From Bryobacterales bacterium (GTDB lineage Bacteria > Acidobacteriota > Terriglobia > Bryobacterales > UBA6623): 64,000 nucleotides of DNA. The notes under the pieces are model-generated. The model saw only the letters and a program-made list of their open reading frames with translations, made no database searches and had not been told where the DNA came from. The DNA is taken from NCBI GenBank assembly GCA_965208945.1, contig OZ242366.1, forward strand, positions 5,290,048 through 5,354,047. Direction: 5' to 3'. Positions 1-64,000 of the stretch are shown in pieces. The position numbers were made by a program, and so were the translations under genes. Within the stretch, counting starts at the first letter, position 1. Each line of letters begins with the position of its first letter.

Positions 1-528
1 GGCCGTGTTCTCGTTGATCGCGCCTTCGAGTTCTTCGCGTGTTTCAACCTCCACGAACCGCACACCGCAATTCAGCACCGCCCGTTCATACCCGTAGCGG
101 TGCGTTTTCTGGATAATCACTTCGTTCTTCAGGCCTGTGGTATCCGGTAGTTGCTGAACGGCCTTGGACTCACCACGGGTAACGCACGCGGCCGTTCCCA
201 GCGTCAGTCCTGACGCGGCGCCCGCCGTGACCATCGCCGCTTCGCAACCGGTCATCTCCGCCAGCTTCTTGCCAACGGCATCGTGCAGGTCGTTGAGACG
301 GACATAGCGTGATGAAGCATAAACATAGGCCTCGACGGCCTCGCGAGGCATCAGCGCCCCGGTGAGCATCGTGTACGGTTCCGCCGCGTTGATGAACTCG
401 GTCAGTCCCAACTCGACGAAATAGTCGCGCGAGGCCGCCCCGGGAGGCGACAACGTACATCCCGCGCCTCCCGCGCCCAGCAGCGCGCCTCCCGAAACAC
501 CGCGCAAAAACCCTCTACGATTCGTCAT
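1..528 (-). CDS. SelA-like / DgaE-like fold-type-I PLP enzyme with a twin-arginine signal. Only the N-terminal 176 aa are present; the 3' end lies beyond the window.
   Basis: Absent from the ORF track because there is no stop in the window. I translated the reverse strand from ATG 528..526 (AGGAGG at 539..534). It reads MTNRRGFLRGVSGGALLGAGGAGCTLS (RRxFL Tat motif) ...HDAVGKKLAEMTGCEAAMVTAGAASGLTLGTAACV...KNEVIIQKTHRYGYERAVLNCGVRFVEV, which resembles the SelA-like aminotransferase-fold family. Confidence 0.55.
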   Translation of the reverse strand, partial: MTNRRGFLRGVSGGALLGAGGAGCTLSPPGAASRDYFVELGLTEFINAAEPYTMLTGALMPREAVEAYVYASSRYVRLNDLHDAVGKKLAEMTGCEAAMVTAGAASGLTLGTAACVTRGESKAVQQLPDTTGLKNEVIIQKTHRYGYERAVLNCGVRFVEVETREELEGAINENTA

Positions 529-586
529 GGGAACCTCCTGTAGGAAGAAACTCAATGGGCGCAGCCGGCCTGCAAACCCCCTCAGA

Positions 587-2122
587 CTAAGGCGCGCCGA
601 CCCGCACGTGGACTTGCGCAATCGCTTTCTCGCCACGTTCATTCGAGCGCTCGACACGAGCGATGTAGTCACCCGGCTTCTCATAGACGTGGGTTGTCAT
701 GGCGTAACCGTCCTTGGCGTGCTTGTTGACGTTGCCGTCGGATTGCACCGTCACCGGCGGGCTGCCGTCGCCGAAGCTCCAGGTTTCCTTGCCGTGCGTC
801 GTTCGGAACGCTCGGACCTTGAAGGTCACCGTGTCGCCGGCTTTCAACCCCATCGTGGGGGAGTAGACGGCATGCAAGGTGGGCGGCACTTTCTCCTCGC
901 CCGATGTATCTGACATCTTCGCTACGACTTGCACGATCCCGAAGTCATAGTCGGTGTTCCCCTGGTCGTCAGTGACTTTGAGAACCTCGCTGTAGACACC
1001 CGGTTCCTGATAAGTTCGTTCGACCCTGGGTCCGGCAGCATCGGACCCATCGGTAAACCGCCACGAAAAGCCCGCGACCCTTCCGCTCCTGGTCCAAGAC
1101 TTGCTGCCGTCCAAAGTGACACTCTCTCCGGCCACAACAAAGTGATGAGGCCGGGCTACGGCGATCACCGACGGCTTATGCTCCCAATGGTAGGCATTCC
1201 AGAGAAATGCGTATCCCTCCTGCGTGCCCCACTTGCCCGAAGGCTGCTTGCTCTTGATTTCAAAATGCAAGTGCGACCAACCGCCGCTGCCGCCTTCCTT
1301 GCCCAGCAAGCCCAGCCGCTGACCAAGCCTGACACGCTTCCCCAATTCGACTTCTTCATCAAACGAGTACAGATGGCTGTAACGGTAGTACCAGCCGCGG
1401 CGATCACGGATGTAGATCACGTCATAGCGAGGTTGAACAGGCGTGCCTTCGTCCTGCCCGGAGAGCACTTCGTCGCCCAGCGAGACGACGAGACCGTCCG
1501 TCGCAGCGACAACCTCGATCCGCTCCTCAACCCCGCCGATATCCAGTCCGCTGTGGTAATAGATCGACCGGCTCGAGGGCTTCTCACCGCCGTCCACGAA
1601 GACCGGTTCGTTCGACATCTGCGTATCGCTCGCGAACCAACGTTGCTTGACGGGATAGGCGAACGTACCCGGCTTGATGTAGGGATATCCCTTGGGCCAA
1701 AAGCGCAGCCGCGCATCCTTTTCGAGTCCCCAGGGCCCGCCCTGGCGATGGCTGTTCGAACGATAGCCGCCCGTCACCGGGCAATCGACCTCGACCGTGC
1801 CTACCACTACCGGCAACTGATAGTTGCCGCAGTTCAGCGTGGTTCGGATGCCATCGATCTCGACATCCACTTCGGCTCTTCGGATTGCATCGCGGACAGG
1901 GTCCCGTATCTCGTTGACGCCAAGCAGCTTCACGGTCGTCGTGAAGCGATTGCTCAACTCGACTTCCTGCGTCTCACCGACCGCCAGATCCGCCACACGA
2001 ACCAGCTCGTAGATTACGCTGCGTTGACCGAATGCTGGAAGCGCCAGCGCAAGGAGTAGCGGGACAAGACATTGCGTCCGCGGGAGCTTCAACATCCTAG
2101 CTGCAAAGCACTGTGTTGGCAT
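587..2122 (-). CDS. Secreted M23/LytM-family metallopeptidase with two C-terminal PKD-like domains
   Basis: Track ORF of 511 aa with a signal peptide (LLLALALPAFGQ). M23 signatures YYHSGLDIGG and GGSGGWSHLHFEIK (HxH) are present. PKD-like modules are GVYSEVLKVTDDQGNTDYDFGIVQV and GDYIARVERSNERGEKAIAQVHV. The start could instead be the Met at 2095. Confidence 0.8.
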   Translation of the reverse strand: MPTQCFAARMLKLPRTQCLVPLLLALALPAFGQRSVIYELVRVADLAVGETQEVELSNRFTTTVKLLGVNEIRDPVRDAIRRAEVDVEIDGIRTTLNCGNYQLPVVVGTVEVDCPVTGGYRSNSHRQGGPWGLEKDARLRFWPKGYPYIKPGTFAYPVKQRWFASDTQMSNEPVFVDGGEKPSSRSIYYHSGLDIGGVEERIEVVAATDGLVVSLGDEVLSGQDEGTPVQPRYDVIYIRDRRGWYYRYSHLYSFDEEVELGKRVRLGQRLGLLGKEGGSGGWSHLHFEIKSKQPSGKWGTQEGYAFLWNAYHWEHKPSVIAVARPHHFVVAGESVTLDGSKSWTRSGRVAGFSWRFTDGSDAAGPRVERTYQEPGVYSEVLKVTDDQGNTDYDFGIVQVVAKMSDTSGEEKVPPTLHAVYSPTMGLKAGDTVTFKVRAFRTTHGKETWSFGDGSPPVTVQSDGNVNKHAKDGYAMTTHVYEKPGDYIARVERSNERGEKAIAQVHVRVGAP

Positions 2123-2395
2123 TCCTCAGATCCGACTGTTGCGAACGCGGCTTACCATGCGGACATGGACACTTCTCCGGGCACAACTTGTGGCCTATAT
2201 TCCCGCCTGTCCGGCCACCGCCACTGAGCGTCAGAAGCAGCCCCCAAGCGATGAAATTATAGCGATTCCCGGGTAGGCTCGGTACGGAGATTCCGAGAAT
2301 CGTAGTTCGGCATGTGACGGGGACAGATCTGCGATCCAGTGAGGAAACAGCCTGCAAAGTTCCGCAAGCAAGTTCCCCGCGCAAGTCCGCGTTAG

Positions 2396-2572
2396 CCTGC
2401 ATTTCTCACCACCCGACGGTCGAAGCACGCGATACGACCGCCAGGACTTCGTTGCGCTTGCTTGCCGTGCTCAACGTACTATTCAAGTACGCCTGCGCGC
2501 GCCAAGCGGCTCGCGCCTCGTCCTGACGGCCCTCTCACCCACTTCGCCTCGCCACGTGGTGAGACATGCAGG
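2396..2572 (+). mobile_element. MITE copy 1 (177 bp)
   Basis: Termini are CCTGCATTTCTCACCAC ... GTGGTGAGACATGCAGG. Flanking tetranucleotides are TTAG (2392-2395) and CTAA (2573-2576). The interior is colinear with the other copies and has no coding capacity. Confidence 0.85.
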
Positions 2573-2962
2573 CTAAACCAGGATCGGCAATTCGATCAAC
2601 AGCTCGTCCTGCGCGGCAAATAGTGCGCCGCAGTGGGGGCAGTTGAGGAACGGGTAGAGCGTCGGCTGATCGTATTCGCCGCCGCACTCCCCGCACTGGA
2701 TTTCGTCGTTGCCGCAGCGCACGTGCTGAATGATCTTGCGCGACTCATCGATGCGGGGTTCACGTCCCCGAATCGAGAGAGAGCACCATGGGCAGAAATC
2801 GTACGCTTCGTAGTCCCCTTCGGGATAGGGGAGCAGACAACGACGGCAGCACGGCGTGTCGCCCGTCGTACGGCCGAGGTGCGCCAGCATCTCATCACGC
2901 AGGCGGAGCAGAGTCCGGCGGGCGTTGGGCTGTAGCTCTTCGGAACCCAGCAATTTCGTCAC
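2573..2962 (-). CDS. Cys-rich hypothetical protein with two predicted zinc ribbons
   Basis: 129 aa with four Cys pairs (CCRRC, CPWC, C-x6-CGEC, CPHC). I cannot name a family. The stop TAG (2575..2573) lies inside the CTAA flank of MITE copy 1. It sits 54 nt downstream of the preceding gene on the same strand. Confidence 0.55.
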   Translation of the reverse strand: MTKLLGSEELQPNARRTLLRLRDEMLAHLGRTTGDTPCCRRCLLPYPEGDYEAYDFCPWCSLSIRGREPRIDESRKIIQHVRCGNDEIQCGECGGEYDQPTLYPFLNCPHCGALFAAQDELLIELPILV

Positions 2963-3016
2963 TCACCCGCCCTTGCTGCCGGACAGCGGCAGAGCCACCC
3001 GCGCTACCACGTCAAC

Positions 3017-4285
3017 TCAGGCGAGCCGATCCTTGAAGTCCGTTACACCGGCGATGGCGCGCTCGACGTGCTCCATCGTGTTGTAGAGGTGCGGGCAGAG
3101 GCGCAACCCTCCGGTTGCAGATCCCGCAATGCCGTGCTTGTCATACATCGCGTTGGCCAAGGCTCTGCGACTCTGATCAGGCACCTCGACGATGCACACG
3201 CCGCCGCTGACCTTCTCATCCATCGGCGTCACGAGCTTCGCGCCGGCATCCCGCAAACCCTTCTTGAGAGTCTGGACGAGGTCATAAAGGCGACCTTCGA
3301 CCGCGGCAGGGCCGAGCATGGCGTGCATGTCGGCCATGGTGCCGACCGCGGCCAATCGTGAGTCGTCCCTCTGGCCGAAAGACTCGAACTTCCGGGCTCC
3401 CCGGAGAGCGGTTTCGGCTTTTTTCCCCCAACTGGGAGCCACAATGTTCGGCCACACCTCGCCGATGCGATTTTTCTTGACGTACAGCAGTCCTACTTCG
3501 CGCGGGCCGCAAAACCACTTGTGCGAGCTGGCCGTGTAGGAATCACAACCTATGTCATGAACGTCGAGCGCTACCGCGCCCCAGGACTGCGCGCCGTCGA
3601 GGTGATAGTAGATGCCGCGCCGCTTCGCGACCGCGCCGATCGCCTTGACGGGGAGCCGGATGCCGCTGACGTTCGAGATGTGGGTGATCGACAGCACCCT
3701 CGTACGATCGGACAGCTCAGCCTCGACGGCGTCGACGAGAGCTTGCTCGTTTGCGGGATGTTTCGGAACGGCGATGCGCCTGACCGAGAAGCCTCGACGC
3801 GCAGCCCGGACATCCCAAGCGATGTTGTTGGTCGGGTGGTTCTGTTCCCAGATGACGACTTCATCGCCCTTGCCGAGCGAGAGGCCGTTGTTGATGACGT
3901 TGTTGGCTTCGCTTGTGTTGCGGACCAGGGCGACCTCGTCCGGATCGGCCCCGATGCCGTCGGCGACCTTGCGGCGCGACTCTTCCAGCAACTTGTCGAA
4001 CTTACCGCGGTTGTTGAACGAGCAGTCATGATCGATGTCCTGCGTGAAGCGGACCACCTGCTCGGTCACGGCCCGCGGCGAAGGGCAGAGGTTCGCGGCG
4101 TTCATCGGCACCTTGGACTCGTCGAACGGAAACTGCCGACGCACGAGATCCCAACGCGACTCGATGCCGGAGATGGCCGCGAGAGCGGGACGGAGTTCCG
4201 CAAGGGAGGCAACGGCGGCCGGCAAGAACGCGGTGCTGCCAGCCAAGTGCTGCAAGAACGAACGGCGGGACGGGACGGTGGGCAT
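3017..4285 (-). CDS. Class-V aminotransferase-fold PLP enzyme (cysteine desulfurase / epimerase-like) with a twin-arginine signal
   Basis: 422 aa. The N-terminus MPTVPSRRSFLQHLAGSTAFLPAAVA carries a Tat motif. NTSEANN, YYHLDGAQSWG and ASSHKWFCGPREVG (PLP-lysine motif) are typical of class V aminotransferases. Confidence 0.75.
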   Translation of the reverse strand: MPTVPSRRSFLQHLAGSTAFLPAAVASLAELRPALAAISGIESRWDLVRRQFPFDESKVPMNAANLCPSPRAVTEQVVRFTQDIDHDCSFNNRGKFDKLLEESRRKVADGIGADPDEVALVRNTSEANNVINNGLSLGKGDEVVIWEQNHPTNNIAWDVRAARRGFSVRRIAVPKHPANEQALVDAVEAELSDRTRVLSITHISNVSGIRLPVKAIGAVAKRRGIYYHLDGAQSWGAVALDVHDIGCDSYTASSHKWFCGPREVGLLYVKKNRIGEVWPNIVAPSWGKKAETALRGARKFESFGQRDDSRLAAVGTMADMHAMLGPAAVEGRLYDLVQTLKKGLRDAGAKLVTPMDEKVSGGVCIVEVPDQSRRALANAMYDKHGIAGSATGGLRLCPHLYNTMEHVERAIAGVTDFKDRLA

Positions 4286-4406
4286 GACTACTCCTTTTGC
4301 GCGGCTTTCGTGGCCGCTGTTGCTGCCAATGATAACGCGTCGCCGGCGTGGCCGGGGAGATCGGCCCCGGGGAGGTAGAGGGCCAGCCTGCGCTTCATCG
4401 TGAAAT

Positions 4407-5234
4407 TCAGGCGGGTGCTTCCACCCGCCGGCCGCGGCGGGCGAAGACGAGACAGGCGCCGGCTAGGATCAGCAAAACCGCAAGCCACTGCGTTGTGCTG
4501 AGAGGTCCGTCGAAGGGAAAGGCGCGGACGGAGGCGTCCCGGAAGAACTCGACGACGAGCCGGAACGTGGAATACAACATCAGATACCAGCCGAGCACGG
4601 TTCCGGGCCGGTGGGGGCGTTCGAGCAGCCGCCAAAGGAGGAGACCTACCGCCAGGGCGCCCGCCGCCTCGTAAAGCTGGGTCGGGTGCAGGTGAACGTT
4701 GAGCGGTACACCGACCAGTCGGTGGGCATTCGGGTCGGTGAAGGCCAGTCCCCAGGGGACATCGGTCGGCTTGCCCCAGCAACAGCCGGCCGCGAAGCAG
4801 CCCAAGCGGCCGACGGAATGTCCGATGGCTACGGCTGGGGCGAACAGGTCGGCGGTGGCCAGGCCGGGCAGCCCTTCCCGGCGCGCATACCAGAACGCGG
4901 TCGCCATGGCGGCGAGAAGTCCACCGTAGAAGATGCCTCCCGCTTGCAGCGCGCTCAACGAGAACAGACGGCCGGGGTCCCTCAAATAGACGTCCATGTC
5001 CACCAGCATCATGAACAGCTTGGCCCCGACAATCGCCGCCAAGGCGACGTAGACGCCGAGGTTCGTCATCTTGTCGGCGTCGAAGCCGTGCCGCTTCGCC
5101 AGCCGCGCGAGCAGGTAGAGGCCGACGAGGAAGCCTGACGCAACAAGCACGCCATAGGTCGGCAATGAAAACGGACCGACTTCTCCCAGCAACGGAAGGG
5201 ACAGCGGCCCGAGCGTGAAGAGTGTGGGGCACAT
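4407..5234 (-). CDS. lgt: Prolipoprotein diacylglyceryl transferase
   Basis: 275 aa and polytopic. Contains HSVGRLGCFAAGCCWGKPTDVPWGLAF and HPTQLYEA motifs characteristic of Lgt. It lies immediately downstream of lspA. Confidence 0.9.
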   Translation of the reverse strand: MCPTLFTLGPLSLPLLGEVGPFSLPTYGVLVASGFLVGLYLLARLAKRHGFDADKMTNLGVYVALAAIVGAKLFMMLVDMDVYLRDPGRLFSLSALQAGGIFYGGLLAAMATAFWYARREGLPGLATADLFAPAVAIGHSVGRLGCFAAGCCWGKPTDVPWGLAFTDPNAHRLVGVPLNVHLHPTQLYEAAGALAVGLLLWRLLERPHRPGTVLGWYLMLYSTFRLVVEFFRDASVRAFPFDGPLSTTQWLAVLLILAGACLVFARRGRRVEAPA

Positions 5235-5240
5235 GGCGGG

Positions 5241-5747
5241 TTAAGCCGATTCGGGTTCCTGGTCGGGCCGTTGCCGGGGACGGAAGGATTCGAGCAACAA
5301 CAGTCCGGCGCCGACGGTGATGCAGCTATCGGCCACATTGAATGCCGGCCAGTGGTACGCACCTACATAGAAATCCAGAAAGTCGACCACGTAGCCGTAT
5401 GCGAAGCGGTCATAGAGATTGCCCGCCGCACCGGCCAATATCATCGTCAAGCCGAGAGTCGTGCGCAGGCCGGCGGACTCGGTCTTCGAGAAGATGTAGA
5501 CAATAAACACCAAGGCAGAGATCGAGAAAAGAGGAATGACGTATTCCTTCACGAATGGTTGAGCGTCAGCGAAAAGACTGAACGCGATGCCGGTATTCCT
5601 CGTGTGGACGAGGTTGAAGAAACTGTCGATGACGGGCTTGCTGTCGTAGAGGGGCATCTTCTCAGCGACAGCGAGTTTGGTTACCCGGTCAAGGGCAATA
5701 AGAAACGCCGCCAGCAGGATATAAGGCATTCGCGGCCGGATTGTCAT
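5241..5747 (-). CDS. lspA: Lipoprotein signal peptidase II
   Basis: Motifs NTGIAFSLF and FNVADSCITVGAGLLLL match signal peptidase II. The track ORF starts at 5783, but the Met at 5747 (MTIRPRMPYILL) or 5729 fits the family N-terminus better. The start is uncertain. Confidence 0.85.
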   Translation of the reverse strand: MTIRPRMPYILLAAFLIALDRVTKLAVAEKMPLYDSKPVIDSFFNLVHTRNTGIAFSLFADAQPFVKEYVIPLFSISALVFIVYIFSKTESAGLRTTLGLTMILAGAAGNLYDRFAYGYVVDFLDFYVGAYHWPAFNVADSCITVGAGLLLLESFRPRQRPDQEPESA

Positions 5748-6282
5748 GAAAGGTAACGGCGGCTCGATGCAATCGGACCGCAACGAGCCCTCAGTCTAGC
5801 AACGGGCCGAGCCGCAGAGTGAACGTTGAGCGTTCACCCTGATCCCTGCAAACAGGCCGAATCTCGGGGGGATACGGTTGCGGAAGGCATCCGGCCTGGG
5901 ATCCGTGGTAAACCTTTCTCGACTCAACTGGAATCCGGTCAGAACGGTCGGCGACATCAATCTGCGCAAGTACGATATGCTGCTCTTCCGCCCAGGTTCA
6001 CGGTGGAGCCTGGCGGAAATCTCCCTGAGGGCAATCTCGCCTTCGGCGGGACTTCAGGCGCCTGAGCCGGTCGTGAAAATCAGCGATGTACAGACCATCC
6101 TGCTGACAAGATCGACGCCTCGTGTGTGTGCGACAGAGGTTGTTCTTTCGACCATGATTCGCCACCATTCGTCCGCGAACCCGATTCATCTTGAGGTTTA
6201 GCTCCGGATATGGCGCAATGTCCTCAGAAGCAAACAATCAAGTAGTGAAACCTTCAGACATATTCTTGCGTCCAAGCTGCCC

Positions 6283-7179
6283 GTGAGAGGTTACCTGTTC
6301 CTCCAGTGGTTCACCGTCAGCGCCATTGCTCTGTCAACAGGATTCCCTCAGGGCCAACCCCAAACCGCAGCAGAGAAGCGAGAGGAACTGGATCGGGAAC
6401 AGGATCGGGCCGCCTACGAGCATCGACAAACCGAGCGGGCGCGGGATCAGTTTTATCAGCGGAATGTTCCGGGCCACGAGCGGAGAGACAGGACTTTTGG
6501 CGGACTTTATCGAAGATACTCTCGGGAGACGAAGCCGTCGTTCGAAAGCATTACAAACCTGTCCGCCCCCAAAGAAGCCCGCAGAGCCTACCGGAAGGCT
6601 CTGAGAGCGCTGGACCGCGAGCCTCCCGAATACGACGGCGCCATGAACAGCGCCAAGGAAGCGCTCGAACTCTATCGTGACTATGCCGCTGCATGGGTGC
6701 TGGTTGGAAGAATCCATTTCCATCTAGGCAATCGGGAAGAAGCCGCCGCGGGCTTCCAGAGGTCGATCGAGATCGATCCGAAGTACCTGGCACCCTATCC
6801 TGATCTCGCTTACCTGACGGTTGCCGAAAAGAAGTGGCCGGAGGTGATACGGCTCGGCGACGAGATGATCAAGATCAATCCGTATTTCACGCTCGGCTAC
6901 TACTATCGGGGCCTTGGCCTCCTTCAGCAGGATCAACTCAAAACGGCCGAAAAGGCCTTCCTCGTCGCCCTGGCCACCCCCGACATCGCCTTGTTTCCCG
7001 AGGCGCACTACATGTTGGGAGAGGTCTACCGGCAGCAAGGAAGTTATCGTCTGGCGGCGCGGGAGTACCGCCTTTATCTGGCCGCGGCACCGGAAGGCTT
7101 CTGGTCAGAGAGGGTGACGAAATGGCTGCACGAATGGGAAACCCTCGGCGTCATCCGTACAAGAAGCGCGAACAGATAG
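6283..7179 (+). CDS. Secreted TPR-repeat protein
   Basis: 298 aa with a GTG start and a hydrophobic N-terminus. After a charged region come TPR-like repeats (AWVLVGRIHFHLGNREEAAAGFQRSIEIDPKY; YYYRGLGLLQQDQLKTAEKAF; HYMLGEVYRQQGSYRLAAREYRLYL). Confidence 0.7.
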   Translation: MRGYLFLQWFTVSAIALSTGFPQGQPQTAAEKREELDREQDRAAYEHRQTERARDQFYQRNVPGHERRDRTFGGLYRRYSRETKPSFESITNLSAPKEARRAYRKALRALDREPPEYDGAMNSAKEALELYRDYAAAWVLVGRIHFHLGNREEAAAGFQRSIEIDPKYLAPYPDLAYLTVAEKKWPEVIRLGDEMIKINPYFTLGYYYRGLGLLQQDQLKTAEKAFLVALATPDIALFPEAHYMLGEVYRQQGSYRLAAREYRLYLAAAPEGFWSERVTKWLHEWETLGVIRTRSANR

Positions 7180-7303
7180 AGGAGAACCGCCCTATTTGCC
7201 GTGGGGCAGGCCGGCCTCGAGCCCGCATCCGCGTAGAGTTCGCCGCTGTGTCCGGGAGCTGACTTCCGCCGGTCATGGGCATCCCAGTCACTTCCCTCTC
7301 TAA

Positions 7304-7504
7304 CCTGCCTTTCTCACCACCCGACGGTCGAAGCACGCGATACGAGCACCAGGACTTCGTTGCGCTTGCTTGCCGTGCTCAACGTACTGTTCAAGTACGC
7401 CTGCGCGCGCCAAGCGGCTCGCGCCTTTTTCCTCCGCCCGGCTTGCGCCTAGCCCTGACGGCCCTCTCACGCACTTCGCCTCGCCACGTGGTGAGAAATG
7501 CAGG
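7304..7504 (+). mobile_element. MITE copy 2 (201-bp variant)
   Basis: Termini are CCTGCCTTTCTCACCAC ... GTGGTGAGAAATGCAGG. It has a perfect 4-bp direct duplication, CTAA (7300-7303) / CTAA (7505-7508). It carries the 24-bp internal insert TTTTCCTCCGCCCGGCTTGCGCCTAG that is shared with copy 5. Confidence 0.9.
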
Positions 7505-7622
7505 CTAACTCATGTCATCTTTTCCTCATTAAATTCTTTTTCAGAAGTCGAATCGAAATAAAACATCAAGTAAGGGTTCAGATATTGCCGGCGCGGTTGC
7601 ACATGCGGTGGCGGCACAGCGT

Positions 7623-9500
7623 CTATCGTTTGACCATCCAGCCGCGATCCCAGGGATGTGCGAGGGTCGGCTGATTGGCGTAACGCTTCATCTTGAAGAC
7701 CATCTGCGCTCCTGAGCCGGGCTCCAAGCGGACATTCAAGATCGGCGAATCGATTTCCGTCGTCTTGCCGTTGATCGTTGCAGAAAGAAACTGGTGCTCT
7801 CCATAGCCACCGGCCTGAACGATGACGGCCCGTGCTTCTGTCTGACTCACATTGACCAGAGTGAGCGTGAGCGAGTCGTCGGTCATCTTCTCGACCAGCG
7901 AAGCCACATCCTCAGGAGGGCCGGCCCGGCGATTCGCGGGGTCGAAATAGCGGACACGGCTATGCAGAGTCCACAACTTACCCGCGAAATAGCCGCCGAG
8001 CATCAAGTTCGTCAACGTATCCGTCTGCGCGGGCGAGAAACCGAGCAGATAGTCGGGCAGCCGCGTGTCGGGAGTGGTGTCGTCCTCATCAACCCGCCGG
8101 ATCTGCCGACGGATTGCTTCGAAGTCACGCTGGAGCGCCTGTTCCGGGTAATCGGGGTTTTTACCCTCCAGAAACCCGACCCAGCCGTCCATGGGGACAT
8201 GCTCCAGATCGCTGCGGTCCATCGACCACAAGTACACCTCCGTAGCGCGGCCGAGGTGCGGCTTGGCGCCGAAGCGGTACCACTCGGGCTCGCCGTTCTT
8301 GGTGTGATGGCGCGGGTCGCCGTACATCGAAGGATAGACTTCCTTGCCATCGACGATCTTCTTCTGGGCATAGATGAGAGCAAGCTGCTTTCGGAGAACG
8401 TCGACGTAGGCCTGATCACCGGTCAGCAGGAATGCGTTGCTGAACCCCGGCCAACTGCCGGAAGTTACGGTGTTGCGGTGCGCGATCTGGTCAATTTCGC
8501 CGTCGTAGATCGTGAAGTTCCAGCCGTACGTGCCCTTCCACCACTGGCCGTCGTACTCGCCGCCGATCTTGCCATCGAGCCCGATATTGGTTGGTATCAT
8601 CCCACCGGCTTCGGCCACCCAGCCTTTCCAGGCGTTGACATACTCGAGCGCCCAGTCGCGGTACTTGTCTTCATGGGTAAGCATGTAGGCGCGCAGAGCG
8701 AGGTTCGTAGCCCCGAGATTGAGCGGATGGTCACCGACGCTGTCGAGATACTCGGCGCAGTGGGACAGCATCTTGTGGTAGACGGACATGAGATCGACGA
8801 GCTTGTTGCGTCCATGAGGCCCGTGCAGGATGTGAAACATCCCCGGCACCGGATCGCCGACCCAATCGTAGGTCGTCGCCTTGTGCATCATCGGTCCCTT
8901 GCTGCCGTTCCAAATGCTGCGGATGATCTTGTGCTTGGGATCGTAGTTGGGGGCGGACGGATCTTCGTTCATGTACAGCCCGGCGAAGCGTTTCATGCGG
9001 GTGCGGAAGGTCTTGTCCGCAGGCTCGGAGAGGCCCTGGAACATAATGCCCCGCATCCCTTCGCCGGTATGGAACCAGTCCGACTGAGTGATGAACTCCT
9101 TGTGGTAGGAGCCGTTTTCCGACAGCTTGGTCAGGGTCGTCTTCAACTCGGCGTATTGCTTGTAGTGGCCTTCGAGCCCTTTCTTGAAAAGCTCCAAGAC
9201 TTCATCGGAACCACCGAGGGCGTGGAGCAGGGTCCAGTTGTAGTAGGTCTCAATCGCGTCGTCGGGGCCGTCGAGCGTCCCCCAGCGAGGAGTATGCAAC
9301 AGATAGCCGCGGTCGTCGATGTAACGGTCGCCGAAGTAAAGGACGGCCCGGGAGTTGGCGTCAAGAAGAGCGCGCTCCATCAGCGCCCAACCGGGGGGCG
9401 GCATGGGAGTGTCGATCACGATGCTATTCTCAGCCGCCGCCGGGGACAGGGCGACGAGCAGGATGAGCGCGGATGCAAGCAGGGTTCGATAAGACGACAT
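7623..9500 (-). CDS. Secreted hypothetical protein (625 aa), possibly a glycan-active enzyme
   Basis: The track ORF (820 aa) runs upstream into repeats. I truncate it to ATG 9500 (GGAG about 10 nt upstream), which gives the signal peptide MSSYRTLLASALILLVALSPAAA. There is no motif I can name. A glycoside hydrolase or lyase-like fold is only a guess from the W/Y-rich composition. Confidence 0.6.
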   Translation of the reverse strand: MSSYRTLLASALILLVALSPAAAENSIVIDTPMPPPGWALMERALLDANSRAVLYFGDRYIDDRGYLLHTPRWGTLDGPDDAIETYYNWTLLHALGGSDEVLELFKKGLEGHYKQYAELKTTLTKLSENGSYHKEFITQSDWFHTGEGMRGIMFQGLSEPADKTFRTRMKRFAGLYMNEDPSAPNYDPKHKIIRSIWNGSKGPMMHKATTYDWVGDPVPGMFHILHGPHGRNKLVDLMSVYHKMLSHCAEYLDSVGDHPLNLGATNLALRAYMLTHEDKYRDWALEYVNAWKGWVAEAGGMIPTNIGLDGKIGGEYDGQWWKGTYGWNFTIYDGEIDQIAHRNTVTSGSWPGFSNAFLLTGDQAYVDVLRKQLALIYAQKKIVDGKEVYPSMYGDPRHHTKNGEPEWYRFGAKPHLGRATEVYLWSMDRSDLEHVPMDGWVGFLEGKNPDYPEQALQRDFEAIRRQIRRVDEDDTTPDTRLPDYLLGFSPAQTDTLTNLMLGGYFAGKLWTLHSRVRYFDPANRRAGPPEDVASLVEKMTDDSLTLTLVNVSQTEARAVIVQAGGYGEHQFLSATINGKTTEIDSPILNVRLEPGSGAQMVFKMKRYANQPTLAHPWDRGWMVKR

Positions 9501-9697
9501 GGGTTGGATTCTCCGTTTGAACAGCTCTGAAACGTAGGGGTTCATCGTGGCACCAGCTTGGAGGGTTGTCAAGGCAGCGTGAAGTCGTGTCCACGGGGTA
9601 TAGCAGCCCGTGTCAAAAGTCACGCGGGCGGCGGAAGCGGCGGCTGACGGCGCGCGGACACCGATTCCGGGGGGAGGGGGGGGTACCGAAGAATAGC

Positions 9698-9737
9698 GGG
9701 AAATGCCGGGAAATCGTGGGAAATCGTGGGAAGAAAG
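9698..9737 (+). repeat. Decamer array GGGAAATGCC GGGAAATCGT GGGAAATCGT GGGAAGAAAG
   Basis: Read directly from the sequence: four 10-bp units. A G6-A-G8 homopurine tract lies just upstream at 9669-9683. Confidence 0.9.
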
Positions 9738-10207
9738 GCATAAAGGCCGTGATTCGTGTTTCGTGTCTCGTGATTCGTGAAAAACCCGTAGGCCGGGCTT
9801 GGGGTTGCTCTCCTTGGAGTCGCCGGAGGGCAGGGGAAAAACATGTTGCGTGTCTCGCGGCTGGTGAAAACCCAACAGGCCGTGTTGCCGGCGCGGGGGA
9901 CGGCGGTCGCCCATGCCGCACCATAGCCGCCCGATGCCGCGCCACGACGCGCAGAAAAGCAGCGACAAAAGCATAAAGGCCGTGATTCGTGATTCGTGTT
10001 TCGTGTTTCGTGATTCGTGAAAAACCCGTAGGCCGGGCTTGGGGTTGCTCTCCTTGGAGTCGCCGGAGGGACAGGGAAAAACCACGTTGCGTGTCTCGCG
10101 GCTGGTGAAAACCCAACCGGCCGTGTCGCCGGTGCGGGGGACGGCGGCCGCCCATGCCGCGCCCTAGCCGCCCGATGCCGCGCCACAACGCGCAGGAAAG
10201 CAGCGGC
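9738..10207 (+). repeat. Two tandem ~233-bp units, with a third partial unit at about 10310-10480
   Basis: GCATAAAGGCCGTGATTCGTG starts at 9738 and again at 9971. Both units continue with ...GTAGGCCGGGCTTGGGGTTGCTCTCCTTGGAGTCGCCGGAGGG...GGCTGGTGAAAACCCAAC...CCCATGCCGC...GCCCGATGCCGCGCCAC, with few differences between them. Confidence 0.85.
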
Positions 10208-10891
10208 CGGGCGGCGGGGGCGGCAGTCCGAGCGGGGGTTCCTGATTGTGCTTCCCTTGCGCACCGACGGCGAAAAAAAGCCGTGATTCGTGTTTCGTGT
10301 CTCGTGGAAGCATAAAAGCCGTGTTTCGTGTCTCGTGATCCGTGTTTCGTGAAAGCCTGTTGGTCGGGCTTGGGGTTGCTCTCTTCGGAGTCGCCGCAGG
10401 GACAGGGAAAACCGTGTTTCGTGTCTCGTTTTTCCTGATTCGTGAAAACCAAACTGGCCGTGTTGCCGGTGCGGACGTAGAGGGGACACTGGCTCAGAGG
10501 TAATATTTTTTTGCTGAACAATGCCGAACAATCGTGAACAATCGTGAACAGGGAAGCCGTGACCGGGCGACAAAAATTCCGTGATTCGTGTTTCGTGAAA
10601 ACCTCGGAATTCGCGCTGGCTTGCGCCGCGCGCCAGGCTATAGCCGTGTCTCGGGTCTCATGTTTCGTGAAAACCTGAAAGGCCGCGGCTCGGGCGGCTC
10701 TTCTCTCCCCACCCGACTTGTCCCCGACGGGTGTGGATGGGTTTGTTGTTCCAACCAACGGCGTCATCATTTTCACCCTAAACCGTCCCCCGAACGAAAA
10801 AAAGACTGAAGGGCTTCAGTACCAAGAGGCAACGATTCGACAAAGCCGTGCCTCGTGTCTCGTGTCTCGTGATTCGTGTTTCGTAAAGGCC
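9749..10891 (+). repeat. Cluster of eight heptamer tracts, AAAGCC-(GTGWTTC)n-GTGAAAACC
   Basis: Tracts lie at 9749-9787, 9982-10027, 10283-10306, 10321-10357, 10414-10450, 10581-10603, 10646-10675 and 10848-10891. All are in the same orientation with 2-5 heptamers each. The 7-bp period is incompatible with coding. Confidence 0.9.
10516..10555 (+). repeat. Decamer array GAACAATGCC GAACAATCGT GAACAATCGT GAACAGGGAA
   Basis: Read directly. It has the same unit order as the array at 9698-9737 but a different core in every unit. Confidence 0.9.
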
Positions 10892-10915
10892 TTAAAATCA
10901 GTGGCTTGTGGCTAG

Positions 10916-11092
10916 CCTGCATTTCTCACCAGCCGACGGCCGAAGCACGCGATACGACCGCCAGGACTTCGTTGCGCTTGCTTGCCGTGCTCAACGTACT
11001 GTTCAAGTACGCCTGCGCGCGCCAAGCGGCTCGCGCCTCGTCCTGACGGCCCTCTCACGCACTTCGTCTCGCCACGTGGTGAGAAAAGCAGG
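10916..11092 (+). mobile_element. MITE copy 3 (177 bp)
   Basis: Termini are CCTGCATTTCTCACCAG ... GTGGTGAGAAAAGCAGG. It has a perfect duplication, CTAG (10912-10915) / CTAG (11093-11096). Confidence 0.9.
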
Positions 11093-11191
11093 CTAGTGAA
11101 CGCCTGGGAAGCCCTGATTCGCGACTCTCACGGACTGCGCTTCGCCGCCTCCCTGTCCTGTTGCCTAGCAGGCCGGGGCAGAAAAAACAAG

Positions 11192-11357
11192 ACTGAAGGG
11201 CTTCAGTACCACCAGGTACCCAAAAAGCCGTGTTTCGTGACTCGTGTTTCGTGATTCGTGAAAACCTTACAAGCAGTGGCTTGTGACTCGTGAAAGGCTT
11301 GAAAGCCCTGACGGCCCTCTCACGCACTTCGTCTCGCCGCTTGGTGAGAAATGCGGG
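11192..11357 (+). mobile_element. Composite repeat: hairpin, then heptamer tract, then right half of the MITE
   Basis: It contains the ACTGAAGGGCTTCAGT hairpin (11192-11207, also at 10805-10820). A heptamer tract follows at 11230-11266, with a single unit at 11283-11298. The MITE right arm CCCTGACGGCCCTCTCACGCACTTCGTCTCGCCGCTTGGTGAGAAATGCGGG ends at 11357. Confidence 0.8.
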
Positions 11358-11451
11358 CCAGGGATTCGGCGGACTTGCGCAAACCGTTCCGATGGTGGGG
11401 CAGGCGGCGGACATCCGAAGCAGGCCGGCTAATCTCCCTACACTGGAGGGC

Positions 11452-12282
11452 ATGCCGGTCCGCAAGGCGCGCCCCCCGCTCGGACAGCACTTCCTGCGGG
11501 ACGCGTCCGTATGCTCCCGGATCGCTGACGCCATCGTTTCGCCGCCGGAGGCTCACGTCATCGAAGTCGGGCCGGGGCGCGGCGCACTGACCGGGCGCCT
11601 GGCGGCCAAAGGGGTACCGCTCACGGTTGTCGAGATCGACGAGGCGCTGGCGGACGGGCTGCGAGACAGGTACGAAGGGCAAGCGCGGGTCGAGGTCATT
11701 TGCGCGGACATCCTCGATATCGACTTGCCGGCCATGATCGAGCAGCGCACAACGGGCCGCGCCATCATCGCCGGGAATCTGCCGTACTACATCACGTCGC
11801 CCATTCTCCGTATCGTTTTCGCCGCCGCGGCCCGAATCGAGCGGGCCGTCTTTCTGATCCAGAAGGAAGTAGCTCTGCGGCTCGCCGCCCGCAAAGACTC
11901 GCGCGACTACGGCTTCCTCTCCGTTCTGTGCCGGCTTCATGCCGAGCCGGAGTTGTTGTTCAGCGTGCCGCCGGAGGCTTTTCAACCCCCTCCCGAGGTC
12001 ACTTCGGCAGTGGTGCGGCTTCGGATGCGGCGTGACATATACGCCCCGCCCGGTTTCATCGACTTTCTCCAACGCTGTTTTACTCATCCGCGCAAGAAGC
12101 TGCTGAACAACCTCAGCGGGGTCTATCCGAGGGAAACCCTGCGGCAGCAACCCGAAACGGACCTGAGGGCGCAGCAACTCGATCTCGAAGAATTGCGGAC
12201 GCTCTGGGGCACGCTGGAGGCGGATTCGCCGTCCCGCATCGCGAGGCCGCGACTGCCGCCGCATGGTATGATTGACCGCTGA
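11452..12282 (+). CDS. rsmA: 16S rRNA (adenine1518/1519-N6)-dimethyltransferase
   Basis: The track ORF starts at 11290, inside the repeats. ATG 11452 is preceded by GGAGGG and gives MPVRKARPPLGQHFL. The SAM motif VIEVGPGRGALT and IAGNLPYYITSPIL are typical of KsgA/RsmA. Confidence 0.9.
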   Translation: MPVRKARPPLGQHFLRDASVCSRIADAIVSPPEAHVIEVGPGRGALTGRLAAKGVPLTVVEIDEALADGLRDRYEGQARVEVICADILDIDLPAMIEQRTTGRAIIAGNLPYYITSPILRIVFAAAARIERAVFLIQKEVALRLAARKDSRDYGFLSVLCRLHAEPELLFSVPPEAFQPPPEVTSAVVRLRMRRDIYAPPGFIDFLQRCFTHPRKKLLNNLSGVYPRETLRQQPETDLRAQQLDLEELRTLWGTLEADSPSRIARPRLPPHGMIDR

Positions 12283-12331
12283 TTCCCAGCCTCAAATACG
12301 GCATTGACCAGCGGTTCCCATGGAGGGAAAC

Positions 12332-13294
12332 ATGAAGAAGTTCCTGTACCTCGTTGCTGTCTTGGCCGCCGCCGGCCTAGTCAACTTGTCCATTGTCGAG
12401 TCGGCGCCGCCGCCCGCCGCCAAGCGGATCAACCGCGCGATCGAGCTGCTCGAGAAAGACCAGCCCATCTACTACACCCAGATCGCAGCGACCGACATCG
12501 ACTACGAAAAAGGGAAGGAGATGGTGAACACCTGGGCCGACTACATCAGCGTCGAGATGGAGCACGGCGCCTACAACATTCCCGGTCTGCGGGCGTTCAT
12601 GCGGGGCCTGGTCGATGCCGGCCCGACGAAGAGCGGCCACCGCACGCCCACCGTGATCTGCACGCTCCCGGTAGGCGGCATCAGCGCCGAAGTCATGCGG
12701 GCGAACTACTGGATGGTCGAGCAGGTGCTGGGATCGGGTGTCCACGGCATTCTTCTGTGCCATGCCCGTTCGCCGGAGGCCGTTCGAGTGTTGGTGGAAT
12801 CCGCGCGATTCGTAACCAATAAACGCGCTGTGGGATCAGGCGGTCTCGGCGAGGGAATGCGAGGCGCCGGCGGACAAGGTTTCGCTTCCCGGATATGGGG
12901 CATCAGCGGCGACGAATACACCAGAAAGGCCGAGCCCTGGCCGCTGGATCCCGAGGGAGAGATTCTGCTCGGCCTGAAGATCGAAGACCGTCACGCTCTG
13001 CAGAATGCCGAGGCGAGCGCCGCTGTTCCCGGCGTCGGGTTCGCCGAATGGGGTCCGGGCGACATGGGCATGTCGCTGGGCATACCCGGAGCGGAGGGCC
13101 GCAGCTCAGCGATCATGCAGCAGGCCAGGAAGAAGGTCTTCGACGCGACCAGGAAGGCCAAGATCGCGTTCCTGAACGGCGTCAATCCGGAAAACGTCAA
13201 GCAGATGATCGACGAGGGCGTGCGAATCGGCTCAGGCGGCCAGGAAGCGGCGGAGATCGGCCGCAAGTACACGAAGCGCAAGATGCCCTGGTAG
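12332..13294 (+). CDS. HpcH/HpaI aldolase / citrate-lyase-beta family protein with a signal-peptide-like N-terminus
   Basis: I moved the start to ATG 12332 (GGAGGG 5 nt upstream). The N-terminus is MKKFLYLVAVLAAAGLVNLS. ADYISVEMEHGAY and LGLKIEDRHALQNAEASAAVPGVGFAEWGPGDMGMSLG match the HpcH-family TIM-barrel motifs. Confidence 0.65.
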   Translation: MKKFLYLVAVLAAAGLVNLSIVESAPPPAAKRINRAIELLEKDQPIYYTQIAATDIDYEKGKEMVNTWADYISVEMEHGAYNIPGLRAFMRGLVDAGPTKSGHRTPTVICTLPVGGISAEVMRANYWMVEQVLGSGVHGILLCHARSPEAVRVLVESARFVTNKRAVGSGGLGEGMRGAGGQGFASRIWGISGDEYTRKAEPWPLDPEGEILLGLKIEDRHALQNAEASAAVPGVGFAEWGPGDMGMSLGIPGAEGRSSAIMQQARKKVFDATRKAKIAFLNGVNPENVKQMIDEGVRIGSGGQEAAEIGRKYTKRKMPW

Positions 13295-13302
13295 CGGCCC
13301 GA

Positions 13303-14364
13303 TCAATACAGCCGCACACCCCTCGGCCCCGGAGGCAACTCCATGTGGACCGAGTCGACGAAGCGAACTTTCCGGGACGCCTTCGTCATGACCAGCGTCT
13401 GACTCCGGCAGCCTTCGCCAAAGAACCGGATACCCTGCAAGATGCCCCCACCGCTGAGACCACCCGTCACGCCGGTGGCGGCGAAGATGATCGTCTTGCC
13501 CGGGGCGAGGTCTTCGGAGCTGTAAACACGATGGGGGTCGGTGATCCCCATGCGCTTGACGCGCTCTTCGAGTTCCGGCGTATCGATCACAAGGCGACCC
13601 AGCATCTCTCCATGAAGACAGCGCATCGCAGCCGCCGAGATCACACCCTCCGGCGCGCCGCCGATGCCCATGACCGCATGAACGCCCGTCCCCCGAATGG
13701 CGACAGACACACCCGCCGACAGGTCGCCATCGCCGATCAGTCGAATGCGGGCTCCCGCCTCGCGAATCTCCCGGATCAGCTTCTCGTGGCGCGGCCGGTT
13801 CAAGACGACGATGGCGAGGTCGTCCACGTCGCGGTCGAGCGCACGGGCGATGCGCTTCAGGTTTTCCGACACCGGCAGGTCAAGATCAACCTTGCCGCGG
13901 CAGGCCGGGCCGACGATGATCTTCTCCATGTAGCAGTCGGGGGCGTGCAGGAGACCGCCCTTTTCCGACGCGGCCAAAACGGCTAGCGCCCCCGGCGTGC
14001 CCGTGGCGCAAAGGTTCGTGCCTTCAAGGGGGTCCACCGCGATATCGACCGCGCGGTACTCTCCTTCATTCCCCGAGCCCGGGCCGACCTTCTCGCCGAT
14101 ATAGAGCATCGGCGCTTCGTCGCGCTCGCCCTCACCGATAACGATCGTGCCGTCAATCGGGACATCCTCGAAGGCCGCGCGCATCGCTTCGGTGGCGACG
14201 TGGTCGGATTCCTTGCGGTCGCCATTGCCCATGGTGCGGGCGGCAGCGATGGCCGCTTTTTCGACCACGCGGATGAGCTGCAAGGAGAGTTCTTCTTCCT
14301 CCTGCACAGTCATGCTGCCGAACTTGGTTTCCCCGCCCGGCCAGAGGCCGATTGTGTCATTCAT
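13303..14364 (-). CDS. glpX: Class II fructose-1,6-bisphosphatase
   Basis: Contains [55 protein letters not shown] and [15 protein letters not shown]. The internal Met at 14313 is an alternative start. Confidence 0.9.
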
Positions 14365-14387
14365 GGCGCTTCATGCCTTTCCTGTCG

Positions 14388-15893
14388 TCAGCCTCTCTCT
14401 TGATACTGTCCCTGGAGGCGCCGCAACTCCCGCGTCAATTCCGCTATGAGATCGTCGTGGCCGGGCTCGGAGTAGAGATTGTTCAGCTCATTCGGATCCT
14501 GGTGCAGGTCGAAGAGCTCCCAATAGCCATCTTCGTTGTAGTATTCGATCAACTTGTAGCGCCCGGTGCGCACCCCGCGGTGGGGGCTGACGCGGTGGGC
14601 CGTGAAGTACCGGAACGAAGGGTCCGTGCGAGCTTCCGGCGGCAAGTCTTTCATTGCCCAGGAGTTATCGTAGTAGGCATAGAAGATCGATTGGCGCCAA
14701 TCGTCGGGCGGACTCCCGCGAAGGAGGGGCGCCAGACTCTCGCCCTGCATTCGTTCCGGAACATCGATCCCCGCCAGATCGAGAATCGTCGGCGCGATGT
14801 CGACGTTGAGGACCATGCGTTCCTCGACGTGTCCCTTCAAGGGCAGCCGCGGATAGCGGACCAGGAACGGAATGCGCAGCGACGGCTCGTACATGAAACG
14901 CTTGTCATACCATCCATGCTCGCCGAGGAAGTAGCCATTGTCGGTGGTATAGACGATGAGCGTGTCCTCGGCGAGGCCGGTCACATCGAGGTACTCCAGA
15001 ATCTGGCCGAGGTTTTCGTCGACGCCGTAAACCGCGCGGTGATGATCCTTGACGAAACGGTCGAAGATCCAATCCTTTTTCGCGGCGGCGCCGAGACCTT
15101 TCGGCAGGTCTTCGTAGTCGCCGGCAAGGCTGATCTCGAACTTCATGTCCTCCGCTTCCCTGGCGAGAGGACGAGTGGAGTAATCATCGTCGTACGTCGC
15201 CGGCTTGGGCCACGCGATGTCGCCGTACAGGTTGGCGTGCCTTGGGGCGGGCGTGAAAGGCCGGTGCGGCGCCTTGTGCTGATAGACCATGCAGAACGGT
15301 TCGTCACCGCGCCGCCGCAGGAAATCCAGCGCGAAATCGGTTGTGAGGTCCGTCGCGTAGCCGCGCTCCTGGCGGCGTGCGCCGTTCCGGATGAAATCCG
15401 GATCGAAGTAGACTCCCTGCCCCGGCAACACCTTCCATTCATCGAAGTCGTTCGGGTCTTGACGGATATGCCACTTCCCGAACAGGCCGGTTCGATAGCC
15501 GGCCTCGCGAAGCAGGCGGGGAAACGTAGGGAGGTTGGGATCAAGCGCCTCGATCTCGTCGCGCTTTTCGGAATTGCCCCGAATCCCGTGAACGTGGGAA
15601 TAGCAGCCCGTCAGCACCGACGCCCGGCCCGGCGCGCACAGCGAGTTCGTACAGAAGGCATTCTCGAACCGCACACCCTCGTTGGCGAGCCGATCCATGT
15701 TGGGCGTCCGGAGGATCGGGTGCCCGGCGCAGCTCATCTGTTGCGCTTGCTGATCGTCGGTCATGACGAACAGAATGTTGGGGCGAGGGTAATCGGGCCC
15801 GGAGCCGCAGCGCGCCGCGAAAGCCGCTCCGACCGCTCCCAGGCTTTGCAAAGCCTCACGTCGGGTCGGTCTGAAAGCTCTCGTGCCGGGCAT
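14388..15893 (-). CDS. Tat-exported sulfatase (formylglycine-dependent)
   Basis: The N-terminus of the track ORF is repeat read-through. ATG 15893 gives [37 protein letters not shown] and the C-x-P-x-R site ([12 protein letters not shown]) are present. Confidence 0.85.
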
Positions 15894-15972
15894 TACCGAA
15901 CCAGTGTACCGAATGCGCCGCCCTGGCCCCGCTTCGTGACAGCCACATGGGAGTGGACAGAAAAAGATAAAA

Positions 15973-16242
15973 GCCGTGTTTCGTGTCTCGTGTTTCGTGA
16001 TTCGTGAAAACCTTGGGTGGCGGCTTGGTTCACTCCAGCAGGAAATGTCTTGGGGCCAGTGAACCGTAAAAGCTGTGTTTCGTGTCTCGTGTTTCGTGAA
16101 AACCACAAAAGCCGTGTTTCGTGATTCGTGTCTCGTGATTCGTGAAAAACCTTACGGGCCTTGTTGCTGGGGCGGGCGGCTCGCGTTTCGTCCTGGCGGG
16201 CCTCTCACGCAGTTGACCTCGCCTGGAGGTGAGAAAGGCTGG
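15973..16242 (+). mobile_element. Composite repeat: three heptamer tracts, a hairpin module, and the right half of the MITE
   Basis: Tracts lie at 15976-16012, 16075-16104 and 16114-16151. The hairpin is GGTTCACT(16027-16034)-N23-AGTGAACC(16058-16065). The MITE-like right arm ...CCTCTCACGCAGTTGACCTCGCCTGGAGGTGAGAAAGGCTGG ends at 16242. Confidence 0.8.
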
Positions 16243-16264
16243 CTCGAACGTTCTCCCGGATTCG

Positions 16265-18151
16265 TCAACGCCCGGCATCAGGGATCCGGTCGGCGACCAC
16301 CTCGGCTACATCGGCCACAACGAAGTCCTCACGCCCGGCGTGACGGGCAGCATCGTTGAGCATGATCGGACAGTACGGGCAGGCCACGGCAACCTTGGAC
16401 ACGCCGGTGGCGCTTACTTCCGCAAAGCGCCGGTGATTGATGCGCCCCCCGGGCGGGTCCGCCTTGTCATCGGCAATGAAGAGCTGGGCGCCGCCAGCTC
16501 CGCAGCAGAACGTCTGGGAACGGCTGCGTTCCATCTCGACCACCTCGACACCAGCAACCGCAAGCGCATGCCTTGGTTCTTCGACGACTCCCCGGCCTCG
16601 GGCCAAATAGCAAGGGTCGTGGAATGTGATGGTTTCGTCCCTCTTCTGAAGTTTTCCCTCAAGCTGGGGAAGCAACTCCGCAAGCAACTCCGTATGGTGC
16701 ACCACCGTTATGCCCAACTCCTGATAGGCAGGGTTCTGACGATAGTCCCTATCGAGCATCCGCGCGCAGTGGGGGCAGCAGGTCACTAGATTCTTGACGC
16801 TTGCGGCTCGAAACGAATCGATGACCTTTTCGGAAAGGTCGAAATAGAGATATTCGTTGCCCGCGCGGCGCGCCGGCTCGCCGCAACAGGTCTCCCGATC
16901 AAGGACACCCCACGCGACACCCGCCTCATCGAGAACCTTTCTCATCGCTCGAGCTACGTCCTGGCCGTGCGGGTCGTAACTCACGCCGCAGCCCAACCAG
17001 AACAGCCACTCCTGACCACCGTCGAAAACGGGGAACCCTTCTGTTTGTATGAGCCTTCGCCGCGTTTCGTGCGCCACGCCCCAGGGGTTGTGCGGCGAGC
17101 GCTCCATGGTTGTAAACAGCGCGTTCAACTTGTCGCTGTTGGTGCGGCCCTCGCTGACGAGCCCGCGGCGCATGTCCAGAATCTTGGGGCCGACATGCTC
17201 GATGCCTACCGGGCAGGCATCTTCGCAAGCGCCGCACGACAGGCACTGGAACAAGTCGACCTCACTGACCCAGCACTCGCCGGCCTGGACCTGGCGGGGC
17301 GTTCCCGCGACGGTCTGGCCTCCGGCCAGCAGGCCACGCTGCAGTTGCAGAACGATCTCCTTGGGGTCGAGACTCTGACCGACAGCATTTGCAGGGCAGA
17401 CATCCGTGCAGCGTCCGCATTCCACGCAGGAGTTGACATCGAGGATGTCTTTGGCGGACAGCCGGTTGAATCGCCAGAGCCCGAAATCCTCATCGTCGTC
17501 CTCTCGCAAAGCACGCATGCCGCTCGTCGTCTCGGACCGAAAGAAGACCGCGACCGGCCCCAGCATCAAGTGGAGATGTTTCGAGTTCGGTATCACCCAG
17601 AGCATGCCGAGAAGCGACAGGGTGTGAACCCACCAGTTCAGCCGCCAAGCACCGCTGCCCGCTTCCAACGCCCGCCATCCAAGCAGATAGGTGACCATCA
17701 GCGCCGCGATCAGCACCGCAACGATCCCCGAGGAGAGCGACAGCTCACCCAGCACTTGCGGCCGCAAGACAAAGCGCCTGATGCTGAGCCCGACGATCCC
17801 AACCAGCACGGCCACGGCCCAGGCGGCCGCGAACCAGCCATACCAACCGCGATCCGGCCGCACGCCGTCAAGTCCTTGAAATCCCTGCATCATGTGCTCC
17901 AGACTGACCCATGCGAAGGCAAAGAAACCCCACATCACGAGCGCATGGAGCAGGCCGGTAACGGGACGGGCGCGGATCACTTTCGTCTGCAACAGGACTT
18001 CGAGAAACACCCGGCGCAGCCGCCGAGCTACGCCGTCCCAGGGAAGCGGTTGCCGAAGCGACTCTCCGAATTTGAGCCGGTTCCTCACGACACGGAGGAA
18101 ATAGCCGCAACTGGCCACCGTCAGAATTGTCAGAACGAGGGAGGTCTGCAT
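16265..18151 (-). CDS. Membrane-bound Fe-S oxidoreductase: HdrD/DsrK-like region with two 4Fe-4S motifs and two CCG domains, fused to an N-terminal polytopic (NarI/DsrM-like) domain
   Basis: I moved the start to ATG 18151 (MQTSLVLTIL), which avoids overlap with the divergent gene. About 6 TM helices are followed by CVECGRCTDVCPA, CLSCGACEDACPV and the CCG motifs TCCGEPARR and FCCGAGG. Confidence 0.75.
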   Translation of the reverse strand: MQTSLVLTILTVASCGYFLRVVRNRLKFGESLRQPLPWDGVARRLRRVFLEVLLQTKVIRARPVTGLLHALVMWGFFAFAWVSLEHMMQGFQGLDGVRPDRGWYGWFAAAWAVAVLVGIVGLSIRRFVLRPQVLGELSLSSGIVAVLIAALMVTYLLGWRALEAGSGAWRLNWWVHTLSLLGMLWVIPNSKHLHLMLGPVAVFFRSETTSGMRALREDDDEDFGLWRFNRLSAKDILDVNSCVECGRCTDVCPANAVGQSLDPKEIVLQLQRGLLAGGQTVAGTPRQVQAGECWVSEVDLFQCLSCGACEDACPVGIEHVGPKILDMRRGLVSEGRTNSDKLNALFTTMERSPHNPWGVAHETRRRLIQTEGFPVFDGGQEWLFWLGCGVSYDPHGQDVARAMRKVLDEAGVAWGVLDRETCCGEPARRAGNEYLYFDLSEKVIDSFRAASVKNLVTCCPHCARMLDRDYRQNPAYQELGITVVHHTELLAELLPQLEGKLQKRDETITFHDPCYLARGRGVVEEPRHALAVAGVEVVEMERSRSQTFCCGAGGAQLFIADDKADPPGGRINHRRFAEVSATGVSKVAVACPYCPIMLNDAARHAGREDFVVADVAEVVADRIPDAGR

Positions 18152-18308
18152 GGAGAAAAGCCAGAGACGAGTAACGCTAACGGGATGATACCGAAGTCCG
18201 ACACTCGCCCCGGTCACGCCACTATACCGGCGAGCGGATGAAAACCGTCTTCCGCTCCAGCCCGCCGCTTGGTGAGCTATCGTAGAGCGGACCCGCACGA
18301 CGCGAGCC

Positions 18309-18837
18309 ATGCCCGCCTGGAGCTATTTCGATTGCGACGTCATGATCGGCACGTCGCGCATCCCGATTCGCGACGAGATGCCCGACGCTGATGCCCTGCT
18401 GCGCGAGATGGACCGGTACGGCATCGAAAAGTCCCTCGTCTACTATCGCGAGGGAGCGAACCCGCGAAGCGCGCGCGAGGCGGAGAAGTGCGATCGCATC
18501 GAACTGTGCTGGGTGCTGCCGTTGACGCTGCGAAGCCCCGAGGACCGCCTGGAAGACCACGTCGACAGGATGATCGAAGCCGGCGCCAAGGCTGCCCGCT
18601 TCCTGGCGAGCGACGGTCCTTCCGATCCACCTGTCATCCTCAAGCCGTTCCTCCTCGGGCGGGTGTACGAGAGACTGCAGAGACACCGCGCGCCGCTGCT
18701 GCTGGAGGGCGCGCCGCTCTACCGTCCCGAAGGCACGGCGAGATACGGCCTCGAGGACATCGACGCCATCTGCAGCAGCTTTCCCGATTTGCCGGTGATC
18801 CTGCTGCGCACTCACCGAAGCCTCCAGACACAGCTAG
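18309..18837 (+). pseudogene. Amidohydrolase-2 (PF04909-like) gene that appears to be 3'-truncated
   Basis: The first 176 aa align by eye with the paralog at 56185-56955 (FDCDVMIG / IIDTNVYV; FPDLPVILLRTH / LPNLPGLRLVIQNR). About 85 C-terminal residues, including the FGSHYPF region, are missing. The frame runs into MITE copy 4 and then into the end of the ankyrin array. Confidence 0.6.
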
Positions 18838-19835
18838 CCTGCATTTCTCACCACCCGACGGCCGAAGCACGCGATACGACCGCCAGGACTTCGTTGCGCT
18901 TGCTTGCCGTGCTCAACGTACTGTTCAAGTACGCCTGCGCGCGCCAAGCGGCTCGCGCCTCGTCCTGACGGCCCTCTCACCCACTTCGCCTCGCCACGTG
19001 GTGAGAAATGCAGGCTAGACTGCTTGTCATTTAGCAGCATCCTGTGCTCGGGCGGAACGTTGTAGATCTCTTTCGTACCCGAGACAGAGAAGCCAGCGGC
19101 GGCTGCAGCGGGGATTACCAAGTACACTCCGCTCACGAGATCCCATGGCCCTACTGTTACTATGCAGAACAAGGATGTAGCCCCCAGAGCGACCCACCCC
19201 AGCGTCCGTTTCTCGTATGGGCGTCGGGTCAGCACCTTGTGCACGGCCGTCTTCGGGTAGGCACGCGTCTGCCCGTCCTTGAGCAGGAGCGTGATGGAAT
19301 CGGCCGTCGCCGATTCGAAGCGGCCCTTGATCTTCCAGCTCCCAGGAGGGGCTGCGTCCTGGTACAGCCATATCCGGGTCTTGGTATTGTTCGCCAATGC
19401 CTGCACTCGGGCCCAGCCCACATTCTTCGTCAGCCTTAGCCTGAGCCGCTGATAGGCTGCCGATCCTTTGATCCATTTGTTTTTCCGGGCATAAAACCAA
19501 GGCGGCCTGCCGTATGTATTTCGCACCTCCGGGTTGGCGCCCGCTTCCAGCAACGCCTCGATCACCGCCGGGTCGGCGGTGTCCCGCGCCGCCCGATGCA
19601 GGGTGGTGAGTCCTTTGGGGTCCTGCTCGTTCGGGTCCCTCCCGGCGCTGAGACAGGCCCTCACCTCGTCCACCGTAGCGGACTCGAAAAACTTCGCTGT
19701 ATTCCAGTCCTTGCAGCCTTCCGCTGCCGCCGCCGGCAGCGGCAAACCGGCCACAAGCAGCAGGCATGCCAGCCCGGTGGCCGTGGCCTTCTTGAAAAGA
19801 CGTCCGTGGTTTCTGTTTCCCATGAGATTCCTCAT
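18834..19835 (-). CDS. Secreted ankyrin-repeat / beta-module / 2-TM protein, tandem paralog A (3' tail interrupted by MITE copy 4)
   Basis: I moved the start to ATG 19835 (MRNLMGNRNHGRLFKKATATGLACLLLVAGLPLPAAAAE signal peptide). The ANK motif is DPKGLTTLHRAARDTADPAVIEALLEAGANP. A beta-module (WARVQAL...KIKGRFESATADSITLLLKDGQTRAY) and two hydrophobic helices follow. The frame reads through the MITE to the TAG of its left CTAG flank. Confidence 0.75.
   Translation of the reverse strand: MRNLMGNRNHGRLFKKATATGLACLLLVAGLPLPAAAAEGCKDWNTAKFFESATVDEVRACLSAGRDPNEQDPKGLTTLHRAARDTADPAVIEALLEAGANPEVRNTYGRPPWFYARKNKWIKGSAAYQRLRLRLTKNVGWARVQALANNTKTRIWLYQDAAPPGSWKIKGRFESATADSITLLLKDGQTRAYPKTAVHKVLTRRPYEKRTLGWVALGATSLFCIVTVGPWDLVSGVYLVIPAAAAAGFSVSGTKEIYNVPPEHRMLLNDKQSSLHFSPRGEAKWVRGPSGRGASRLARAGVLEQYVEHGKQAQRSPGGRIACFGRRVVRNAG
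18838..19014 (+). mobile_element. MITE copy 4 (177 bp)
   Basis: It has perfect 17-bp TIRs CCTGCATTTCTCACCAC / GTGGTGAGAAATGCAGG and a perfect duplication, CTAG (18834-18837) / CTAG (19015-19018). Confidence 0.92.
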
Positions 19836-20027
19836 CGCAGCACCAGGCTGACCTGAAGCTTCTTGTTCAAAACCGTCTTTCCGCAATGCTCGAATGCCTC
19901 TCCGGCAATCTTCACGCACACAATGACACGCCTCAGTCGGTGCCCATAGGGGCACTCAGTCCCGTGGATCCTCCTGCTTTGTGGAATCGCTGTCCTGGTC
20001 ACCGGGCTGCTGGCTTCCTTGCGGCAG

Positions 20028-20861
20028 CTATCGGTATCCGGGAGGCACGTCATAAATCGTGCCCATCTCCGAGTTGACGAAAACAACGGCTGTTGCCCCA
20101 GCGGCAATACCTAAGTTAAGCGCAGCATAACTCGCGGGTAGATCCTGCACCCATAGACGAAACAATTCCGCTGCCAGCACAGAACCTGCGAGGGTGATCC
20201 ATCCCGGCCATCTTTTTGAGAACGGGCGGGGGATGCGTACCTTGCGTACATCCGACTTCGGGAAGGTACGTGTCTGTCCGTCCTTGAGCCACAGCGTGAT
20301 GGTGTCGGTCGTGGCCGAGTCGAAACGTCCTCTGATCCTCCGGTTCTCCTGGGGGACCGCGTCCCGGTACAAAGTCACTTCGGTCTTGGCGTTATGCGGC
20401 ACGACTTGCACACGGGACCAGTCCGCTTTTTTCGCCACCTTATTCACCTCGGACGCTAGCGACATTCTGAGCCGCTGAGAGACGGTCGAGCCTTTGATCT
20501 TTTTGTTCCTCCGTGCGTAATCCCAAGGTGTCCTGCCGGCTATGCTTGACGATCTCGGGTTGGCACCCGCTTCCAGCAATACCTTGATCACTACGGGGTC
20601 GGAGGTCTTTCGCGCCGCCCAATGCAAAGCGGTGAGTCCTTTGGGGTCCTGCTCGTTCGGATCCCTCCCGGCGCTGAGACAGGCCCTCACCTCGTCCACC
20701 GTGGCGGCCTCGAAAAACTTCGCTGTATTCCAGTCCTTGCAACTCTCCTCCGCCGCCGCCGGCAGCGGCAAGCCGGCCACAAGCAGCAGGCACGCCAGCC
20801 CGGCGGCCGTGGCCTTCTTGAGAAGACTTCCGTGGTTTCTGTTTCGCATGAGATTCCTCAT
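20028..20861 (-). CDS. Secreted ankyrin-repeat / beta-module / 2-TM protein, tandem paralog B (tail shortened by an in-frame TAG)
   Basis: Start at ATG 20861 (MRNLMRNRNHGSLLKK...). The architecture matches paralog A. It ends ...DVPPGYR-TAG, where the other copies have Met. A further 24 in-frame codons (20027..19956, including the original TGA) still encode the family tail LPQGSQQPGDQDSDSTKQEDPRD. Confidence 0.8.
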   Translation of the reverse strand: MRNLMRNRNHGSLLKKATAAGLACLLLVAGLPLPAAAEESCKDWNTAKFFEAATVDEVRACLSAGRDPNEQDPKGLTALHWAARKTSDPVVIKVLLEAGANPRSSSIAGRTPWDYARRNKKIKGSTVSQRLRMSLASEVNKVAKKADWSRVQVVPHNAKTEVTLYRDAVPQENRRIRGRFDSATTDTITLWLKDGQTRTFPKSDVRKVRIPRPFSKRWPGWITLAGSVLAAELFRLWVQDLPASYAALNLGIAAGATAVVFVNSEMGTIYDVPPGYR

Positions 20862-20981
20862 CGCAACATCAATCTGAGTCGAAGCTCCTCGTTCAAAACC
20901 GTCGTTCCGCAATGCTCGATGGCCTCGCCGGCCGTCTTCACGCGCATGATGACAAGCCTCAGGCGGCACTCACAGGGTCGC

Positions 20982-21896
20982 TCAATCCCGGGGATTCGCC
21001 TGCTTTGCAGACACGTTGTCTTGGTCACGGGACTGCTTGTCTCCCTGTGGTAGCATCCGGTACTCGGGCGGAACGCTGTAAATCGGACCCATCCCTGAGA
21101 AGAAAAAAGCAAGGACTGCAGACGGAAGGGTGGTTGTTGCGTGGACTCCAGCCATTGTTGACCCGGAGACATTGTCGACACTGGCGCTTATGCTGAGCAG
21201 AGTTTGCATGATCCCGAAAACAACTCCCAGCGTGATCCACCCCGGCGTTCGTTTAGAGAATGGACGGGGGACGAGAACCTTGTTCACTACCAACTTCGGA
21301 AAGGTGCGAGTCTGACCGCTTTTGAGCACGAGAGTGATGGAGTCGGCCGTGGCCGATTCGAAGCGACCCTTGAACCTGCGGACGGGGGCAGCGTCCTGGT
21401 GCAGCCGCACCTCGGTCTTTGTATTGCGCGACACGGCCATCACTCGGGTCCAGTCTGCCTTCTTCGCCACCTTTTTCGCCTCTGATGCTATCGCCATCCT
21501 GAGGCGCTCATAGGCAGCCGTCCTTTTGATCTTGCCGTTCGTTCGCGCGTAATACCAGGGTGTCCTGCCGGCTGTGCTGGACGTCCTCGGGTTGGCGCCC
21601 GCATCCAGCAGCGCCTCGATCACTGCGGGGTCGGAGGTTTTACGCGCCGCCCGATGCAGGGTGGTGAGTCCTTTTCTGTCCACCTCGTTCGGATCCCTCC
21701 CGGCGCTGAGACAGGCCCTCACCTCTTCCACCGTGGCGGACTCGAAAAACTTCGCTGTGTCCCAGTCCTTGCAACTCTCCTCCGCTGCCGCCGTCGGCAG
21801 CGGCAAGCCGGCCACGAGCAGCAGGCATGCCAGCCCGGCGGCCGTGGCCTTCTTGAAAAGACGGTCGTGGTTTCCGTTTGCCATGAGATTCCTCAT
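20982..21896 (-). CDS. Secreted ankyrin-repeat / beta-module / 2-TM protein, tandem paralog C
   Basis: Start at ATG 21896 (MRNLMANGNHDRLFKK...). It has a signal peptide, ANK (DRKGLTTLHRAARKTSDPAVIEALLDAGANP), a beta-module, 2 TM helices and the tail EYRMLPQGDKQSRDQDNVSAKQANPRD. Confidence 0.8.
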   Translation of the reverse strand: MRNLMANGNHDRLFKKATAAGLACLLLVAGLPLPTAAAEESCKDWDTAKFFESATVEEVRACLSAGRDPNEVDRKGLTTLHRAARKTSDPAVIEALLDAGANPRTSSTAGRTPWYYARTNGKIKRTAAYERLRMAIASEAKKVAKKADWTRVMAVSRNTKTEVRLHQDAAPVRRFKGRFESATADSITLVLKSGQTRTFPKLVVNKVLVPRPFSKRTPGWITLGVVFGIMQTLLSISASVDNVSGSTMAGVHATTTLPSAVLAFFFSGMGPIYSVPPEYRMLPQGDKQSRDQDNVSAKQANPRD

Positions 21897-22016
21897 CGCA
21901 ACACCAGGCTGACCTGAAGCTTCTTGTTGAAAACCGTTGTTCCGCAATGCTCGATGGCGTCTCCGGCAGTCTTGTCGCGCATGATGACACGCCTCAGGCG
22001 GCATCCTGGGGGTCAC

Positions 22017-22919
22017 TCAATCCCGTGGGTCCTCCTGCTTTGCAGACACGTTGCCCTGGTCACCGGGCTGTTTGTCTCCTTGCGGCTGCATCCGGTGCTC
22101 GAGCGGAACGTTGTAGATCCCTTTCAGCCGCGAGATATAGAAAAAAGCGGCTCCGGTCGGGAGGGCGTGAAATGCGTGACTCCCCAATCTCAGCGATACC
22201 GGCGGAGTTGATTCCGCAAACAGCAGAATCGAGATCTCAAGCGCCGCACTGCAAACCGCCATGGCAACCCACCCCGGCCATCGTTTCCGGATCGGGCGGC
22301 GGGTGAGCACCTTGCGCACGGCCAGCTTTGGGAAAGTGCGCACTTGCCCGTTCTCGAGCACGAGCGTGATGGAATCGGCCGTGGCCGATTGGAAGCGGCC
22401 CTTGATCTTCCTGTTTCCTTGCAGGGCTACGTCCTGGTACAACCGTATCTTGGTCTTTCGATGGTGCGGCACAGCTTGCACTTGGGACCAGTCCGCCTTC
22501 TTCGGCACCTTCACCGAAACGATCATGAGCCGCTGCCAGGCGTCGGAGCCTTGGATCTTTTTGTTCTTCCGCGCGTAATACCGGGGCAGCCTGCCGGCTA
22601 TGCTGGACGACCTCGGGTTGGCGCCCGCATCCAGCAACGCGTCGATCACCGCCGGGTCGGCGGTATCCCGCGCCGCCCGATGCAGGGCGGTGAGTCCTTT
22701 GGGGTCCTGCTCGTTCGAACCCCTCCCGGCGCTGAGACAGGCCCTCACCTCGCCCACCGTGGCGGACTTAAAAAACTTCGCAGTCCTCCAGCCCTTGCAG
22801 CTCTCCGCTGCCGCCGCCGGCAGCGGCAAGCCGGCCACGAGCAGCATGCACGCCAGCCCGGCGGACGTGGCCTTCTTGAGAAGACTTCCGTGGTTTCTGT
22901 TTCCCATGAGATTCCTCAT
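22017..22919 (-). CDS. Secreted ankyrin-repeat / beta-module / 2-TM protein, tandem paralog D
   Basis: Start at ATG 22919 (MRNLMGNRNHGSLLKK...). Same architecture, with the tail EHRMQPQGDKQPGDQGNVSAKQEDPRD. Confidence 0.8.
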   Translation of the reverse strand: MRNLMGNRNHGSLLKKATSAGLACMLLVAGLPLPAAAAESCKGWRTAKFFKSATVGEVRACLSAGRGSNEQDPKGLTALHRAARDTADPAVIDALLDAGANPRSSSIAGRLPRYYARKNKKIQGSDAWQRLMIVSVKVPKKADWSQVQAVPHHRKTKIRLYQDVALQGNRKIKGRFQSATADSITLVLENGQVRTFPKLAVRKVLTRRPIRKRWPGWVAMAVCSAALEISILLFAESTPPVSLRLGSHAFHALPTGAAFFYISRLKGIYNVPLEHRMQPQGDKQPGDQGNVSAKQEDPRD

Positions 22920-23039
22920 CGCAACACCAGGCTGACCTGAAGCTTCTTGTTCAAAACCGTTGTTCCGCAATGTTGGATGGCCTCTCCGGCAGTCTTGTCG
23001 CGCATGATGACACGCCTCAGGCGGCACACCCAGGGTCAC

Positions 23040-23951
23040 TCAATCCCGTGGATCCTCCTGCTCTATGGAACCGCTTTCCTGGTCGCCGGGCTGCTGGTCT
23101 CCTTGCGGCAGCATCCGGTGCTTGGGCGGGAGGTCGTAAATCGTACCCATGCCCGAGACGGAGAAAGCAGCCAGCGTGGCCACAAGCGTGATGATTGCGT
23201 GGCCCACAATTCTTTCTGAGGCGGTGGTCCGGGATTCGCTGATATCTATATTTACGAGAAATTCCGTCATCGCAAAAGCAACCCCCAAAGCGATCCACCC
23301 TGGCTTTCGTTTCTTGACAGGACGCCAAGTCCGCACCTTGCGCACGTCCTGCTTGTGCACAGTGCGCGTCTGTCCGCTCTTGAGCACGAGCGTGATGGAG
23401 TCGGCCGTAGCGGAGACGAAGCGTCCCTTGATCCTCAGGCTCGACGGAGGGGCTGCGTCCTCATACAGCCGCACCACGGTCTTTCGGTGGCTCGGCACGG
23501 CCTGCACTCGGGACCAGTCCGCCTTCTTCGCCACCTTTTTTGCCTCGGACGCTATCGCCATCCTGAGGCGCTCATAGGCGGCCGTGCCTTTGATTTTGCC
23601 GTTCGTCCGCGCGTAATACCAGGGTGTCCTGCCGGCTCTGCTGGACACCCTCGGGTTGGCGCCCGCATCCAGCAACGCCTCAATCACGGCCGGGTCGGAG
23701 GCATCCCGGGCCGCCCGATGCAGGGCGGTGAGTCTTTGTCTGTCTCGCTCGTTCGGGTCTCTCCCGGCGCTGAGACAGGTCCTCACCTGCACCACCGCAG
23801 CGGTCTCAAAAAACTTTGCTGTGTTCCAGTCCTTGCAACTCTCCTCCGCCGCCGCCGGCAGCGGCAAGCCGGCCACAAGCAGCAGGCAAACCAGCCCGGC
23901 GGCTGTGATCTTTTTGAGAAGACAGTCGTAGTTCCCAGTGGGTCTCGTCAT
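23040..23951 (-). CDS. Secreted ankyrin-repeat / beta-module / 2-TM protein, tandem paralog E (first in the array)
   Basis: 303 aa beginning MTRPTGNYDCLLKKITAAGLVCLLLVAGLPLPAAAEE. Same architecture, with the tail KHRMLPQGDQQPGDQESGSIEQEDPRD. Confidence 0.8.
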   Translation of the reverse strand: MTRPTGNYDCLLKKITAAGLVCLLLVAGLPLPAAAEESCKDWNTAKFFETAAVVQVRTCLSAGRDPNERDRQRLTALHRAARDASDPAVIEALLDAGANPRVSSRAGRTPWYYARTNGKIKGTAAYERLRMAIASEAKKVAKKADWSRVQAVPSHRKTVVRLYEDAAPPSSLRIKGRFVSATADSITLVLKSGQTRTVHKQDVRKVRTWRPVKKRKPGWIALGVAFAMTEFLVNIDISESRTTASERIVGHAIITLVATLAAFSVSGMGTIYDLPPKHRMLPQGDQQPGDQESGSIEQEDPRD

Positions 23952-23975
23952 CGCAGCACCAAGCTGACCTGAAGC

Positions 23976-24040
23976 TCCTCGTCCGACACCGCGGTGAGTC
24001 CTTGCGTGTCCTGCTCGTTCGGATCTTCCCGGCGCTCCTC
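23976..24040 (-). pseudogene. Remnant of a sixth ankyrin unit
   Basis: After the inter-unit spacer (23948-23976), the sequence GGTGAGTCCTTGCGTGTCCTGCTCGTTCGGATCTTCCCGGCGCT matches the ANK-coding segment GGTGAGTCCTTTGGGGTCCTGCTCGTTCGGATCCCTCCCGGCGCT of the intact units. The rest of the unit is absent. Confidence 0.55.
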
Positions 24041-24130
24041 TTGAGGGCGTTGCAGGTCTCCGCTCGGGCCGAATTACAGCAGTTCATTCTGCTGCTCTTC
24101 CTCCAACGCTGCCCACGCCCCGACCGCGCC

Positions 24131-24270
24131 GTTGAGACATACAAAATTCACATATATCTACGAATTAATCATATAAAAGACACTGATTTAGAAGAGTTAC
24201 AAAATTTGTCATGTATAGTAACAGTTGATCTGAAAATAAGGTCCATTAAAGAAGGATCGGTCACAAAAAA
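24131..24270. other. AT-rich island in the divergent intergenic region between the ankyrin array and its non-ANK paralogs
   Basis: My hand count is 40 G+C in 140 nt (about 29%), against a flanking composition above 60%. I call no convincing sigma70 boxes. Confidence 0.7.
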
Positions 24271-24340
24271 GCACGAGAAGGGCTTGGCGTCGCTCGTGGT
24301 CCACTACAGCGTGGCTGACTGGCCCGACATGATCGCGGCC

Positions 24341-24412
24341 GGTCCGGCCTACGCGCACCAGGAGTTGAGCGCCAAGTGATGATCGCAGCCACTATCAGGA
24401 GTAGCTGAGATG
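24341..24412 (+). repeat. 72-bp leader repeat, copy a (ends in the ATG of the 24410 gene)
   Basis: Sequence is GGTCCGGCCTACGCGCACCAGGAGTTGAGCGCCAAGTGATGATCGCAGCCACTATCAGGAGTAGCTGAGATGG. It includes the end of a dead ORF (...GPAYAHQELSAK-TGA) plus AGGAG and ATG. Confidence 0.85.
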
Positions 24413-25051
24413 GCGAAGTCCTATGCTTTGCTGCTTTCTGCCGCGCTGTTGGCAGCCCCCGCGGGCCGCGCCGATGAGGTCGTCGTACGGGCCGACTGGG
24501 ACAAGGCCCGCTCTATGCTGGCCCAAGGCGAGTATCGCCCCAGAATCGCGCTTGAACTGAAGTCGCCCAAGCGGGTGACGCTGACCCAGGACCGGGGGGA
24601 GTTCCACCCCAGGAACCGGAAAGAAGTCGAACTGAAGCCAGGGAAATGGATCAAGGGGAAACTCATCGAGGCGACCGGCCCGGGCCTGCAGCTCGTTTAC
24701 CGGGAGCATGAGATCAGTTTCTTGCGGGAAGACATCCGCAGAATCCGGTTGATACCCCTCAAGGCGGACCGCACCAAGAATCGCGGGATAGGCTTATGGT
24801 TAGGTATCCCTATCGGAATTGGGGTAGGCCTTGCCGCCGGCAAGGAGGTTTGTGGATCTAGTGGTGGGTGTGGCAACGCCGGTGGCTTGACGTTTCTTGT
24901 CGGCGTACCGATAGCAGTGGCCTATTTGTTCCACAAGCTCGGTGGAGGAAGGCGGGCCGCGCGAGAGGCCGTGGTGGTTGTGTTGGAGGAGAGCACGGCG
25001 AACAACCCACCGGTCCCAGCACAGGCGTCAGGGTCTTCCCAGGACAACTAG
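24410..25051 (+). CDS. Secreted beta-module / glycine-zipper membrane protein (non-ankyrin paralog F)
   Basis: 213 aa with the signal peptide MAKSYALLLSAALLAAPAGRA. Contains ADWDKARSML..., KGKLIEATGPGLQLVYREHEISFLREDIRRIRL and the Gly-rich TM region GIGLWLGIPIGIGVGLAAG...GLTFLVGVPIAVAYLF. The module order matches the C-terminal two thirds of the ankyrin paralogs. Confidence 0.7.
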   Translation: MAKSYALLLSAALLAAPAGRADEVVVRADWDKARSMLAQGEYRPRIALELKSPKRVTLTQDRGEFHPRNRKEVELKPGKWIKGKLIEATGPGLQLVYREHEISFLREDIRRIRLIPLKADRTKNRGIGLWLGIPIGIGVGLAAGKEVCGSSGGCGNAGGLTFLVGVPIAVAYLFHKLGGGRRAAREAVVVVLEESTANNPPVPAQASGSSQDN

Positions 25052-25178
25052 GAGCGCGCTTCTATCCCCGTCAGGCAGACGGATGCATCCGATACTTTCA
25101 ACACAGGCAAGGGTAAGGCGAAATGACAGCGGGCTGTCAGCGACAGCCGTTGGGGCAGTCCCGACGGGAGGGTTTGAA

Positions 25179-25676
25179 ATGAGACTCAGGTTCCCGATCG
25201 GACGGAAATGCATGGGCCTTGGCTTGATGGTTTCCCTGGCTTGGCTGGGTCCGGGGCTTCGCGCCGATGAACCTCGGCGCGACTGGAGCCGTGTTCAGGC
25301 ATTGGCATCCGGCCAGCAAATTGTCGTCAAGCCTTTTAAGGGAATGGGGCCCAAGGTGAAAGGCGCTTATGTTTCCAGTGATGCCGACCGTCTTATTGTC
25401 CGAAGGCAAAACGGCCAGGAGGCCACCATTTCCAAGGACCGTATTCACCTGGTCGCACGGAAACGAAGTTTACGAAACACTGTCCTGATTGGAACGGTCG
25501 CCGGATTCGCAATCGGCGCTAGCCTAACCAAGGGAAACGATTTCAATCAGCCTCAAGGCGCTTTGTTTTTTGGGGGAATCTTTGCCGGTATCGGTGCTCT
25601 AGGAGGCCTTGCAGCCCGAGGTAGTGGAATACATTCTGTTGTCTATCAAGTCGACGATCAAGACCGAAGACGGTAA
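25179..25676 (+). CDS. Secreted beta-module / glycine-zipper membrane protein (non-ankyrin paralog G)
   Basis: I moved the start to ATG 25179 (GGGAGGG upstream). Signal sequence is MRLRFPIGRKCMGLGLMVSLAWLGPGLRA. RDWSRVQALASGQQIVVK...VKGAYVSSDADRLIVRRQNGQEATISKDRIHLV resembles ADWSRVQ...RGRFDSATTDTITLWLKDGQ of the ANK paralogs. A Gly-rich TM region follows. Confidence 0.7.
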   Translation: MRLRFPIGRKCMGLGLMVSLAWLGPGLRADEPRRDWSRVQALASGQQIVVKPFKGMGPKVKGAYVSSDADRLIVRRQNGQEATISKDRIHLVARKRSLRNTVLIGTVAGFAIGASLTKGNDFNQPQGALFFGGIFAGIGALGGLAARGSGIHSVVYQVDDQDRRR

Positions 25677-25810
25677 AAGACTCCGTGACCCAGCATTGAT
25701 ATCTTCCATAACTTAACCGCCGTCTTCAGGACTGAGGGTCAACCTGGTGTTGTCGTGATGAAGCTCACATTGTTCTCTGACAGGTATGGGGACCGTGAGA
25801 TCGGCTGTTC

Positions 25811-25883
25811 GGTCCGGCCTCCGAGTATCAGGAGTTGAGCGCCAAGTGATGATTGCGGGCCACTAACAGGAGGAGCTGAGATC
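25811..25883 (+). repeat. 72-bp leader repeat, copy b (upstream of the astacin-NHL gene)
   Basis: Sequence is GGTCCGGCCTCCGAGTATCAGGAGTTGAGCGCCAAGTGATGATTGCGGGCCACTAACAGGAGGAGCTGAGATCG. It is about 85% identical to copy a by eye, and the terminal ATG has become ATC. Confidence 0.85.
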
Positions 25884-25941
25884 GAACGCTCGCCGGGTGC
25901 TCGGGAAGAGCATCGCGACGGGCAAGGCCTAGCGAACCTAC

Positions 25942-28900
25942 ATGGAAGCAACGACCAGTTTCGAGGGGCAGGCGCTTCCCGGTCGCGGCGCTGCGTTGAT
26001 CGGCTCCAAAACCCCGGTTCGTCACTCTGGTTTCGCGATCTCGGGTGTGAGCTCTGCCGTGAGAACTATTTGTCCGTTCCTTGCCATGGCTGCAGTGTTG
26101 GCGGCAACGGATCTCGCATCCGCCCAACAGTTCGACCCCGTTGCCCGCGACATCCGCACCGGAGTCTACCGGGGCCACGTCGTCACCTACGAGGTTGTTG
26201 ACGGACTCGCGATCTGGGACGGCGATATCATCCTCGGCACCCCCGAGGAACTGAGCCCCGAGCCTATGCCGACACCCGGGAACCCGCTCGACGGCCGCAA
26301 CAAGATCTCAGCGGTTAGCAGCAAGGAAAGACTCTGGCCCGGCGGCATCATTCCCTACGTCATCGATCCGGAACTAACGAACCCGCACGTCCCTGTCGCG
26401 ATCCAGCATTGGAACGAGAACACCGTCATCCAGCTTGTGGCAAGAACGGATCAGCCGAACTGGGTTCGCTTTGAGCCCGGCAGAGGATGTTCGGCGGAAG
26501 TAGGCATGGTCGGCGGAGAACAGACAGTCTCTCTCAGCAAAGGCTGCAGCCCAGGAGACGTCGTTCATGAGATCGGTCACGCGGCCGGGCTCTGGCACGA
26601 GCACCAACGAAAAGATCGAGATCCCTACGTCTGGGTATCGCCCAGCCCCTTGGTTTTTGATCCATGGTCTTACGTGAAAGATGGGCCCTACGCAGTGCCT
26701 AGCGGCCCGTATGACTACGGTTCGAACATGCATTACGCTTGGCTCGGCACGTTAGTAACAATCCCGCCCGGCATAACGCTCGGAAGAGGCGGTCAGCAGC
26801 TCGGGACGGGCTCGAGTACAGGACTCTCCGCCGGGGATATCGACGGCGTCAGCCGGCTGTATGGGACGATCCCGACCAGGACAACCGTCTCGGCAAACGT
26901 CGCAGGTCTGCTGATAGAGGTTGACGGTGAAACTTACACCGCGCCGCACGGTTTCGACTGGGAGCCAGGCAGCATCCACACGATCGGCGTTGCGTCGCCC
27001 CAAAAGGACGTGCACGGGAGTGACTACATTCGATATCTATTCGCCAAGTGGAGCGACGGCGGTGCGCAAAGCCACTCCGTGACGGCATCTTCGGAAACCA
27101 CCGTCTTCATAGCGAATTTCATTGAGCAGATCAGGCCCGAGGTTACAGCACACCCTCCAGAGGGCGGGACCGTCAGGTTAGACCCTCCCACCGTCGACGG
27201 CTTCTATCCGTGGTTCTCTCTTGTCAAAGCCTACGCCGAACCCGCCGAGGGTTTCTCGTTCGAACACTGGAAACCCTGGTGGTTTCTACCGCTCCGCGGT
27301 GGCTTTTCCAGCAATCCCGCACTAAATCATGTCGGGCAAAGTTACCCGGCCTATTTCACACAGCAACCCCTTACCACGATCGACACGAACTTTCCGGGTA
27401 CCCATGTCCTAGTGGACGGCTCCGAGACACTCCTGCCCTCCAACTTTGCCTGGGAAGCCGGCAGCACTCACACGCTCGGATTCGGCGGTCCTATTGGTGA
27501 GGTCCAGACCGTCAACGGCTTGCCTGGCCACTTTATATTCGATGGCTGGAGCGACAACGGCGGCGCAACGCACAACATCACCGCTTCAGCCGAGCCGGCT
27601 ACGATCACGGCGAATTTCACGAGGCAGGTTTATGTAGAGACGTTTTCCCACGGATCGGGGGGGATAGAAGTGCAGCCCAGCGGTTCGGAGGGTGACTTCC
27701 ATAACCTCTCCACCACGGTTCACTTGACCGCGCGACCCGCTCCGGGTTTCAAGTTCGTGTCCTGGCTCGGAGACTTGTCCGGAACCAAGAACCCGCAATC
27801 GATGCTCATGGACTCCAACAAATGGGTCCGGGCTTTCTTTCTCGATGAGGAAACTTACAAATCGGCCAAGCTGACCTCCGGGAAACCATTCAACTTGCTC
27901 TTCGGTCCCGGCGGGGCCAGCGTGGAAGGCTACAACGGCTACTGGATTGACGTGCCGAGGGGGGCCACTCAACTCGACATTCGTCTCGTCACCACCATGC
28001 CAAACGCCGAGATCGACCTGTACGCAAACCGTGACATCCGTCCGAGCGCCATGTACGGCGCAAACAATGAAGGGCTCATCGGGTATGAAAGTCAGTACTC
28101 GGCCACGGGGCCGGGAGGCGACGAGACGATCACCATCACGTCGGCGTCAAATCCGCCCCTCGAACCGGGGCCTTACTTCATCGCCGTCCACGTACGCAGA
28201 CAGGGAGTGCGCGTCAATAGAACCTTGACCGCCGCCGTAACCGTCTCGGAGGAGGAGATTGCCGCCCAGGCGCCTCATTTCGGCATCCCTGCTTCCCTGA
28301 TCACCACGCAGGAAGGCGAGACACCGGCGCCGCAACGCCTCGAGATCCGCAACTCGGGCCGCGGGACGCTGGACTACGGAATCACCACGGACCAACCCTG
28401 GCTCTCCGTCTGGCCCAATCAAGGTTCCTCGGCGGGGGAAACGGACACGGTCGAGATTACCGCAGACCCGTCGAATCTGGAGCCGGGGACATACGAGGGC
28501 TCGATCACCATCATCGAGCAGCAACCTGCGGGAGGCTTTTCCGGCCTTTTCTCAAAGAGTACGACGCCCGCATGGCCGTTCACGGTGCCGGTGACGTTGA
28601 TTGTCATCCCGGAGAGTTCGGAGCCCCCCCGTTCAGTCCCCCCTTCCGAGCCTAATACCACGGGCCCTTCCGCGGGAGACGGCGGTCCGGCTGTCGAGGC
28701 TAGGCTATATGCCCCCAATGATGTGACCGTGGATGCGGCCGGCAACCTCTTCATCGCCGATACGGGCAACCGCCACATTCGTAAGGTGGACCCCTCTGGC
28801 ATCATTACCGTTATCGCCGGAATCGGTGAGGAGGGCTACACCGGGGACGGCGGCCCGGCGATCGACGCTCGGCTAGCCTACCCCGCAGGCGTGACAGTAG

Positions 28901-29670
28901 ATGCGGCCGGCAACCTCTTCTTCTCCGAATATTTCGACCACAGCGTCCGCAGGGTAGACCCCTCGGGAACCATTACCACGATCGCAGGAACGGGTGAGGA
29001 AGGCTTCGCCGGAGACGGTGGTCCGGCGGTCGAGTCGCAGCTATCCTCCCCCGCAGGCGTAGCCGTGGACGCGGCCGGCAACCTCTTCATCGCCGATTCT
29101 GGCAACCGCCGCATCCGTAGGGTGGACCCCTCGGGTAACATTTCCACCTTTGTCGGAGGAGGAGATGCTTCGGAGGACGGTGGCCCGGCTGTCCAGGCCC
29201 AGCTAGGCAGCCCCTCCGGCGTGGCCGTGGACGCGGCCGGCAACCTCTTCATCGCCCTTATCACCAATAGCTCCATACGTAAGGTGGACCCCTCGGGAAC
29301 CATTTCTACGATTGCCGGAGTCGGTCGGTGGGGCTTCTCCGGGGACGGCGGCCCGGCAGCACAGGCGCACTTGAGCACCCCCTCCGACGTAGCCGTGGAC
29401 GCGGCCGGCAACCTCTTCATCGCCGATGAAAACAATCACCGCATTCGCAGGGTGGACAGCTCGGGCATCATCACCACGATCGCCGGAAACGGTGAGCGGG
29501 GCTTCGCTGGTGATGGCGGACCTGCGATCCAAGCTCAGTTGGACCACCCTCGGGGCGTGGCCGTAGACGCGGCCGGCAACCTCTATATTGCCGATCATGG
29601 TAACCACCGCATCCGCAAGGTGGACCCCTCCGGCACCATTACCACCGTTGCTGGAACCGGAGAAATATAG
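25942..29670 (+). CDS. Large secreted multidomain protein: astacin (M12A) metalloprotease, beta-sandwich repeats, PPC domain, BACON-like domain and a six-bladed NHL propeller
   Basis: Contains the full astacin signature HEIGHAAGLWHEHQRKDRD (26566-26622) and the Met-turn SNMHY. InlB-B-repeat-like modules include APGFKFVSWLGDLSG. The PPC-like segment is YWIDVPRGATQLDIRLVTTMPNAEIDLYANRD. The BACON-like segment is LEIRNSGRGTLDYGITTDQPWLSVWP...GTYEGSITI. Six NHL blades read GDGGPA...VAVDAAGNLFIAD..NHRIRKVDPSG.ITTIAG. GTG 26047 (MSSAVRTICPFLAMAAVLAATDLASAQ) is a better signal-peptide start than ATG 25942. Confidence 0.85.
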   Translation: MEATTSFEGQALPGRGAALIGSKTPVRHSGFAISGVSSAVRTICPFLAMAAVLAATDLASAQQFDPVARDIRTGVYRGHVVTYEVVDGLAIWDGDIILGTPEELSPEPMPTPGNPLDGRNKISAVSSKERLWPGGIIPYVIDPELTNPHVPVAIQHWNENTVIQLVARTDQPNWVRFEPGRGCSAEVGMVGGEQTVSLSKGCSPGDVVHEIGHAAGLWHEHQRKDRDPYVWVSPSPLVFDPWSYVKDGPYAVPSGPYDYGSNMHYAWLGTLVTIPPGITLGRGGQQLGTGSSTGLSAGDIDGVSRLYGTIPTRTTVSANVAGLLIEVDGETYTAPHGFDWEPGSIHTIGVASPQKDVHGSDYIRYLFAKWSDGGAQSHSVTASSETTVFIANFIEQIRPEVTAHPPEGGTVRLDPPTVDGFYPWFSLVKAYAEPAEGFSFEHWKPWWFLPLRGGFSSNPALNHVGQSYPAYFTQQPLTTIDTNFPGTHVLVDGSETLLPSNFAWEAGSTHTLGFGGPIGEVQTVNGLPGHFIFDGWSDNGGATHNITASAEPATITANFTRQVYVETFSHGSGGIEVQPSGSEGDFHNLSTTVHLTARPAPGFKFVSWLGDLSGTKNPQSMLMDSNKWVRAFFLDEETYKSAKLTSGKPFNLLFGPGGASVEGYNGYWIDVPRGATQLDIRLVTTMPNAEIDLYANRDIRPSAMYGANNEGLIGYESQYSATGPGGDETITITSASNPPLEPGPYFIAVHVRRQGVRVNRTLTAAVTVSEEEIAAQAPHFGIPASLITTQEGETPAPQRLEIRNSGRGTLDYGITTDQPWLSVWPNQGSSAGETDTVEITADPSNLEPGTYEGSITIIEQQPAGGFSGLFSKSTTPAWPFTVPVTLIVIPESSEPPRSVPPSEPNTTGPSAGDGGPAVEARLYAPNDVTVDAAGNLFIADTGNRHIRKVDPSGIITVIAGIGEEGYTGDGGPAIDARLAYPAGVTVDAAGNLFFSEYFDHSVRRVDPSGTITTIAGTGEEGFAGDGGPAVESQLSSPAGVAVDAAGNLFIADSGNRRIRRVDPSGNISTFVGGGDASEDGGPAVQAQLGSPSGVAVDAAGNLFIALITNSSIRKVDPSGTISTIAGVGRWGFSGDGGPAAQAHLSTPSDVAVDAAGNLFIADENNHRIRRVDSSGIITTIAGNGERGFAGDGGPAIQAQLDHPRGVAVDAAGNLYIADHGNHRIRKVDPSGTITTVAGTGEI
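28660..29670 (+). repeat. Six tandem NHL-blade coding repeats
   Basis: The core GT(G/A)GA(T/C)GCGGCCGGCAACCTC recurs at 28729, 28897, 29065, 29227, 29395 and 29563. Spacings are 168, 168, 162, 168 and 168 nt. Confidence 0.9.
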
Positions 29671-29755
29671 TTTCAGCGGAGACGGCGGTTCAGGCGGTCG
29701 CAGCCGGGCTATACTCTGTGGAATAGCGTACTACTTCCCAGGAGATCATACCGTC

Positions 29756-30775
29756 ATGAAACATCGTCACACCCTATTGCTGATTCCCGTAATTCTGCTG
29801 GCCGCCGTTCCTGCTTTCGCCGACCATCCGGATGCCGAAGCGCTGACTTGCGCGGACCGCTCGGTCAGCGCCCGGGCCGTGCGAACGACACAGGACGTTC
29901 AGGCGTTCGTGCAGTGCGCCTACGAGTACGCCCAGGAAATGGGCCTGGAGGAGGCCCGACGCGCCTTCAACGAAGATGAGCGTTGGAAAAGCGGCCCGAT
30001 CTATGTCTTCGTCTCCGAAGCGACACCGATGAGCGACCAGGCTCGACTCTTCATCTTCCCGCCTACTCCGGAGAGGGAAGGAACGTCGCTGGGACTGCTG
30101 ATCGACGCCTACGGCAACGACTACTACAAGGAACAGCACCGGATCGTGAGTGAATTCGGCGCGGGCTGGCTCTACTACTCCTTCACCAATTTCACCACGG
30201 GCCGGGACGAGCCGAAGCTTGCCTACATCAAGGGCATCGACTGGTACGGGACGCCGGCCGCGATCGGCGCCGGGATCTACCTCCGCGACATCCCGGGCAC
30301 GTGCGAGAGCGAAGATGTGAACGCCATGGGGCTCGAAGCCGAGCCTTCCGACGAACGGCTGCAGGCGTTCGTCCGCTGCGCCGCCATGGAGCTGGAATCG
30401 AAAGGCTATTTCGCCACGATCACGCTGGGAGCCGATCCACGCTGGAAGCATGGCTCAATCTACCTGTTCGGCCTGGACACCTACGGCAGCGCGCTGTTCA
30501 GCGGCGATCCCGACAGCGGGCAGCCGGGCGCCGGCGCTCCGGAGTTGAACGACATGATGGACGGACCCTTCGGCGGCCGGGACGTGGTGAGCCTGGGGGA
30601 TGCGTTCGGGGAATCCCTTCTGTACTACAAGGCACGGAATCCCGCCACCGGCGAGATGCAGAACAAGGTGACGTTCGTCAAAAGGGTCGTTGTCTTTGGC
30701 CTGCCGGTGCTGATCGGAGCCGGCTATTATCCGGGCTATACGCCCGGGCCCGACTACGGTAACTTCCCCTTCTGA
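29756..30775 (+). CDS. Secreted stand-alone tandem Cache-like (sCache_2-type) sensor-domain protein
   Basis: I moved the start to ATG 29756 (MKHRHTLLLIPVILLAAVPAFA). It has two similar halves: ...AFNEDERWKSGPIYVFV...LYYSFTNFTTGRDEPKLAYIKGIDWYGTPAAIGAGIY and ...GADPRWKHGSIYLFG...LLYYKARNPATGEMQNKVTFVKRVVVFGLPVLIGAGYY. This pattern is typical of Cache_2 domains. There is no TM segment or output domain. Confidence 0.6.
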   Translation: MKHRHTLLLIPVILLAAVPAFADHPDAEALTCADRSVSARAVRTTQDVQAFVQCAYEYAQEMGLEEARRAFNEDERWKSGPIYVFVSEATPMSDQARLFIFPPTPEREGTSLGLLIDAYGNDYYKEQHRIVSEFGAGWLYYSFTNFTTGRDEPKLAYIKGIDWYGTPAAIGAGIYLRDIPGTCESEDVNAMGLEAEPSDERLQAFVRCAAMELESKGYFATITLGADPRWKHGSIYLFGLDTYGSALFSGDPDSGQPGAGAPELNDMMDGPFGGRDVVSLGDAFGESLLYYKARNPATGEMQNKVTFVKRVVVFGLPVLIGAGYYPGYTPGPDYGNFPF

Positions 30776-30913
30776 TGTGAAATCCTCCGGGTCAAGCGGT
30801 GTTGACACCGATCCGCCGGACGCCGCCGAGACGCGGCGTTCAGGGCGATGTGAGGCAGAGTACATCAGGCGACCTTGTCTGCCGCAACTTGTGAAACCAT
30901 GATGGGAGGGTAG

Positions 30914-30947
30914 CCTGCATTCCTCGCCGCGTGGTGAGAAATGCAGG
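30914..30947 (+). mobile_element. 34-bp mini-MITE: the two termini joined, with the interior deleted
   Basis: Sequence is CCTGCATTCCTCGCC-GC-GTGGTGAGAAATGCAGG, a hairpin made of the left and right termini. Flanks are GTAG / CTCG. Confidence 0.7.
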
Positions 30948-31023
30948 CTCGGAGTGTTGGCGCGTTTTATCGTGCGCGCCAAACTACTCCCGAGTCGTTG
31001 AAATCGACTTCCGCCGGATTGCC

Positions 31024-31485
31024 ATGGAAGCCGATACAGAAATCTCAAGAAAGGTCAACACAACCATGAGGCCGCAACTTTCCTGGAGTTATTGGAAGAC
31101 GCCCGTGATTTTCGGAGCGAGCTTCTGCATGCTGCAAATCCTGGTGGCGTTCGCGCGATTCGGGGGCCAGAAAGGTTGGATATTGGCCAACCCGTACGAG
31201 ATACCGGCAATGCTTTTCGGGCTCGCCATGTTCTTTCTGTGCGGCCTGCTGGCTGGTTTGCTGGTGCAACACCTGTTGAGGGGCTCTACCGGAGCCTGGC
31301 GCTACGTCCTGCTGGGCGGCGTGGGGCTGGCGACTCCTTTCGCGATCATGTTCAGCTTGGGCGGGGGGTTGCTCGGTCCGCCTGGAGTACTGATCGGAGC
31401 TCTGGTTCCCTACCTGGTGCTGGTCGGAGTCCCGGTATTGCTCCATCAATCCTGGTTGCACTTTCGCAAGCCCGCGACGCGGTGA
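31024..31485 (+). CDS. Small hypothetical membrane protein (about 4 TM helices)
   Basis: I moved the start to ATG 31024 (or 31066). Hydrophobic helices include VIFGASFCMLQILVAFA, MLFGLAMFFLCGLLAGLLV, YVLLGGVGLATPFAIMF and VLIGALVPYLVLVGVPVLL. I cannot name a family. Confidence 0.5.
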   Translation: MEADTEISRKVNTTMRPQLSWSYWKTPVIFGASFCMLQILVAFARFGGQKGWILANPYEIPAMLFGLAMFFLCGLLAGLLVQHLLRGSTGAWRYVLLGGVGLATPFAIMFSLGGGLLGPPGVLIGALVPYLVLVGVPVLLHQSWLHFRKPATR

Positions 31486-31492
31486 AAAAGCC

Positions 31493-31683
31493 GTGATTCG
31501 TGTCCCGTGTCTCGTGTTTCGTGAAAAGCATAAAAGCCGTGATTCGTGACTCGTGACTCGTGTTTCGTGAAAACCTCGGAATTCGCGCTGGCTTGCGCGG
31601 CGCGCCTGGAAAAAAGTCTTGTTTCGTGATTCGTGTCTCGTGACCCGCATGGACTTTGTCTCGGCGCGTGGTGGGAATGCTGG
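31493..31683 (+). mobile_element. Composite repeat: three heptamer tracts plus a MITE-type right terminus
   Basis: Tracts lie at 31493-31529, 31539-31575 and 31619-31648. The module CTCGGAATTCGCGCTGGCTTGCGC sits at 31575 (also at 10603). The right end GTGGTGGGAATGCTGG (31668-31683) is followed by TTAA (31684-31687), which contains the mfd stop codon. Confidence 0.8.
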
Positions 31684-34600
31684 TTAAACCATCGTTGCCG
31701 GGGGTTCCGGTCTGTGTTCGAGTCTGTCCAGGAGGGCGTCGAGATCCTTGAGCGCCGTGGCCGCGCTGAGGGTCTGCTTCTCCGTCCGCCGCCACTCGAG
31801 GAGCCTATCGGGAGAGAATGTCACGCCGGGAGTCTCCGCCAAGAACCGCATCAGCCGGGTTGCATCCACGCGCGAGTCTTCGCTGAAGCGCAGCATCCAG
31901 CAGCCCCGCTTGCGCTCAATCGACTGGATGCGCATTCTCTCGGCCCGTGATTTGACGAGGGCGTGGTCGGCGAGATGATGCACCGGCTTGGGCAACGAGC
32001 CGTAGCGGTCGCGCAACTCCTCGAGCAGACGGCTGCGGTCTTCGCGGGTTCGGATCTCGGCTAGGCGCTTGTAGGCCTGAAGACGTTGTGTCTCGTCGCG
32101 GATGTAATCTGTGGGGATGTGCAGGTCCAAGCGCAGCTTGACCGTCGTGCGGGCTTCTTCCTCGACCTCCTCGCCCTCGAGCTTCCGCATGGCCTCTTCC
32201 AGCAGACGGCAGTAGGTTTCGAAACCGACGGCGGCAATCTGACCATGCTGCTCGGCGCCCAACAGATTCCCGGCGCCTCGCAATTCGAGGTCGAGAGCCG
32301 CGATCTTGAAGCCCGATCCCAATTCGCTGAATTCCCGAAGCGCCGCGAGCCGCTTGCGGGCTGTCGATGACAACTCCACGTCTTCATCGACCAGCAGGTA
32401 TGCATAGGCGCGGCGATTCGAGCGCCCCACACGACCGCGCAACTGGTAGAGCTCCGACAATCCGAACAGGTCCGCCCTTTGAATGAGCATCGTGTTGGCC
32501 AACGGGATGTCGAGTCCGTTCTCGACAATCGTGGTCGACAACAGAACGTCGTACTCATACCGCATGAACTTGAAGATCACTTTCTCCAGTTCCCTGGTCG
32601 ACATCTGACCGTGACCGACCCCGATACGCGCCCGCGGCACAAGCTTCTGCAAGTAAGCGGCAATCCGCCAAATGGATTCAACCCGGTTGTAGATGAAATA
32701 CACCTGACCCTTGCGGGCCAGCTCGCGTTCGATGGCGTCTCGAATGATCTGGTCCGACGACGGCGCGACGACGGTTTGAATGGCGAGCCGGTCGCGGGGA
32801 GGTGTCTGGATGATCGAGATATCCCGCAAGCCCACCAGCGACATCTGAAGCGTTCTCGGAATCGGGGTCGCGGTGAGCGTGAGCACGTCCACGTTTTTCG
32901 TGAGTTGCTTCAAGCGCTCCTTGTGGCGGACGCCGAAGCGTTGTTCCTCATCGACAATCAAGAGTCCGAGGTCGGAAAAACCGACATCCTTGGACAGCAA
33001 GCGGTGGGTGCCGATCAATACATCGATCCTGCCCTCGGCAAGCCTCTCGAGAATCTCCTTCTGCTGGGAGCGAGTCCGAAACCGCGTGAGGCTTTCGATC
33101 TCGATAGGGAACGAGGCGAAGCGCTGTGAAAACGTCTCGAAGTGCTGAAACGCGAGAACCGTCGTCGGCGCGAGCAAGGCGACCTGTTTGCCATCCCCCA
33201 ATGCCTTGAAAACGGCCCGCATGGCCACTTCCGTCTTTCCGAACCCGACGTCGCCACACACGAGCCGGTCCATCGGCCGGTCCGACTCCATGTCCTTCTT
33301 GATGTCCTTGACGGACTGAATCTGATCCGGAGTCTCGGTGAACTCGAAAGCCTCTTCGAACTCCCGCTGCCAATTGCTGTCCGCTGAAAACGCAAACCCA
33401 GGCGTCTTGCCTCGCGCGGCGTGAAGCTTGATCAGCTCATCAGCCATGTCGAGAAGCTTCGCCTTGACGCGGGCTCGGGTGCGAGACCAGGTCTGTCCAC
33501 CCATGCGGTCGAGCGGCGGCGGCTTCCCACCGGCGCCGTGATACTTCTGGATCAAGTCGAGCCGATGCAGCGGCAGATAGAGCCGGGCGCGTTCGGCGTA
33601 CTCGATCAGCATCAAGTCTTCGCGCCGTCCGGCGTGCTCGATCTGCCGCAGTCCGACGAACCGCCCGATACCATGCTCGGCGTGGACGACCAGATCGCCT
33701 TCCTTGAGATCCTGCAGGTCGGAAAGGAAGGTCGAGCGAGCTGACTTGCCTTTCTTCGGACGCGCAACCAAGTCGGAAGATGCGAAAAGATCTTCGTGAC
33801 CATAAAGGACAAGGTTGCTATCCGGAAGCGTCACGCCGCGGCGAATCGGCGATTCCACCAACATGACATTGGCCAGCGGGCCGGCCAGGCGGGCTTTCTC
33901 CTCGAGATAGGGACTGGCCGCCTTGAAAGGGTCTTTCAGGCTGAGCTGAAAGCCGATTTCGTTTTCCGTGAGAATGTCAGCGAGCCGCTCGACGTCGCCG
34001 GGGGAATGCCCGGCGATCAAAGCCCGGCGTCCGCCACTCACTTGAGCCTGCAATTCGCGCACGAAGTGCGGCACGTTACCCTGGAAGTTCGGCGTGGGCT
34101 GCGTGCCGAGATGCAGCCACGATTCGCCTGCGGCCTCGACCGCAAGCTCTTCCAGGTGCAACTGCGAACCTCGTTGCGCTTCTTCGGCGAAGCCTGACGG
34201 CGTGAAGTAGAAATTCGCGGGGGCCGGTCCGACGCTGCCCGACGCCTCGTAGCCGTCTTCGAGTTTCTCCCACAACTTTTCGCCATCGGCCTGAATCGCC
34301 GCCCGCTCGGACCAGACCATCAGCGGGTTGTCGAACAAATCCAAAATCGAGCTCGTGCGCGCGGCGGTACTCTGCGCACTGAACTCCCAGCCAAGAGGAA
34401 GGATCTCGTGATCCTCCGCATCTCCGTTCGCGTTCTCATCGACTCGGCCCGGCGCCGCCACGGGATATTCCGTCAACGGGAGCAACAAGGCCTGATCCAC
34501 CCGCTGGATCGATTTCTGGTTCTCCGCATCGAAGAACCGGATCGATTCGACTTGATCACCCAACATCTCGATACGAACCGGGTGCGGAGCTTCGGGAGAA

Positions 34601-35187
34601 TACACGTCGATGATCCCGCCTCGCAGGGAGAACTGTCCGACCATCTCGACGGGGTCGTGCTTCCCGTAGCCGACCGAGGCGAGGCCTTCAAGCAGATCTT
34701 CGACGAAGAACTCGTCCCCGAGTTCAATCCTCCAAGCGAGATTACGAAGGAACTCCTTCCGGGGGATCTTCATCAGCGCGGACCGAATCGGGACAACGGC
34801 GATCGAAGCCGCGCCTTCGGCGATGCGCCACAGCCCGATACCGCGCCGCTCGCTGACTTCAGGGTGCGGGGATTGCCCGTGGTACGGAAGAACCTCGTGC
34901 GCGGGCAGGACGAAGGGCGGCCCGCGATGTTTCGAGAAATCGAGCAGATCGTGAAACGCCGTGAGCGTCTCGCAAAGCGCCTCGGCAACGGGATTCGACT
35001 CAACCAGCAAGACCATCGGCCGGTCGGTCTGCTTGTACAGCAGGAGCAGGTAGAGGGCCTTAGCCGTGGCGTTGAGCCCCGACAGCCGCAGTGTTTGCGG
35101 CTCAGACCTCCTGACGGCGTGTTCCAGCGCCAGGAACGCAGGGTGGCGCGAAGCCACATCGAAGAAATCAGTGAGGCTAACCTGCAT
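31684..35187 (-). CDS. mfd: Transcription-repair coupling factor
   Basis: 1167 aa. The helicase motifs GDVGFGKTEVAMRA, LLIVDEEQRFGV and LTLTATPIPRTLQMSL, and the overall length, match Mfd. ATG 35187 lies inside the left TIR of the element at 35181-35435. GTG 35157 is an alternative start. Confidence 0.92.
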   Translation of the reverse strand: MQVSLTDFFDVASRHPAFLALEHAVRRSEPQTLRLSGLNATAKALYLLLLYKQTDRPMVLLVESNPVAEALCETLTAFHDLLDFSKHRGPPFVLPAHEVLPYHGQSPHPEVSERRGIGLWRIAEGAASIAVVPIRSALMKIPRKEFLRNLAWRIELGDEFFVEDLLEGLASVGYGKHDPVEMVGQFSLRGGIIDVYSPEAPHPVRIEMLGDQVESIRFFDAENQKSIQRVDQALLLPLTEYPVAAPGRVDENANGDAEDHEILPLGWEFSAQSTAARTSSILDLFDNPLMVWSERAAIQADGEKLWEKLEDGYEASGSVGPAPANFYFTPSGFAEEAQRGSQLHLEELAVEAAGESWLHLGTQPTPNFQGNVPHFVRELQAQVSGGRRALIAGHSPGDVERLADILTENEIGFQLSLKDPFKAASPYLEEKARLAGPLANVMLVESPIRRGVTLPDSNLVLYGHEDLFASSDLVARPKKGKSARSTFLSDLQDLKEGDLVVHAEHGIGRFVGLRQIEHAGRREDLMLIEYAERARLYLPLHRLDLIQKYHGAGGKPPPLDRMGGQTWSRTRARVKAKLLDMADELIKLHAARGKTPGFAFSADSNWQREFEEAFEFTETPDQIQSVKDIKKDMESDRPMDRLVCGDVGFGKTEVAMRAVFKALGDGKQVALLAPTTVLAFQHFETFSQRFASFPIEIESLTRFRTRSQQKEILERLAEGRIDVLIGTHRLLSKDVGFSDLGLLIVDEEQRFGVRHKERLKQLTKNVDVLTLTATPIPRTLQMSLVGLRDISIIQTPPRDRLAIQTVVAPSSDQIIRDAIERELARKGQVYFIYNRVESIWRIAAYLQKLVPRARIGVGHGQMSTRELEKVIFKFMRYEYDVLLSTTIVENGLDIPLANTMLIQRADLFGLSELYQLRGRVGRSNRRAYAYLLVDEDVELSSTARKRLAALREFSELGSGFKIAALDLELRGAGNLLGAEQHGQIAAVGFETYCRLLEEAMRKLEGEEVEEEARTTVKLRLDLHIPTDYIRDETQRLQAYKRLAEIRTREDRSRLLEELRDRYGSLPKPVHHLADHALVKSRAERMRIQSIERKRGCWMLRFSEDSRVDATRLMRFLAETPGVTFSPDRLLEWRRTEKQTLSAATALKDLDALLDRLEHRPEPPATMV

Positions 35188-35435
35188 TTCTCAGCACTTG
35201 TCGTCCGGAGAACACGGTAAAAAGGCCGTGGTTAGTGGATAGTGGATAGTTATTAGTGAAAACCATTGGCGGAGGACTGGTTCGCTCCAGAAGAAATGTC
35301 TGACGGCCCGGGGAACCTTAAAGGCCGTGATTCGTAACAACCCTTACAAGCCGTGTTGCCGGCTCCAAGCGGCTTGCGCCTCCTCCTGACGGCTCTCTGA
35401 CACACTTCACCTCGCCAGGTAGCGGGAAATGCAGG
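35181..35435 (+). mobile_element. 255-bp long-form MITE: both TIRs plus an internal heptamer tract and hairpin module
   Basis: The left end is CCTGCATTTCTCAGCAC and the right end is GTAGCGGGAAATGCAGG. Flanks are CTAA (35177-35180) / CCAA (35436-39). Inside are the variant tract GTGGTTA GTGGATA GTGGATA GTTATTA GTGAAAACC (35228-35264), a hairpin module (35279-35317) and GTGATTC (35327-35333). Confidence 0.85.
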
Positions 35436-35445
35436 CCAACGGCAA

Positions 35446-35919
35446 TCAAGGGTTTCGATCGAGGATGGTCTGCACCAGATCGGTCGTGGAGTAACCCGGC
35501 TCGATCGGAATGGGAAAAACGCGTCCTCCGGACTCTTCGACGATCTCACGGCCTGCGATCCAGTGGCTCCAGTCCGAACCCTTGACGAGAACGTCGGGAA
35601 GCAGCTTTTCGAGGAGCTCGCACGGCGTCTCCTCGTCGAAGACCGTCACCGCATCCACCGCCTCCAGCGCGCCCAGGACGGCACCCCTTTCCCCGGCAGG
35701 CAGAATCGGACGCGCATCTCCCTTCAAGCGACGTACGCTCTCGTCTCCGTTGATTGCTACCACCAGCACGTCTCCATGCTCGCGCGCTGTTTCGAACAGG
35801 CGGACGTGGCCGGGGTGCAAAAGGTCAAAGCAGCCGTTCGTGAACACGACGGTCCGCCCCTCTTCGCGCCAGACACGGCGTTTCTCGATCAAGTCAGAAC
35901 GCTTCAAGAGAGGTCCCAT
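35446..35919 (-). CDS. hldC: D-beta-D-heptose 1-phosphate adenylyltransferase (RfaE domain II-type cytidylyltransferase)
   Basis: VVFTNGCFDLLHPGHVRLF (HxGH nucleotidyltransferase motif), ...VVAINGDESVRRLKG..., and a length of 157 aa from ATG 35919. The track ORF starts at 35961. Confidence 0.75.
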   Translation of the reverse strand: MGPLLKRSDLIEKRRVWREEGRTVVFTNGCFDLLHPGHVRLFETAREHGDVLVVAINGDESVRRLKGDARPILPAGERGAVLGALEAVDAVTVFDEETPCELLEKLLPDVLVKGSDWSHWIAGREIVEESGGRVFPIPIEPGYSTTDLVQTILDRNP

Positions 35920-36084
35920 GGAAGAGCCGTTGCGAGTAAGTTCTGGTGGAGAGGAATCCATTGTACCGTCCGCATCATCGGTATCCAGCCTGCCCGAAAA
36001 CCGCGAACCTGCGCTGGAAAGCCCCGGATGCCGGCCGAGCTATCGGAGCCTACTGCGCCCGGAAGCGCTCTCCGCGGCGCAGAA

Positions 36085-37401
36085 TCATTCGCGCCCCCTA
36101 TTGCGAAGCAATTCCCGCAGCCGCTCCGCGATGCGCTTCTCGACCCCCCGCCCGGTCGGATGGTAGTAGCGGCGGCCCCGCAACGAGTCCGGCAGACATT
36201 CCATGTCCGTGACGGCGTCCTCGAACTGATGCGCGTGCTGGTAGCCCTTGCCGTAGCCCCATTGCTCCATGGCGCTCGTGGGAGCATTGCGGAGTTGCAT
36301 CGGAACCGGATCAGCCATCGAGTTCCTGACGTCTTCCTTGACGTTCCCCAGCGCCCGATACACGGCATCCGACTTCGGCGCAATCGCCAGGTACACGGCC
36401 ACCTGCGCAAGCACCAGATCTCCCTCCGGTTCGCCGATCAGTCGAAACGCGTCCACGGCCGCCACGGCCTGCTCGAGCGCGCGAGGGTCCGCCAAGCCGA
36501 TATCCTCAGACGCCATCCGAACCATGCGGCGCAGGATGTAGATACGATCTTCACCGCCCTCCAACATGCGGCCCAACCAATAGAGCGCCGCATCGGGATC
36601 GCTCGACCGCACCGACTTGTGCAACGCCGAGATCAAGTTGTAATGCTCTTCACCAGACTTGTCGTACAGGACCACCTTGCGCTCGAGCACATCCGTGAGC
36701 AGCCCTTCGGTGATCTCACCGGCCGGGGCTGAAGCGACGGCGGCTTCCAGCGTCGCGAGAGCGGCGCGGGCATCTCCGTTCGAGAAGAGAGCCATCCGTT
36801 CCAGCAACTCATCGGAAACAGAAATCTCCTTATCTCCAAGACCGCGATCCTCGTCCCGCAGCGCCATTTTCAGAATGCGCACCAACTCATCGGCCGTGAG
36901 CGCGCGTAGAATGTGCACTCGACAACGCGAGAGCAGCGCCGAAATCACTTCGAAAGACGGGTTCTCCGTCGTCGCTCCGATGAGAATCACGTCGCCGCGT
37001 TCGACATAGGGAAGGAAGGCGTCCTGCTGGGCCTTGTTGAAGCGATGGATTTCGTCGACAAACACGACGGTCCTGATCCCGACCCGGCGAGCACGCTCCG
37101 CATCGGCCATGACAGCCTTCACTTCCTTGATGCCGCTCAGCACGGCGCTGAACGGAACGAACTGACCGCGACCGGCCTTGGCGATCAGGCGGGCCAACGT
37201 CGTCTTGCCCACGCCCGGCGGCCCCCACAGGATCATCGAGCCGAGTTGGTCTCGCTCGATCTGCACGCGCAACGGCTTGCCCTGACCCAGCAGATGCTCT
37301 TGCCCCATGAACTCGTCCAAGCGGCGCGGACGCATTCGATCGGCAAGAGGCCTTCCAGCAACGTCTTCCGCAATCGGAGGAGAAGGCTCGAAAAGGCTCA
37401 C
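36085..37401 (-). CDS. rarA: Replication-associated recombination protein A (AAA+ ATPase)
   Basis: The track ORF (522 aa) extends through the upstream gene. GTG 37401 overlaps the TGA of the upstream gene (GTGA) and gives VSLFEP...PLADRMRPRRLDEFMGQEHLLG. Walker A is GPPGVGKTTLARLIA and Walker B is VVFVDEIHRF. The length of 438 aa is typical of RarA/MgsA. Confidence 0.88.
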   Translation of the reverse strand: MSLFEPSPPIAEDVAGRPLADRMRPRRLDEFMGQEHLLGQGKPLRVQIERDQLGSMILWGPPGVGKTTLARLIAKAGRGQFVPFSAVLSGIKEVKAVMADAERARRVGIRTVVFVDEIHRFNKAQQDAFLPYVERGDVILIGATTENPSFEVISALLSRCRVHILRALTADELVRILKMALRDEDRGLGDKEISVSDELLERMALFSNGDARAALATLEAAVASAPAGEITEGLLTDVLERKVVLYDKSGEEHYNLISALHKSVRSSDPDAALYWLGRMLEGGEDRIYILRRMVRMASEDIGLADPRALEQAVAAVDAFRLIGEPEGDLVLAQVAVYLAIAPKSDAVYRALGNVKEDVRNSMADPVPMQLRNAPTSAMEQWGYGKGYQHAHQFEDAVTDMECLPDSLRGRRYYHPTGRGVEKRIAERLRELLRNRGRE

Positions 37402-38234
37402 CGCATGCCCCTGTCGTTCCGGCTCTCGCCGGAGGCGGACCGGCGGCGAGACGCCTCGTAAAGGACAACAGCGGCCGCAGCCGAGACGTTGAGAGACTCC
37501 ACGGCTCTGGTCGGAATCCGCAGGTCTTCGGCGGCGTCCCGCAAAGCCGGCCGGACGCCGTGCGCTTCCGAGCCCAGCACGATCACGCAGCCTCGCTCGA
37601 GTCGTGCATGAGAAAGCGGTCCTTCCGCCCGCGAGGACGCTGCGAAGCAACACAGTCCACGCTTCTTGATTTCGTCAATCAACTCCTCGGGTTCAAGGCC
37701 TTCGATGTGCGGAAGACGAAACAGCGAACCGGCCGAGGCCCGCAAGGTCTTGGGATTCGCGGCGCGAGCCGTTCCCTTCAGCAAGACAATACCCGTTGCC
37801 CCAAAAGCCTCCGCGGTGCGCACTATCGTCCCGACGTTGCCGGGGTCTTGGATCGCGTCAAGAGCAACCACGAGAGGAACGCCCTTGAAAAGTTCATCGA
37901 GATCACATTGCGGAGGCTCCACGAGCGCCAGCACGCCTTGGCTCGTTTCCGTGCTCGCGATCTGCGCGAACAGGTTGTCATCGACAATGCTGAGCGTCAC
38001 ATCACCATGACCGCGCAGCCTTGCCTCGACCTCGCGCCGCCTGCGCGCGGCGGCAACTACCGTGTCAACCTTGAGCCGACTCGCCAGCGCTTCGTCGAAC
38101 AGACGCAACGACTCAGCGACCCACAGGCCCTTCTTTGTCGCAGCGGACCGGGTTACTGCGCGGCGCACATCCCTGATGAGCGGATTGCTCGGACTTCGCA
38201 GCTCAGAAACGGGCCGGGCCAAGACGCAACTCAT
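37398..38234 (-). CDS. TrmH/SpoU-family RNA 2'-O-methyltransferase
   Basis: 278 aa. Contains LDAIQDPGNVGTIVRTAEAFG, VLGSEAHGV and IPTRAVESLNVSAAAAVVLYE (SPOUT motifs). Confidence 0.8.
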   Translation of the reverse strand: MSCVLARPVSELRSPSNPLIRDVRRAVTRSAATKKGLWVAESLRLFDEALASRLKVDTVVAAARRRREVEARLRGHGDVTLSIVDDNLFAQIASTETSQGVLALVEPPQCDLDELFKGVPLVVALDAIQDPGNVGTIVRTAEAFGATGIVLLKGTARAANPKTLRASAGSLFRLPHIEGLEPEELIDEIKKRGLCCFAASSRAEGPLSHARLERGCVIVLGSEAHGVRPALRDAAEDLRIPTRAVESLNVSAAAAVVLYEASRRRSASGESRNDRGMR

Positions 38235-38280
38235 CCTATCAGGGGTTTCGGACGTAATAGAATTCGAGGAGCGATGTTAA

Positions 38281-38480
38281 CCTGCATGTCTCACCACCCG
38301 ACGGTCGAAGCACACGATACGACCGCCAGGACTTCGTTGCGCTTGCTCGCCGTACTCGACGTACTGTCAAGTACGCCTGCGCGCGCCAATCGGCTCGCGC
38401 CTTTTTCCTCCGCCCGGCTTGCGCCTAGTCCTGGCGGTTCTCTCACGCACTTCGCCTCGCCATGTGGTGAGAAATGCCGG
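38281..38480 (+). mobile_element. MITE copy 5 (200-bp variant)
   Basis: Termini are CCTGCATGTCTCACCAC ... GTGGTGAGAAATGCCGG. Flanks are TTAA (38277-38280) / TTAT (38481-38484). It carries the same 24-bp insert as copy 2. It lies between the divergent trmH-like and tsaC genes. Confidence 0.88.
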
Positions 38481-38489
38481 TTATTGCCC

Positions 38490-39101
38490 GTGGATCCTCG
38501 CCGGCCTGATTGGGGGAAGGTTCGCCGTATCGCAAGCTCGATTCGCCGCGGCGCCGTGGTTGCCATGCCTACCGACACCGTGTACGGGCTGGCAGCGAAT
38601 CCGTATGACGAGAAGGCCGTCCGGAGGCTTTTCCGCCTCAAGCGGCGTCCGGAAACGAAGCCAATCCTCTTGCTCATCGACGGGTGGCGGCAGCTGGTTC
38701 CACTCGTCAGCACCTTCCCCCCTCGGTTTCAGGAGATTGCCTCCCGTTTCTGGCCGGGACCGTTGACAGTTATTCTGCCGGCAAGCAAATCCGTTCCGGA
38801 ACTCATCACGGCCGGAACCGGCAATGTTGCGGTGCGCTGTCCCGGGTCACCCTTGATCCGGATGCTCAGCCGATCTCTCAGGTATCCCCTCACGGGCACA
38901 AGCGCCAATCTTTCAGGCCTTGCCGCGGCCACAACGGCGAAAGAAGTGATACGGCAGTTCGGCGCAAGGCTCTGTTATGTTGTCGATGGCGGCCAGTCGG
39001 CCGGCAGGCAGGCTTCGACGATCGTCGATCTCAGCGGAGAGCCCAGCGTGATACGGTCCGGAGCCATACCGATCGAGGAACTGGATGCGTACCTGCGATG
39101 A
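38490..39101 (+). CDS. tsaC: L-threonylcarbamoyladenylate synthase (YrdC/TsaC type)
   Basis: Only the last 203 aa of track ORF 37560..39101 are genic. AVVAMPTDTVYGLAANPYDE, KRRPETKPILLLI, FWPGPLTVIL and TGTSANLSG are YrdC-domain motifs. No ATG is available. GTG 38490 or TTG 38484 are the only plausible starts, 4-10 nt after the MITE end. Confidence 0.85.
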   Translation: MDPRRPDWGKVRRIASSIRRGAVVAMPTDTVYGLAANPYDEKAVRRLFRLKRRPETKPILLLIDGWRQLVPLVSTFPPRFQEIASRFWPGPLTVILPASKSVPELITAGTGNVAVRCPGSPLIRMLSRSLRYPLTGTSANLSGLAAATTAKEVIRQFGARLCYVVDGGQSAGRQASTIVDLSGEPSVIRSGAIPIEELDAYLR

Positions 39102-39709
39102 CCGAAGAAGCCAAGCCGCGCCGCCGTCGACGATGGGCCGTTCTACTTCTGATCGTCGCCGCTCTTGGCGCCGCCTACTTCTCGAAGGTCTATTACAGCG
39201 TTTGGCGCCAAGCCCGCATCGATGAGGCACGGCAGGTCGATGTGATCGTCGTGCTGGGCGCGGCCCAGTATTGGGGCCGTCCCTCACCAGTTCTCCGGGC
39301 GCGCCTGGACCATGCTCTCAAGCTCTACCGGGATGGCATTGCGCCACGCATCATCACGACAGGCGGCGTCGGCGAGGGAGCAGCCTTCTCCGAAAGCGAG
39401 GTCAGCCGCGAGTACCTATCCCAGCAAGGCGTTCCGGCTGAATTCGTGACCGTCGAAACGGAAGGCAAGTCCACGGTTCAAAGCGCCCTGGCCGTCGCGG
39501 AAATCATGGACCGCATGGAGCTGCGCACCTGCGTCGTCGTCAGCGACGCCTACCACATTTTCCGAATCAAGCGCATGTTCGAGTCGCTGGGAATCGAAGT
39601 TTACGGCTCGCCGCGGCGACCCCAGCAGATCAGCGCGTGGCGCAGACACTGGTTCTACGCCCGAGAATCGCTGGGTTACATTCTGTGGCGCGTCGGCATC
39701 CAGGTCTAG
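39098..39709 (+). CDS. DUF218 / YdcF-ElyC family membrane-anchored protein
   Basis: ATG 39098 overlaps the tsaC stop (ATGA). One TM helix (WAVLLLIVAALGAAYF) is followed by VIVVLGAAQY...RLDHALKLYRDGIAPRIITTGG...VVSDAYHIFR, typical of DUF218. The stop TAG 39707-39709 lies in the CTAG flank of MITE copy 6. Confidence 0.75.
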   Translation: MTEEAKPRRRRRWAVLLLIVAALGAAYFSKVYYSVWRQARIDEARQVDVIVVLGAAQYWGRPSPVLRARLDHALKLYRDGIAPRIITTGGVGEGAAFSESEVSREYLSQQGVPAEFVTVETEGKSTVQSALAVAEIMDRMELRTCVVVSDAYHIFRIKRMFESLGIEVYGSPRRPQQISAWRRHWFYARESLGYILWRVGIQV

Positions 39710-39886
39710 CCTGCATTTCTGACCACCCGACGGTCGAAGCACGTGATACGGCCGCCATGACTTCGTTGCGCTTGCTTGCCGTGCTCAACGTACTGTTCAA
39801 GTACGCCTGCGCGCGCCAAGCGGCTCGCGCCTCTTCCTGCCGGCCCTCTCACCCACTTCGCCTCGCCACGTGGTGAGAAAAGCAGG
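39710..39886 (+). mobile_element. MITE copy 6 (177 bp)
   Basis: Termini are CCTGCATTTCTGACCAC ... GTGGTGAGAAAAGCAGG. Flanks are CTAG (39706-39709) / CTGG (39887-39890). Confidence 0.88.
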
Positions 39887-39929
39887 CTGGCGAAGGCCGT
39901 GACAATTACGGTTGATAGACTGAGACGCG

Positions 39930-40607
39930 ATGCGTTTTGACCTCCTGATATTCGATCTCGATGGAACTCTGATTGACTCCAAACTGGATCTGGCCCTTGC
40001 CGTCAACGCTACCCGAGCCAACGCCGGGATGGAACCGATTCCCCATGAAGCGATCTACTCCTACGTAGGCAACGGCGCACCGAGATTGATTCGCAGTTCA
40101 CTTGGCCCGAGCGTGACGGAGAGGCAAGCCGAGGAAGGGCTGCTCTATTTCTACCAGTACTACCGTGACCACATGCTCGATAACACCTACCTGTATCCCG
40201 GTGTACGGGCGGGATTGGATCGTTTCGTGCAAACCGGGTCACGGCTCGCAGTGCTCACCAACAAGCCGGTTCGCTTCAGCGGTGAGATTATCGATCGTCT
40301 CGGCCTCAGTCCCCTGTTCGAACGGGTCTACGGAGGAAACAGCTTCGACACGAAGAAACCCGACTCATATGGATTGGAGCTTTTGCTCGCCGAGCTTGAC
40401 GTACCCAAGGAGCGCGCCTTAATGGTGGGCGACAGTTCGGTGGACGTGCTGACCGCGAAAAACGCGGGGGTGGCATCCTGCGGCGTGACATACGGGCTGC
40501 GGCCGGAGACGTTCGAGGAACATCCTCCGGATATTCTGGCGCATTGCTTCGATGACGTTGTGGCGGCCGTTCTGGAAGCTCCGGCAGTCGCTCAGACGCC
40601 AACGTAG
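39930..40607 (+). CDS. gph: HAD-superfamily phosphoglycolate phosphatase
   Basis: Contains LLIFDLDGTLIDS (DxDGT motif I), VLTNKP (motif II) and MVGDSSVDVLTAKNAG (motif IV). 225 aa. Confidence 0.8.
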   Translation: MRFDLLIFDLDGTLIDSKLDLALAVNATRANAGMEPIPHEAIYSYVGNGAPRLIRSSLGPSVTERQAEEGLLYFYQYYRDHMLDNTYLYPGVRAGLDRFVQTGSRLAVLTNKPVRFSGEIIDRLGLSPLFERVYGGNSFDTKKPDSYGLELLLAELDVPKERALMVGDSSVDVLTAKNAGVASCGVTYGLRPETFEEHPPDILAHCFDDVVAAVLEAPAVAQTPT

Positions 40608-41617
40608 CGCGCGTAAATCCCGCGGGCGACAGCGGCGTCTTCAGTGCCCTTGATGATTGCCCGTCCGTCCGGGAAGATCGTCATCTCGTAGGGATCACAC
40701 TCGAACCGCAAGGCGTATGGATTCGCCCGGACTTTGCCCAGTGGCTCCAAAGTACGTCCAAGGCTCTCCAGGTCGATCGCGACATCGCGTTCGTGGACTT
40801 GCACCGCATTGCGGCCACAGAGGGAAACCGGACGCCGGTTTGAAGACTCCAAATGCTTGAACCTATGCCCTTTGCACACAAGGCACTCGGGGTCCGGCTC
40901 GAGCGAGGAGATTGTCTGAAGAGAGTTCTTCCAGACGTCGATCGACAACAGCCGCCGCTGGATGCACTCCGGTCTTCCGGCGAGAACCTTGATTGCATCG
41001 GCAACCTGCAGTGCGGCTACCACGGCGACAATGGAGTTGAGAACACCCGCCGTATCACAGGTCGGCTGGGGGTTGTCCGGAGGTTCGGGGAAAAGACAGG
41101 CGAGGCAGGCGCTCACGCCGGGCAGAACAGGCATCGTGACGCCGTAACTGCCCACAGCCGCACCGTAGATCCACGGAATGCCGTGCTTGACCGCCACGTC
41201 GTTGAGCAGATAACGCAACTCGAAGTTATCCGCCCCATCAAGAATGACATCGGCCCCGACCAGGATACGTTCGGCATTTCGGGCGGTCAGGTCGGCCACG
41301 ACCGGTTCCGTGCGGATGCGGGCATTGACGGCGGACAGACGGCGGGCCGCGGCGACGGCTTTGGGCAGGCCCTGGCGGGCATCGTCTTCATCGAACAGCC
41401 ATTGCCGCTGCAGGTTGCTGAGTTCGACGTAGTCGCGGTCAACCAGAATGAGACGGCCGACGCCCGCCCGCGCCAAGGAGCTCGCCTGGGCGGTCCCGAG
41501 GGCCCCGCAGCCAGCGACGAGGGCGGTCGAGGCAAGCAGTCGCTCTTGCCCCCTGACGCCGATCTCGGTGAAGAGAATCTGCCGTGAATAGCGCTCTCTG
41601 TCGTCTGCTTCCAGCAA
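40592..41617 (-). CDS. ThiF/MoeB/HesA-family E1-like adenylyltransferase
   Basis: Contains RYSRQILFTEIG..GQERL, VAGCGALGTAQASSLARAGVGRLILVDRDYVELSNLQRQ and the Cys pairs CLAC...CLVC. 341 aa. Confidence 0.8.
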   Translation of the reverse strand: MLEADDRERYSRQILFTEIGVRGQERLLASTALVAGCGALGTAQASSLARAGVGRLILVDRDYVELSNLQRQWLFDEDDARQGLPKAVAAARRLSAVNARIRTEPVVADLTARNAERILVGADVILDGADNFELRYLLNDVAVKHGIPWIYGAAVGSYGVTMPVLPGVSACLACLFPEPPDNPQPTCDTAGVLNSIVAVVAALQVADAIKVLAGRPECIQRRLLSIDVWKNSLQTISSLEPDPECLVCKGHRFKHLESSNRRPVSLCGRNAVQVHERDVAIDLESLGRTLEPLGKVRANPYALRFECDPYEMTIFPDGRAIIKGTEDAAVARGIYARYVGV

Positions 41618-41645
41618 GGATGCGTAGTCGGAACCCTGATCTTAA

Positions 41646-41832
41646 CCTGCATTTCTCACCACCCGACGGTCGAAGCACACGATTCAACCGCCAGGACTTC
41701 GTTGCGCTTGCTTGTCGTGCTCGATGTACTGTTCAAGTACACCTGCGCGCGCCTTTTCCCTCCGCCGGGCTCGCGCCTCGTCCTGACGGCCCTCTCGCGC
41801 ACTTCGCCTCGCCATGTAGTGAGAAATACAGA
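41646..41832 (+). mobile_element. MITE copy 7 (187 bp, diverged)
   Basis: Termini are CCTGCATTTCTCACCAC ... GTAGTGAGAAATACAGA. It has a perfect duplication, TTAA (41642-41645) / TTAA (41833-41836). It lies between the divergent thiF-like and bamA genes. Confidence 0.88.
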
Positions 41833-41910
41833 TTAACAGCCCTTGCCTGGAGTGCGATTGCATCAAGGTTGAAGCAACGTGGATCCGGCAAGGCCGTCTT
41901 ATAATCGTCA

Positions 41911-44910
41911 ATGTTCGTGCAAGCCATCCCGCCGATTGTTCTGCTGGCGGCCCTTTTGGCCGGGACGGCTCATGCTGAAGAACGCACTCCAACGCCGGCG
42001 CCGACTGTCATTTCCGTAGACTTCGCGCCGGCCGAACAACCCTTGCCGGACGAGCACCTGAACCATCTCGTCAGCGTGAAAGTTGGTGAGCCGCTCGAAC
42101 CCCATCTGGTCCGCCAAAGCATACAGCGCCTGTTCGCGACCGGCCGCTATGAGCCTGACATTCAGGTCCGCGGCGAAGACGTCCCGGGAGGCATCCGAAT
42201 CACATTCATGGCCCGCCCGAGCTGGTTTGTCGGGCAAGTGCAAGTGGAAGGGGCCGAAGCGCCGCCTACGCCTCTACAACTCATCAACGCAGGACATCTG
42301 GACCTGGGCCAGCCCTATCTCGAAGAAGATGTCGGCTTTGCCATGCAAGAGATGAGGCGACTCCTCGAGAACAACGGCTTTTTCTCAGCGAACATCAGCA
42401 AGACCGAGATCGAACACCTCGAGAGCCGCCAGAAGGACATCACGTTCGTAGTGACGCCCGGCGAGCGCACAGCGATCGGCGAGATCTATCTCACCGGCCA
42501 TGGACCCGATGAAGCCCCACCGTTGCCCATCGAGGAGGTTCGCCGCATCAGTGGTTGGCAAAGGGGCCAACCTTCCACCCAGCGCCGGCTTCAGCAAGGA
42601 GTCAGTCGTTTGGAGGATCATCTCCGCGGCAAACAGCACTGGCTGTCGACAGTCCGCTTAGTCGGCCGGGACTTCAATGCCGACCTCAACGAGGTCGGTC
42701 TTGTTGTGGACATCCGGCTCGGGCCGCGGGTCGTTGTCCGGGTCGAGGGAGCGGAGATCAGCGATCAGAAGCTCCGCCGCTACCTTCCTATCTACGAGGA
42801 AGGAGTCATCGATGACGACCTCCTGTCTGAAGGCGGGGACAATTTGCGCGACTATTTTCAGTCCCAAGGATTCTTTCTGGCTTCCGTCTCTCCCGTCCTG
42901 GAACGCGACCGGGAGGACGAAGTGTTGATCATCTACCAAGTTGACCGCGGTCCACGACAGGAGCTTGTCCACGTCGGAATATCCGGGAACCGCTCCTTCG
43001 ACCTGCCGACCATACAAGAGCGGATGCTGGTGCAACCGAGGAACATTGACGTCAGGAAGGGACGGCTGACGGACAGCTTGTTGGCCCAGGACCGCCTGGT
43101 CATCCTCGACCTCTACCGGTCGAACGGTTTTCACGAAGCGGAAGTCGCCTGCCGCAAGGAGGCGGGCTACCAGAGAAACGACAAACTCATGGCGGTCTTC
43201 TGCGACATCCACGAAGGCGAGCGCACTCTTGTCTCAAAGCTAACGATCAAGGGCATGGAGCGGCTCCCGGAAGAGTTGTTCGAGGATCGTTTGTCATCGG
43301 TAGCCGGCCAGCCATTCAGTGAAGTCAGCGTCGCGACTGACCGCGATCTCATTCTGGGGGACTACTACGATTCCGGCTACCACCGAGCAGGGTTCAGTTG
43401 GAAACGTCTTCCAAGCGACGTCCCCCATCGTGTCGAGCTGGAATACGAGATTCGTGAAGGTGAAACGCTCTATCTTCGCGAGCCGATCATTACCGGCCTG
43501 CGCCATACCCGGCCCAGCCTCATCGATCAACAGGTGCAGGTCATACCCGGAGACCCCTTTTCGGCGAACGCCATGTTCGAAACCCAACGCCGACTCTACG
43601 ATCTCGGCGTGTTCTCGAAGGTGGATGTCGGACTTCAGAACCCCAACGGAGAAGAGCCAGCCAAGAACGTGCTGATTCAGGTGGAGGAGGGGCGTCGTTG
43701 GACAGCCCGGGTCGGCGGAGGCGCCGAGTTCGCACGGATCGGCGGTAATACGGCTGACGTAACCTCTCCGCTCGGAGACGCCTCTTTCAGCCCTCGCGTG
43801 ACACTGGAGGTAACCCGCCTCAACGTCCGCGGCCTCGGGCACACGATGAGCCTGCGGACGCGCTTCTCCAATCTCCAGCAAAGAGCGCTGTTCATCTACG
43901 AGGCGCCGCGTTGGACAGGGTCGGACAAGTGGGACATGACCATCAGCAGTCTGTTCGACACGTCCCGCAACGTCCGCACCTTTTCCGGGAGGAGGCTCGA
44001 AGGCGCACTTCAACTTCGTCATCGGCTCAGCAAACCGTCAACGGCCCTGTACCGCTTCACGTACCGGCGAACGTCGATCGACCAGAACACTCTGCAAATC
44101 ACTCCTCTGCTGATACCACTCACTTCACAACCTGTTCGTGTGGGCCTGTTGTCGGGCACTTACATTCAAGACCGCCGGGACGACCCAACCGACTCGACAA
44201 AGGGCATCTTCAACACGGTCGACTTGAGCTTCGCCAGCGGAATCTGGGCGTCCGAGCCGGACTTCGTGCGTTTCCTGGGTCAAAACAGCACCTATCACCG
44301 ACTCGGGAACAGCCGTGTCGTCCTGGCGCGCACGCTGCAACTCGGGCTGCTGATGCCGACCGGCGTCTTTCGGATGCAGGATCCGATCAGCTTTATTCCC
44401 GGGGCCTCGGAGCCGGATCCCCGCATTCCACTAGCGGAGCGTTTCTTCGCCGGAGGCGCCACCTCCCATCGCGGCTTTCCGGTGAATCAGGCGGGGCCTC
44501 GCGATCCGACCACCGGGTTCCCGATCGGCGGCGGCGCACAGTTGCTCAACAGCATGGAGCTGCGCTTTCCGCTTCGCTGGAGGAATGTGGGCGGCGTAGT
44601 GTTTCACGATGCGGGTAACGTCTACTCACGGCCTCGCGAGATCAGCTTCCAAAGCCGGCAGAAGACTCTGACCAAGAACAACGACACGGTCGGTTACGAT
44701 TTCGATTACATGGTGCACGCCGTCGGTTTCGGCGTCCGCTACAAGACGCCGATCGGCCCCGTCCGACTTGACCTGGCTTACAGCATCAACCCGCCAAGCT
44801 TCATCGGTTTCGAAGGCACACGGGACGACCTGTTGCGCGGCGCGGGAACCATCACACAGCAGCGCATTACGCAATTCCAGTTTCACTTTTCCCTGGGGCA
44901 AACGTTCTGA
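41911..44910 (+). CDS. bamA: Outer-membrane protein assembly factor, Omp85 family (POTRA repeats plus beta-barrel)
   Basis: 999 aa with the signal peptide MFVQAIPPIVLLAALLAGTAHA. POTRA-like repeats form the N-terminal half. The C-terminal barrel has RFFAGGATSHRGF and GGVVFHDAGNV motifs and the terminal beta-signal ...FHFSLGQTF. Confidence 0.85.
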   Translation: MFVQAIPPIVLLAALLAGTAHAEERTPTPAPTVISVDFAPAEQPLPDEHLNHLVSVKVGEPLEPHLVRQSIQRLFATGRYEPDIQVRGEDVPGGIRITFMARPSWFVGQVQVEGAEAPPTPLQLINAGHLDLGQPYLEEDVGFAMQEMRRLLENNGFFSANISKTEIEHLESRQKDITFVVTPGERTAIGEIYLTGHGPDEAPPLPIEEVRRISGWQRGQPSTQRRLQQGVSRLEDHLRGKQHWLSTVRLVGRDFNADLNEVGLVVDIRLGPRVVVRVEGAEISDQKLRRYLPIYEEGVIDDDLLSEGGDNLRDYFQSQGFFLASVSPVLERDREDEVLIIYQVDRGPRQELVHVGISGNRSFDLPTIQERMLVQPRNIDVRKGRLTDSLLAQDRLVILDLYRSNGFHEAEVACRKEAGYQRNDKLMAVFCDIHEGERTLVSKLTIKGMERLPEELFEDRLSSVAGQPFSEVSVATDRDLILGDYYDSGYHRAGFSWKRLPSDVPHRVELEYEIREGETLYLREPIITGLRHTRPSLIDQQVQVIPGDPFSANAMFETQRRLYDLGVFSKVDVGLQNPNGEEPAKNVLIQVEEGRRWTARVGGGAEFARIGGNTADVTSPLGDASFSPRVTLEVTRLNVRGLGHTMSLRTRFSNLQQRALFIYEAPRWTGSDKWDMTISSLFDTSRNVRTFSGRRLEGALQLRHRLSKPSTALYRFTYRRTSIDQNTLQITPLLIPLTSQPVRVGLLSGTYIQDRRDDPTDSTKGIFNTVDLSFASGIWASEPDFVRFLGQNSTYHRLGNSRVVLARTLQLGLLMPTGVFRMQDPISFIPGASEPDPRIPLAERFFAGGATSHRGFPVNQAGPRDPTTGFPIGGGAQLLNSMELRFPLRWRNVGGVVFHDAGNVYSRPREISFQSRQKTLTKNNDTVGYDFDYMVHAVGFGVRYKTPIGPVRLDLAYSINPPSFIGFEGTRDDLLRGAGTITQQRITQFQFHFSLGQTF

Positions 44911-45605
44911 TGATGAGAAAAACGGCAGGCAAGCTCGGATGGCCTTGGGTTTTTCTGATTGCCCTTTCGGCTGTTTCGACGATCATGCAGGCCGGCCAAC
45001 GCATTCTGGATCAGACGGTCGCCGTTGTTGGTGAGCGAGCAATTACCGCCAGCGAAGTGGAAGAGCAAATCGCGTTGGAAGACCTCGATCGCGAACAGCC
45101 TACCGAGCGCTCAGCCGAGCGCTATCGGGAAGTCGTCGAGCGACTGATCCGGTTGCGGCTGGTGCAACGCGAAATGGACCTGGCGGGCTTTGTCGGCGCG
45201 ACAGATGCGCAGGTCCGGCAACAAATGGACTTCATGAGGCGCCAGTCCGGCGGAGCGGAGCAGCTTCAGCAGGCGCTGGCCAACTATGGCCTGAGTGACA
45301 CGATCCTGGAAAACTTCATACGCCAACAGTTGGATTTTCAGCTCTTCGTCGGCTTCCGCTTCCGTACCGGACTCGTCATCCCTCGCGAAGAAGTGGAGGC
45401 GTACTATGCAACGGAATTCCGATCGCAGCTTCCGGCATTCAGCTCCCCGCCGCCGCTGGACCGAGTGTATGAAGACTTGGAGGCCGAGTTAGTGGAACGC
45501 AGAGTAGATCCACTGCTGAACGATTGGATCAATCGCGTTCGATCACAGACACGCATCATGATCGTCGAAGGCTCATCAGCCTCGGCAGGGACAGAATCAC
45601 CATGA
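44910..45605 (+). CDS. SurA-N-terminal-domain-like periplasmic chaperone (no PPIase domain)
   Basis: 231 aa. The start overlaps the bamA stop (TGATG). After a signal/anchor, ILDQTVAVVGERAITASEVEEQIALE resembles the SurA N-domain. Confidence 0.55.
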   Translation: MMRKTAGKLGWPWVFLIALSAVSTIMQAGQRILDQTVAVVGERAITASEVEEQIALEDLDREQPTERSAERYREVVERLIRLRLVQREMDLAGFVGATDAQVRQQMDFMRRQSGGAEQLQQALANYGLSDTILENFIRQQLDFQLFVGFRFRTGLVIPREEVEAYYATEFRSQLPAFSSPPPLDRVYEDLEAELVERRVDPLLNDWINRVRSQTRIMIVEGSSASAGTESP

Positions 45606-48600
45606 AGAGATTCTTCCAAAATCCGGGTCGCTTCGGTTGGAAGGCATGGACCGGCGGGCTGGTTGTCCTCATCGTGGTGGCCGGAAGCTCTCTTTACGGA
45701 CTGCTGTACACCGAATGGTTCCAGGCGCTCATTCGGAACGAGATCATCTCCCAGATCGAGACGCTTACCGGGGGCAAAGCCTCCTTGCGCGAGCTGTTTT
45801 TTCAGCCGACAACCTTACGGCTACGGGTGGAAGGACTGTCGGTAAGTGCCTCGGACGAATCCGAACCTTTCCTGGCAGTACCCGCAGCCGAGTTGGATTT
45901 CGAACTCGAATCTCTTTACTCGACAAAGCTATCCCTGGAAGCGATGGCTCTGGATTCACCGCATTTTCACGTGATCGCGGCTTCCGACGGCGCCAACAAC
46001 CTACCGCCTTTTCCTTTGCAATCCGATGCCAGTGGCATCATGCCACAAGAGCTGTTCGAGATGGCCGTCAAGCGATTTGACGTGAAACGAGGCCAGATCC
46101 GATGGAATGACAAAAGCGTGCCCGTTTCCTTCTCGTCGCAACGGTTCCATCTGCAAACACGCTTTGAGCCACTACAGGGGCGCTATCGGGCAAATGTGCG
46201 GTTGGGGGATTCACAGTTTTCGCTACACGACAAACGGCCGGTCCTGTCGGAAGCCGAGGCGGAATTCCATGTCTACCCTGACCGGCTCGTTGCACCGGAA
46301 ATAAAATGGGCAAGCTCCGGGACGAGCGTTATCGGAGGTCTGGAAGTCAACTTTGTTGACCAGCCTCAAGCAGTCTTCCGATATCGGATCGATGCGCAAC
46401 TGAGTGAGTGGACATCATGGCTCGGTCTCGCTCCTCTTGACGGTGGCGTGGCGCAAGCTCAAGGACAGGGACGATGGAACGGTGCCGAAGGAGCGCTCCG
46501 TTACACAGGGTCCCTCACAATCAGCGATCTGATGCCGCAAGCGCCTCAATTCGCCCTCGAATCGATATCAGCAACTGCCGACTTTGCCGGTGATGCACAA
46601 ACCCTCCGGGTTCAAAATATCGAGGCCGAAGCATTGGGCGGCACGCTCACGGGCGAGGCGCGACTGGAGGACTTGACCTCGCCTTCACCTCGCTACCGGC
46701 TGGCCTTAGCCCTCGCGGGATTTCCTGTAAGGCCTTTGACGATGGCCGTCCGGCGGCTTCCAGCCGGGGTCCGCAACGCTCCCTGGGCCAGCGCTGTCAG
46801 CGGGACGATCGAGGTAGAGGGACGCGGCATCGACGACTTGCAAGCCAAGGCTCGGATCGGGTTTGAAGCGCCCAAAGCCCCTCAGACACATCAAATCCCT
46901 TTGCGTGGCACTCTCGCCATGGGATATGTGAGCGTGTCGCAAACCTTGAGAATCGACAAGCTCGATCTGGTCACGGATAGCAGTCACATTCAACTGCACG
47001 GCTCGTTGCAGGCTCACGATCGCTCCGATCTTCGTGTGCGCGCCAGCCTCAACGGCCTCGAAGACGTTCGTTACTGGCTGCGGCAAGCGAATGCCGAACA
47101 GATTGCGGCGCCCTTCGGTCTGTCCGGATCGGCGCAGATCGATGGTGAAGTGTCCGGCCAGCACGCATCGCCAGATCTTCGCTTCAAGGGCAGTTTGGAG
47201 GTCAAGAATTTCACGCTCCACGGCGAGCCGTGGGATCGCCTGCACGGATCGCTCGATATTTCGCCACGCAAGATTCGTGTCGAACCGGCACGGATCGAGA
47301 GAGCCGAGGGAGGAGCTGATCTATCCCTGACGGCTGACTTGACCGGCGACGAGACGAAGGTTGAAGCGTTCAACGGTCGTGTGAGCTTTAAAAATCTGCC
47401 CGTCTCCTCAGTGCTTGGCTCGGCCGCCTTTGACCAGCCGCTGACGGGGGCGCTCAATGGCGAAGTGCGCTTCAGCGGCCCGCCGTCGAACCCACAAGGC
47501 TCCGCCCACCTCGAAATTACCGAAGGAGGCGCATGGGGACGGCATCTCGACCGCATCGTCACCGATGCCCGGCTGGACAGCGGGGTCCTCGTCGTCGATT
47601 CATTCCGTGCCGAGCGCGGCCAGGCAACACTCGCCTCGAACGGCCGGCTTGATCGCACAACCGGAGAGTTTGACTTCAAAGTAGCCGCCGACGGCTGGAA
47701 TTTGCGGGATCTGCAAGCCTTCTCCCAAAACGAGCGCACGCCCTCTGGACTTCTCGCGCTCGAACTCCAGGGCAACGGTCGCTTGTCATCCTCGGAAGAC
47801 CTTCTCGATGACCTCTTCGTTTCCGGGTCATTCGGCTTGCGAGAGGTCAAGCTCGAAGAACGGGACATCGGCTCCTTCTCGGGCAAACTAACCACTTCAG
47901 GACGGCGCGTGGACATCGGCTGGAAAGGCAATCTGCTGTCCGGCTCTCTGGCTGGACACGCCGAGTTCCGGCCGGATGAGAACGGTCCTTTCAGCGGCCA
48001 GTGCACCGTGAATGGCCTGGACCTTGTCTATTTGGCAGGTCTGGCTGACTTGAACCTTCATCAGACTAGCGGCACGGTTGATGGTCAGTTCCGATTCTCC
48101 GGAGAGGCGACGGACTCGAGCAAGTTCGTCGCCGACGGCGAGGTCACCCGACTCCAGCTTTCCCACTCGCAGATTCCCGGAGCGGAGCGTGGATACGAGG
48201 TCTGGAATCCCTTCCCGATGCGCTGGAAGGTCGAGAACAAAACCTTGGACATCGACCGTGTGCGTCTACTCGGCGACGGGACCGATATCGTAGTCGACGG
48301 AACGATAGGCCTACAGGATGGTTTTGCCCGCAAGGAAGACTCGATGGATGTCTCGGTCGAGGGGAGTTTCAACCTGGCAGCCCTGGAAAGTTTTCGCCCC
48401 GCAGTCACGGCGAGGGGCGAGTCGGAATTGGATGTGCGTATCCGGGGTAACGTCGATCAACCGTCGATCCGGGGATTGATGCAGGTCAAAGACGGGACCT
48501 TGCGCCACAATTCATTCTCGAACGGATTAAGCGATCTCAACGGCCAAATCCGCTTCAACGAAAACATGGTCCGCGTTGAAGGGGTAAGAGCTGAGTCCGG

Positions 48601-49660
48601 TGGAGGCAACCTTACTCTGGGCGGCACGCTGGTGTTGCGAGACGGGCGCTGGGACTATCGTCTTCAAGCAGGAATCGAAAGCGTCCGTATCCGTTATCCG
48701 GAATCAATCAGCAACGTCATCGACGGCCGGTTAACGTACTCGGGGACAGACCTTCGGAGCCTGCTCAGCGGGGAGGTCATCGTGAGCCGCGTGACGATCG
48801 GGTCGGACCTTACCCTGGCTGACGTCATGGCCTCGCTCGCCCAACCTACTCAGACGCCGGCCAGCCACCAGGCTCTCGTCAATATGGGTCTAAGCGTTCG
48901 CATTGCATCCGTACCCGAGCTTCTGATCGACACGCCCCTGATCCGCAATGTTCAATCCAATATGGACTTGCAATTGAGCGGAACGGCCGTTAGCCCCTCG
49001 CTTCGCGGCGACTTGACCATCACCCAAGGGGAACTCTCTTTCCAGGGATCGCGTTACAAGATCAACCGTGGGGACATCAACTTCTACAATCCCTTCCGAA
49101 TCGAACCCGTCGTCAACATCGAGCTCGAAACGCGCATCCGTGACGTGGACATCGCCTTGATCATTTCAGGCCCGGCGAGCTTGCCCAACCTGAGCTATCG
49201 ATCGGACCCGCCGTTACGCACCGATCAACTCCTCGACCTGATCGCTTTGGCCCGCTCGCCCACCACCGATCCGGTTCTGGCCACACAGCAGACAGCACAG
49301 CAGCAGTCTTTGATCCAGAGCGGCCTGAATGCCGTCCTTTCCCGCGCCATCACGGTTTCGGGAGCCACGAGCATCGGCTCGCGGAGCGGCTCGCAACGTT
49401 TACAGCGCTTCTTTGGCGTCAGCCGTCTCAAAGTCGATCCTCAATCGGGTGGCGCTGAACTCAACCCGGGTGCGCGAATCTCCACCGAGCAACAGATCAC
49501 GCAGGATCTGACTCTCATCTACAGCTACGACCTTTCCGAGGCCCAGCAGCAGCTAGTACGCATTGAGTGGGCGCCGACGCGGCAGTGGTCGTTCATCGTG
49601 ACGCGAGATGAGAACGGCCTCGTCGGAGCTGACATTCTGTTCAAGAAAAGGTTGCGTTGA
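45602..49660 (+). CDS. tamB: Translocation and assembly module protein TamB (AsmA-like, C-terminal DUF490)
   Basis: ATG 45602 overlaps the upstream stop (ATGA). An N-terminal anchor (WTGGLVVLIVVAGSSLYGLLY) leads into a 1352-aa beta-rich protein. The C-terminus ...RISTEQQITQDLTLIYSYDLSEAQQQLVRIEWAPTRQWSFIVTRDENGLVGADILFKKRLR is typical of TamB. Confidence 0.8.
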   Translation: MKRFFQNPGRFGWKAWTGGLVVLIVVAGSSLYGLLYTEWFQALIRNEIISQIETLTGGKASLRELFFQPTTLRLRVEGLSVSASDESEPFLAVPAAELDFELESLYSTKLSLEAMALDSPHFHVIAASDGANNLPPFPLQSDASGIMPQELFEMAVKRFDVKRGQIRWNDKSVPVSFSSQRFHLQTRFEPLQGRYRANVRLGDSQFSLHDKRPVLSEAEAEFHVYPDRLVAPEIKWASSGTSVIGGLEVNFVDQPQAVFRYRIDAQLSEWTSWLGLAPLDGGVAQAQGQGRWNGAEGALRYTGSLTISDLMPQAPQFALESISATADFAGDAQTLRVQNIEAEALGGTLTGEARLEDLTSPSPRYRLALALAGFPVRPLTMAVRRLPAGVRNAPWASAVSGTIEVEGRGIDDLQAKARIGFEAPKAPQTHQIPLRGTLAMGYVSVSQTLRIDKLDLVTDSSHIQLHGSLQAHDRSDLRVRASLNGLEDVRYWLRQANAEQIAAPFGLSGSAQIDGEVSGQHASPDLRFKGSLEVKNFTLHGEPWDRLHGSLDISPRKIRVEPARIERAEGGADLSLTADLTGDETKVEAFNGRVSFKNLPVSSVLGSAAFDQPLTGALNGEVRFSGPPSNPQGSAHLEITEGGAWGRHLDRIVTDARLDSGVLVVDSFRAERGQATLASNGRLDRTTGEFDFKVAADGWNLRDLQAFSQNERTPSGLLALELQGNGRLSSSEDLLDDLFVSGSFGLREVKLEERDIGSFSGKLTTSGRRVDIGWKGNLLSGSLAGHAEFRPDENGPFSGQCTVNGLDLVYLAGLADLNLHQTSGTVDGQFRFSGEATDSSKFVADGEVTRLQLSHSQIPGAERGYEVWNPFPMRWKVENKTLDIDRVRLLGDGTDIVVDGTIGLQDGFARKEDSMDVSVEGSFNLAALESFRPAVTARGESELDVRIRGNVDQPSIRGLMQVKDGTLRHNSFSNGLSDLNGQIRFNENMVRVEGVRAESGGGNLTLGGTLVLRDGRWDYRLQAGIESVRIRYPESISNVIDGRLTYSGTDLRSLLSGEVIVSRVTIGSDLTLADVMASLAQPTQTPASHQALVNMGLSVRIASVPELLIDTPLIRNVQSNMDLQLSGTAVSPSLRGDLTITQGELSFQGSRYKINRGDINFYNPFRIEPVVNIELETRIRDVDIALIISGPASLPNLSYRSDPPLRTDQLLDLIALARSPTTDPVLATQQTAQQQSLIQSGLNAVLSRAITVSGATSIGSRSGSQRLQRFFGVSRLKVDPQSGGAELNPGARISTEQQITQDLTLIYSYDLSEAQQQLVRIEWAPTRQWSFIVTRDENGLVGADILFKKRLR

Positions 49661-50329
49661 TTGGCACGGTGGGAAGAGTTGCGGCGGCGCATGGTGGATC
49701 GCCAATTACGCTCCAGGGGCATCCGAGACGAGCACGTGCTGGTCGCTATGGGGCAGGTGCCGCGTCACGAGTTTGTTCCACACGCTCTGCGGAGGTTCGC
49801 CTATGACGACGAACCTGTATCGCTTCCTCGCCGTCAAAGCGTTTCGCAGCCCTATATGGTCGCTGTGATGGCCGAGGCGCTCGCGTTGACACAAACCGAC
49901 ACTGTCCTCGAAGTCGGAGCCGGTTCGGGTTATGCCGCGGCGGTCATCGCCCTGCTCGCCAAGCATGTCTACTCCATCGAATGGGAGGCCGATCTCGCTG
50001 ACATGGCACGGACGAACTTACACCGAACCGGTTACGAGGCTCGAGTCACGATCATTCACGGAGACGGCACTCTGGGCTGTCCGGCTCATGCTCCCTACGA
50101 CGCGATCTCCGTGGCAGCGGCGGCGTCACAAGTACCGGCCCGGCTACTCGAACAGATGGAGCCGAATAGCGGTCGTCTCGTCATGCCCGTTGGCCCTGAG
50201 AGCAGTCAGGAGTTGACGTTGGTGCGCTGTTCGCCGGCCGGTCTCCGTTCGATGTGTATCACCGGCTGCCGATTCGTCCCTCTTCGTGGAACCCAGGGAC
50301 GATGGTACGAGTGGGGTTTCACTTCATAG
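49661..50329 (+). CDS. pcm: Protein-L-isoaspartate O-methyltransferase
   Basis: The TTG start directly abuts the tamB stop. Contains PRHEFVP, ISQPYMVA-like SVSQPYMVAVM, VLEVGAGSGYAAAV and PYDAI motifs. Confidence 0.85.
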   Translation: MARWEELRRRMVDRQLRSRGIRDEHVLVAMGQVPRHEFVPHALRRFAYDDEPVSLPRRQSVSQPYMVAVMAEALALTQTDTVLEVGAGSGYAAAVIALLAKHVYSIEWEADLADMARTNLHRTGYEARVTIIHGDGTLGCPAHAPYDAISVAAAASQVPARLLEQMEPNSGRLVMPVGPESSQELTLVRCSPAGLRSMCITGCRFVPLRGTQGRWYEWGFTS

Positions 50330-50337
50330 CCTCGCCC

Positions 50338-52245
50338 ATGAAGCACATCATCGTCGGAACCGCGGGCCATATCGATCACGGCAAGACAGCCCTCGTCCGT
50401 GCGCTCACCGGTATCGATACCGACCGTCTCGCAGAAGAGAAACGGCGCGGCATCACCATCGACATCGGCTTTGCGAATCTGCGTCTAGCGGATGAGCGCA
50501 ACGGGGAGGAACTCTATCTGGGATTCGTCGACGTCCCTGGACACGAGCGGTTTGTACGAAACATGCTTGCAGGAGCCTGCGGGATCGACCTCGTGCTGAT
50601 GGTGATCGCCGCGGACGAACTGGTGATGCCCCAAACGAGCGAACACTTCGAAATTTGCCGTCTGCTCGGTGTGCGGCACGGTCTCGTCGCCCTCACCAAA
50701 GCTGACCTCGTCGATGCTGAAACGCTGGAACTGTCCCGAATGGAGATGGAAGACTTCTTTGCTGGTTCGTTCCTGGAGGGAAAACCCGTTATCCCTGCTA
50801 GCACAAAAACCGGCATTGGCCTCGACGAGCTTCGCGATGCATTGGCGCAGACTGCCCGCGAAACGCCGGAACGAAACGGCAGTGGGCACTTTCGAATGCC
50901 GCTCGACCGCGTTTTTGTCCAACAGGGCTTCGGAACCGTAGTTACGGGCACCCCTGTCTCGGGAACGATCCAAGCTGACAGCGATCTCAAGATTCACCCT
51001 CTCGACCGGCGTGTCCGTGTCCGTGGCATTCAGGGCCATAACAAGTCAGTGCACAGCATCGGGGCGGGACAACGAACCGCTTTGAACCTGGCAGGCATTG
51101 AAGCGAGCGAGCTACGACGCGGTATGGTCGCGACGTCGATCGGGCCGTTTCGAGCTACCAGAAAACTGGACTGTGTGATCGAACTGCTTGCGACGGCAGA
51201 CACCCTCAAACACGGAGCACCTGTCCATTTCCACAGCGGGACCGCGGAAACGGTCGCTAGGGTTGCGCTGTTGGACCGTTGCGGCAAGCTCCCTCCGGGG
51301 GAAAAAGCGCTCGCGCGACTCCGACTTGACAATCCTGTCCTTACACTCCATGGCGATCGCTTCATCCTGAGACGCTTCTCTCCAGTCATCACGATCGGTG
51401 GCGGGATCGTTCTCGATACAGAACCACGGCCGGAGCGAAATGCGGAGGCGCACTGCCGCCGACTCACTGAGTTGCAGTCCGGCGAGCCAGTCCGGGTGTT
51501 GTCCGTGCTGCTTCAGCATGAACCACATGGATTGGAAGTGTCAGACACGATTCGACGATCGGGGTGGAGCGAGAAGAAGGTGGGAGAGGCTGCGGCGCAT
51601 CTGTGCAAGCTCGGTGTGGCTCAACGGTTGGGGCCTTCCCGCTTGCTGTCCGCCGAAGCGTACAGGGCGGCATCGGAAAAGGCTGCTGACTTCCTCACAC
51701 ACTTCCATCGAAAGGAACCTCTTCAACCGGGAGCATCCAAAGAGGAACTCCGGAGCCGTTGTTTCGCGAGCGCGCCGGCGAACTTCCTCGAGGCGCTGCT
51801 GGCATCGCTCGAAGCGGCGGGTGTGATTCTGATCGAGAACGAGTTCATCAGGCTCCCCCGCCATACTGTCATGCTTGACGATGAGGAAAGCAATGCGCGC
51901 GCGACTATCATCGCCAAATTCGAAACAGCCGGGCTCTCCGTACCTGCCGTCAAGGATGTCTTGACGAGTCTGCCGGTCGACGCGGGCCGCGCACGCCGTA
52001 TCCTGCAGGCGCTCTTGCGAGAGTCCATCTTGGTGAAAGTCTCCGAGGACCTGCTTCTCCATCGGGACAGCATCGATCGACTTAAGCTGCTTCTCCGCCA
52101 TGAACGCAAACGGTCAGGGCGCATCGACGTTGCGCGCTTCAAAGAACTGGCAGGGGTCAGCCGAAAGTACGCCATACCGCTGCTGGAGTTTCTCGACCGG
52201 CGAAAGCTCACCCGCCGCGACGGCAACGAACGCGTGATTCTCTGA
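50338..52245 (+). CDS. selB: Selenocysteine-specific translation elongation factor
   Basis: ATG 50338 gives [46 protein letters not shown]-domain motifs DVPGHERF and TKADL are present. The long C-terminal winged-helix region ends ...[27 protein letters not shown]. 635 aa. Confidence 0.88.
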
Positions 52246-52271
52246 CATGGATTCCTCCTTGCCACACACAA

Positions 52272-52292
52272 GGTGGTGGTGAGATACGCAGG
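52272..52292 (+). mobile_element. Solo MITE right terminus
   Basis: GGTGGTGGTGAGATACGCAGG lies 27 nt after the selB stop. No matching left end is nearby. Confidence 0.5.
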
Positions 52293-52794
52293 CTCAACGT
52301 AGTCAGGAACCTCGCGGAAAGAATGAGCGATTCTTGGACGACCTTGAACATCTGGACGAGCACTTTCTCTTGGGTGCACACGGAGAAGCTGGAAAGCCCG
52401 ATCAAGTGACGTGTCGTTTGTGGTCGTCACCACTTTCTTTAGGAATCTGATCCTTGTCGGAACTCCGGCGTTGATCAGTAACTTGTGGCGGTGTTTTCAT
52501 GGCCGAAGCGACAAGAGAACATTGCAATAATGAAGCTGAAAGCGGGGCTGGCCAGGCTGCTCTTGGCAAGCTTCAAGAGCTTGCGCGAGGACATGTGAAG
52601 CATGGAACACCTGTTGGATTCGTCAGGCACCGCATGGCGCGGTTGGAAGGCGTGTACGATGGTATGCGTGAGGCATTGTTCGGTCTAGCCGTAAGCTGGT
52701 GGGATAATAGTGATTTTCAATCAATCGAAATGGGAGATCTGTTGTCTGTTTAAGAAGTGGCTTAGTAGTACCAAGTTTCTACGGAGGTAGATCT

Positions 52795-53280
52795 GTGAAG
52801 ATTCGAACAGCGACACTACTTGCAACGTTCACGTTACTCAGCTTGGGAGGATGCCTGGAGGCCCCCGAGCCTGTTGCCGAACCAGTAGCCGAGCCACCTG
52901 CGCCCGTGGAGCCGGAACCGGAACCCGAGCCGCCACCGGAACCAGAGCCGGAGCCGGAGGAAAGTCCGACGACAAGCACACCCGGCCCTATCCGATGGGC
53001 CGGCTCCAAGGGTAATGGTTGGATTATGATTCGTGGCTTGGACGACGGAACCTACGAGAATTATTACCCTTCCGTCGTAAAGGACGTACAGATGGCCCTA
53101 CAAGACCAGGGACTATACAACGGTCCGATTTCAGGCATGCTGGATGACATGACGGTGAACGCACTGGGGGAATTTCAGAAGGCCAACAACCTGCATGTTT
53201 CCGGCATGCCCACACCACGAACGCGTGAAGCGTTGAAGAATCCGCCTCAGGCCGACAGCCAGCAAAATGGAGATGGATAG
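52795..53280 (+). CDS. Lipoprotein with a Pro/Glu-rich linker and a peptidoglycan-binding (PG_binding_1-like) domain
   Basis: GTG start with GGAGG 7 nt upstream. Lipobox-like sequence is LLSLGGC. The linker is (EP)-rich: PEPVAEPVAEPPAPVEPEPEPEPPPEPEPEPEE. VVKDVQMALQDQGLYNGPISGMLDDMTVNALGEFQKANNLHVSGMPTPRTREAL matches the PG-binding repeat pattern. Confidence 0.7.
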   Translation: MKIRTATLLATFTLLSLGGCLEAPEPVAEPVAEPPAPVEPEPEPEPPPEPEPEPEESPTTSTPGPIRWAGSKGNGWIMIRGLDDGTYENYYPSVVKDVQMALQDQGLYNGPISGMLDDMTVNALGEFQKANNLHVSGMPTPRTREALKNPPQADSQQNGDG

Positions 53281-53605
53281 TTCCCAATTCAGCGGAGAAC
53301 GCCATTCGGCGCGAGCTGTTCGGTCAGCTTCAGAGACCGGGACTTACAGCGTTCACCATGCCGTGAACGGTGTTTTCCAGGAGTATGGCAATTACGCCCT
53401 CTATCAAGCATGCGAAGAATGAAACGGTATTGACGATTCGTTGTTTGTTGCTGATGGCGGCTGGAACAAGACTGAGCACTTTAGAACCTCGCAGCAGAAG
53501 CGCCACTACATGAAAGTCGATCAACTGGAATTAGTTGGCTTCGGCAAGTGAAGCCAAACAATTCCGGGCTTCATGGTGCGGCCGTTTGGGGTTCAGGAGG
53601 TTTAC

Positions 53606-55336
53606 ATGGAGGTTGCCTCCGACATAGAGATAGGTGCTCCCAGAACCATGACGCCCCTACGAAACCCGGCCACCGTTCTTCTAGCGATTTTCCTCGCAAC
53701 CTGCTCACCGAGTTCAATCGAGACGGACACCCTTGATCGCGGTTCCGTCACCCAGGAGCACGTCATGATCCCGATGCGCGATGGCGTGCGCCTCTCCGCG
53801 TATCTTTACTTCCCTGAAGGGAAAGGCCCCTGGCCGGTGTTGTATGAACAGCGATACGCTGATCTCCGCGCCGACCGCACCCGCCGGATCCTTGCCGAAC
53901 TTGCCTCGCATGGTTACGTGGTCTGCGCTCAGAACTTTCGGGGCGCACACCTTTCCGAAGGCGTCTGGGACGGTTACCGCTCGCTCGGGTGGGGCGATCT
54001 TCAGGATGGCTATGACACCGTCGAATGGCTTGCCGATCAACCTTGGTCCAATGGCAAGATCGGAACGTTCGGGGCGTCGCAAGGCGGCTTTGCCCAGAAC
54101 TTCCTCGCAGTCACCCAACCTCCACACCTCGTAGCGCAATACATGGTCGACACCGGACTCAGCTTGTTTCATGAGGGCTATCGGATCGGTGGGGCCACCA
54201 AACCGAACCGGTTCAAGGCCATGGACAGGAACTGTCGTGTCCCCGAGCACAACGATCGATGGCTCCGTGAAACGTTCGAGCACCCTACCTACGACGAGTA
54301 TTGGAGGCAGGAGGACTCCACACTCCACTTCGACAAGATGAACGTTCCGGCATTCACCATCGGAAGTTGGTACGACTACATGAGTGTCGGATCGATCGAC
54401 AGCTTCGTAGGACGACAGCATCGCGGGGGACCGAATTCGCGCGGTGTGCAGAAACTATTGCTCGGTCCGTGGCTGCATGGTCGCTATAACAAGAATTCGA
54501 AAGTAGGCGAACTGCAGTATCCCGAGAATTCCACATTCGACGTAAATGCCCACATGATCGAGTGGTTCAACCATCACCTCAAGGGTGCGGATAACAGGGT
54601 GGATCGTGAGCCTGCTGTCCGATATTACGTCATGGGCGCGGTTGGTGAACCTGGCGCTCCCGGGAATGAATGGAGGACAGCCGATGACTGGCCGATTCCT
54701 GTCAAAGAAACCTCTTACTATTTCACTCCGGCGAACGAGCTGGGGCAGGGGGGCCTTGTTCTTGAGGCGCCAGTCTCCTCAGAAGGTAGGACCGAGTACC
54801 GCAGTGACCCCAACAACCCGGCGCCGATCCGGACCCGTGCCTTCCCCGGCGCGCGTGATGCTCGCCTGTACGAGCAACACCCCGAACCGCAGACCTTCAC
54901 GACCGAGCCGCTTGCCGCTCCCGTTGAGTGGACGGGCAAAGTCAAAGTAGAACTCTACATTTCGGCAAACGTGAAAGATGCGGATTACATCGTGCGGCTC
55001 AGCGACGTCTACCCAGACGGTCGCTCGATTCTCATCATGGACAAAGTCCAGCGCGCACGCTTCCGGGAAGGTTTCGATCGCGAGGTATTGATGGAACCGG
55101 ACAAGGTGTACAAACTCGCTTTCGACATTCACTCGCTCAGCCAGATCTTCAACAAAGGCCACCGCATCCGCATTACTGTCGGCAGCACGGGCGCTGAGTT
55201 CTACGAGCCCAACCCCCACACCGGCGGGCCAATGACGATCGAGCCCCCCGAGGAAATGCTCATCGCTGATAACGTTATTCATCACACCAAACAATACGCT
55301 TCTCGCATCATCGCGCCCCTCGTGGAAGAGCCCTAG
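53606..55336 (+). CDS. CocE/NonD-family (S15, X-Pro dipeptidyl-peptidase-like) serine hydrolase
   Basis: ATG 53606 has GGAGG upstream; the Met at 53648 gives a lipoprotein-like LLAIFLATCS. The nucleophile motif is GTFGASQGG. PVLYEQRYAD is present. The C-terminal beta-sandwich ...RARFREGF...GHRIRITVGS is typical of CocE/NonD. Confidence 0.75.
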   Translation: MEVASDIEIGAPRTMTPLRNPATVLLAIFLATCSPSSIETDTLDRGSVTQEHVMIPMRDGVRLSAYLYFPEGKGPWPVLYEQRYADLRADRTRRILAELASHGYVVCAQNFRGAHLSEGVWDGYRSLGWGDLQDGYDTVEWLADQPWSNGKIGTFGASQGGFAQNFLAVTQPPHLVAQYMVDTGLSLFHEGYRIGGATKPNRFKAMDRNCRVPEHNDRWLRETFEHPTYDEYWRQEDSTLHFDKMNVPAFTIGSWYDYMSVGSIDSFVGRQHRGGPNSRGVQKLLLGPWLHGRYNKNSKVGELQYPENSTFDVNAHMIEWFNHHLKGADNRVDREPAVRYYVMGAVGEPGAPGNEWRTADDWPIPVKETSYYFTPANELGQGGLVLEAPVSSEGRTEYRSDPNNPAPIRTRAFPGARDARLYEQHPEPQTFTTEPLAAPVEWTGKVKVELYISANVKDADYIVRLSDVYPDGRSILIMDKVQRARFREGFDREVLMEPDKVYKLAFDIHSLSQIFNKGHRIRITVGSTGAEFYEPNPHTGGPMTIEPPEEMLIADNVIHHTKQYASRIIAPLVEEP

Positions 55337-55375
55337 TCTGCCGGCGCTGCTTCCCTTCCCGTTGCACTACTGCTG

Positions 55376-56188
55376 GTGAAAAGCTTACCCTCAAACCCAG
55401 AAATGATCTGGGACCTGCACGTCCACTTCAGCAATTTCGAAGGCCGCACACCGCACGAGAAGATGGCCAATGCCGTCAAGTTCGCCGATCGCATGGGAAT
55501 CGAGCGGTTCATGCTCTACCTTGGCTTCCCGCCTCACCCAGAAGACCCGACGCCTGAGGAATTGACGAAGATCAACAACCAGGTCTTAGAAGCCCTGCAG
55601 CATTGGCATCACCGCGCTTTCGGCTTCGCCTACCTGAATCCCAACCATCTCGAGTTCAGCCTCAAGGAGTTCGACCGCTGTGTACGTGACGGCCCCATGG
55701 TGGGAGTCAAGCTTTGGATTGCACGCAAGTGCAATACACCGGAACTCGACCCGATTGTCGAGCGTGCCGCGTCGACCAATGCCGTGATCTTCCAGCACAC
55801 CTGGGTCAAAGTGACGGGCAATCGCCCCGGAGAGTGCACGCCCAGCGAGTTCGCCGAACTGGCCGCGCGCCATCCCGATATACCGATCATCTGTGGCCAC
55901 ACCGGTGGCGACTGGGAACACGGCATCCGAGCGGTTAGGGCTCACAAGAACGTTTCGATCGGCATCGCGGGCTCGGATCCAACAAACGGATTCGTTGAAA
56001 CGGCTGTCCGTGAGCTAGGACCGGAACGCATCATCTACGGGAGCGATGCCGGCGGACGTAGTTTTGCCTCCCAACTCGCCAAGGTTCAAGGTGCGAACAT
56101 CTCTGACGAAGCCAAGAAACTTATCCTCGGGGAGAACCTCAAACGTATGCTTGCGCCAATCCTCGAGCGTAAGGGGATTGAAGCATGA
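55376..56188 (+). CDS. Amidohydrolase-2 family (PF04909-like) metal-dependent hydrolase
   Basis: Contains IWDLHVHF (HxH), ICGHTGGDWEH and IIYGSDAGG. GTG 55376 or ATG 55403 could be the start. Its stop overlaps the start of the next gene. Confidence 0.65.
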   Translation: MKSLPSNPEMIWDLHVHFSNFEGRTPHEKMANAVKFADRMGIERFMLYLGFPPHPEDPTPEELTKINNQVLEALQHWHHRAFGFAYLNPNHLEFSLKEFDRCVRDGPMVGVKLWIARKCNTPELDPIVERAASTNAVIFQHTWVKVTGNRPGECTPSEFAELAARHPDIPIICGHTGGDWEHGIRAVRAHKNVSIGIAGSDPTNGFVETAVRELGPERIIYGSDAGGRSFASQLAKVQGANISDEAKKLILGENLKRMLAPILERKGIEA

Positions 56189-56955
56189 TCATCGACACCA
56201 ACGTTTATGTCTCGCGTTGGCCGTTTCGTCGACTGCACGGAGATGAAATATCCGAACTGATAGCGAAGCTGCGCTTGCATGACGTGTCGCAGGCCTGGAC
56301 CGGGAGTTTCGACGGTGTCTTGCACGAAGATGTCGCCGCCGTCAACGAACGGCTCGCCGAATCCTGCCGAACACTGGGGCAGGGCTTGCTCATCCCGTTC
56401 GGCACAGTGAACCCGACGCTTCCGGACTGGCAAGAAGATCTGCGGCGATGTCAGGAAGAACACAAGATGCCCGGCATTCGCCTGCATCCGAGCTACCATG
56501 GATATACCCTTGACGACCCGCGATTTATTGACCTGCTGCGGCGGGCCGCCGGGCGAAAGATTGTCGTTCAGATTGCCCTCAACCTGGAAGACGAGCGGAC
56601 GCAACACCCCCTCGTTCGTGTCAGCGAAGTCGATACCGCACCGATCCTCCGACTTCTACCCAATCTCCCTGGTTTGCGTCTCGTGATTCAGAATCGCAGG
56701 CGGAAGCCATCCGGCAAACTGCTCGGCCGGCTCAGCTACCACGGTGAAGTCTATTTCGACTTCGCCATGCTGGAGGGCGTGGGCGGAATCTCCAAGTTCA
56801 TCGATGAGATCCCAGGAGACCGTCTCCTGTTCGGTTCACATTACCCATTTTTCTACTTCGAATCTGCGCTGCTGAAGGTGAAAGAGTCCGAACTGAGCAA
56901 AGCACAGCGAGACGCCATCTTCAACGGAAACGCCCGTCTGCTGCTCGAACCGTAG
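56185..56955 (+). CDS. Amidohydrolase-2 family protein (paralog of the truncated gene at 18309)
   Basis: 256 aa. Contains MIIDTNVYV, IRLHPSYHGY and LLFGSHYPFF. A 4-nt overlap (ATGA) with the upstream amidohydrolase gene suggests a two-gene unit. Confidence 0.65.
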   Translation: MIIDTNVYVSRWPFRRLHGDEISELIAKLRLHDVSQAWTGSFDGVLHEDVAAVNERLAESCRTLGQGLLIPFGTVNPTLPDWQEDLRRCQEEHKMPGIRLHPSYHGYTLDDPRFIDLLRRAAGRKIVVQIALNLEDERTQHPLVRVSEVDTAPILRLLPNLPGLRLVIQNRRRKPSGKLLGRLSYHGEVYFDFAMLEGVGGISKFIDEIPGDRLLFGSHYPFFYFESALLKVKESELSKAQRDAIFNGNARLLLEP

Positions 56956-57024
56956 AACCCCGCGTGCTAATGCGCCGAAACTCCACTTGGGGTCGTCCTC
57001 ATCTGGAAACGTTTCGCTTCCGCC

Positions 57025-58668
57025 TTATCGCGGTGGGGTTTCAGGAGATGGCTTGTGATTTCCCACTGCCGTGCTTGCTGAGGTCGGATCGGTTTCGTTG
57101 GCTGGCGTCATTGGCGGAGTAGTCACAATGACTTCCGCCACGCGGTCGATGAGACGCCTGACGTAGGAGTTGGGGGCGCTGGAGTTGTTGACGTAGATTG
57201 CGAAGGCCAAGTCGCGTTCGTCCTGCGTGCGGGCGTAGCCCGAAAGGGCGGTCACTCCACTAAGAGTACCCGTCTTGGCCTGGATCTTTCCGCGCACGGG
57301 TCCGCGAGAGAAGCGCCAATCGAGGGTTCCATCTTCGCCGGCGACGGCGAGGGTCGAGCGAAAGAGATCGCCGTGCTCGGAGTCCGCCATGTGGGCGAGC
57401 AGCCGAACGGTGGCCTCGGGACTGATCAGGTTGTGCCGGGAGAGCCCGGAAGCATCGCGCACGCGAAACTGCCATCTCTTGATCCCTGCTTCCTGGAGGA
57501 AGGATTTCATCTCTTCGAGGCCTGCTTCGAAACTGCCTACGCCACGGCGGACATAGCCGACCTCTCGCAGCAGCATCTCGGCATGAAGATTCTGGCTGAC
57601 CTTATTGATGATCGGGAGGTTTGCAGCGAGCGGCATCGACTGAATCATCGCTAGTCCACTTGGAGGCTCATATTTCCGGCGTGTTCCGCCTTTGAGATCG
57701 GTGACTTCGTGAGGCCGTCGATGGCGGGCATGGGTCTCACCTGAGATCTCGACGTCGAGTGCTTCGAGGCGTTCACGAATGGCCATGGCGGCGAACAGCG
57801 CTGGGTTGTCGACCGCCACGTCGATGCTGCGGCCACGGGAGCGGATGGAAATCTGACCCCAGAGCATCAGCTTGTTTGAACCGGGCTGCCTGTCGAGGTC
57901 CAGCCTTTGAGCGACGGTTCGAGTCGGCATCGTGCGGGTGCGGTTCGAGAAGCTGAAGTAGGTCACGTTGGGTTTGAACGCAACCCGTGCGCGACGGCCG
58001 GCGGCTCGACCCGGCAGGACGAGCATCGTAACGACATTGTCATTGAAGGAGAGCGCACTGACTGGGGCGCCGTAGCCCCATTTGGGGTCGTCAACGGACC
58101 ACCCAGTGGCGTAGGGCTGGCGGGCATAGCGGGTATCGTCGCCGATGATGTCTCCTTCAATGCGCCGCAGGCCCGATTGCACCGCCTGGTCCGCGAGTTC
58201 GGAAAGCGGGAGCAGCAGATCCCGTTGGAAGTTTTGCCGGCGATTGTAGGGAAGAATGCGTGCGGAAAGATTAGGGTCCCCGCCACCAAGCAGGACCAGG
58301 TCACCATGCAAGACACCGTCGTCGTCTAGTTCCGCTTCACTGACAAGCATTGTCGTATAGCGATGCTCGGGACCAAGCCGCGATAGGGCGAGAGCCGTCG
58401 ATAGAAGCTTCTGGTTCGACGCAGGAACGAAGAGCTTCCGGGAGTTCCGTTCGTACAGGACTTGTTTGCTCGCCAGATCGACGATATGAATCCCCCAGAA
58501 GGAACGGAGGGCAGTGCGGCTCTCGAGGATCTCATCGACGGCCTCCGGAAGGGTGAATGGGGAAGCCTCGGTGGAGTCCAGACGTGGAGCCGTGAACCAC
58601 AACCAGGCCAGGGCAGCGCACGCATAGCGGAACAACCGCTTGTGTCGTAAGTGTGTTCTGGCTGTCAA
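57025..58668 (-). CDS. dacB: D-alanyl-D-alanine carboxypeptidase/endopeptidase (PBP4, S13 family)
   Basis: 547 aa with a signal sequence. Contains the SxxK motif (PASNQKLLSTALAL), SGLSRHN (SxN) and KTGTLSGVTALSGY (KTG). Confidence 0.85.
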   Translation of the reverse strand: MTARTHLRHKRLFRYACAALAWLWFTAPRLDSTEASPFTLPEAVDEILESRTALRSFWGIHIVDLASKQVLYERNSRKLFVPASNQKLLSTALALSRLGPEHRYTTMLVSEAELDDDGVLHGDLVLLGGGDPNLSARILPYNRRQNFQRDLLLPLSELADQAVQSGLRRIEGDIIGDDTRYARQPYATGWSVDDPKWGYGAPVSALSFNDNVVTMLVLPGRAAGRRARVAFKPNVTYFSFSNRTRTMPTRTVAQRLDLDRQPGSNKLMLWGQISIRSRGRSIDVAVDNPALFAAMAIRERLEALDVEISGETHARHRRPHEVTDLKGGTRRKYEPPSGLAMIQSMPLAANLPIINKVSQNLHAEMLLREVGYVRRGVGSFEAGLEEMKSFLQEAGIKRWQFRVRDASGLSRHNLISPEATVRLLAHMADSEHGDLFRSTLAVAGEDGTLDWRFSRGPVRGKIQAKTGTLSGVTALSGYARTQDERDLAFAIYVNNSSAPNSYVRRLIDRVAEVIVTTPPMTPANETDPTSASTAVGNHKPSPETPPR

Positions 58669-58743
58669 CCCTTTTTATCCTGATCGCCTGGCCGATTTGT
58701 TGACTTTACGGTTCCTTGAAAAGTAACGGTCGTTGAAAAGACT

Positions 58744-58769
58744 TGTCCTCGCTCCAAAACAGGAGGACA
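58744..58769 (-). terminator. Possible intrinsic terminator of hemB
   Basis: A 7-bp stem TGTCCTC (58744-58750) / GAGGACA (58763-58769) has a 12-nt loop. It sits 22 nt after the hemB stop and is followed on the coding strand by AGUCUUUUC. This is a weak call. Confidence 0.3.
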
Positions 58770-58790
58770 GGGCCGTCCAACGGAACGCGT

Positions 58791-59759
58791 TCATAAACGG
58801 CTCGCCATGGTCTTGGCAAAATAGGTGAGGATCAAGTCAGCACCAGCGCGCTTGATGGAAGTTAGGGATTCGGTCATGGCCCGGTCGAGGTCGAGCCAGC
58901 CGTTGCGGGCGGCAGCGACGATCATCGAGTACTCGCCGCTGACCTGATAGGCCGCGATGGGCAGATCGAACTCCTGCTTCGCGCGAAACACGATGTCGAG
59001 ATAGGGCATTGCCGGCTTGACCATGATGATGTCGGCGCCTTCGTCGATGTCCAATTGGATCTCGCGCATTGCCTCGCGCTGGTTTGCCGGATCCATCTGA
59101 TAGGATCGCCTGTCACCGAACTGGGGTGCGGATTCGGCGGCTTCGCGAAACGGCCCGTAGAAAATGGATGCGTACTTGGCAGCATAGGAAAGGATCGGTA
59201 ATTTCTCAAAGCCGCTGTCGTCGAGAGCGATACGGATCTCCTCAATGCGGCCGTCCATCATGTCGGACGGCGCAATTACATCAGCCCCGGCTCGGGCCTG
59301 TGACACCGCCGTTTGGGCGAGCAGATCAAGGGTCGCATCGTTGTCGACATCTCCATCGACAACATGACCGCAGTGTCCGTGACTGGTGTATTCGCAAAGG
59401 CAAGTGTCGGCGATGACAAGTAGGTCGTCAACTTCCTGCTTAACGGCACGGATGGCCCGCTGGACGATGCCGTCGTCATCGTAGGCTCCAGACCCTTCAG
59501 GGTCTTTGGATTCGGGCAGGCCAAAGAGGATAATGCCGGCGACCCCCAGTGATTCGGCCTCTTTAGCTTCCACAACAAGCTGATCGACGGACAATTGGTA
59601 GTTGCCCGGCATGGAACTGATCTCTCGGCGCGCGCCGTTGCCAGGGCAGACGAACAGTGGATAGATAAAGTCACGCGGGGAAAGCCGTGTCTCTTGAACA
59701 GCCTTTCGAAGCGCTTGGCTCGCCCGTAATCGTCTCGGACGCACGGTCGGAAAACCCAT
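58791..59759 (-). CDS. hemB: Porphobilinogen synthase (delta-aminolevulinate dehydratase)
   Basis: The N-terminus is [31 protein letters not shown]. The [12 protein letters not shown] metal site, the PSDMMDGR and YAAKYAS active-site regions, and [11 protein letters not shown] are present. 322 aa. Confidence 0.92.
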
Positions 59760-59861
59760 GATTCTATTCTACGCCGGGTTGAGAAAGATCCTATGCCGGT
59801 ACTGTCGATCAACGTTCTTCTGCCTCCACCTGAAGATCGGCCTTCTCGTTCGTTGGGCTAG

Positions 59862-60040
59862 CCTGCATTTCTCACCACGTGGCGAGGCGAAGTGCGTGTG
59901 AGGGCCGTCAGCACGAGGCGCGAGCCGCTTGGCGCGCGCAGGCGTACTTGAACAGTACGTTGTGAGCACGGCAAGCAAGCGCAACGAATTCCTGGCGGCC
60001 GTATGGCGTGCTTCGGCCGTCGGGTGGTGAGAAATGCAGG
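59862..60040 (-). mobile_element. MITE copy 8 (179 bp, inverted orientation)
   Basis: Perfect TIRs and a perfect duplication, CTAG (59858-59861) / CTAG (60041-60044). The interior is the reverse complement of the other copies. It lies between the divergent hemB and glgC genes. Confidence 0.92.
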
Positions 60041-60232
60041 CTAGAGACGCCCCCGACCTGACAGGCAGCATCATTTTGGTTTCCCGACTGCACTCCAGCT
60101 ATGCGGCACTCTCTATCCCCACCGTCCCGTCTCCATGCTGACTGATCGGGAAGGAAACGTGTACGCAACACGGACGAAACACGGAGATCACAGGAGGCGT
60201 GACATACTAAAGTTCGGTCTCCCGTCCCCCTT

Positions 60233-61483
60233 ATGGAGCATATTCCGGTTCTCGGCATCATCCTCGCCGGTGGCAAGGGAGAACGTCTCTCTCCCCTCAC
60301 CAAGCAGCGATCGAAGCCGGCTGTCCCGTTCGCGGGGAAATACCGTATCGTCGATTTCGTTCTCAGCAATTTCATCAATTCGGGGATTTATTCGATCTAC
60401 GTTCTTACGCAGTTCAAGAGCCAGTCGTTGTTGCAGCATCTGAGTGACGGTTGGCAGTTTTCCAATCTGCTGAAAAACCAGTTCATCATTCCGGTTCCGG
60501 CGCAAATGCGCAAGGGCGCACAGTGGTATCAAGGAACTTCGGACGCGATCTTTCAAAACATTCATCTCCTGGAGTTGGCGATGCCAGAATTGGTCGCAGT
60601 ATTCGGCGCGGACCATATCTACCGCATGGACGTAAGCAGCATGGTGGCCTACCACCAGGAAAAAGGCGCCGAAGGCACTGTGGCCGTGCTTCCGATTCCG
60701 ATTTCGGAAGCTGTGAGATTTGGGACGATGGAGGTTGACCAGGATTGGCGGATCTTACGTTTTCTCGAGAAAACCGACAATCCGCCCGGGATTCCCGGAC
60801 GTCCTGGCTGGTGCCTGGCTTCGATGGGCAACTACGTCTTCAGTGGAGAAGTACTGAAAGAAGAACTCCAGCGGGATGCCGCTGACGAAAACAGTTCGCA
60901 TGACTTCGGCAAAGACATTCTGCCGTGGATGACGAACAACCACGTACTCTACGCCTACGATTTCCACCGCAACGTAGTGCCTGGCGAGGAGAAGAACCGC
61001 GGCTATTGGCGCGATGTCGGCACGATCGAAGCCTACTACGAAGCCAACATGGACCTGAAGTCCGCCGAACCGGCCCTCAATCTGCATAACCTCGATTGGC
61101 CGCTCCGAACGGCTGAATACCACGTAGGCCCGACTAAATTCATCTCTGATGCACAAGGCCACCAGGGACAGGCGATGAACTCAATCATTTGCGAAGGATG
61201 CATTCTCTCCGGTTGCCAGGTGATCGATTCCGTGCTGGGCCGCCGAGTGCATGTGCAAAACGGGGCGGAACTGAACGAAACCGTCGTCATGGATAACTGC
61301 CGCATCGGTCCGGGAGCACAAGTACGTCGGGCGATTCTGGATAAGAACGCTGTCATACCGGCCGGTGAGCGCATCGGCTATGAACTTGCCGAAGACCGCA
61401 AAAAGTACCACGTCAGTGAGACGGGGATTGTTGTGGTCGAAGGCCGCCGATCGAGGATCCCGCTATCACCCGTGACAATATAG
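60233..61483 (+). CDS. glgC: Glucose-1-phosphate adenylyltransferase
   Basis: The N-terminus is GIILAGGKGERLSPLTKQRSKPAVPFAGKYRIVDFVLSNFINSGI. FKSQSLLQHL, WYQGTSDA and a C-terminal left-handed beta-helix region are present. 416 aa. Confidence 0.92.
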   Translation: MEHIPVLGIILAGGKGERLSPLTKQRSKPAVPFAGKYRIVDFVLSNFINSGIYSIYVLTQFKSQSLLQHLSDGWQFSNLLKNQFIIPVPAQMRKGAQWYQGTSDAIFQNIHLLELAMPELVAVFGADHIYRMDVSSMVAYHQEKGAEGTVAVLPIPISEAVRFGTMEVDQDWRILRFLEKTDNPPGIPGRPGWCLASMGNYVFSGEVLKEELQRDAADENSSHDFGKDILPWMTNNHVLYAYDFHRNVVPGEEKNRGYWRDVGTIEAYYEANMDLKSAEPALNLHNLDWPLRTAEYHVGPTKFISDAQGHQGQAMNSIICEGCILSGCQVIDSVLGRRVHVQNGAELNETVVMDNCRIGPGAQVRRAILDKNAVIPAGERIGYELAEDRKKYHVSETGIVVVEGRRSRIPLSPVTI

Positions 61484-61517
61484 GGACTCGGATTCACACG
61501 ACTCGAAGTGTGCCTGG

Positions 61518-63935
61518 TCACTCATACTGGACAAAAAACGGTGAGGCCCAAGCGATCTCGGGGTCGCCGGAAGGGTTTTCCGGGTCACGTTGGAAGACCC
61601 GGACGTAGTAGTACGTATCACCCGGTTCGGGGCTCATGTCGCGATAGCGTAAGGATGCCGAGCGGCCGCCGGGACGTTGCGTGAACACGTACTCGCCGTT
61701 CTTGACGATGTCGACGCGCAGGATTTCGTCAGGCGCTTCCAAGGAAATCACGATCTCGGGCGGAGCACTCATCGAAGCGGAGAACTGCTCTCCGGGCATG
61801 TGATCTCCAGCAGTCGCACGCACGACGATTTCATCGCTGGCTCCGAAAGTGCGCCGCGCAAGCATCGCGTCGAACATCGCATCCCGCGTCAGCTCATCGA
61901 CCCAAATACCGGCCCAACTGTTATGAGTCGAGCCGTGATCGCTGAATGAAACGAAACCGTAGACATTGCCTTTGTTCAAGGCGTCCTGTGCGAAGTGGCC
62001 GGGGTCGTCGGTTTGCGTTCCGCCCCTCTTCTCGGCAACGGGCATGCGCCAGCGCTCGTAGCTGCCTCGCGCTCCCTGATAGATCTCAAGCAGGCAATCG
62101 AACGGCGCATTGGGCCAGTTCCAATCAGCGAGCGGACCGGCCGCAAAGGTGTGGGGTACGATGACGCTCTTCTGTCCGGCCTGCTTGAGGACATTGTCGC
62201 GCCACCAGGACCACATCGCGGGCGGTTGGTTGTCGGTGGCGGGAGCTTTGCGGCTGCGGTCGATGCCGCGCATGGGCGCGCCACGCCGCAGAAAGAGAGC
62301 ATTGCGGTGCCCTCCGGGGCGGGCCATGCTGTGCTCGTATGTGTAGATGCCCCAGAAGTTCGGCTCGTGAGTCATCACGTCCACGAGCTTCTGCGTGACC
62401 CACCATTGATAGTCACGCAGACCGTCGGGCCAGGTTCCGCCCACGACTTCGTTGTGGTCGCTCGGCCCGACGAAATCAAGCTGCGCCGCGTCGAGGGCGT
62501 AACGATACGTATCCTCCGCCGAGCCATCAACATTGCTGTGACCGCGAATATCGGTATGACGGTGGCAGTCGCCGAGAAGCAGAGTGTAGTGCTTGTCACC
62601 CAGAGACATCGTAGCCCGACGGCGGCGCTCGAACCCCTCCGATACCGGCAACACCGGGACATGGCTTAGGGTCACATCGCGTGCGGGTCCACCGAAGGTC
62701 AATTCCGCCAAGAAAACGTTGTAGTGGAGGGCGTGCTCTTGATCTTTCGGGAGGTTGTCCGGGGCGCGCAGGTCGCTCGAGTAGATTGCGTTGACGACGC
62801 CGTCATTCGCAATCGCGACGGAGGCGCGCTGGGAGTTCCGGCCTGAGCTGTTCTGGAGCAGCCAGGGTTGTGACCAGCCGGAGGCATCGAGTCTGGTCGT
62901 ATAAAAGTGATACATCTCATGGGGTTTGGCAATGGTCCAGTGTCGAAAGACGAGGGTGGGCGTGCCGTTGCCGTCGATTGCGATGGTTGGCAGTTCCGCG
63001 AACCGTTCCATGCGTCCCGTGAAGGCATCGGATACGGCGGCGGGTTCGTAGACACGTCCGTGGGCATGGATGCGAACACCGACACTGCGCCGAGCATGCA
63101 GTCCCTCACTCCCAACGGCGGAACTGGATGTCGAGAAGTCCTTGCCCCAGTTGGGTCCGGCTTCGTCAAAGGCAATCCATACACGGTCGGTTTGGTCTAC
63201 GGCGACAGACGTATGAAAGGAGGCGTTCGGGCTCGAGGTGATGGCCACCGGATCGGTTGCCTCCTTACCGTCGAAAGAAGCCAGGAAGACATCGTAAGAG
63301 CCGCCGTGATAGCTGTCCCAACTAATCCAGGCGCGGCCGGCGCTATCGAGCGCGACGGCAGGTTCCCAATCATTCGCGTCACTGGGCGAGATGCGCACCG
63401 CCGGCCCCCAGTGTGATTCCGTCAGCCGCTGGGCGTAAATATCCGCTTGGCCGTTGCGGAACGACTGCCAGACAAGAGTGACGTTGCCGTCGCTGTCGGC
63501 CGCCGCACGAACATGGAAGTCGCTGTACCGGGCGCTGGTGACTCTCTCTACACGGTCTAATTTGCCCTGGCCGGAGATTCGTGCGACGAAGATTTCAAAG
63601 TCGCCGCCCACTTGCGCGGACCAGGCAGCGAGGGCCCCTTCCGGCAACGCCGCGATGTCGGGAATGTAGTGGTCCCAGTAGCCGTCGTGGATGACAATCG
63701 GGCCGCTCCAGTCACCTCCGTCCACGCGCCTCTTGACGACCACGCGGTCGGATTCCTTTCCGTCCCACTCGATGTAGATCGCCCAAAGCGTTCCGTCGGG
63801 TGAGGCTGTGATGCTGGGCCAGTCTGCGGTCCGTTCCGCGGCGCTCACCCGTGCGGCGTCTAGTTCGCCGGCAATGTGAGCCGGCGCCAACTCTGCCGTC
63901 TGCTTCTGGAATTCGGACGAAATCGAAGAATACAC
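61518..63935 (-). CDS. Hypothetical protein with an N-terminal BNR/Asp-box-like beta-propeller and a C-terminal PHP/CehA-like metal-dependent phosphoesterase domain. The 5' end may lie beyond the window.
   Basis: Repeated S/D-x-D-G-x-x-W-like strands include SPDGTLWAIY, DSDGNVTLVW, DSAGRAWISW and DQTDRVWIAF. The C-terminal half has LLLGDCHRHTDIRGHS...GPSDHNE (HxH...DH metal ligands). The frame is open to the window end, and the track start is simply the first GTG. Confidence 0.6.
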   Translation of the reverse strand: MYSSISSEFQKQTAELAPAHIAGELDAARVSAAERTADWPSITASPDGTLWAIYIEWDGKESDRVVVKRRVDGGDWSGPIVIHDGYWDHYIPDIAALPEGALAAWSAQVGGDFEIFVARISGQGKLDRVERVTSARYSDFHVRAAADSDGNVTLVWQSFRNGQADIYAQRLTESHWGPAVRISPSDANDWEPAVALDSAGRAWISWDSYHGGSYDVFLASFDGKEATDPVAITSSPNASFHTSVAVDQTDRVWIAFDEAGPNWGKDFSTSSSAVGSEGLHARRSVGVRIHAHGRVYEPAAVSDAFTGRMERFAELPTIAIDGNGTPTLVFRHWTIAKPHEMYHFYTTRLDASGWSQPWLLQNSSGRNSQRASVAIANDGVVNAIYSSDLRAPDNLPKDQEHALHYNVFLAELTFGGPARDVTLSHVPVLPVSEGFERRRRATMSLGDKHYTLLLGDCHRHTDIRGHSNVDGSAEDTYRYALDAAQLDFVGPSDHNEVVGGTWPDGLRDYQWWVTQKLVDVMTHEPNFWGIYTYEHSMARPGGHRNALFLRRGAPMRGIDRSRKAPATDNQPPAMWSWWRDNVLKQAGQKSVIVPHTFAAGPLADWNWPNAPFDCLLEIYQGARGSYERWRMPVAEKRGGTQTDDPGHFAQDALNKGNVYGFVSFSDHGSTHNSWAGIWVDELTRDAMFDAMLARRTFGASDEIVVRATAGDHMPGEQFSASMSAPPEIVISLEAPDEILRVDIVKNGEYVFTQRPGGRSASLRYRDMSPEPGDTYYYVRVFQRDPENPSGDPEIAWASPFFVQYE

Positions 63936-64000
63936 ACGGTCCGGTTCGGCGGGCGGTGGTTGCTCATCGGGACTCTTGACCTGTTCCTTCGAAGCCCTGC

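Follow-up and report, generated by a model that had tools for sequence, protein, structure and literature searches.

In the window, the 64,000-nt stretch of Bryobacterales contig OZ242366.1 that we analysed (positions 5,290,048–5,354,047), 18 tracts of tandem heptamers lie among copies of a MITE and several other short modules, at sites that include the upstream regions of a ksgA-like gene and a sulfatase gene (Table 1). Every tract is on the plus strand. The initial annotation had counted at least 17 tracts, all of which we recovered. Specifically, a search of the window for GTGWTTCGTGWTTC with at most one mismatch gave 31 two-heptamer matches, all on the plus strand, vs 0.13 expected from shuffles, and Tandem Repeats Finder placed period-7 arrays at the same places.

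Table 1. Heptad cassettes, MITE copies and other repeat modules in the window.
Feature	Position	Strand	Further copies or remarks
Tract-less MITE	2393..2575	+	Same family and orientation: 7304-7507, 18834-19018, 38281-38477, 39706-39888, 41646-41827
Cassette, AAAGGCC and 4 heptads GTGATTC GTGTTTC GTGTCTC GTGATTC, cap GTGAAAAACC	9742..9786	+	Family consensus order
Tandem unit of 234-241 bp (cassette, modC and tail), 1.9 copies	9748..10205	+	1 to 4 copies in related genomes
modC	9785..9843	+	More copies 10025-10083, 10359-10411
5-heptad cassette	9975..10026	+	Orthologous tract in L003 has 4
3-heptad cassette, degenerate cap GTGGAAGC	10276..10311	+
4-heptad cassette, cap GTGAAAGCC	10314..10357	+
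Degenerate cassette GTGTTTC GTGTCTC GTTTTTC CTGATTC, cap GTGAAAACC	10405..10450	+
modE	10456..10522	+
2-heptad cassette	10572..10603	+	Orthologous tract in L003 has 4
Degenerate cassette GTGTCTC GGGTCTC ATGTTTC, cap GTGAAAACC	10640..10675	+
Hairpin modF (ACTGAAGGGCTTCAGT)	10804..10824	+	Second copy 11191-11211
5-heptad cassette, degenerate cap GTAAAGGCC	10840..10891	+
Tract-less MITE, 179-bp form, at CTAG within another repeat module	10912..11096	+
4-heptad cassette	11222..11266	+	Upstream of RrnaAD-family (PF00398) rRNA adenine methyltransferase gene (ksgA-like)
Short cassette, other flavour GTGGCTT GTGACTC, cap GTGAAAGGC	11276..11298	+
Solo MITE right arm	11307..11357	+
4-heptad cassette	15967..16012	+	First of three upstream of sulfatase gene
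Hairpin module hpB, GGTTCACT-N23-AGTGAACC	16027..16065	+	Also 35277-35317
3-heptad cassette	16068..16104	+	Sulfatase-upstream site
4-heptad cassette	16107..16151	+	Sulfatase-upstream site
MITE right-arm remnant	16176..16243	+	After cassettes
4-heptad cassette, cap GTGAAAAGC	31484..31529	+
4-heptad cassette	31530..31575	+
modD (CTCGGAATTCGCGCTGGCTTGCGC...)	31575..31606	+	Second copy 10603-10637
Capless cassette TTGTTTC GTGATTC GTGTCTC GTGACCC	31610..31683	+	Fused to degenerate MITE right end
Long-form MITE	35178..35438	+	Left end, GTGGWTA-flavour cassette 35219-35264, hpB 35277-35317, one-heptad cassette 35319-35343, right arm
MITE	59858..60044	-	Sole opposite-orientation MITE of the window; degenerate reversed heptads at about 60150-60190

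Each tract is a cassette of about 45 nt with fixed ends, not an open microsatellite. A leader, AAAA(G)GCC, and a cap, GTGAAAA(A)CC, enclose usually four GTGWYTC heptads, with the consensus AAAA(G)GCC GTGATTC GTGTTTC GTGTCTC GTGATTC GTGAAAA(A)CC. The number of heptads runs from one to five, as first described, and peaks sharply at four: 128 of the 302 tracts pooled from the window and the fetched loci have four units and 13 have five. Unit counts in this pooled set, in which GTGATTC, GTGTTTC and GTGTCTC are the main types, GTGACTC is less frequent, and GTGACCC, GTGCCTC and others are seen only occasionally, uphold the heptamer repeat but correct its formula from GTGWTTC to GTGWYTC. Unit preference depends on position, and the commonest order, GTGATTC GTGTTTC GTGTCTC GTGATTC, is found in 19 of 151 tracts. 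In a base matrix anchored on leader and cap alone, heptad positions 1–3 and 6–7 are 97–100% fixed; position 4 alternates between A and T and position 5 between T and C, any other base being as rare there as elsewhere, and this two-base variation is consistent with existing units being reshuffled rather than decaying. Minor unit flavours (GTGGWTA, GTTTTTW, GTGGCTW) are uniform inside any one tract, as array homogenisation predicts, and GTG is the element common to nearly all flavours. The tract at 35228-35255 has GTGGWTA and GTTATTA units between an unchanged leader and cap; the tracts at 10643-10675 and 10414-10450 are degenerate, and that at 31619-31646 lacks a cap.

A single cassette has no inverted ends, which belong to the MITE. 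Its leader and cap do not form a target duplication, as AAAAGCC or AAAGGCC at one end is mismatched with AAAACC or AAAAACC at the other within cassettes, and its heptads are not MITE excision footprints, as canonical heptads contain no TA. Nor is it a simple microsatellite or contingency locus, since units stand in a position-specific order, their number peaks at four and the ends are fixed. Cassette folding is no better than that of shuffles on either strand (z +0.33 and +0.77), which speaks against the earlier suggestion of a structured RNA element.

The MITE has 15-nt terminal inverted repeats (CCTGCATTTCTCACC ... GGTGAGAAATGCAGG), which bound 95 elements of 156–316 bp. Its target appears as YTAR flanks on both sides of these 95 elements, with the central TA matching in 55 and all four bases identical in 28; inverted ends, target duplication and many similar, small, non-coding copies make it a MITE by class. 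An alignment (A1) shows that identical MITE ends enclose either a 62-nt palindromic core or a cassette. Both forms are conserved at 90% or more at most columns (34 tract-less and 19 short tract-form copies from three genomes), and the family is therefore young. An empty site, GTGGCTAGTGAAC, is present at two loci (L025 and L084), to be compared with the filled site at 10912-11096 of the window; the sites compared are not orthologous loci but paralogues, each a copy of one repeat module. The sampled loci, about 1 Mb in all, yielded no autonomous element with the same ends and a transposase: three ORFs inspected in TIR-bounded intervals of autonomous-IS size looked host-gene-like, resembling RpoD-like sigma factor, amidohydrolase-like and desuccinylase-like proteins as judged from their translations only. 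Outside copies of the syntenic region there was likewise no multi-copy ORF family, except one paralogue family common to the window and L003.

The proposal that the tracts are cargo of a long-form MITE holds in part: the cassette is the variable centre of one MITE form, but of 182 tracts only 23% are enclosed by a complete MITE, a further 26% are close to a single MITE end, and the remaining 51% lie more than 300 bp from any. Roughly one tract in two is a solo cassette, mixed with other short modules. The modules named in the initial annotation, including MITE right arms at 11307-11354 and about 16228, were re-found by BLAST or regular expression, in the window and in other loci, and the shuffling of tracts with them is borne out. 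A cassette is followed on its right most often by the hairpin module hpB (55 of 182), and chimeras of hpB and the MITE right arm have their junction at a shared string, CTGACGGCC.

We compared the repeat sites of related genomes whose genes are 93–98% identical, and observed that differences at the same site involve whole heptads, whole cassettes or whatever follows the cap. The tract upstream of the ksgA-like gene (11222..11266) has 2, 3 or 4 heptads elsewhere, through in-phase deletions of 7 and 14 nt, and the earlier label of slippage-prone is upheld because tract length is polymorphic among related genomes. Between fixed flanks, these genomes carry 1 to 5 cassettes, and orthologous sites differ by whole cassettes of unlike unit order and flavour, not by simple tandem copies. 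The module after the cap can also differ at the same site. In total, intergenic repeat regions reach about 1.8 kb and differ between close relatives.

The cassette is genome-wide in at least three Bryobacterales species and is also present in sponge metagenomes; with many loci in three species-level genomes, the tracts are not just a local duplication. Chromosomal copies are likely to number in the hundreds. We found no comparable cassettes elsewhere: matches of the genome scan outside Bryobacterales were pure (GTGATTC)n microsatellites of other phyla, without the leader, and the sole match in plasmid and phage collections was a chance 32-nt stretch inside a haloarchaeal ppsA gene. Rfam gave no match at gathering thresholds in the whole window and none even at E ≤ 1 in 9400-16400, in keeping with the first impression of an unrecognised architecture, and in the papers searched the heptad motif and the inverted-end sequence were printed solely as unrelated primers. 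A full cassette is present on a 1.2-kb ‘Rhodothermales’ contig from coral (L035), which is probably mis-binned.

Neighbouring repeat sites 0.6–20 kb apart have the same orientation in 84 of 91 cases (~92%, p = 7e-18), a bias that extends to all modules and recurs in contigs of sponge metagenomes (10 of 11). By the third-codon-position A/T skew, corrected for gene orientation, the tract strand is A-rich at 49 of 67 loci (p = 2e-4), and at 7 of 8 loci in a second data set. GC skew showed no link with orientation, whether raw per locus or corrected at third positions, and along the complete chromosome OZ241991.1 orientation is patchy, with no simple two-replichore blocks. We rejected a link to transcription direction, as the four flanking-gene arrangements are equally common (26/23/23/20, promoter- and terminator-side alike), and a promoter or terminator role, as consensus-like sites are not in excess in 9400-11600. 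The MITE hairpin is much stabler on the strand complementary to the tract (−113 vs −87 kcal/mol, in 34 of 34 copies); hpB leans the opposite way, being slightly stabler on the tract strand.

On balance, the heptad cassette is probably one module, prone to slippage and recombination, of a repeat mosaic that is young, non-coding and centred on the MITE; this family is most likely selfish DNA filling the intergenic DNA of sponge-dwelling Acidobacteria. The small non-coding mobile repeat family to which the MITE belongs was previously undescribed, as was the intergenic DNA of these uncultured, sponge-associated Acidobacteria. From the target flanks we infer that the MITE would insert at YTAR and duplicate TA or all four bases, in the manner of IS630- or IS5-type DDE transposons, with a transposase that would be provided in trans (none was found in the sampled loci). 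Some cassettes would travel within the tract-bearing MITE form. Because about half of all tracts lie more than 300 bp from any MITE end, transposition alone is insufficient for their spread. The other cassettes may move from copy to copy through recombination guided by homology or microhomology, or through template switching; the putative joints would be the cassette sequence and brief strings that copies share, for example AAAGGCCGTG and CTGACGGCC. This second route would gain or lose whole cassettes at a site and exchange the sequence after the cap. Within a cassette, near-identical heptads could mispair, such that slippage and correction of the two variable positions would produce 7-nt steps and reshuffle unit types. 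In such a scheme the cassette would be explicable without any cellular function, and a small mobile element could carry a tiny hypervariable array that becomes a joint for module shuffling.

The co-orientation is unexpected for a symmetric DDE MITE at a palindromic target and points to a strand-specific mechanism or to selection, and the selfish-family explanation supplies neither. A binding site constrained in length and sequence could likewise account for the four-unit mode and for GTG and TC being almost perfectly conserved. Cassettes might be duplex multi-site protein-binding arrays, with one dimer per heptad binding cooperatively over four or five and the MITE scattering the sites, a reading that we consider unlikely. 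Such binding is known from plasmid pSM19035, whose ribbon-helix-helix protein omega recognises consecutive WATCACW heptads that serve as operator and centromere (PMC9499535, PMC2441792). Like the omega sites, which hold a few to about ten units each, our arrays are contiguous 7-bp units, and on the opposite strand their commonest unit reads AATCACG, which agrees with WATCACW in 6 of 7 positions. Five of seven heptad positions are near-invariant, the other two are restricted to two bases each, unit number is tightly centred on four and the single-stranded cassette is unstructured, as a duplex site would be. However, the units AAACACG, AGACACG and AGTCACG are also frequent and, like the flavours GTGGWTA and GTTTTTW, alter the core of the omega-like motif, and the omega sites are borne by Firmicutes plasmids, at promoters and with a known protein, whereas ours form a chromosome-wide repeat for which we identified neither a candidate protein nor a candidate gene linked to the tracts. 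Tracts are also no commoner in promoter-containing intergenic regions than in others. Nor are the fixed heptad positions evidence of selection: the rest of the young MITE is at least as well conserved, so that no extra constraint is demonstrated.

We regard as rather unlikely a broader reading, in which the cassette is a functional, strand-specific cis array used by the family or co-opted by the host, with a protein reading GTG/CAC every 7 nt in a replication-linked manner. If true, such an element would account for both the co-orientation over tens of kilobases and the base-composition strand bias. Doubtful, too, is the reading that the cassette, or the whole family, has a replication-linked role as a signal or substrate specific to one strand, through insertion into or selection on single strands at the fork or as a polar cue for a protein that moves along the DNA. 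A bias of orientation linked to replication has been documented for IS families, among them IS630 in one genome (PMC3971601), and the shared orientation of neighbouring sites in both the 91 cases and the metagenome contigs, its independence of flanking gene direction, its agreement with the third-position A/T skew and the strand difference in MITE hairpin stability are all consistent with such a role. Against it stand the missing link to GC skew in either form, the patchy orientation along OZ241991.1 and the opposite leaning of hpB; moreover, nothing singles out the heptads as the signal, because all modules share the bias. Were the bias replication-based, the repeats would naturally serve to mark fork direction and past inversions in genomes with an uninformative GC skew, and the co-orientation tied to base-composition strand bias is the part most worth following.

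It is improbable that the cassette moves independently by means of a dedicated enzyme, as REP sequences do with RAYT nucleases, and is added singly beside existing cassettes. The constant ends of each cassette, the differences between orthologous sites by whole cassettes of unlike order or flavour and the half of tracts far from any MITE end would suit this idea, but the cassette has no hairpin, which the chemistry of REP/RAYT and IS200/IS605 needs, and its mismatched leader and cap tail are unlike a target duplication. We found no clean empty-vs-filled pair for a single cassette, and in the sampled loci saw no enzyme gene adjoining cassettes and no RAYT (Y1 HUH) gene flanked by repeats. Least probable of all is action in RNA, where the cassette would serve as a sink or a recruiting site for an RNA-binding protein or Rho through GUG (or, from the other strand, CAC) repeated every 7 nt: the fixed triplet spacing resembles that read by HutP, an RNA-binding protein that recognises a triplet repeated at fixed 7-nt spacing, the cassette is unstructured and GTG is common to nearly all flavours, but cassettes would be transcribed in random sense because their orientation is independent of gene direction, the main cluster has no promoter-like sites and there is no Rfam match.

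Returning to the selfish mosaic family, its closest counterparts are the MITEs of the IS630/Tc1-mariner or IS5 groups, which, like our elements of 179–300 bp, are short and non-coding, with inverted ends, a duplicated YTAR and many near-identical intergenic copies. What sets our family apart is a centre that varies in form and can be a heptad array, a local co-orientation of about 92%, the detachment of half of the cassettes from MITE ends and the lack of an autonomous partner in the sampled loci. The BOX elements of Streptococcus pneumoniae, built as boxA-(boxB)n-boxC with a repeat unit of about 45 bp and a stable secondary structure, share the plan of leader, variable repeats and cap and are also intergenic, interspersed and non-coding, but our unit is only 7 nt long, and the unstructured array, of unrelated sequence, is carried by a MITE. 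Enterobacterial BIMEs, in which REP palindromic units alternate in orientation and depend on a RAYT enzyme, are similarly mosaics of a few short modules whose order and number vary and differ between strains at the same intergenic site; our central module, in contrast, has no palindrome, all modules are co-oriented and no RAYT gene was seen in the sampled loci. The STRR sequences of heterocyst-forming cyanobacteria are runs of one 7-nt unit, such as CCCCAGT, with no fixed leader or cap; they too place tandem 7-nt units at many intergenic sites, but their sequence is unrelated, their host phylum differs from that of the Bryobacterales and the cassette has a fixed leader and cap.

The repeats also affect gene calling. 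ORFs laid over the tracts are artefacts, as the initial annotation had recognised; for example, those at 9613..10776 and 9620..10573 on the minus strand cross non-coding repeats. Similar ORFs of 435–505 aa are called across the same region in public assemblies, none with a Pfam match. Spurious calls in such assemblies reach 500 aa because of the repeats, which will probably also fragment assemblies made from short reads.

The tracts in the window are copies of a cassette of about 45 nt, consisting of a leader (AAAA(G)GCC), usually four heptads and a cap (GTGAAAA(A)CC). By reading the sequence we recovered every tract listed in the initial annotation, and Tandem Repeats Finder reports period-7 arrays at the same positions. 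A two-heptamer pattern with at most one mismatch has 31 matches in the window, all on the + strand, where 0.13 would be expected from dinucleotide-preserving shuffles. GTGWYTC describes the unit better than the formula first given, GTGWTTC; two tracts (35228 and 11276) carry other unit flavours between an unchanged leader and cap, and three are degenerate or lack the cap. All of the companion modules that had been named were recovered by BLAST or pattern search, both in the window and elsewhere, and ORFs translating through the tracts are indeed artefacts, with gene callers erring likewise in public assemblies to give products of 435-505 aa without a Pfam match (Table). Separately, two 10-bp tandem repeats lie in one 1.8-kb intergenic region, the second of which belongs to a short non-coding module, modE, that recurs at other loci.

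Across 302 tracts from the window and from loci fetched for comparison, 128 have four units, 87 have two, 68 have three and 13 have five. The commonest unit order is GTGATTC GTGTTTC GTGTCTC GTGATTC (19 of 151), and unit choice depends on position: about 80% of four-unit tracts begin with GTGATTC, about 75% have C at position 5 of the third unit, and the last unit is GTGATTC or GTGTTTC. In a base matrix of tracts gathered only by leader, cap and a 28-nt gap, with the interior unconstrained, heptad positions 1, 2, 3, 6 and 7 are a single base in 97-100%, position 4 alternates between A and T and position 5 between T and C, with the remaining bases at positions 4 and 5 as rare (0.6-2%) as changes elsewhere. 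Given these fixed positions and the position-dependent unit order, the tract is an element with a master sequence, in which variation within a unit is limited to two positions, each with two states. Leader, cap and the four-unit mode are unchanged in the minor flavours GTGGWTA, GTTTTTW and GTGGCTW, each of which is uniform inside a given tract. Neither strand of the cassette is more structured than expected by chance (z +0.33 and +0.77), and a search of Rfam gave no match.

Contigs of several metagenome-assembled genomes encode a GlpX protein identical to that of the window and keep the same gene order; over the coding DNA that we compared, these genomes match the window at 94-98% identity. 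When one genome per species was scanned for three heptads followed by GTGAAA, at least 82 stretches were returned, and among the matches listed nearly all come from three genomes of Bryobacterales (Acidobacteriota), namely the complete 6.3-Mb chromosome OZ241991.1, APA_bin_29 (93% identical to the window where syntenic) and RHO3_bin_12. The few listed from other phyla lack the leader, being pure (GTGATTC)n microsatellites. A stricter pattern matched only 31 contigs among 241 million metagenome records, most of them from MKWU01, an Aplysina aerophoba sponge metagenome (PMC5649159, PMC5099237). The tracts are thus genome-wide and, within the collections searched, restricted to one sponge-associated clade; because they are spread through the genomes of more than one species and matched no described repeat or RNA family in Rfam or the literature searched, neither a local duplication nor a known family, the two outcomes the initial annotation had set against its proposal, accounts for them.

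Unrelated phyla have pure (GTGATTC)n runs, 3-13 units long and closed by GTGAAA (loci L015, L023, L024, L026, L040, L052, L059, L079 and L087). In two Lysobacteraceae (L059 and L087) the run lies in apparently the same spacer, between trpG (anthranilate synthase II) and trpD (anthranilate phosphoribosyltransferase), as recognised by eye from translations. A Tepidisphaerales contig (L040) has two runs facing one another, and Anaerolineae contigs have additional CACGNNN-type arrays near theirs. A 1.2-kb contig labelled Rhodothermales, from a coral sample (L035, JAAXGO010000265.1), has a complete cassette, leader and cap included, followed by the usual 3′ sequence, and is probably a mis-binned contig of a Bryobacterales symbiont.

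When the 15-nt end CCTGCATTTCTCACC and the tracts were mapped jointly, a recurrent order of left end, tract about 47 nt in, and right end emerged. Alignment resolved a single MITE family in which constant ends, of about 37 nt (left) and about 85 nt (right), enclose a replaceable centre. In the 179-bp tract-less form (34 very similar copies) the centre is a 62-nt segment completing a long imperfect palindrome, in the short tract-bearing form (19 copies) it is the cassette, and in the long form it is the cassette, the hairpin module hpB and a one-unit cassette. Across three genomes, most columns of the tract-less form and of the short tract-bearing form are conserved at 90% or more. Elements are flanked by YTAR on both sides, with the central TA matching in 55 of 95 and all four bases identical in 28 of 95, and among paralogous copies of a repeat module an empty site, GTGGCTAGTGAAC (L025 and L084), corresponds to a filled one, GTGGCTAG-[MITE]-CTAGTGAAC, in the window. 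We take such flanks and duplication to be the behaviour of IS630- or IS5-group DDE elements, and from the target site alone we infer a transposase of one of these groups; about 1 Mb of sampled loci yielded no autonomous copy. The earlier idea that tracts are MITE cargo is only part of the picture: among 182 tracts away from locus edges, 23% are within a complete MITE, in a further 26% one MITE end lies no more than 300 bp away, and 51% have no end that close. A recurrent mini-element of about 35 bp consists of the two MITE ends only (CCTGCATTCCTCGCCGCGTGGTGAGAAATGCAGG), and either arose by internal deletion or is a minimal mobile form.

Comparison of related genomes showed that unit number is polymorphic at orthologous sites. 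Specifically, six genomes have 4, 4, 3, 4, 2 and 2 units in the orthologous cassette upstream of an RrnaAD-family (ksgA-like) methyltransferase gene. The gaps, of 7 and 14 nt, are in phase, and 3′ of the cassette's cap lies a MITE arm in one genome, a module resembling modC in three and hpB in another. Upstream of a sulfatase gene the flanks are fixed and the content varies, from one two-unit cassette (L003) to three cassettes plus hpB (the window), a different mixture (L002) and five cassettes, two of them of the GTGGWTA flavour (L004). A unit of cassette plus modC, 234-241 bp long, is present in 1 to 4 copies, and chimeric copies join hpB to the MITE right arm at the common string CTGACGGCC. 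These same-site differences and chimera joints point to two processes: misaligned pairing of heptads, which would add or remove units, seven nt at a time, and could reshuffle unit types when the two mismatched positions are corrected; and exchange between copies by recombination or template switching, which would use the cassette and short shared strings as joints, gain or lose cassettes and swap neighbouring modules. Since the genomes compared are 2-7% apart in genes, this turnover is on a species-level time scale and not necessarily hypermutation.

We consider it probable that the whole is a selfish, non-coding mosaic repeat family around a DDE-type MITE, with the heptad cassette a slippage- and recombination-prone module that has no required host function. 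A double-stranded protein-binding array would fit the tight unit number and the resemblance to the omega heptads WATCACW of pSM19035 (PMC9499535, PMC2441792), but it is unlikely, as no candidate protein was identified and the remainder of the young MITE is at least as well conserved as the fixed positions.

Coordinates of repeat elements and genes (window positions unless a locus is named)
Feature	Position	Strand	Remarks
Spurious public gene call	L001 13162-14679		spans repeat-filled region equivalent to window 9600-11450
Spurious public gene call	L003 13634-15010		as above
Spurious public gene call	L004 9360-10667		as above
10-bp tandem repeat	9708-9732		GGGAAATCGT x2.5
10-bp tandem repeat	10512-10550		TGAACAATCG x3.6
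MITEs	2393, 7304, 10912, 18834, 35178, 38281, 39706, 41646	+	filled site, 10912-11096; long form, 35178-35438
MITE	59858-60044	-	sole reversed copy
Degenerate heptads	60150-60190		ACGCAACACGGACGAAACACGGAGATCAC; reverse orientation, adjoining reversed MITE
Mini-element	30911-30949		further copies: L010 ~5457, L029 ~7407, L043 ~2273, L078 ~3792, L082 ~4600
GlpX gene	13303-14364		
Four tandem paralogous genes	20028-23951	-	~300-345 aa
1242-aa ORF	25942-29670		coding tandem repeats at 28723-29660, period 168 bp (5.6 copies) or 330 bp

The repeats are strongly co-oriented. All 14 canonical tracts in the window, and seven of eight tract-less MITEs with both arms located, lie on the + strand over 40 kb; at the fetched loci (L007-L119), 84 of 91 neighbouring repeat sites 0.6-20 kb apart are oriented alike (p = 7e-18), as are more than 90% of module pairs, whatever their types, at 1-8 kb, and 10 of 11 neighbours on sponge metagenome contigs are co-oriented. 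With gene positions taken from our own crude ORF and GC3 filter, orientation bore no relation to flanking gene direction (26/23/23/20 over four arrangements) or to GC skew, and the tract strand was A-rich (A vs T at third codon positions, coding-strand effect removed) at 49 of 67 loci (binomial p = 2e-4, t-test p = 6e-6), with a pooled value of +0.056 (bootstrap interval 0.038-0.073). The same held for 7 of 8 loci in the sponge metagenome data set. Along OZ241991.1 both orientation and A/T bias are patchy, and on some contigs orientation reverses between loci 16-56 kb apart. The long MITE hairpin is far more stable on the tract-complementary strand in 34 of 34 tract-less copies (-113 vs -87 kcal/mol, a gap of about 26 kcal/mol, as in the copy at the filled site), a pattern that G-T wobbles on one strand, seen as A-C mismatches on the other, would give; the hpB hairpin leans slightly the opposite way. 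Replication-linked orientation bias has been reported for several IS families, among them IS630 in one genome (PMC3971601), and with this precedent the simplest reading of the patchy co-orientation would be a link to fork direction, blurred by rearrangements. Such a link concerns the whole repeat family and not the heptads in particular, and we think it quite improbable that the cassette or family is itself a replication-linked, strand-specific element.

An independent mobile cassette with its own enzyme is very unlikely, as the cassette lacks a hairpin and a matching duplication and the sampled loci show no enzyme gene beside it, and least probable of all is an array of unstructured RNA motifs, given that cassette orientation is random relative to genes.

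Compared with its nearest known counterparts, the family has ends, target and copy number in common with MITEs, a leader-repeats-cap plan with pneumococcal BOX elements, strain-variable mosaics with enterobacterial BIMEs and interspersed 7-nt tandem repeats with cyanobacterial STRR heptamers, but none of these joins a 7-nt array, a fixed leader and cap, position-specific order, MITE carriage and strong co-orientation. Neither the heptad motif nor the MITE end was printed in the literature searched, and nothing comparable was found in plasmid and phage collections.

Among other genes in the window, the 1242-aa ORF is predicted from its coding tandem repeats to encode a repeat-domain protein. 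The four paralogues have counterparts in L003 that are only 79-88% identical, with faint ankyrin matches, and look like a fast-evolving family of a kind common in sponge symbionts.

Follow-up and report, generated by a model that had tools for sequence, protein, structure and literature searches.

In the window, a stretch of 64,000 nt, mfd, which codes for the transcription-repair coupling factor, and an hldC-like gene are separated by a 255-nt element (Table 1). The mfd product is a full-length equivalog match to TIGR00580 (1033.8 bits against a cutoff of 800) and has the complete set of Pfam domains, namely UvrB_inter, CarD_TRCF_RID, DEAD, Helicase_C and TRCF. The hldC product matches TIGR02199 (rfaE_dom_II; E = 9e-52) with 174.7 bits, just below the cutoff of 181.5, and its cytidylyltransferase-like fold is clear. 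An exact-protein look-up of the 171-aa product as called here retrieved no match on record, so the true start of this gene may lie downstream of the call. The element creates a spacing of 258 nt between the two genes.

The element combines the canonical repeat-proximal parts of its family with an interior that contains degenerate heptad repeats and about 78 nt of additional sequence not found in the sister genomes. Its terminal repeats, CCTGCATTTCTCAGCAC on the mfd side and CCTGCATTTCCCGCTAC on the hldC side, share 13 of their 17 positions; in canonical copies the repeat is CCTGCATTTCTCACCAC. The element has no protein family match and no Rfam match, and holds nothing above small chance ORFs. 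An Rfam search over the whole window yielded nothing at gathering score, and the sole match near the element was at chance level (E = 0.26). On re-reading of the window, all statements of the preliminary description on the sequence of mfd, hldC and the element were found to hold, including the coordinates of the 255-bp element and its CTAA and CCAA flanks with one mismatch. It had further claimed that mfd could not open farther upstream than the ATG within the terminal repeat. This ATG is indeed the most upstream possible start, since an in-frame TGA lies just ahead of it.

Table 1. Features of the hldC-mfd junction (coordinates are those of the window)
Feature	Coordinates	Strand	Remarks
mfd (transcription-repair coupling factor) ORF	31684..35187	-	1167 aa; opens at terminal-repeat ATG
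Alternative mfd start GTG	35155..35157	-	codon 11 of present ORF
Target-site duplication copy beside mfd	35177..35180	-	TTAG on mfd strand (CTAA on +)
29-codon remnant of read-through frame	35177..35266	-	ATG 35266 to TAG 35179-35177; overlaps mfd ATG by 11 nt
MITE, composite variant	35181..35435	.	255 nt
mfd-proximal terminal repeat	35181..35197	+	CCTGCATTTCTCAGCAC; reverse complement GTGCTGAGAAATGCAGG; canonical copies: GTGGTGAGAAATGCAGG
Repeat-borne ATG	35185..35187	-	bases 5-7 of repeat (CCTGCAT, starting 35181); same in all four filled loci
In-frame TGA two codons before ATG	35191..35193	-	35193-35191, inside repeat (GG/GC-TGA-GAA-ATG); family-wide feature
43-codon ORF from orphaned TTG into element	35318..35449	-	ended by TAA 35320-35318
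hldC-proximal terminal repeat	35419..35435	-	CCTGCATTTCCCGCTAC
Target-site duplication copy beside hldC	35436..35439	-	TTGG on mfd strand (CCAA on +); one mismatch to other copy
Orphaned 5' stub of ancestral mfd	35440..35449	-	TTGATTGCCG; holds ancestral TTG 35449-35447
hldC-like gene (D-glycero-beta-D-manno-heptose 1-phosphate adenylyltransferase domain)	35446..35961	-	stop TGA 35448-35446

The MITE family and its filled and empty sites

Matches to CCTGCATTTCYC with at most one mismatch occur 21 times in the window as against 0.65 expected; hence, the terminal repeat is no chance match. We counted 23 repeat ends and at least 10 family copies in the window, including full copies of about 177 nt, and among these copies the 4-nt target duplication is mostly YTAR (CTAG, CTAA, TTAA). 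The repeat end of the family is also present on at least 120 metagenome contigs. The terminal repeat has a length of 17 nt, and the element lengths have modes at 176 and 177 nt. Selection for lengths in multiples of three is unsupported, as the two modes are equally common and length modulo three is distributed as 35:22:37. A search of the literature for the repeat sequence matched only unrelated eukaryotic primers.

A cognate element of 1645 bp is known from another metagenome contig (L098, positions 118-1762). It shares the terminal repeat, is flanked by a CTAG duplication and encodes a transposase of the IS1380 family, which in this copy is frameshifted, with two ORFs corresponding to positions 2-228 and 229-419 of the model NF033539 (E = 2.4e-66 and 2.9e-45). 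Under the ISfinder criteria, members of the IS1380 family are about 1.55-2.0 kb long, have ends starting with CC and generate duplications of 4-5 bp. The 1645-bp element, with ends of the form CCCGCAT.../...ATGCAGG, fits this description in its size, ends and duplication. An IS5-type parent, which had been guessed from the 4-nt YTAR duplication, was dropped because the same ends are found on an IS1380-family element. By its size, inverted repeats, target duplication, number of copies, filled and empty sites and cognate IS, the element at mfd is a MITE.

Eight relatives with 50-94% Mfd identity are devoid of the element (L001, L002, L004, L005, L006, L009, L010 and L011). Such relatives had been predicted to display a TTGA-coupled hldC-mfd junction, and all eight have TTGA at the hldC stop and mfd start. 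Where the window has the orphaned stub they read TTGATTCT..., and their Mfd N-termini take the form MIL(V/A/P)(G/S)L..(F/Y)F, or MTHPVL in L006, with length and frame equal to those obtained earlier by deleting the element in silico. That reconstruction was right in the TTG start, the frame and the length, but not in every residue: it predicted M I A V S L T D, whereas the closest empty site (L009; 94% amino acid identity) has TTGATTCTCGTCGGCCTCACTGAT and an N-terminus of M I L V G L T D. Likewise, the insertion does lie inside the 5' end of mfd, but at a slightly different point than the 9 nt proposed, with 10 nt preceding the duplicated target, which represents nt 11-14 of the ancestral ORF.

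Filled sites are seen in the window and in three sister genomes (L003, L007 and L008; 96-98% identity), and the site, the orientation, the TTGG/TTAG flanks and the ATG are common to all of them. As it is common to four genomes, the insertion is a single, older event. Taken together, the filled and empty sites show that a non-autonomous MITE of an IS1380-type family inserted into codons 4-5 of mfd in the ancestor of a small Bryobacterales (Acidobacteriota) clade. They also show that mfd had previously started with a TTG that overlapped, as TTGA, the stop codon of the hldC-like gene ahead of it, an overlap that persists in the window between the stub and the hldC stop. Overlapping stop/start layouts of this kind are typical of translational coupling. 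The TTGA overlap is kept across the wider clade, down to 50% Mfd identity, and hldC and mfd were ancestrally a putative translationally coupled pair.

Since the insertion, the old TTG and 10 nt of mfd have been stranded on the side facing hldC, and the repeat, which reads ...G(G/C)TGAGAAATGCAGG followed by TTAG, stands ahead of the mfd body. The N-terminus has changed from M-I-(A/P/L)-V-(G/S)-L-T-D to M-Q-V-S-L-T-D, with the repeat ATG in frame, and the contribution of the element to the new Mfd is two codons (M-Q) and one base. The explanation that we favor combines the insertion with the use of the repeat ATG as the new mfd start, and we consider the two jointly to be probable.

Probable repeat-borne start codons at other genes and possible translation restart

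The suggestion that the element ends might act as a portable start codon gains independent support from a survey of 128 element ends, which recovered five further full-length genes opening at the repeat ATG, namely those for methylmalonyl-CoA mutase, a serine-dehydratase-like protein, miaA, hisG and thiamine diphosphokinase. In these five genes the family models begin 0-7 residues from the repeat ATG, and the next start codon in frame falls within conserved residues. A radical-SAM gene is likely to be a further case. Removal of the element in silico uncovers native starts that are in frame and lie beyond it at five genes, those for the mutase, miaA, hisG, thiamine diphosphokinase and the radical-SAM protein, and three of these five starts are positioned exactly one codon before the target. 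At the serine-dehydratase site (L043) two elements are inserted in tandem and the ancestral junction is not reconstructable. The mutase case was verified by comparing two filled loci and one empty locus: its N-terminus is MPSETVKPDRS in the empty relative and MQV(K/R)PDRS in the filled ones. In the filled loci the orphaned native ATG is mutated to ACC or ACG, and an upstream in-frame TTG is kept.

Two ORFs of the window that open at repeat ATGs (101 and 121 aa) were ruled out as genes, as they match no family and each is overlapped by a larger ORF. The count of stop-free runs of at least 150 codons abutting the repeat was uninformative (11 in frame 0 versus 19 in frame +1): the runs in frame +1 are dominated by GC-rich shadow ORFs, and frame +2 invariably terminates at the target's TAR. 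This frame-enrichment test was replaced by case-by-case alignment to the family models.

In the canonical copies a Shine-Dalgarno (SD)-like GGUGA match lies 3 nt before the ATG, and both other frames are provided with stops close to the ATG, a TGA at -6 and, at +8, the TAR that belongs to the target duplication. We tentatively suggest that the MITE ends might constitute a ready-made gene-start cassette, made up of the SD-like match, the ATG and the flanking stops, with the native signals feeding the new start by restart. Insertions into first codons would then be tolerated whenever the ATG lands in frame.

A closely related possibility is that the ATG is used but is reached mainly by termination and restart, instead of by direct SD-guided binding. 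A ribosome from the orphaned native start would read through the element, melting the hairpin formed by the two repeats, terminate beside the ATG at the TAR (+8) or the TGA (-6), and could then restart. At mfd, the frame of the old TTG is open through the whole element in L003, L007 and L008 (72-80 codons) and ends at a TAG 8 nt past the new ATG; the element is 201 nt long in the L007-type junction. The same geometry (177 nt, TAR at +8) recurs at the radical-SAM, thiamine diphosphokinase and hisG genes, and the mutase has an equivalent one (176 nt, TGA at -6). A read-through frame open to a stop adjacent to the ATG is found in 5/6 independent events as against 31% of all element orientations (P = 0.013; P = 0.10 when set against 176/177-nt elements). 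There is also a precedent in the mycobacterial MIRU ORFs, which overlap the flanking genes (PMC3184786). However, about half of the 176/177-nt copies are competent for such read-through anyway, the annotated native ATG of the mutase has decayed (though its upstream in-frame TTG persists), the miaA frame stops 42 nt before the ATG, and in the window a TAA interrupts the frame 130 nt ahead of the mfd ATG. Stop-free frames are in any case common in these GC-rich elements, with two to three in canonical copies, and together with the modest enrichment this weakens the open frame as a proof of selection. The recurrence, in most cases, of an orphaned native start that reads through to a stop within 8 nt of the ATG suggests translation restart; as the main route to the ATG we regard it as possible, but somewhat doubtful.

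In the window's copy at mfd, the old TTG opens a frame of 43 codons, and downstream of its TAA a 29-codon remnant of the read-through frame ends at the TAG (35179-35177) of the mfd-side duplication. The ATG of this remnant has an anti-SD duplex of only -0.8 kcal/mol. Since the TAA cuts the read-through frame and the SD-like match before the mfd ATG is weakened (GCUGA versus canonical GGUGA), initiation at mfd in this genome would be direct and probably weak. The uncoupling of mfd from hldC put forward in the preliminary description may be partial: in the three sister genomes the TTG frame is open through the element, and in the window it is closed by the TAA.

The start codon of present-day mfd

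Returning to the favored explanation, we infer that translation of mfd now starts at the repeat-borne ATG, with (M)QVSLTDFFDVASR as the predicted N-terminal peptide of Mfd. Residues 5-10 of Mfd (L-x-D/E-F/L/Y-F/L) are conserved in homologues down to about 40% identity, and their loss upon initiation at GTG 35157 favors the ATG over this alternative. Under the latter, the ATG would be unused and Mfd would begin with MASR... and lack the first ~11 ancestral residues. In favor of this, every filled genome has the GTG. Moreover, the anti-SD duplex before the window's mfd ATG is weak (-3.2 kcal/mol; the median across the window is -4.5, and the canonical repeat reaches -7.4), and in the mRNA the ATG is predicted to lie within a basal stem of about 12 bp formed by pairing between the terminal repeats. 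Yet the duplex at the GTG is weaker still (-2.6 kcal/mol), and the conserved L-x-D/E-F-F segment would be deleted. The other genes rescued by the family also lack such a downstream start, the next in-frame start of the mutase being codon 49. Furthermore, the GTG is older than the insertion, as the empty sites L009 and L010 have it; the position is GTC in L011 and GTA in L001, L002 and L004. The GTA had raised the idea that GTG at codon 11 is a compensating change, which was ruled out since the closer L009 and L010 already have GTG. The nine codons from the ATG to the GTG do not differ among the filled genomes, which is uninformative at dS ~0.1. On balance, we regard initiation at the GTG as unlikely.

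IS1380-family elements such as ISEcp1 drive neighboring genes. The element could accordingly provide an outward promoter from which mfd is transcribed alone, with the start codon being secondary, and the 258 nt that it places between mfd and hldC are in keeping with this idea. But a scan in and near the element, which was crude and not tuned to Acidobacteriota, found neither a sigma-70-like promoter nor a terminator, and even a promoter would leave mfd in need of a start codon. We hold this explanation to be rather improbable, slightly more so than initiation at the GTG.

The ORF of mfd is intact (1167 aa) in the window, L007 and L008, and pairwise dN/dS values among the filled genomes are 0.107-0.129 at dS ~0.10, similar to those of empty-site lineages. 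These values show mfd to have evolved under purifying selection after the insertion, and it is still a working gene. That mfd is a decaying pseudogene, inactivated when the insertion physically cut off its native start and its coupling to hldC, is highly improbable given full-length ORFs in three genomes diverged to this extent and dN/dS of 0.11-0.13, as in element-free lineages.

Relation to known repeats and significance

With the bacterial MITEs typified by Correia/NEMIS of Neisseria, RUP, Nezha and Chunjie, the present family shares a short, non-coding sequence, inverted repeats, a target duplication, many copies, filled and empty sites among relatives, the possibility of a long RNA hairpin and a cognate IS with the same ends. 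It differs from them in that its ends match an IS1380-family element, in that its repeat carries an outward ATG, a GGUGA SD-like match and nearby stops in the other two frames, and in that housekeeping genes have on several occasions had their first codons replaced by it. The Neisseria REP2 repeats are without terminal inverted repeats or a known transposase, and have a promoter (Parkhill 2000; Morelle 2003; reviewed in PMC3184786). In contrast, the ATG described here is inside the terminal repeat of a transposon, and the fusion arose by insertion into an existing coding region whose ancestral state is documented. MIRUs are small operon repeats, the ORFs of which overlap the flanking stop and start (Supply 1997; reviewed in PMC3184786), and a comparable overlap layout, compatible with keeping translational coupling, is seen in the present family. 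However, MIRUs are intergenic, whereas the present element lies within the first codons of the downstream gene and supplies a new start, and in the window the read-through linking the two genes is broken.

The relationship to the IS1380 family is apparent from the cognate element, with its IS1380 transposase, CC ends and 4-nt duplication, and from the activation of neighboring genes that is a property of the family, as in ISEcp1. In the known cases activation acts on transcription, by means of an outward promoter, while that proposed here would act on translation, by means of a start codon, whether or not restart is involved, and its agent is a 177-nt derivative lacking the transposase. Repeats that are incorporated in frame, such as the Rickettsia palindromic elements, BRE and the 5' extensions by BOX/RUP, similarly join an ORF and let the gene survive. 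Unlike the present element, which adds two codons and one base and replaces the start, they add internal or terminal peptide segments. Repeats carrying start signals are thus already known (REP2, MIRU, 5' ORF extensions), and the advance made here is a well-supported variant, not a new principle.

As a natural example of a gene that survived a transposon hit in its first codons, mfd is a clean one, in that the ancestral state (eight empty sites), the derived state (four filled sites) and the continued selection are all documented. The recurrence at mfd, methylmalonyl-CoA mutase and probably miaA, hisG, thiamine diphosphokinase and others makes the repeat ATG look like a reusable start signal, rather than a one-off accident. 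For annotation, this means that N-termini of the form MQ(A/V) in these genomes are derived from the element and that the orphaned stubs are not genes. In terms of operon evolution, an insertion has replaced a conserved overlapping stop/start junction, and the stop-ATG-stop layout at the element end offers a testable model for restart across an insert. If the MITE ends do serve as gene-start cassettes, this family would time and again change how housekeeping genes of Bryobacterales and related bacteria begin at their N-termini and how they are translationally coupled.

The hldC-mfd junction with and without the element

The junction between the hldC-like gene and mfd has the minus-strand sequence ...GATCGAAACCC-TTGA-TTGCCG-TTGG-[ CCTGCATTTCCCGC ... 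GTGCTGAGAAATGCAGG ]-TTAG-CCTCACTGATTTCTTCGATGTG..., with the inner brackets enclosing the inserted element. The mfd product matches TIGR00580 over its full length, scoring 1033.8 bits where the cutoff is 800, and the hldC-like protein matches the heptose 1-phosphate adenylyltransferase domain with E = 9e-52, slightly below the curated cutoff. Re-reading of the sequence confirmed the preliminary description of a 255-nt element with flanks CTAA/CCAA, an ATG at bases 5-7 of its terminal repeat and an in-frame TGA ahead of it; as this stop lies two codons upstream, the repeat ATG is the first possible start of mfd.

Searching proteins with the N-terminal part of Mfd recovered few close relatives, whose N-termini read MILASLR(D/E)FFDVAARHP, MILPGL.EFF and MIHPAIRDLF, and one fragment, 97% identical, that starts MQVSLTDFF as in the window. 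The junctions of five relatives (L001, L002, L004, L005 and L006; Mfd identity 83-50%) are without the element, and in all of them the hldC stop overlaps a TTG start of mfd as TTGA. Five Bryobacterales MAGs came from a genome scan that sampled each species once. The element sits at the same position as in the window in two of them, L007 (98%) and L008 (96%), and also in L003; the other three, L009 (94%), L010 (91%) and L011 (83%), lack it and likewise show TTGA. In the closest empty relative the sequence is TTG ATT CTC GTC GGC CTC ACT GAT TTC TTC GAT GTG (M I L V G L T D F F D V), and taking the element out of the window together with one copy of the flank leaves TTG ATT GCC GTT (A/G)GC CTC ACT GAT..., identical to it in length and frame. 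All eight empty sites are coupled, no element-free relative being uncoupled, which bears out the TTGA-coupled ancestral junction reconstructed earlier. All four filled sites agree in position, orientation and the imperfect TTGG/TTAG flanks; they therefore derive from a single insertion, later than the split from the L009 lineage.

The mfd gene of L006, the 50%-identity relative, is called as two ORFs of 596 and 524 aa, 86 nt apart, which could reflect a frameshift, an assembly error or a genuine split; truncated mfd calls also occur in several long-read low-coverage contigs (L001, L002). The names PANK22-1, COLA18-1, ZHEN22-1, RHO3_bin, APA_bin and the MKWU01 prefix, which belong to contigs of L003, L004, L005, L008, L009, L065 and L133, suggest that many of these Bryobacterales contigs may originate in marine sponge microbiomes.

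Positions of the features discussed (window coordinates unless a locus is named)
Feature	Position	Strand	Remark
mfd ORF	31684..35187	-	1167 aa; opens at ATG within element (ORF listing)
hldC-like ORF	end at 35446	-	ORF listing
TGA before mfd ATG	35193-35191	-	in frame
mfd-site element	35181-35435		255 nt
Alternative mfd start	35157	-	GTG, codon 11
TAA in TTG frame	35320-35318	-	130 nt before ATG
Frame remnant	35266..35177	-	29 codons; overlaps mfd ATG
Minimal element	30914-30947		34 nt; two terminal repeats back to back (CCTGCATTCCTCGCCGCGTGGTGAGAAATGCAGG)
Heptad arrays	9710-11310, 15937-16172, 31466-31642, 35314-35338		last one within mfd-site element
MITE half-copies	11285-11362, 16170-16247		adjoin heptad arrays
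MITE copy	18838-19014		beside start of tandem array
Tandem array	19181-23991		five repeats, ~1026-1038 nt each, 70-98% identity
286-nt unit, x4	28712-29663		spacing alternates 168/330 nt; partly within ORF 29588-30775
Split mfd	L006 2501-5952
IS1380-type element	L098 118-1762		1645 bp
Mutase stubs	L065 2590-2640, L134 990-1030		compare L133 1190-1225
Second element upstream of mutase	L065 2362-2500		contains heptad module
Tandem MITE copies	L043 440-1310		at least two

An IS1380-type family of elements

With at most one mismatch, CCTGCATTTCYC occurs 21 times in the window against 0.65 expected, and by these counts the terminal repeat is real. A repeat search gives about 10 window copies, mostly of ~177 nt, with 4-nt duplications such as CTAG, CTAA and TTAA; the lengths of at least 94 distinct copies have modes of 176 and 177 nt, alongside minimal forms of 34 and 50 nt. 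The full-length L098 element has the ends of the MITE and a CTAG duplication, and its transposase, which a frameshift divides into two ORFs, is of the IS1380 family (NF033539); therefore the family consists of IS1380-type MITEs. An Rfam search returned no family for the element, and a scan within it for sigma-70-like promoters or terminators found none. The mfd-site copy is composite: its hldC-side half matches canonical copies, and its interior holds CACGAAT-like heptad repeats and variable 24-nt units. About 78 nt of the window copy are extra, being absent from the sister genomes.

Depending on the genome, the elements of L003, L007 and L008 contain one to two additional copies of the 24-nt unit (GGCGCGAGCCGGACGGAGAAAAAA-like). 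One of the three is 201 nt long, the other two 225 nt and that of the window 255 nt, all multiples of three, which may be coincidence. Among the metagenome loci listed, the 34-nt form is seen at least six times and the 50-nt form at least three times; such minimal forms may be deletion derivatives or excision footprints. A second repeat family comprises heptad arrays (CGTGATT / CGTGTTT / CGTGTCT) following AAAGCCGTG, which often adjoin MITE half-copies. The heptad module also lies inside the mfd-site elements of L003, L007 and L008, and is degenerate in the window's copy (CACTAATAACTATCCACTATCCACTAACC). The five tandem repeats of the window look like an array of paralogous genes.

Function and start codon of mfd

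Intact 1167-aa mfd ORFs are found in the window, L007 and L008, with Nei-Gojobori dS of 0.10-0.115 and dN/dS of 0.107-0.129 among them, indistinguishable from the dN/dS of 0.07-0.16 in comparisons with empty-site genomes. The filled genomes diverged from one another entirely after the insertion, so mfd has been kept under purifying selection since then, and it must be expressed.

Translation of mfd probably begins at the repeat ATG, and a start at the sole nearby alternative, the GTG at codon 11, is unlikely. That GTG is also present in the empty-site L009 and L010 and is hence ancestral. The residues that it would omit (L-T-D-F-F-D) correspond to a stretch that acidobacterial Mfd proteins conserve to ~40% identity as L-x-(D/E)-(F/L/Y)-(F/L), which argues that they are still translated. 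Anti-Shine-Dalgarno duplex energies, for which the 16S 3' tail of this genome was assumed to be the canonical one, are -7.4 kcal/mol for the canonical repeat, -8.6 for L008, -6.9 for L007 and L003, -3.2 for the window ATG and -2.6 for the GTG, with a window-wide median of -4.5. Canonical copies have GGUGA 3 nt upstream of the ATG, equivalent to optimal spacing with the 16S tail GAUCACCUCCUUUCU, and the window copy has GCUGA. In the predicted RNA fold the two terminal repeats pair, placing the ATG in the basal stem, with a stability no better than that of shuffled controls (z = -1.16).

Repeat ATGs at other genes and the fate of native starts

The preliminary description had ascribed an outward ATG to every element end and proposed that the family could act as a portable start codon. 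The ATG is carried by 17 of the 23 repeat ends in the window, not by all, and there only the mfd end opens a real gene; support for portability comes from a metagenome scan with GTGGTGAGAAATGCAGGYTAR, which matched at least 120 contigs from many habitats. At least 128 distinct ends are listed; at 11 of them the ATG begins an ORF of 150 aa or more, and eight of these ORFs are recognisable genes. In five of the eight (methylmalonyl-CoA mutase, a serine-dehydratase-like gene, miaA, hisG and thiamine diphosphokinase) the family model begins 0-7 residues from the repeat ATG, and the next in-frame start falls within conserved sequence; a radical-SAM gene is likely a sixth. Acetyl-CoA synthetase and a LarA-type racemase were discarded, as each has its own downstream start where the family model begins and is in frame by chance. 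Among the matches listed, every real gene in either of the other two frames has a start of its own 4-103 nt past the element, as expected if 5' coding insertions survive only in the ATG frame.

When the element is removed with one copy of the duplication, in-frame native starts emerge beyond the insertion point: ATG GCT AGC for radical-SAM (ATG CAG GCT AGC after insertion, with a perfect CTAG duplication), ATG TTG AGT for thiamine diphosphokinase, GTG GCA AGA for miaA, and for hisG an ATG ten codons upstream with GAGGGAG. The mutase, which by the source names also comes from Bryobacterales-like Acidobacteriota, was checked in relatives: the empty L133 starts ATG CCA AGC GAA ACG GTT AAA CCC (MPSETVKP; target TTAA), and the filled L134 and L065 start MQVKP and MQVRP, their orphaned ATG having decayed to ACC and ACG, respectively. 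The mutase stubs show further changes beyond the lost ATG, and an in-frame TTG five codons upstream is kept in all three loci. In L043 the tandem MITE copies lie directly upstream of the serine-dehydratase-like gene, which opens at the last repeat's ATG; an attempt to reconstruct its native start did not succeed.

At mfd, the old TTG still overlaps the hldC stop. Its frame is stop-free across the whole element in L003, L007 and L008 (72-80 codons) and is closed by the TAG within the TTAG duplication, 8 nt past the A of the new ATG (ATGCAGGTTAG); in the window it is interrupted by a TAA. In general, when the repeat ATG is in the gene frame, the native frame runs into the element starting with base 2 and leaves it at the TAR (+8) of the distal duplication if the element length is divisible by three or at the repeat's own TGA (-6) if it is 176 nt. 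Such geometry would permit a relay, in which read-through from the orphaned start ends near the repeat ATG and translation restarts. An open frame alone is weak evidence for this, since stop-free frames are common in these GC-rich elements and lengths are not limited to multiples of three. With relay competence defined as a first stop between -6 and +8 of the ATG, five of six independent events qualify, against 31% of all element orientations (P = 0.013) or 49% of 176/177-nt copies (P = 0.10) among the matches listed, an enrichment that is suggestive only.

In-frame fusion of repeats to gene ends, 5' or 3', is frequent in bacteria, and ORFs of the mycobacterial MIRU overlap the flanking genes of an operon (PMC3184786). 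Neisseria REP2 repeats, covered in the same review, are a further precedent, and the principle is thus already known. Our literature searches found no IS1380-type MITE described with a start-supplying terminal repeat, a stop-ATG-stop layout or recurrent replacement of native N-termini, and nothing relevant on MITEs with IS1380 or with translational coupling; the repeat sequence is likewise absent from the searchable literature, though absence there is no proof of novelty. Comparison of the genomes supports the insertion history and the continued function of mfd, and makes initiation at the repeat ATG probable and a relay mechanism possible. The case is well documented, recurrent and directly testable.
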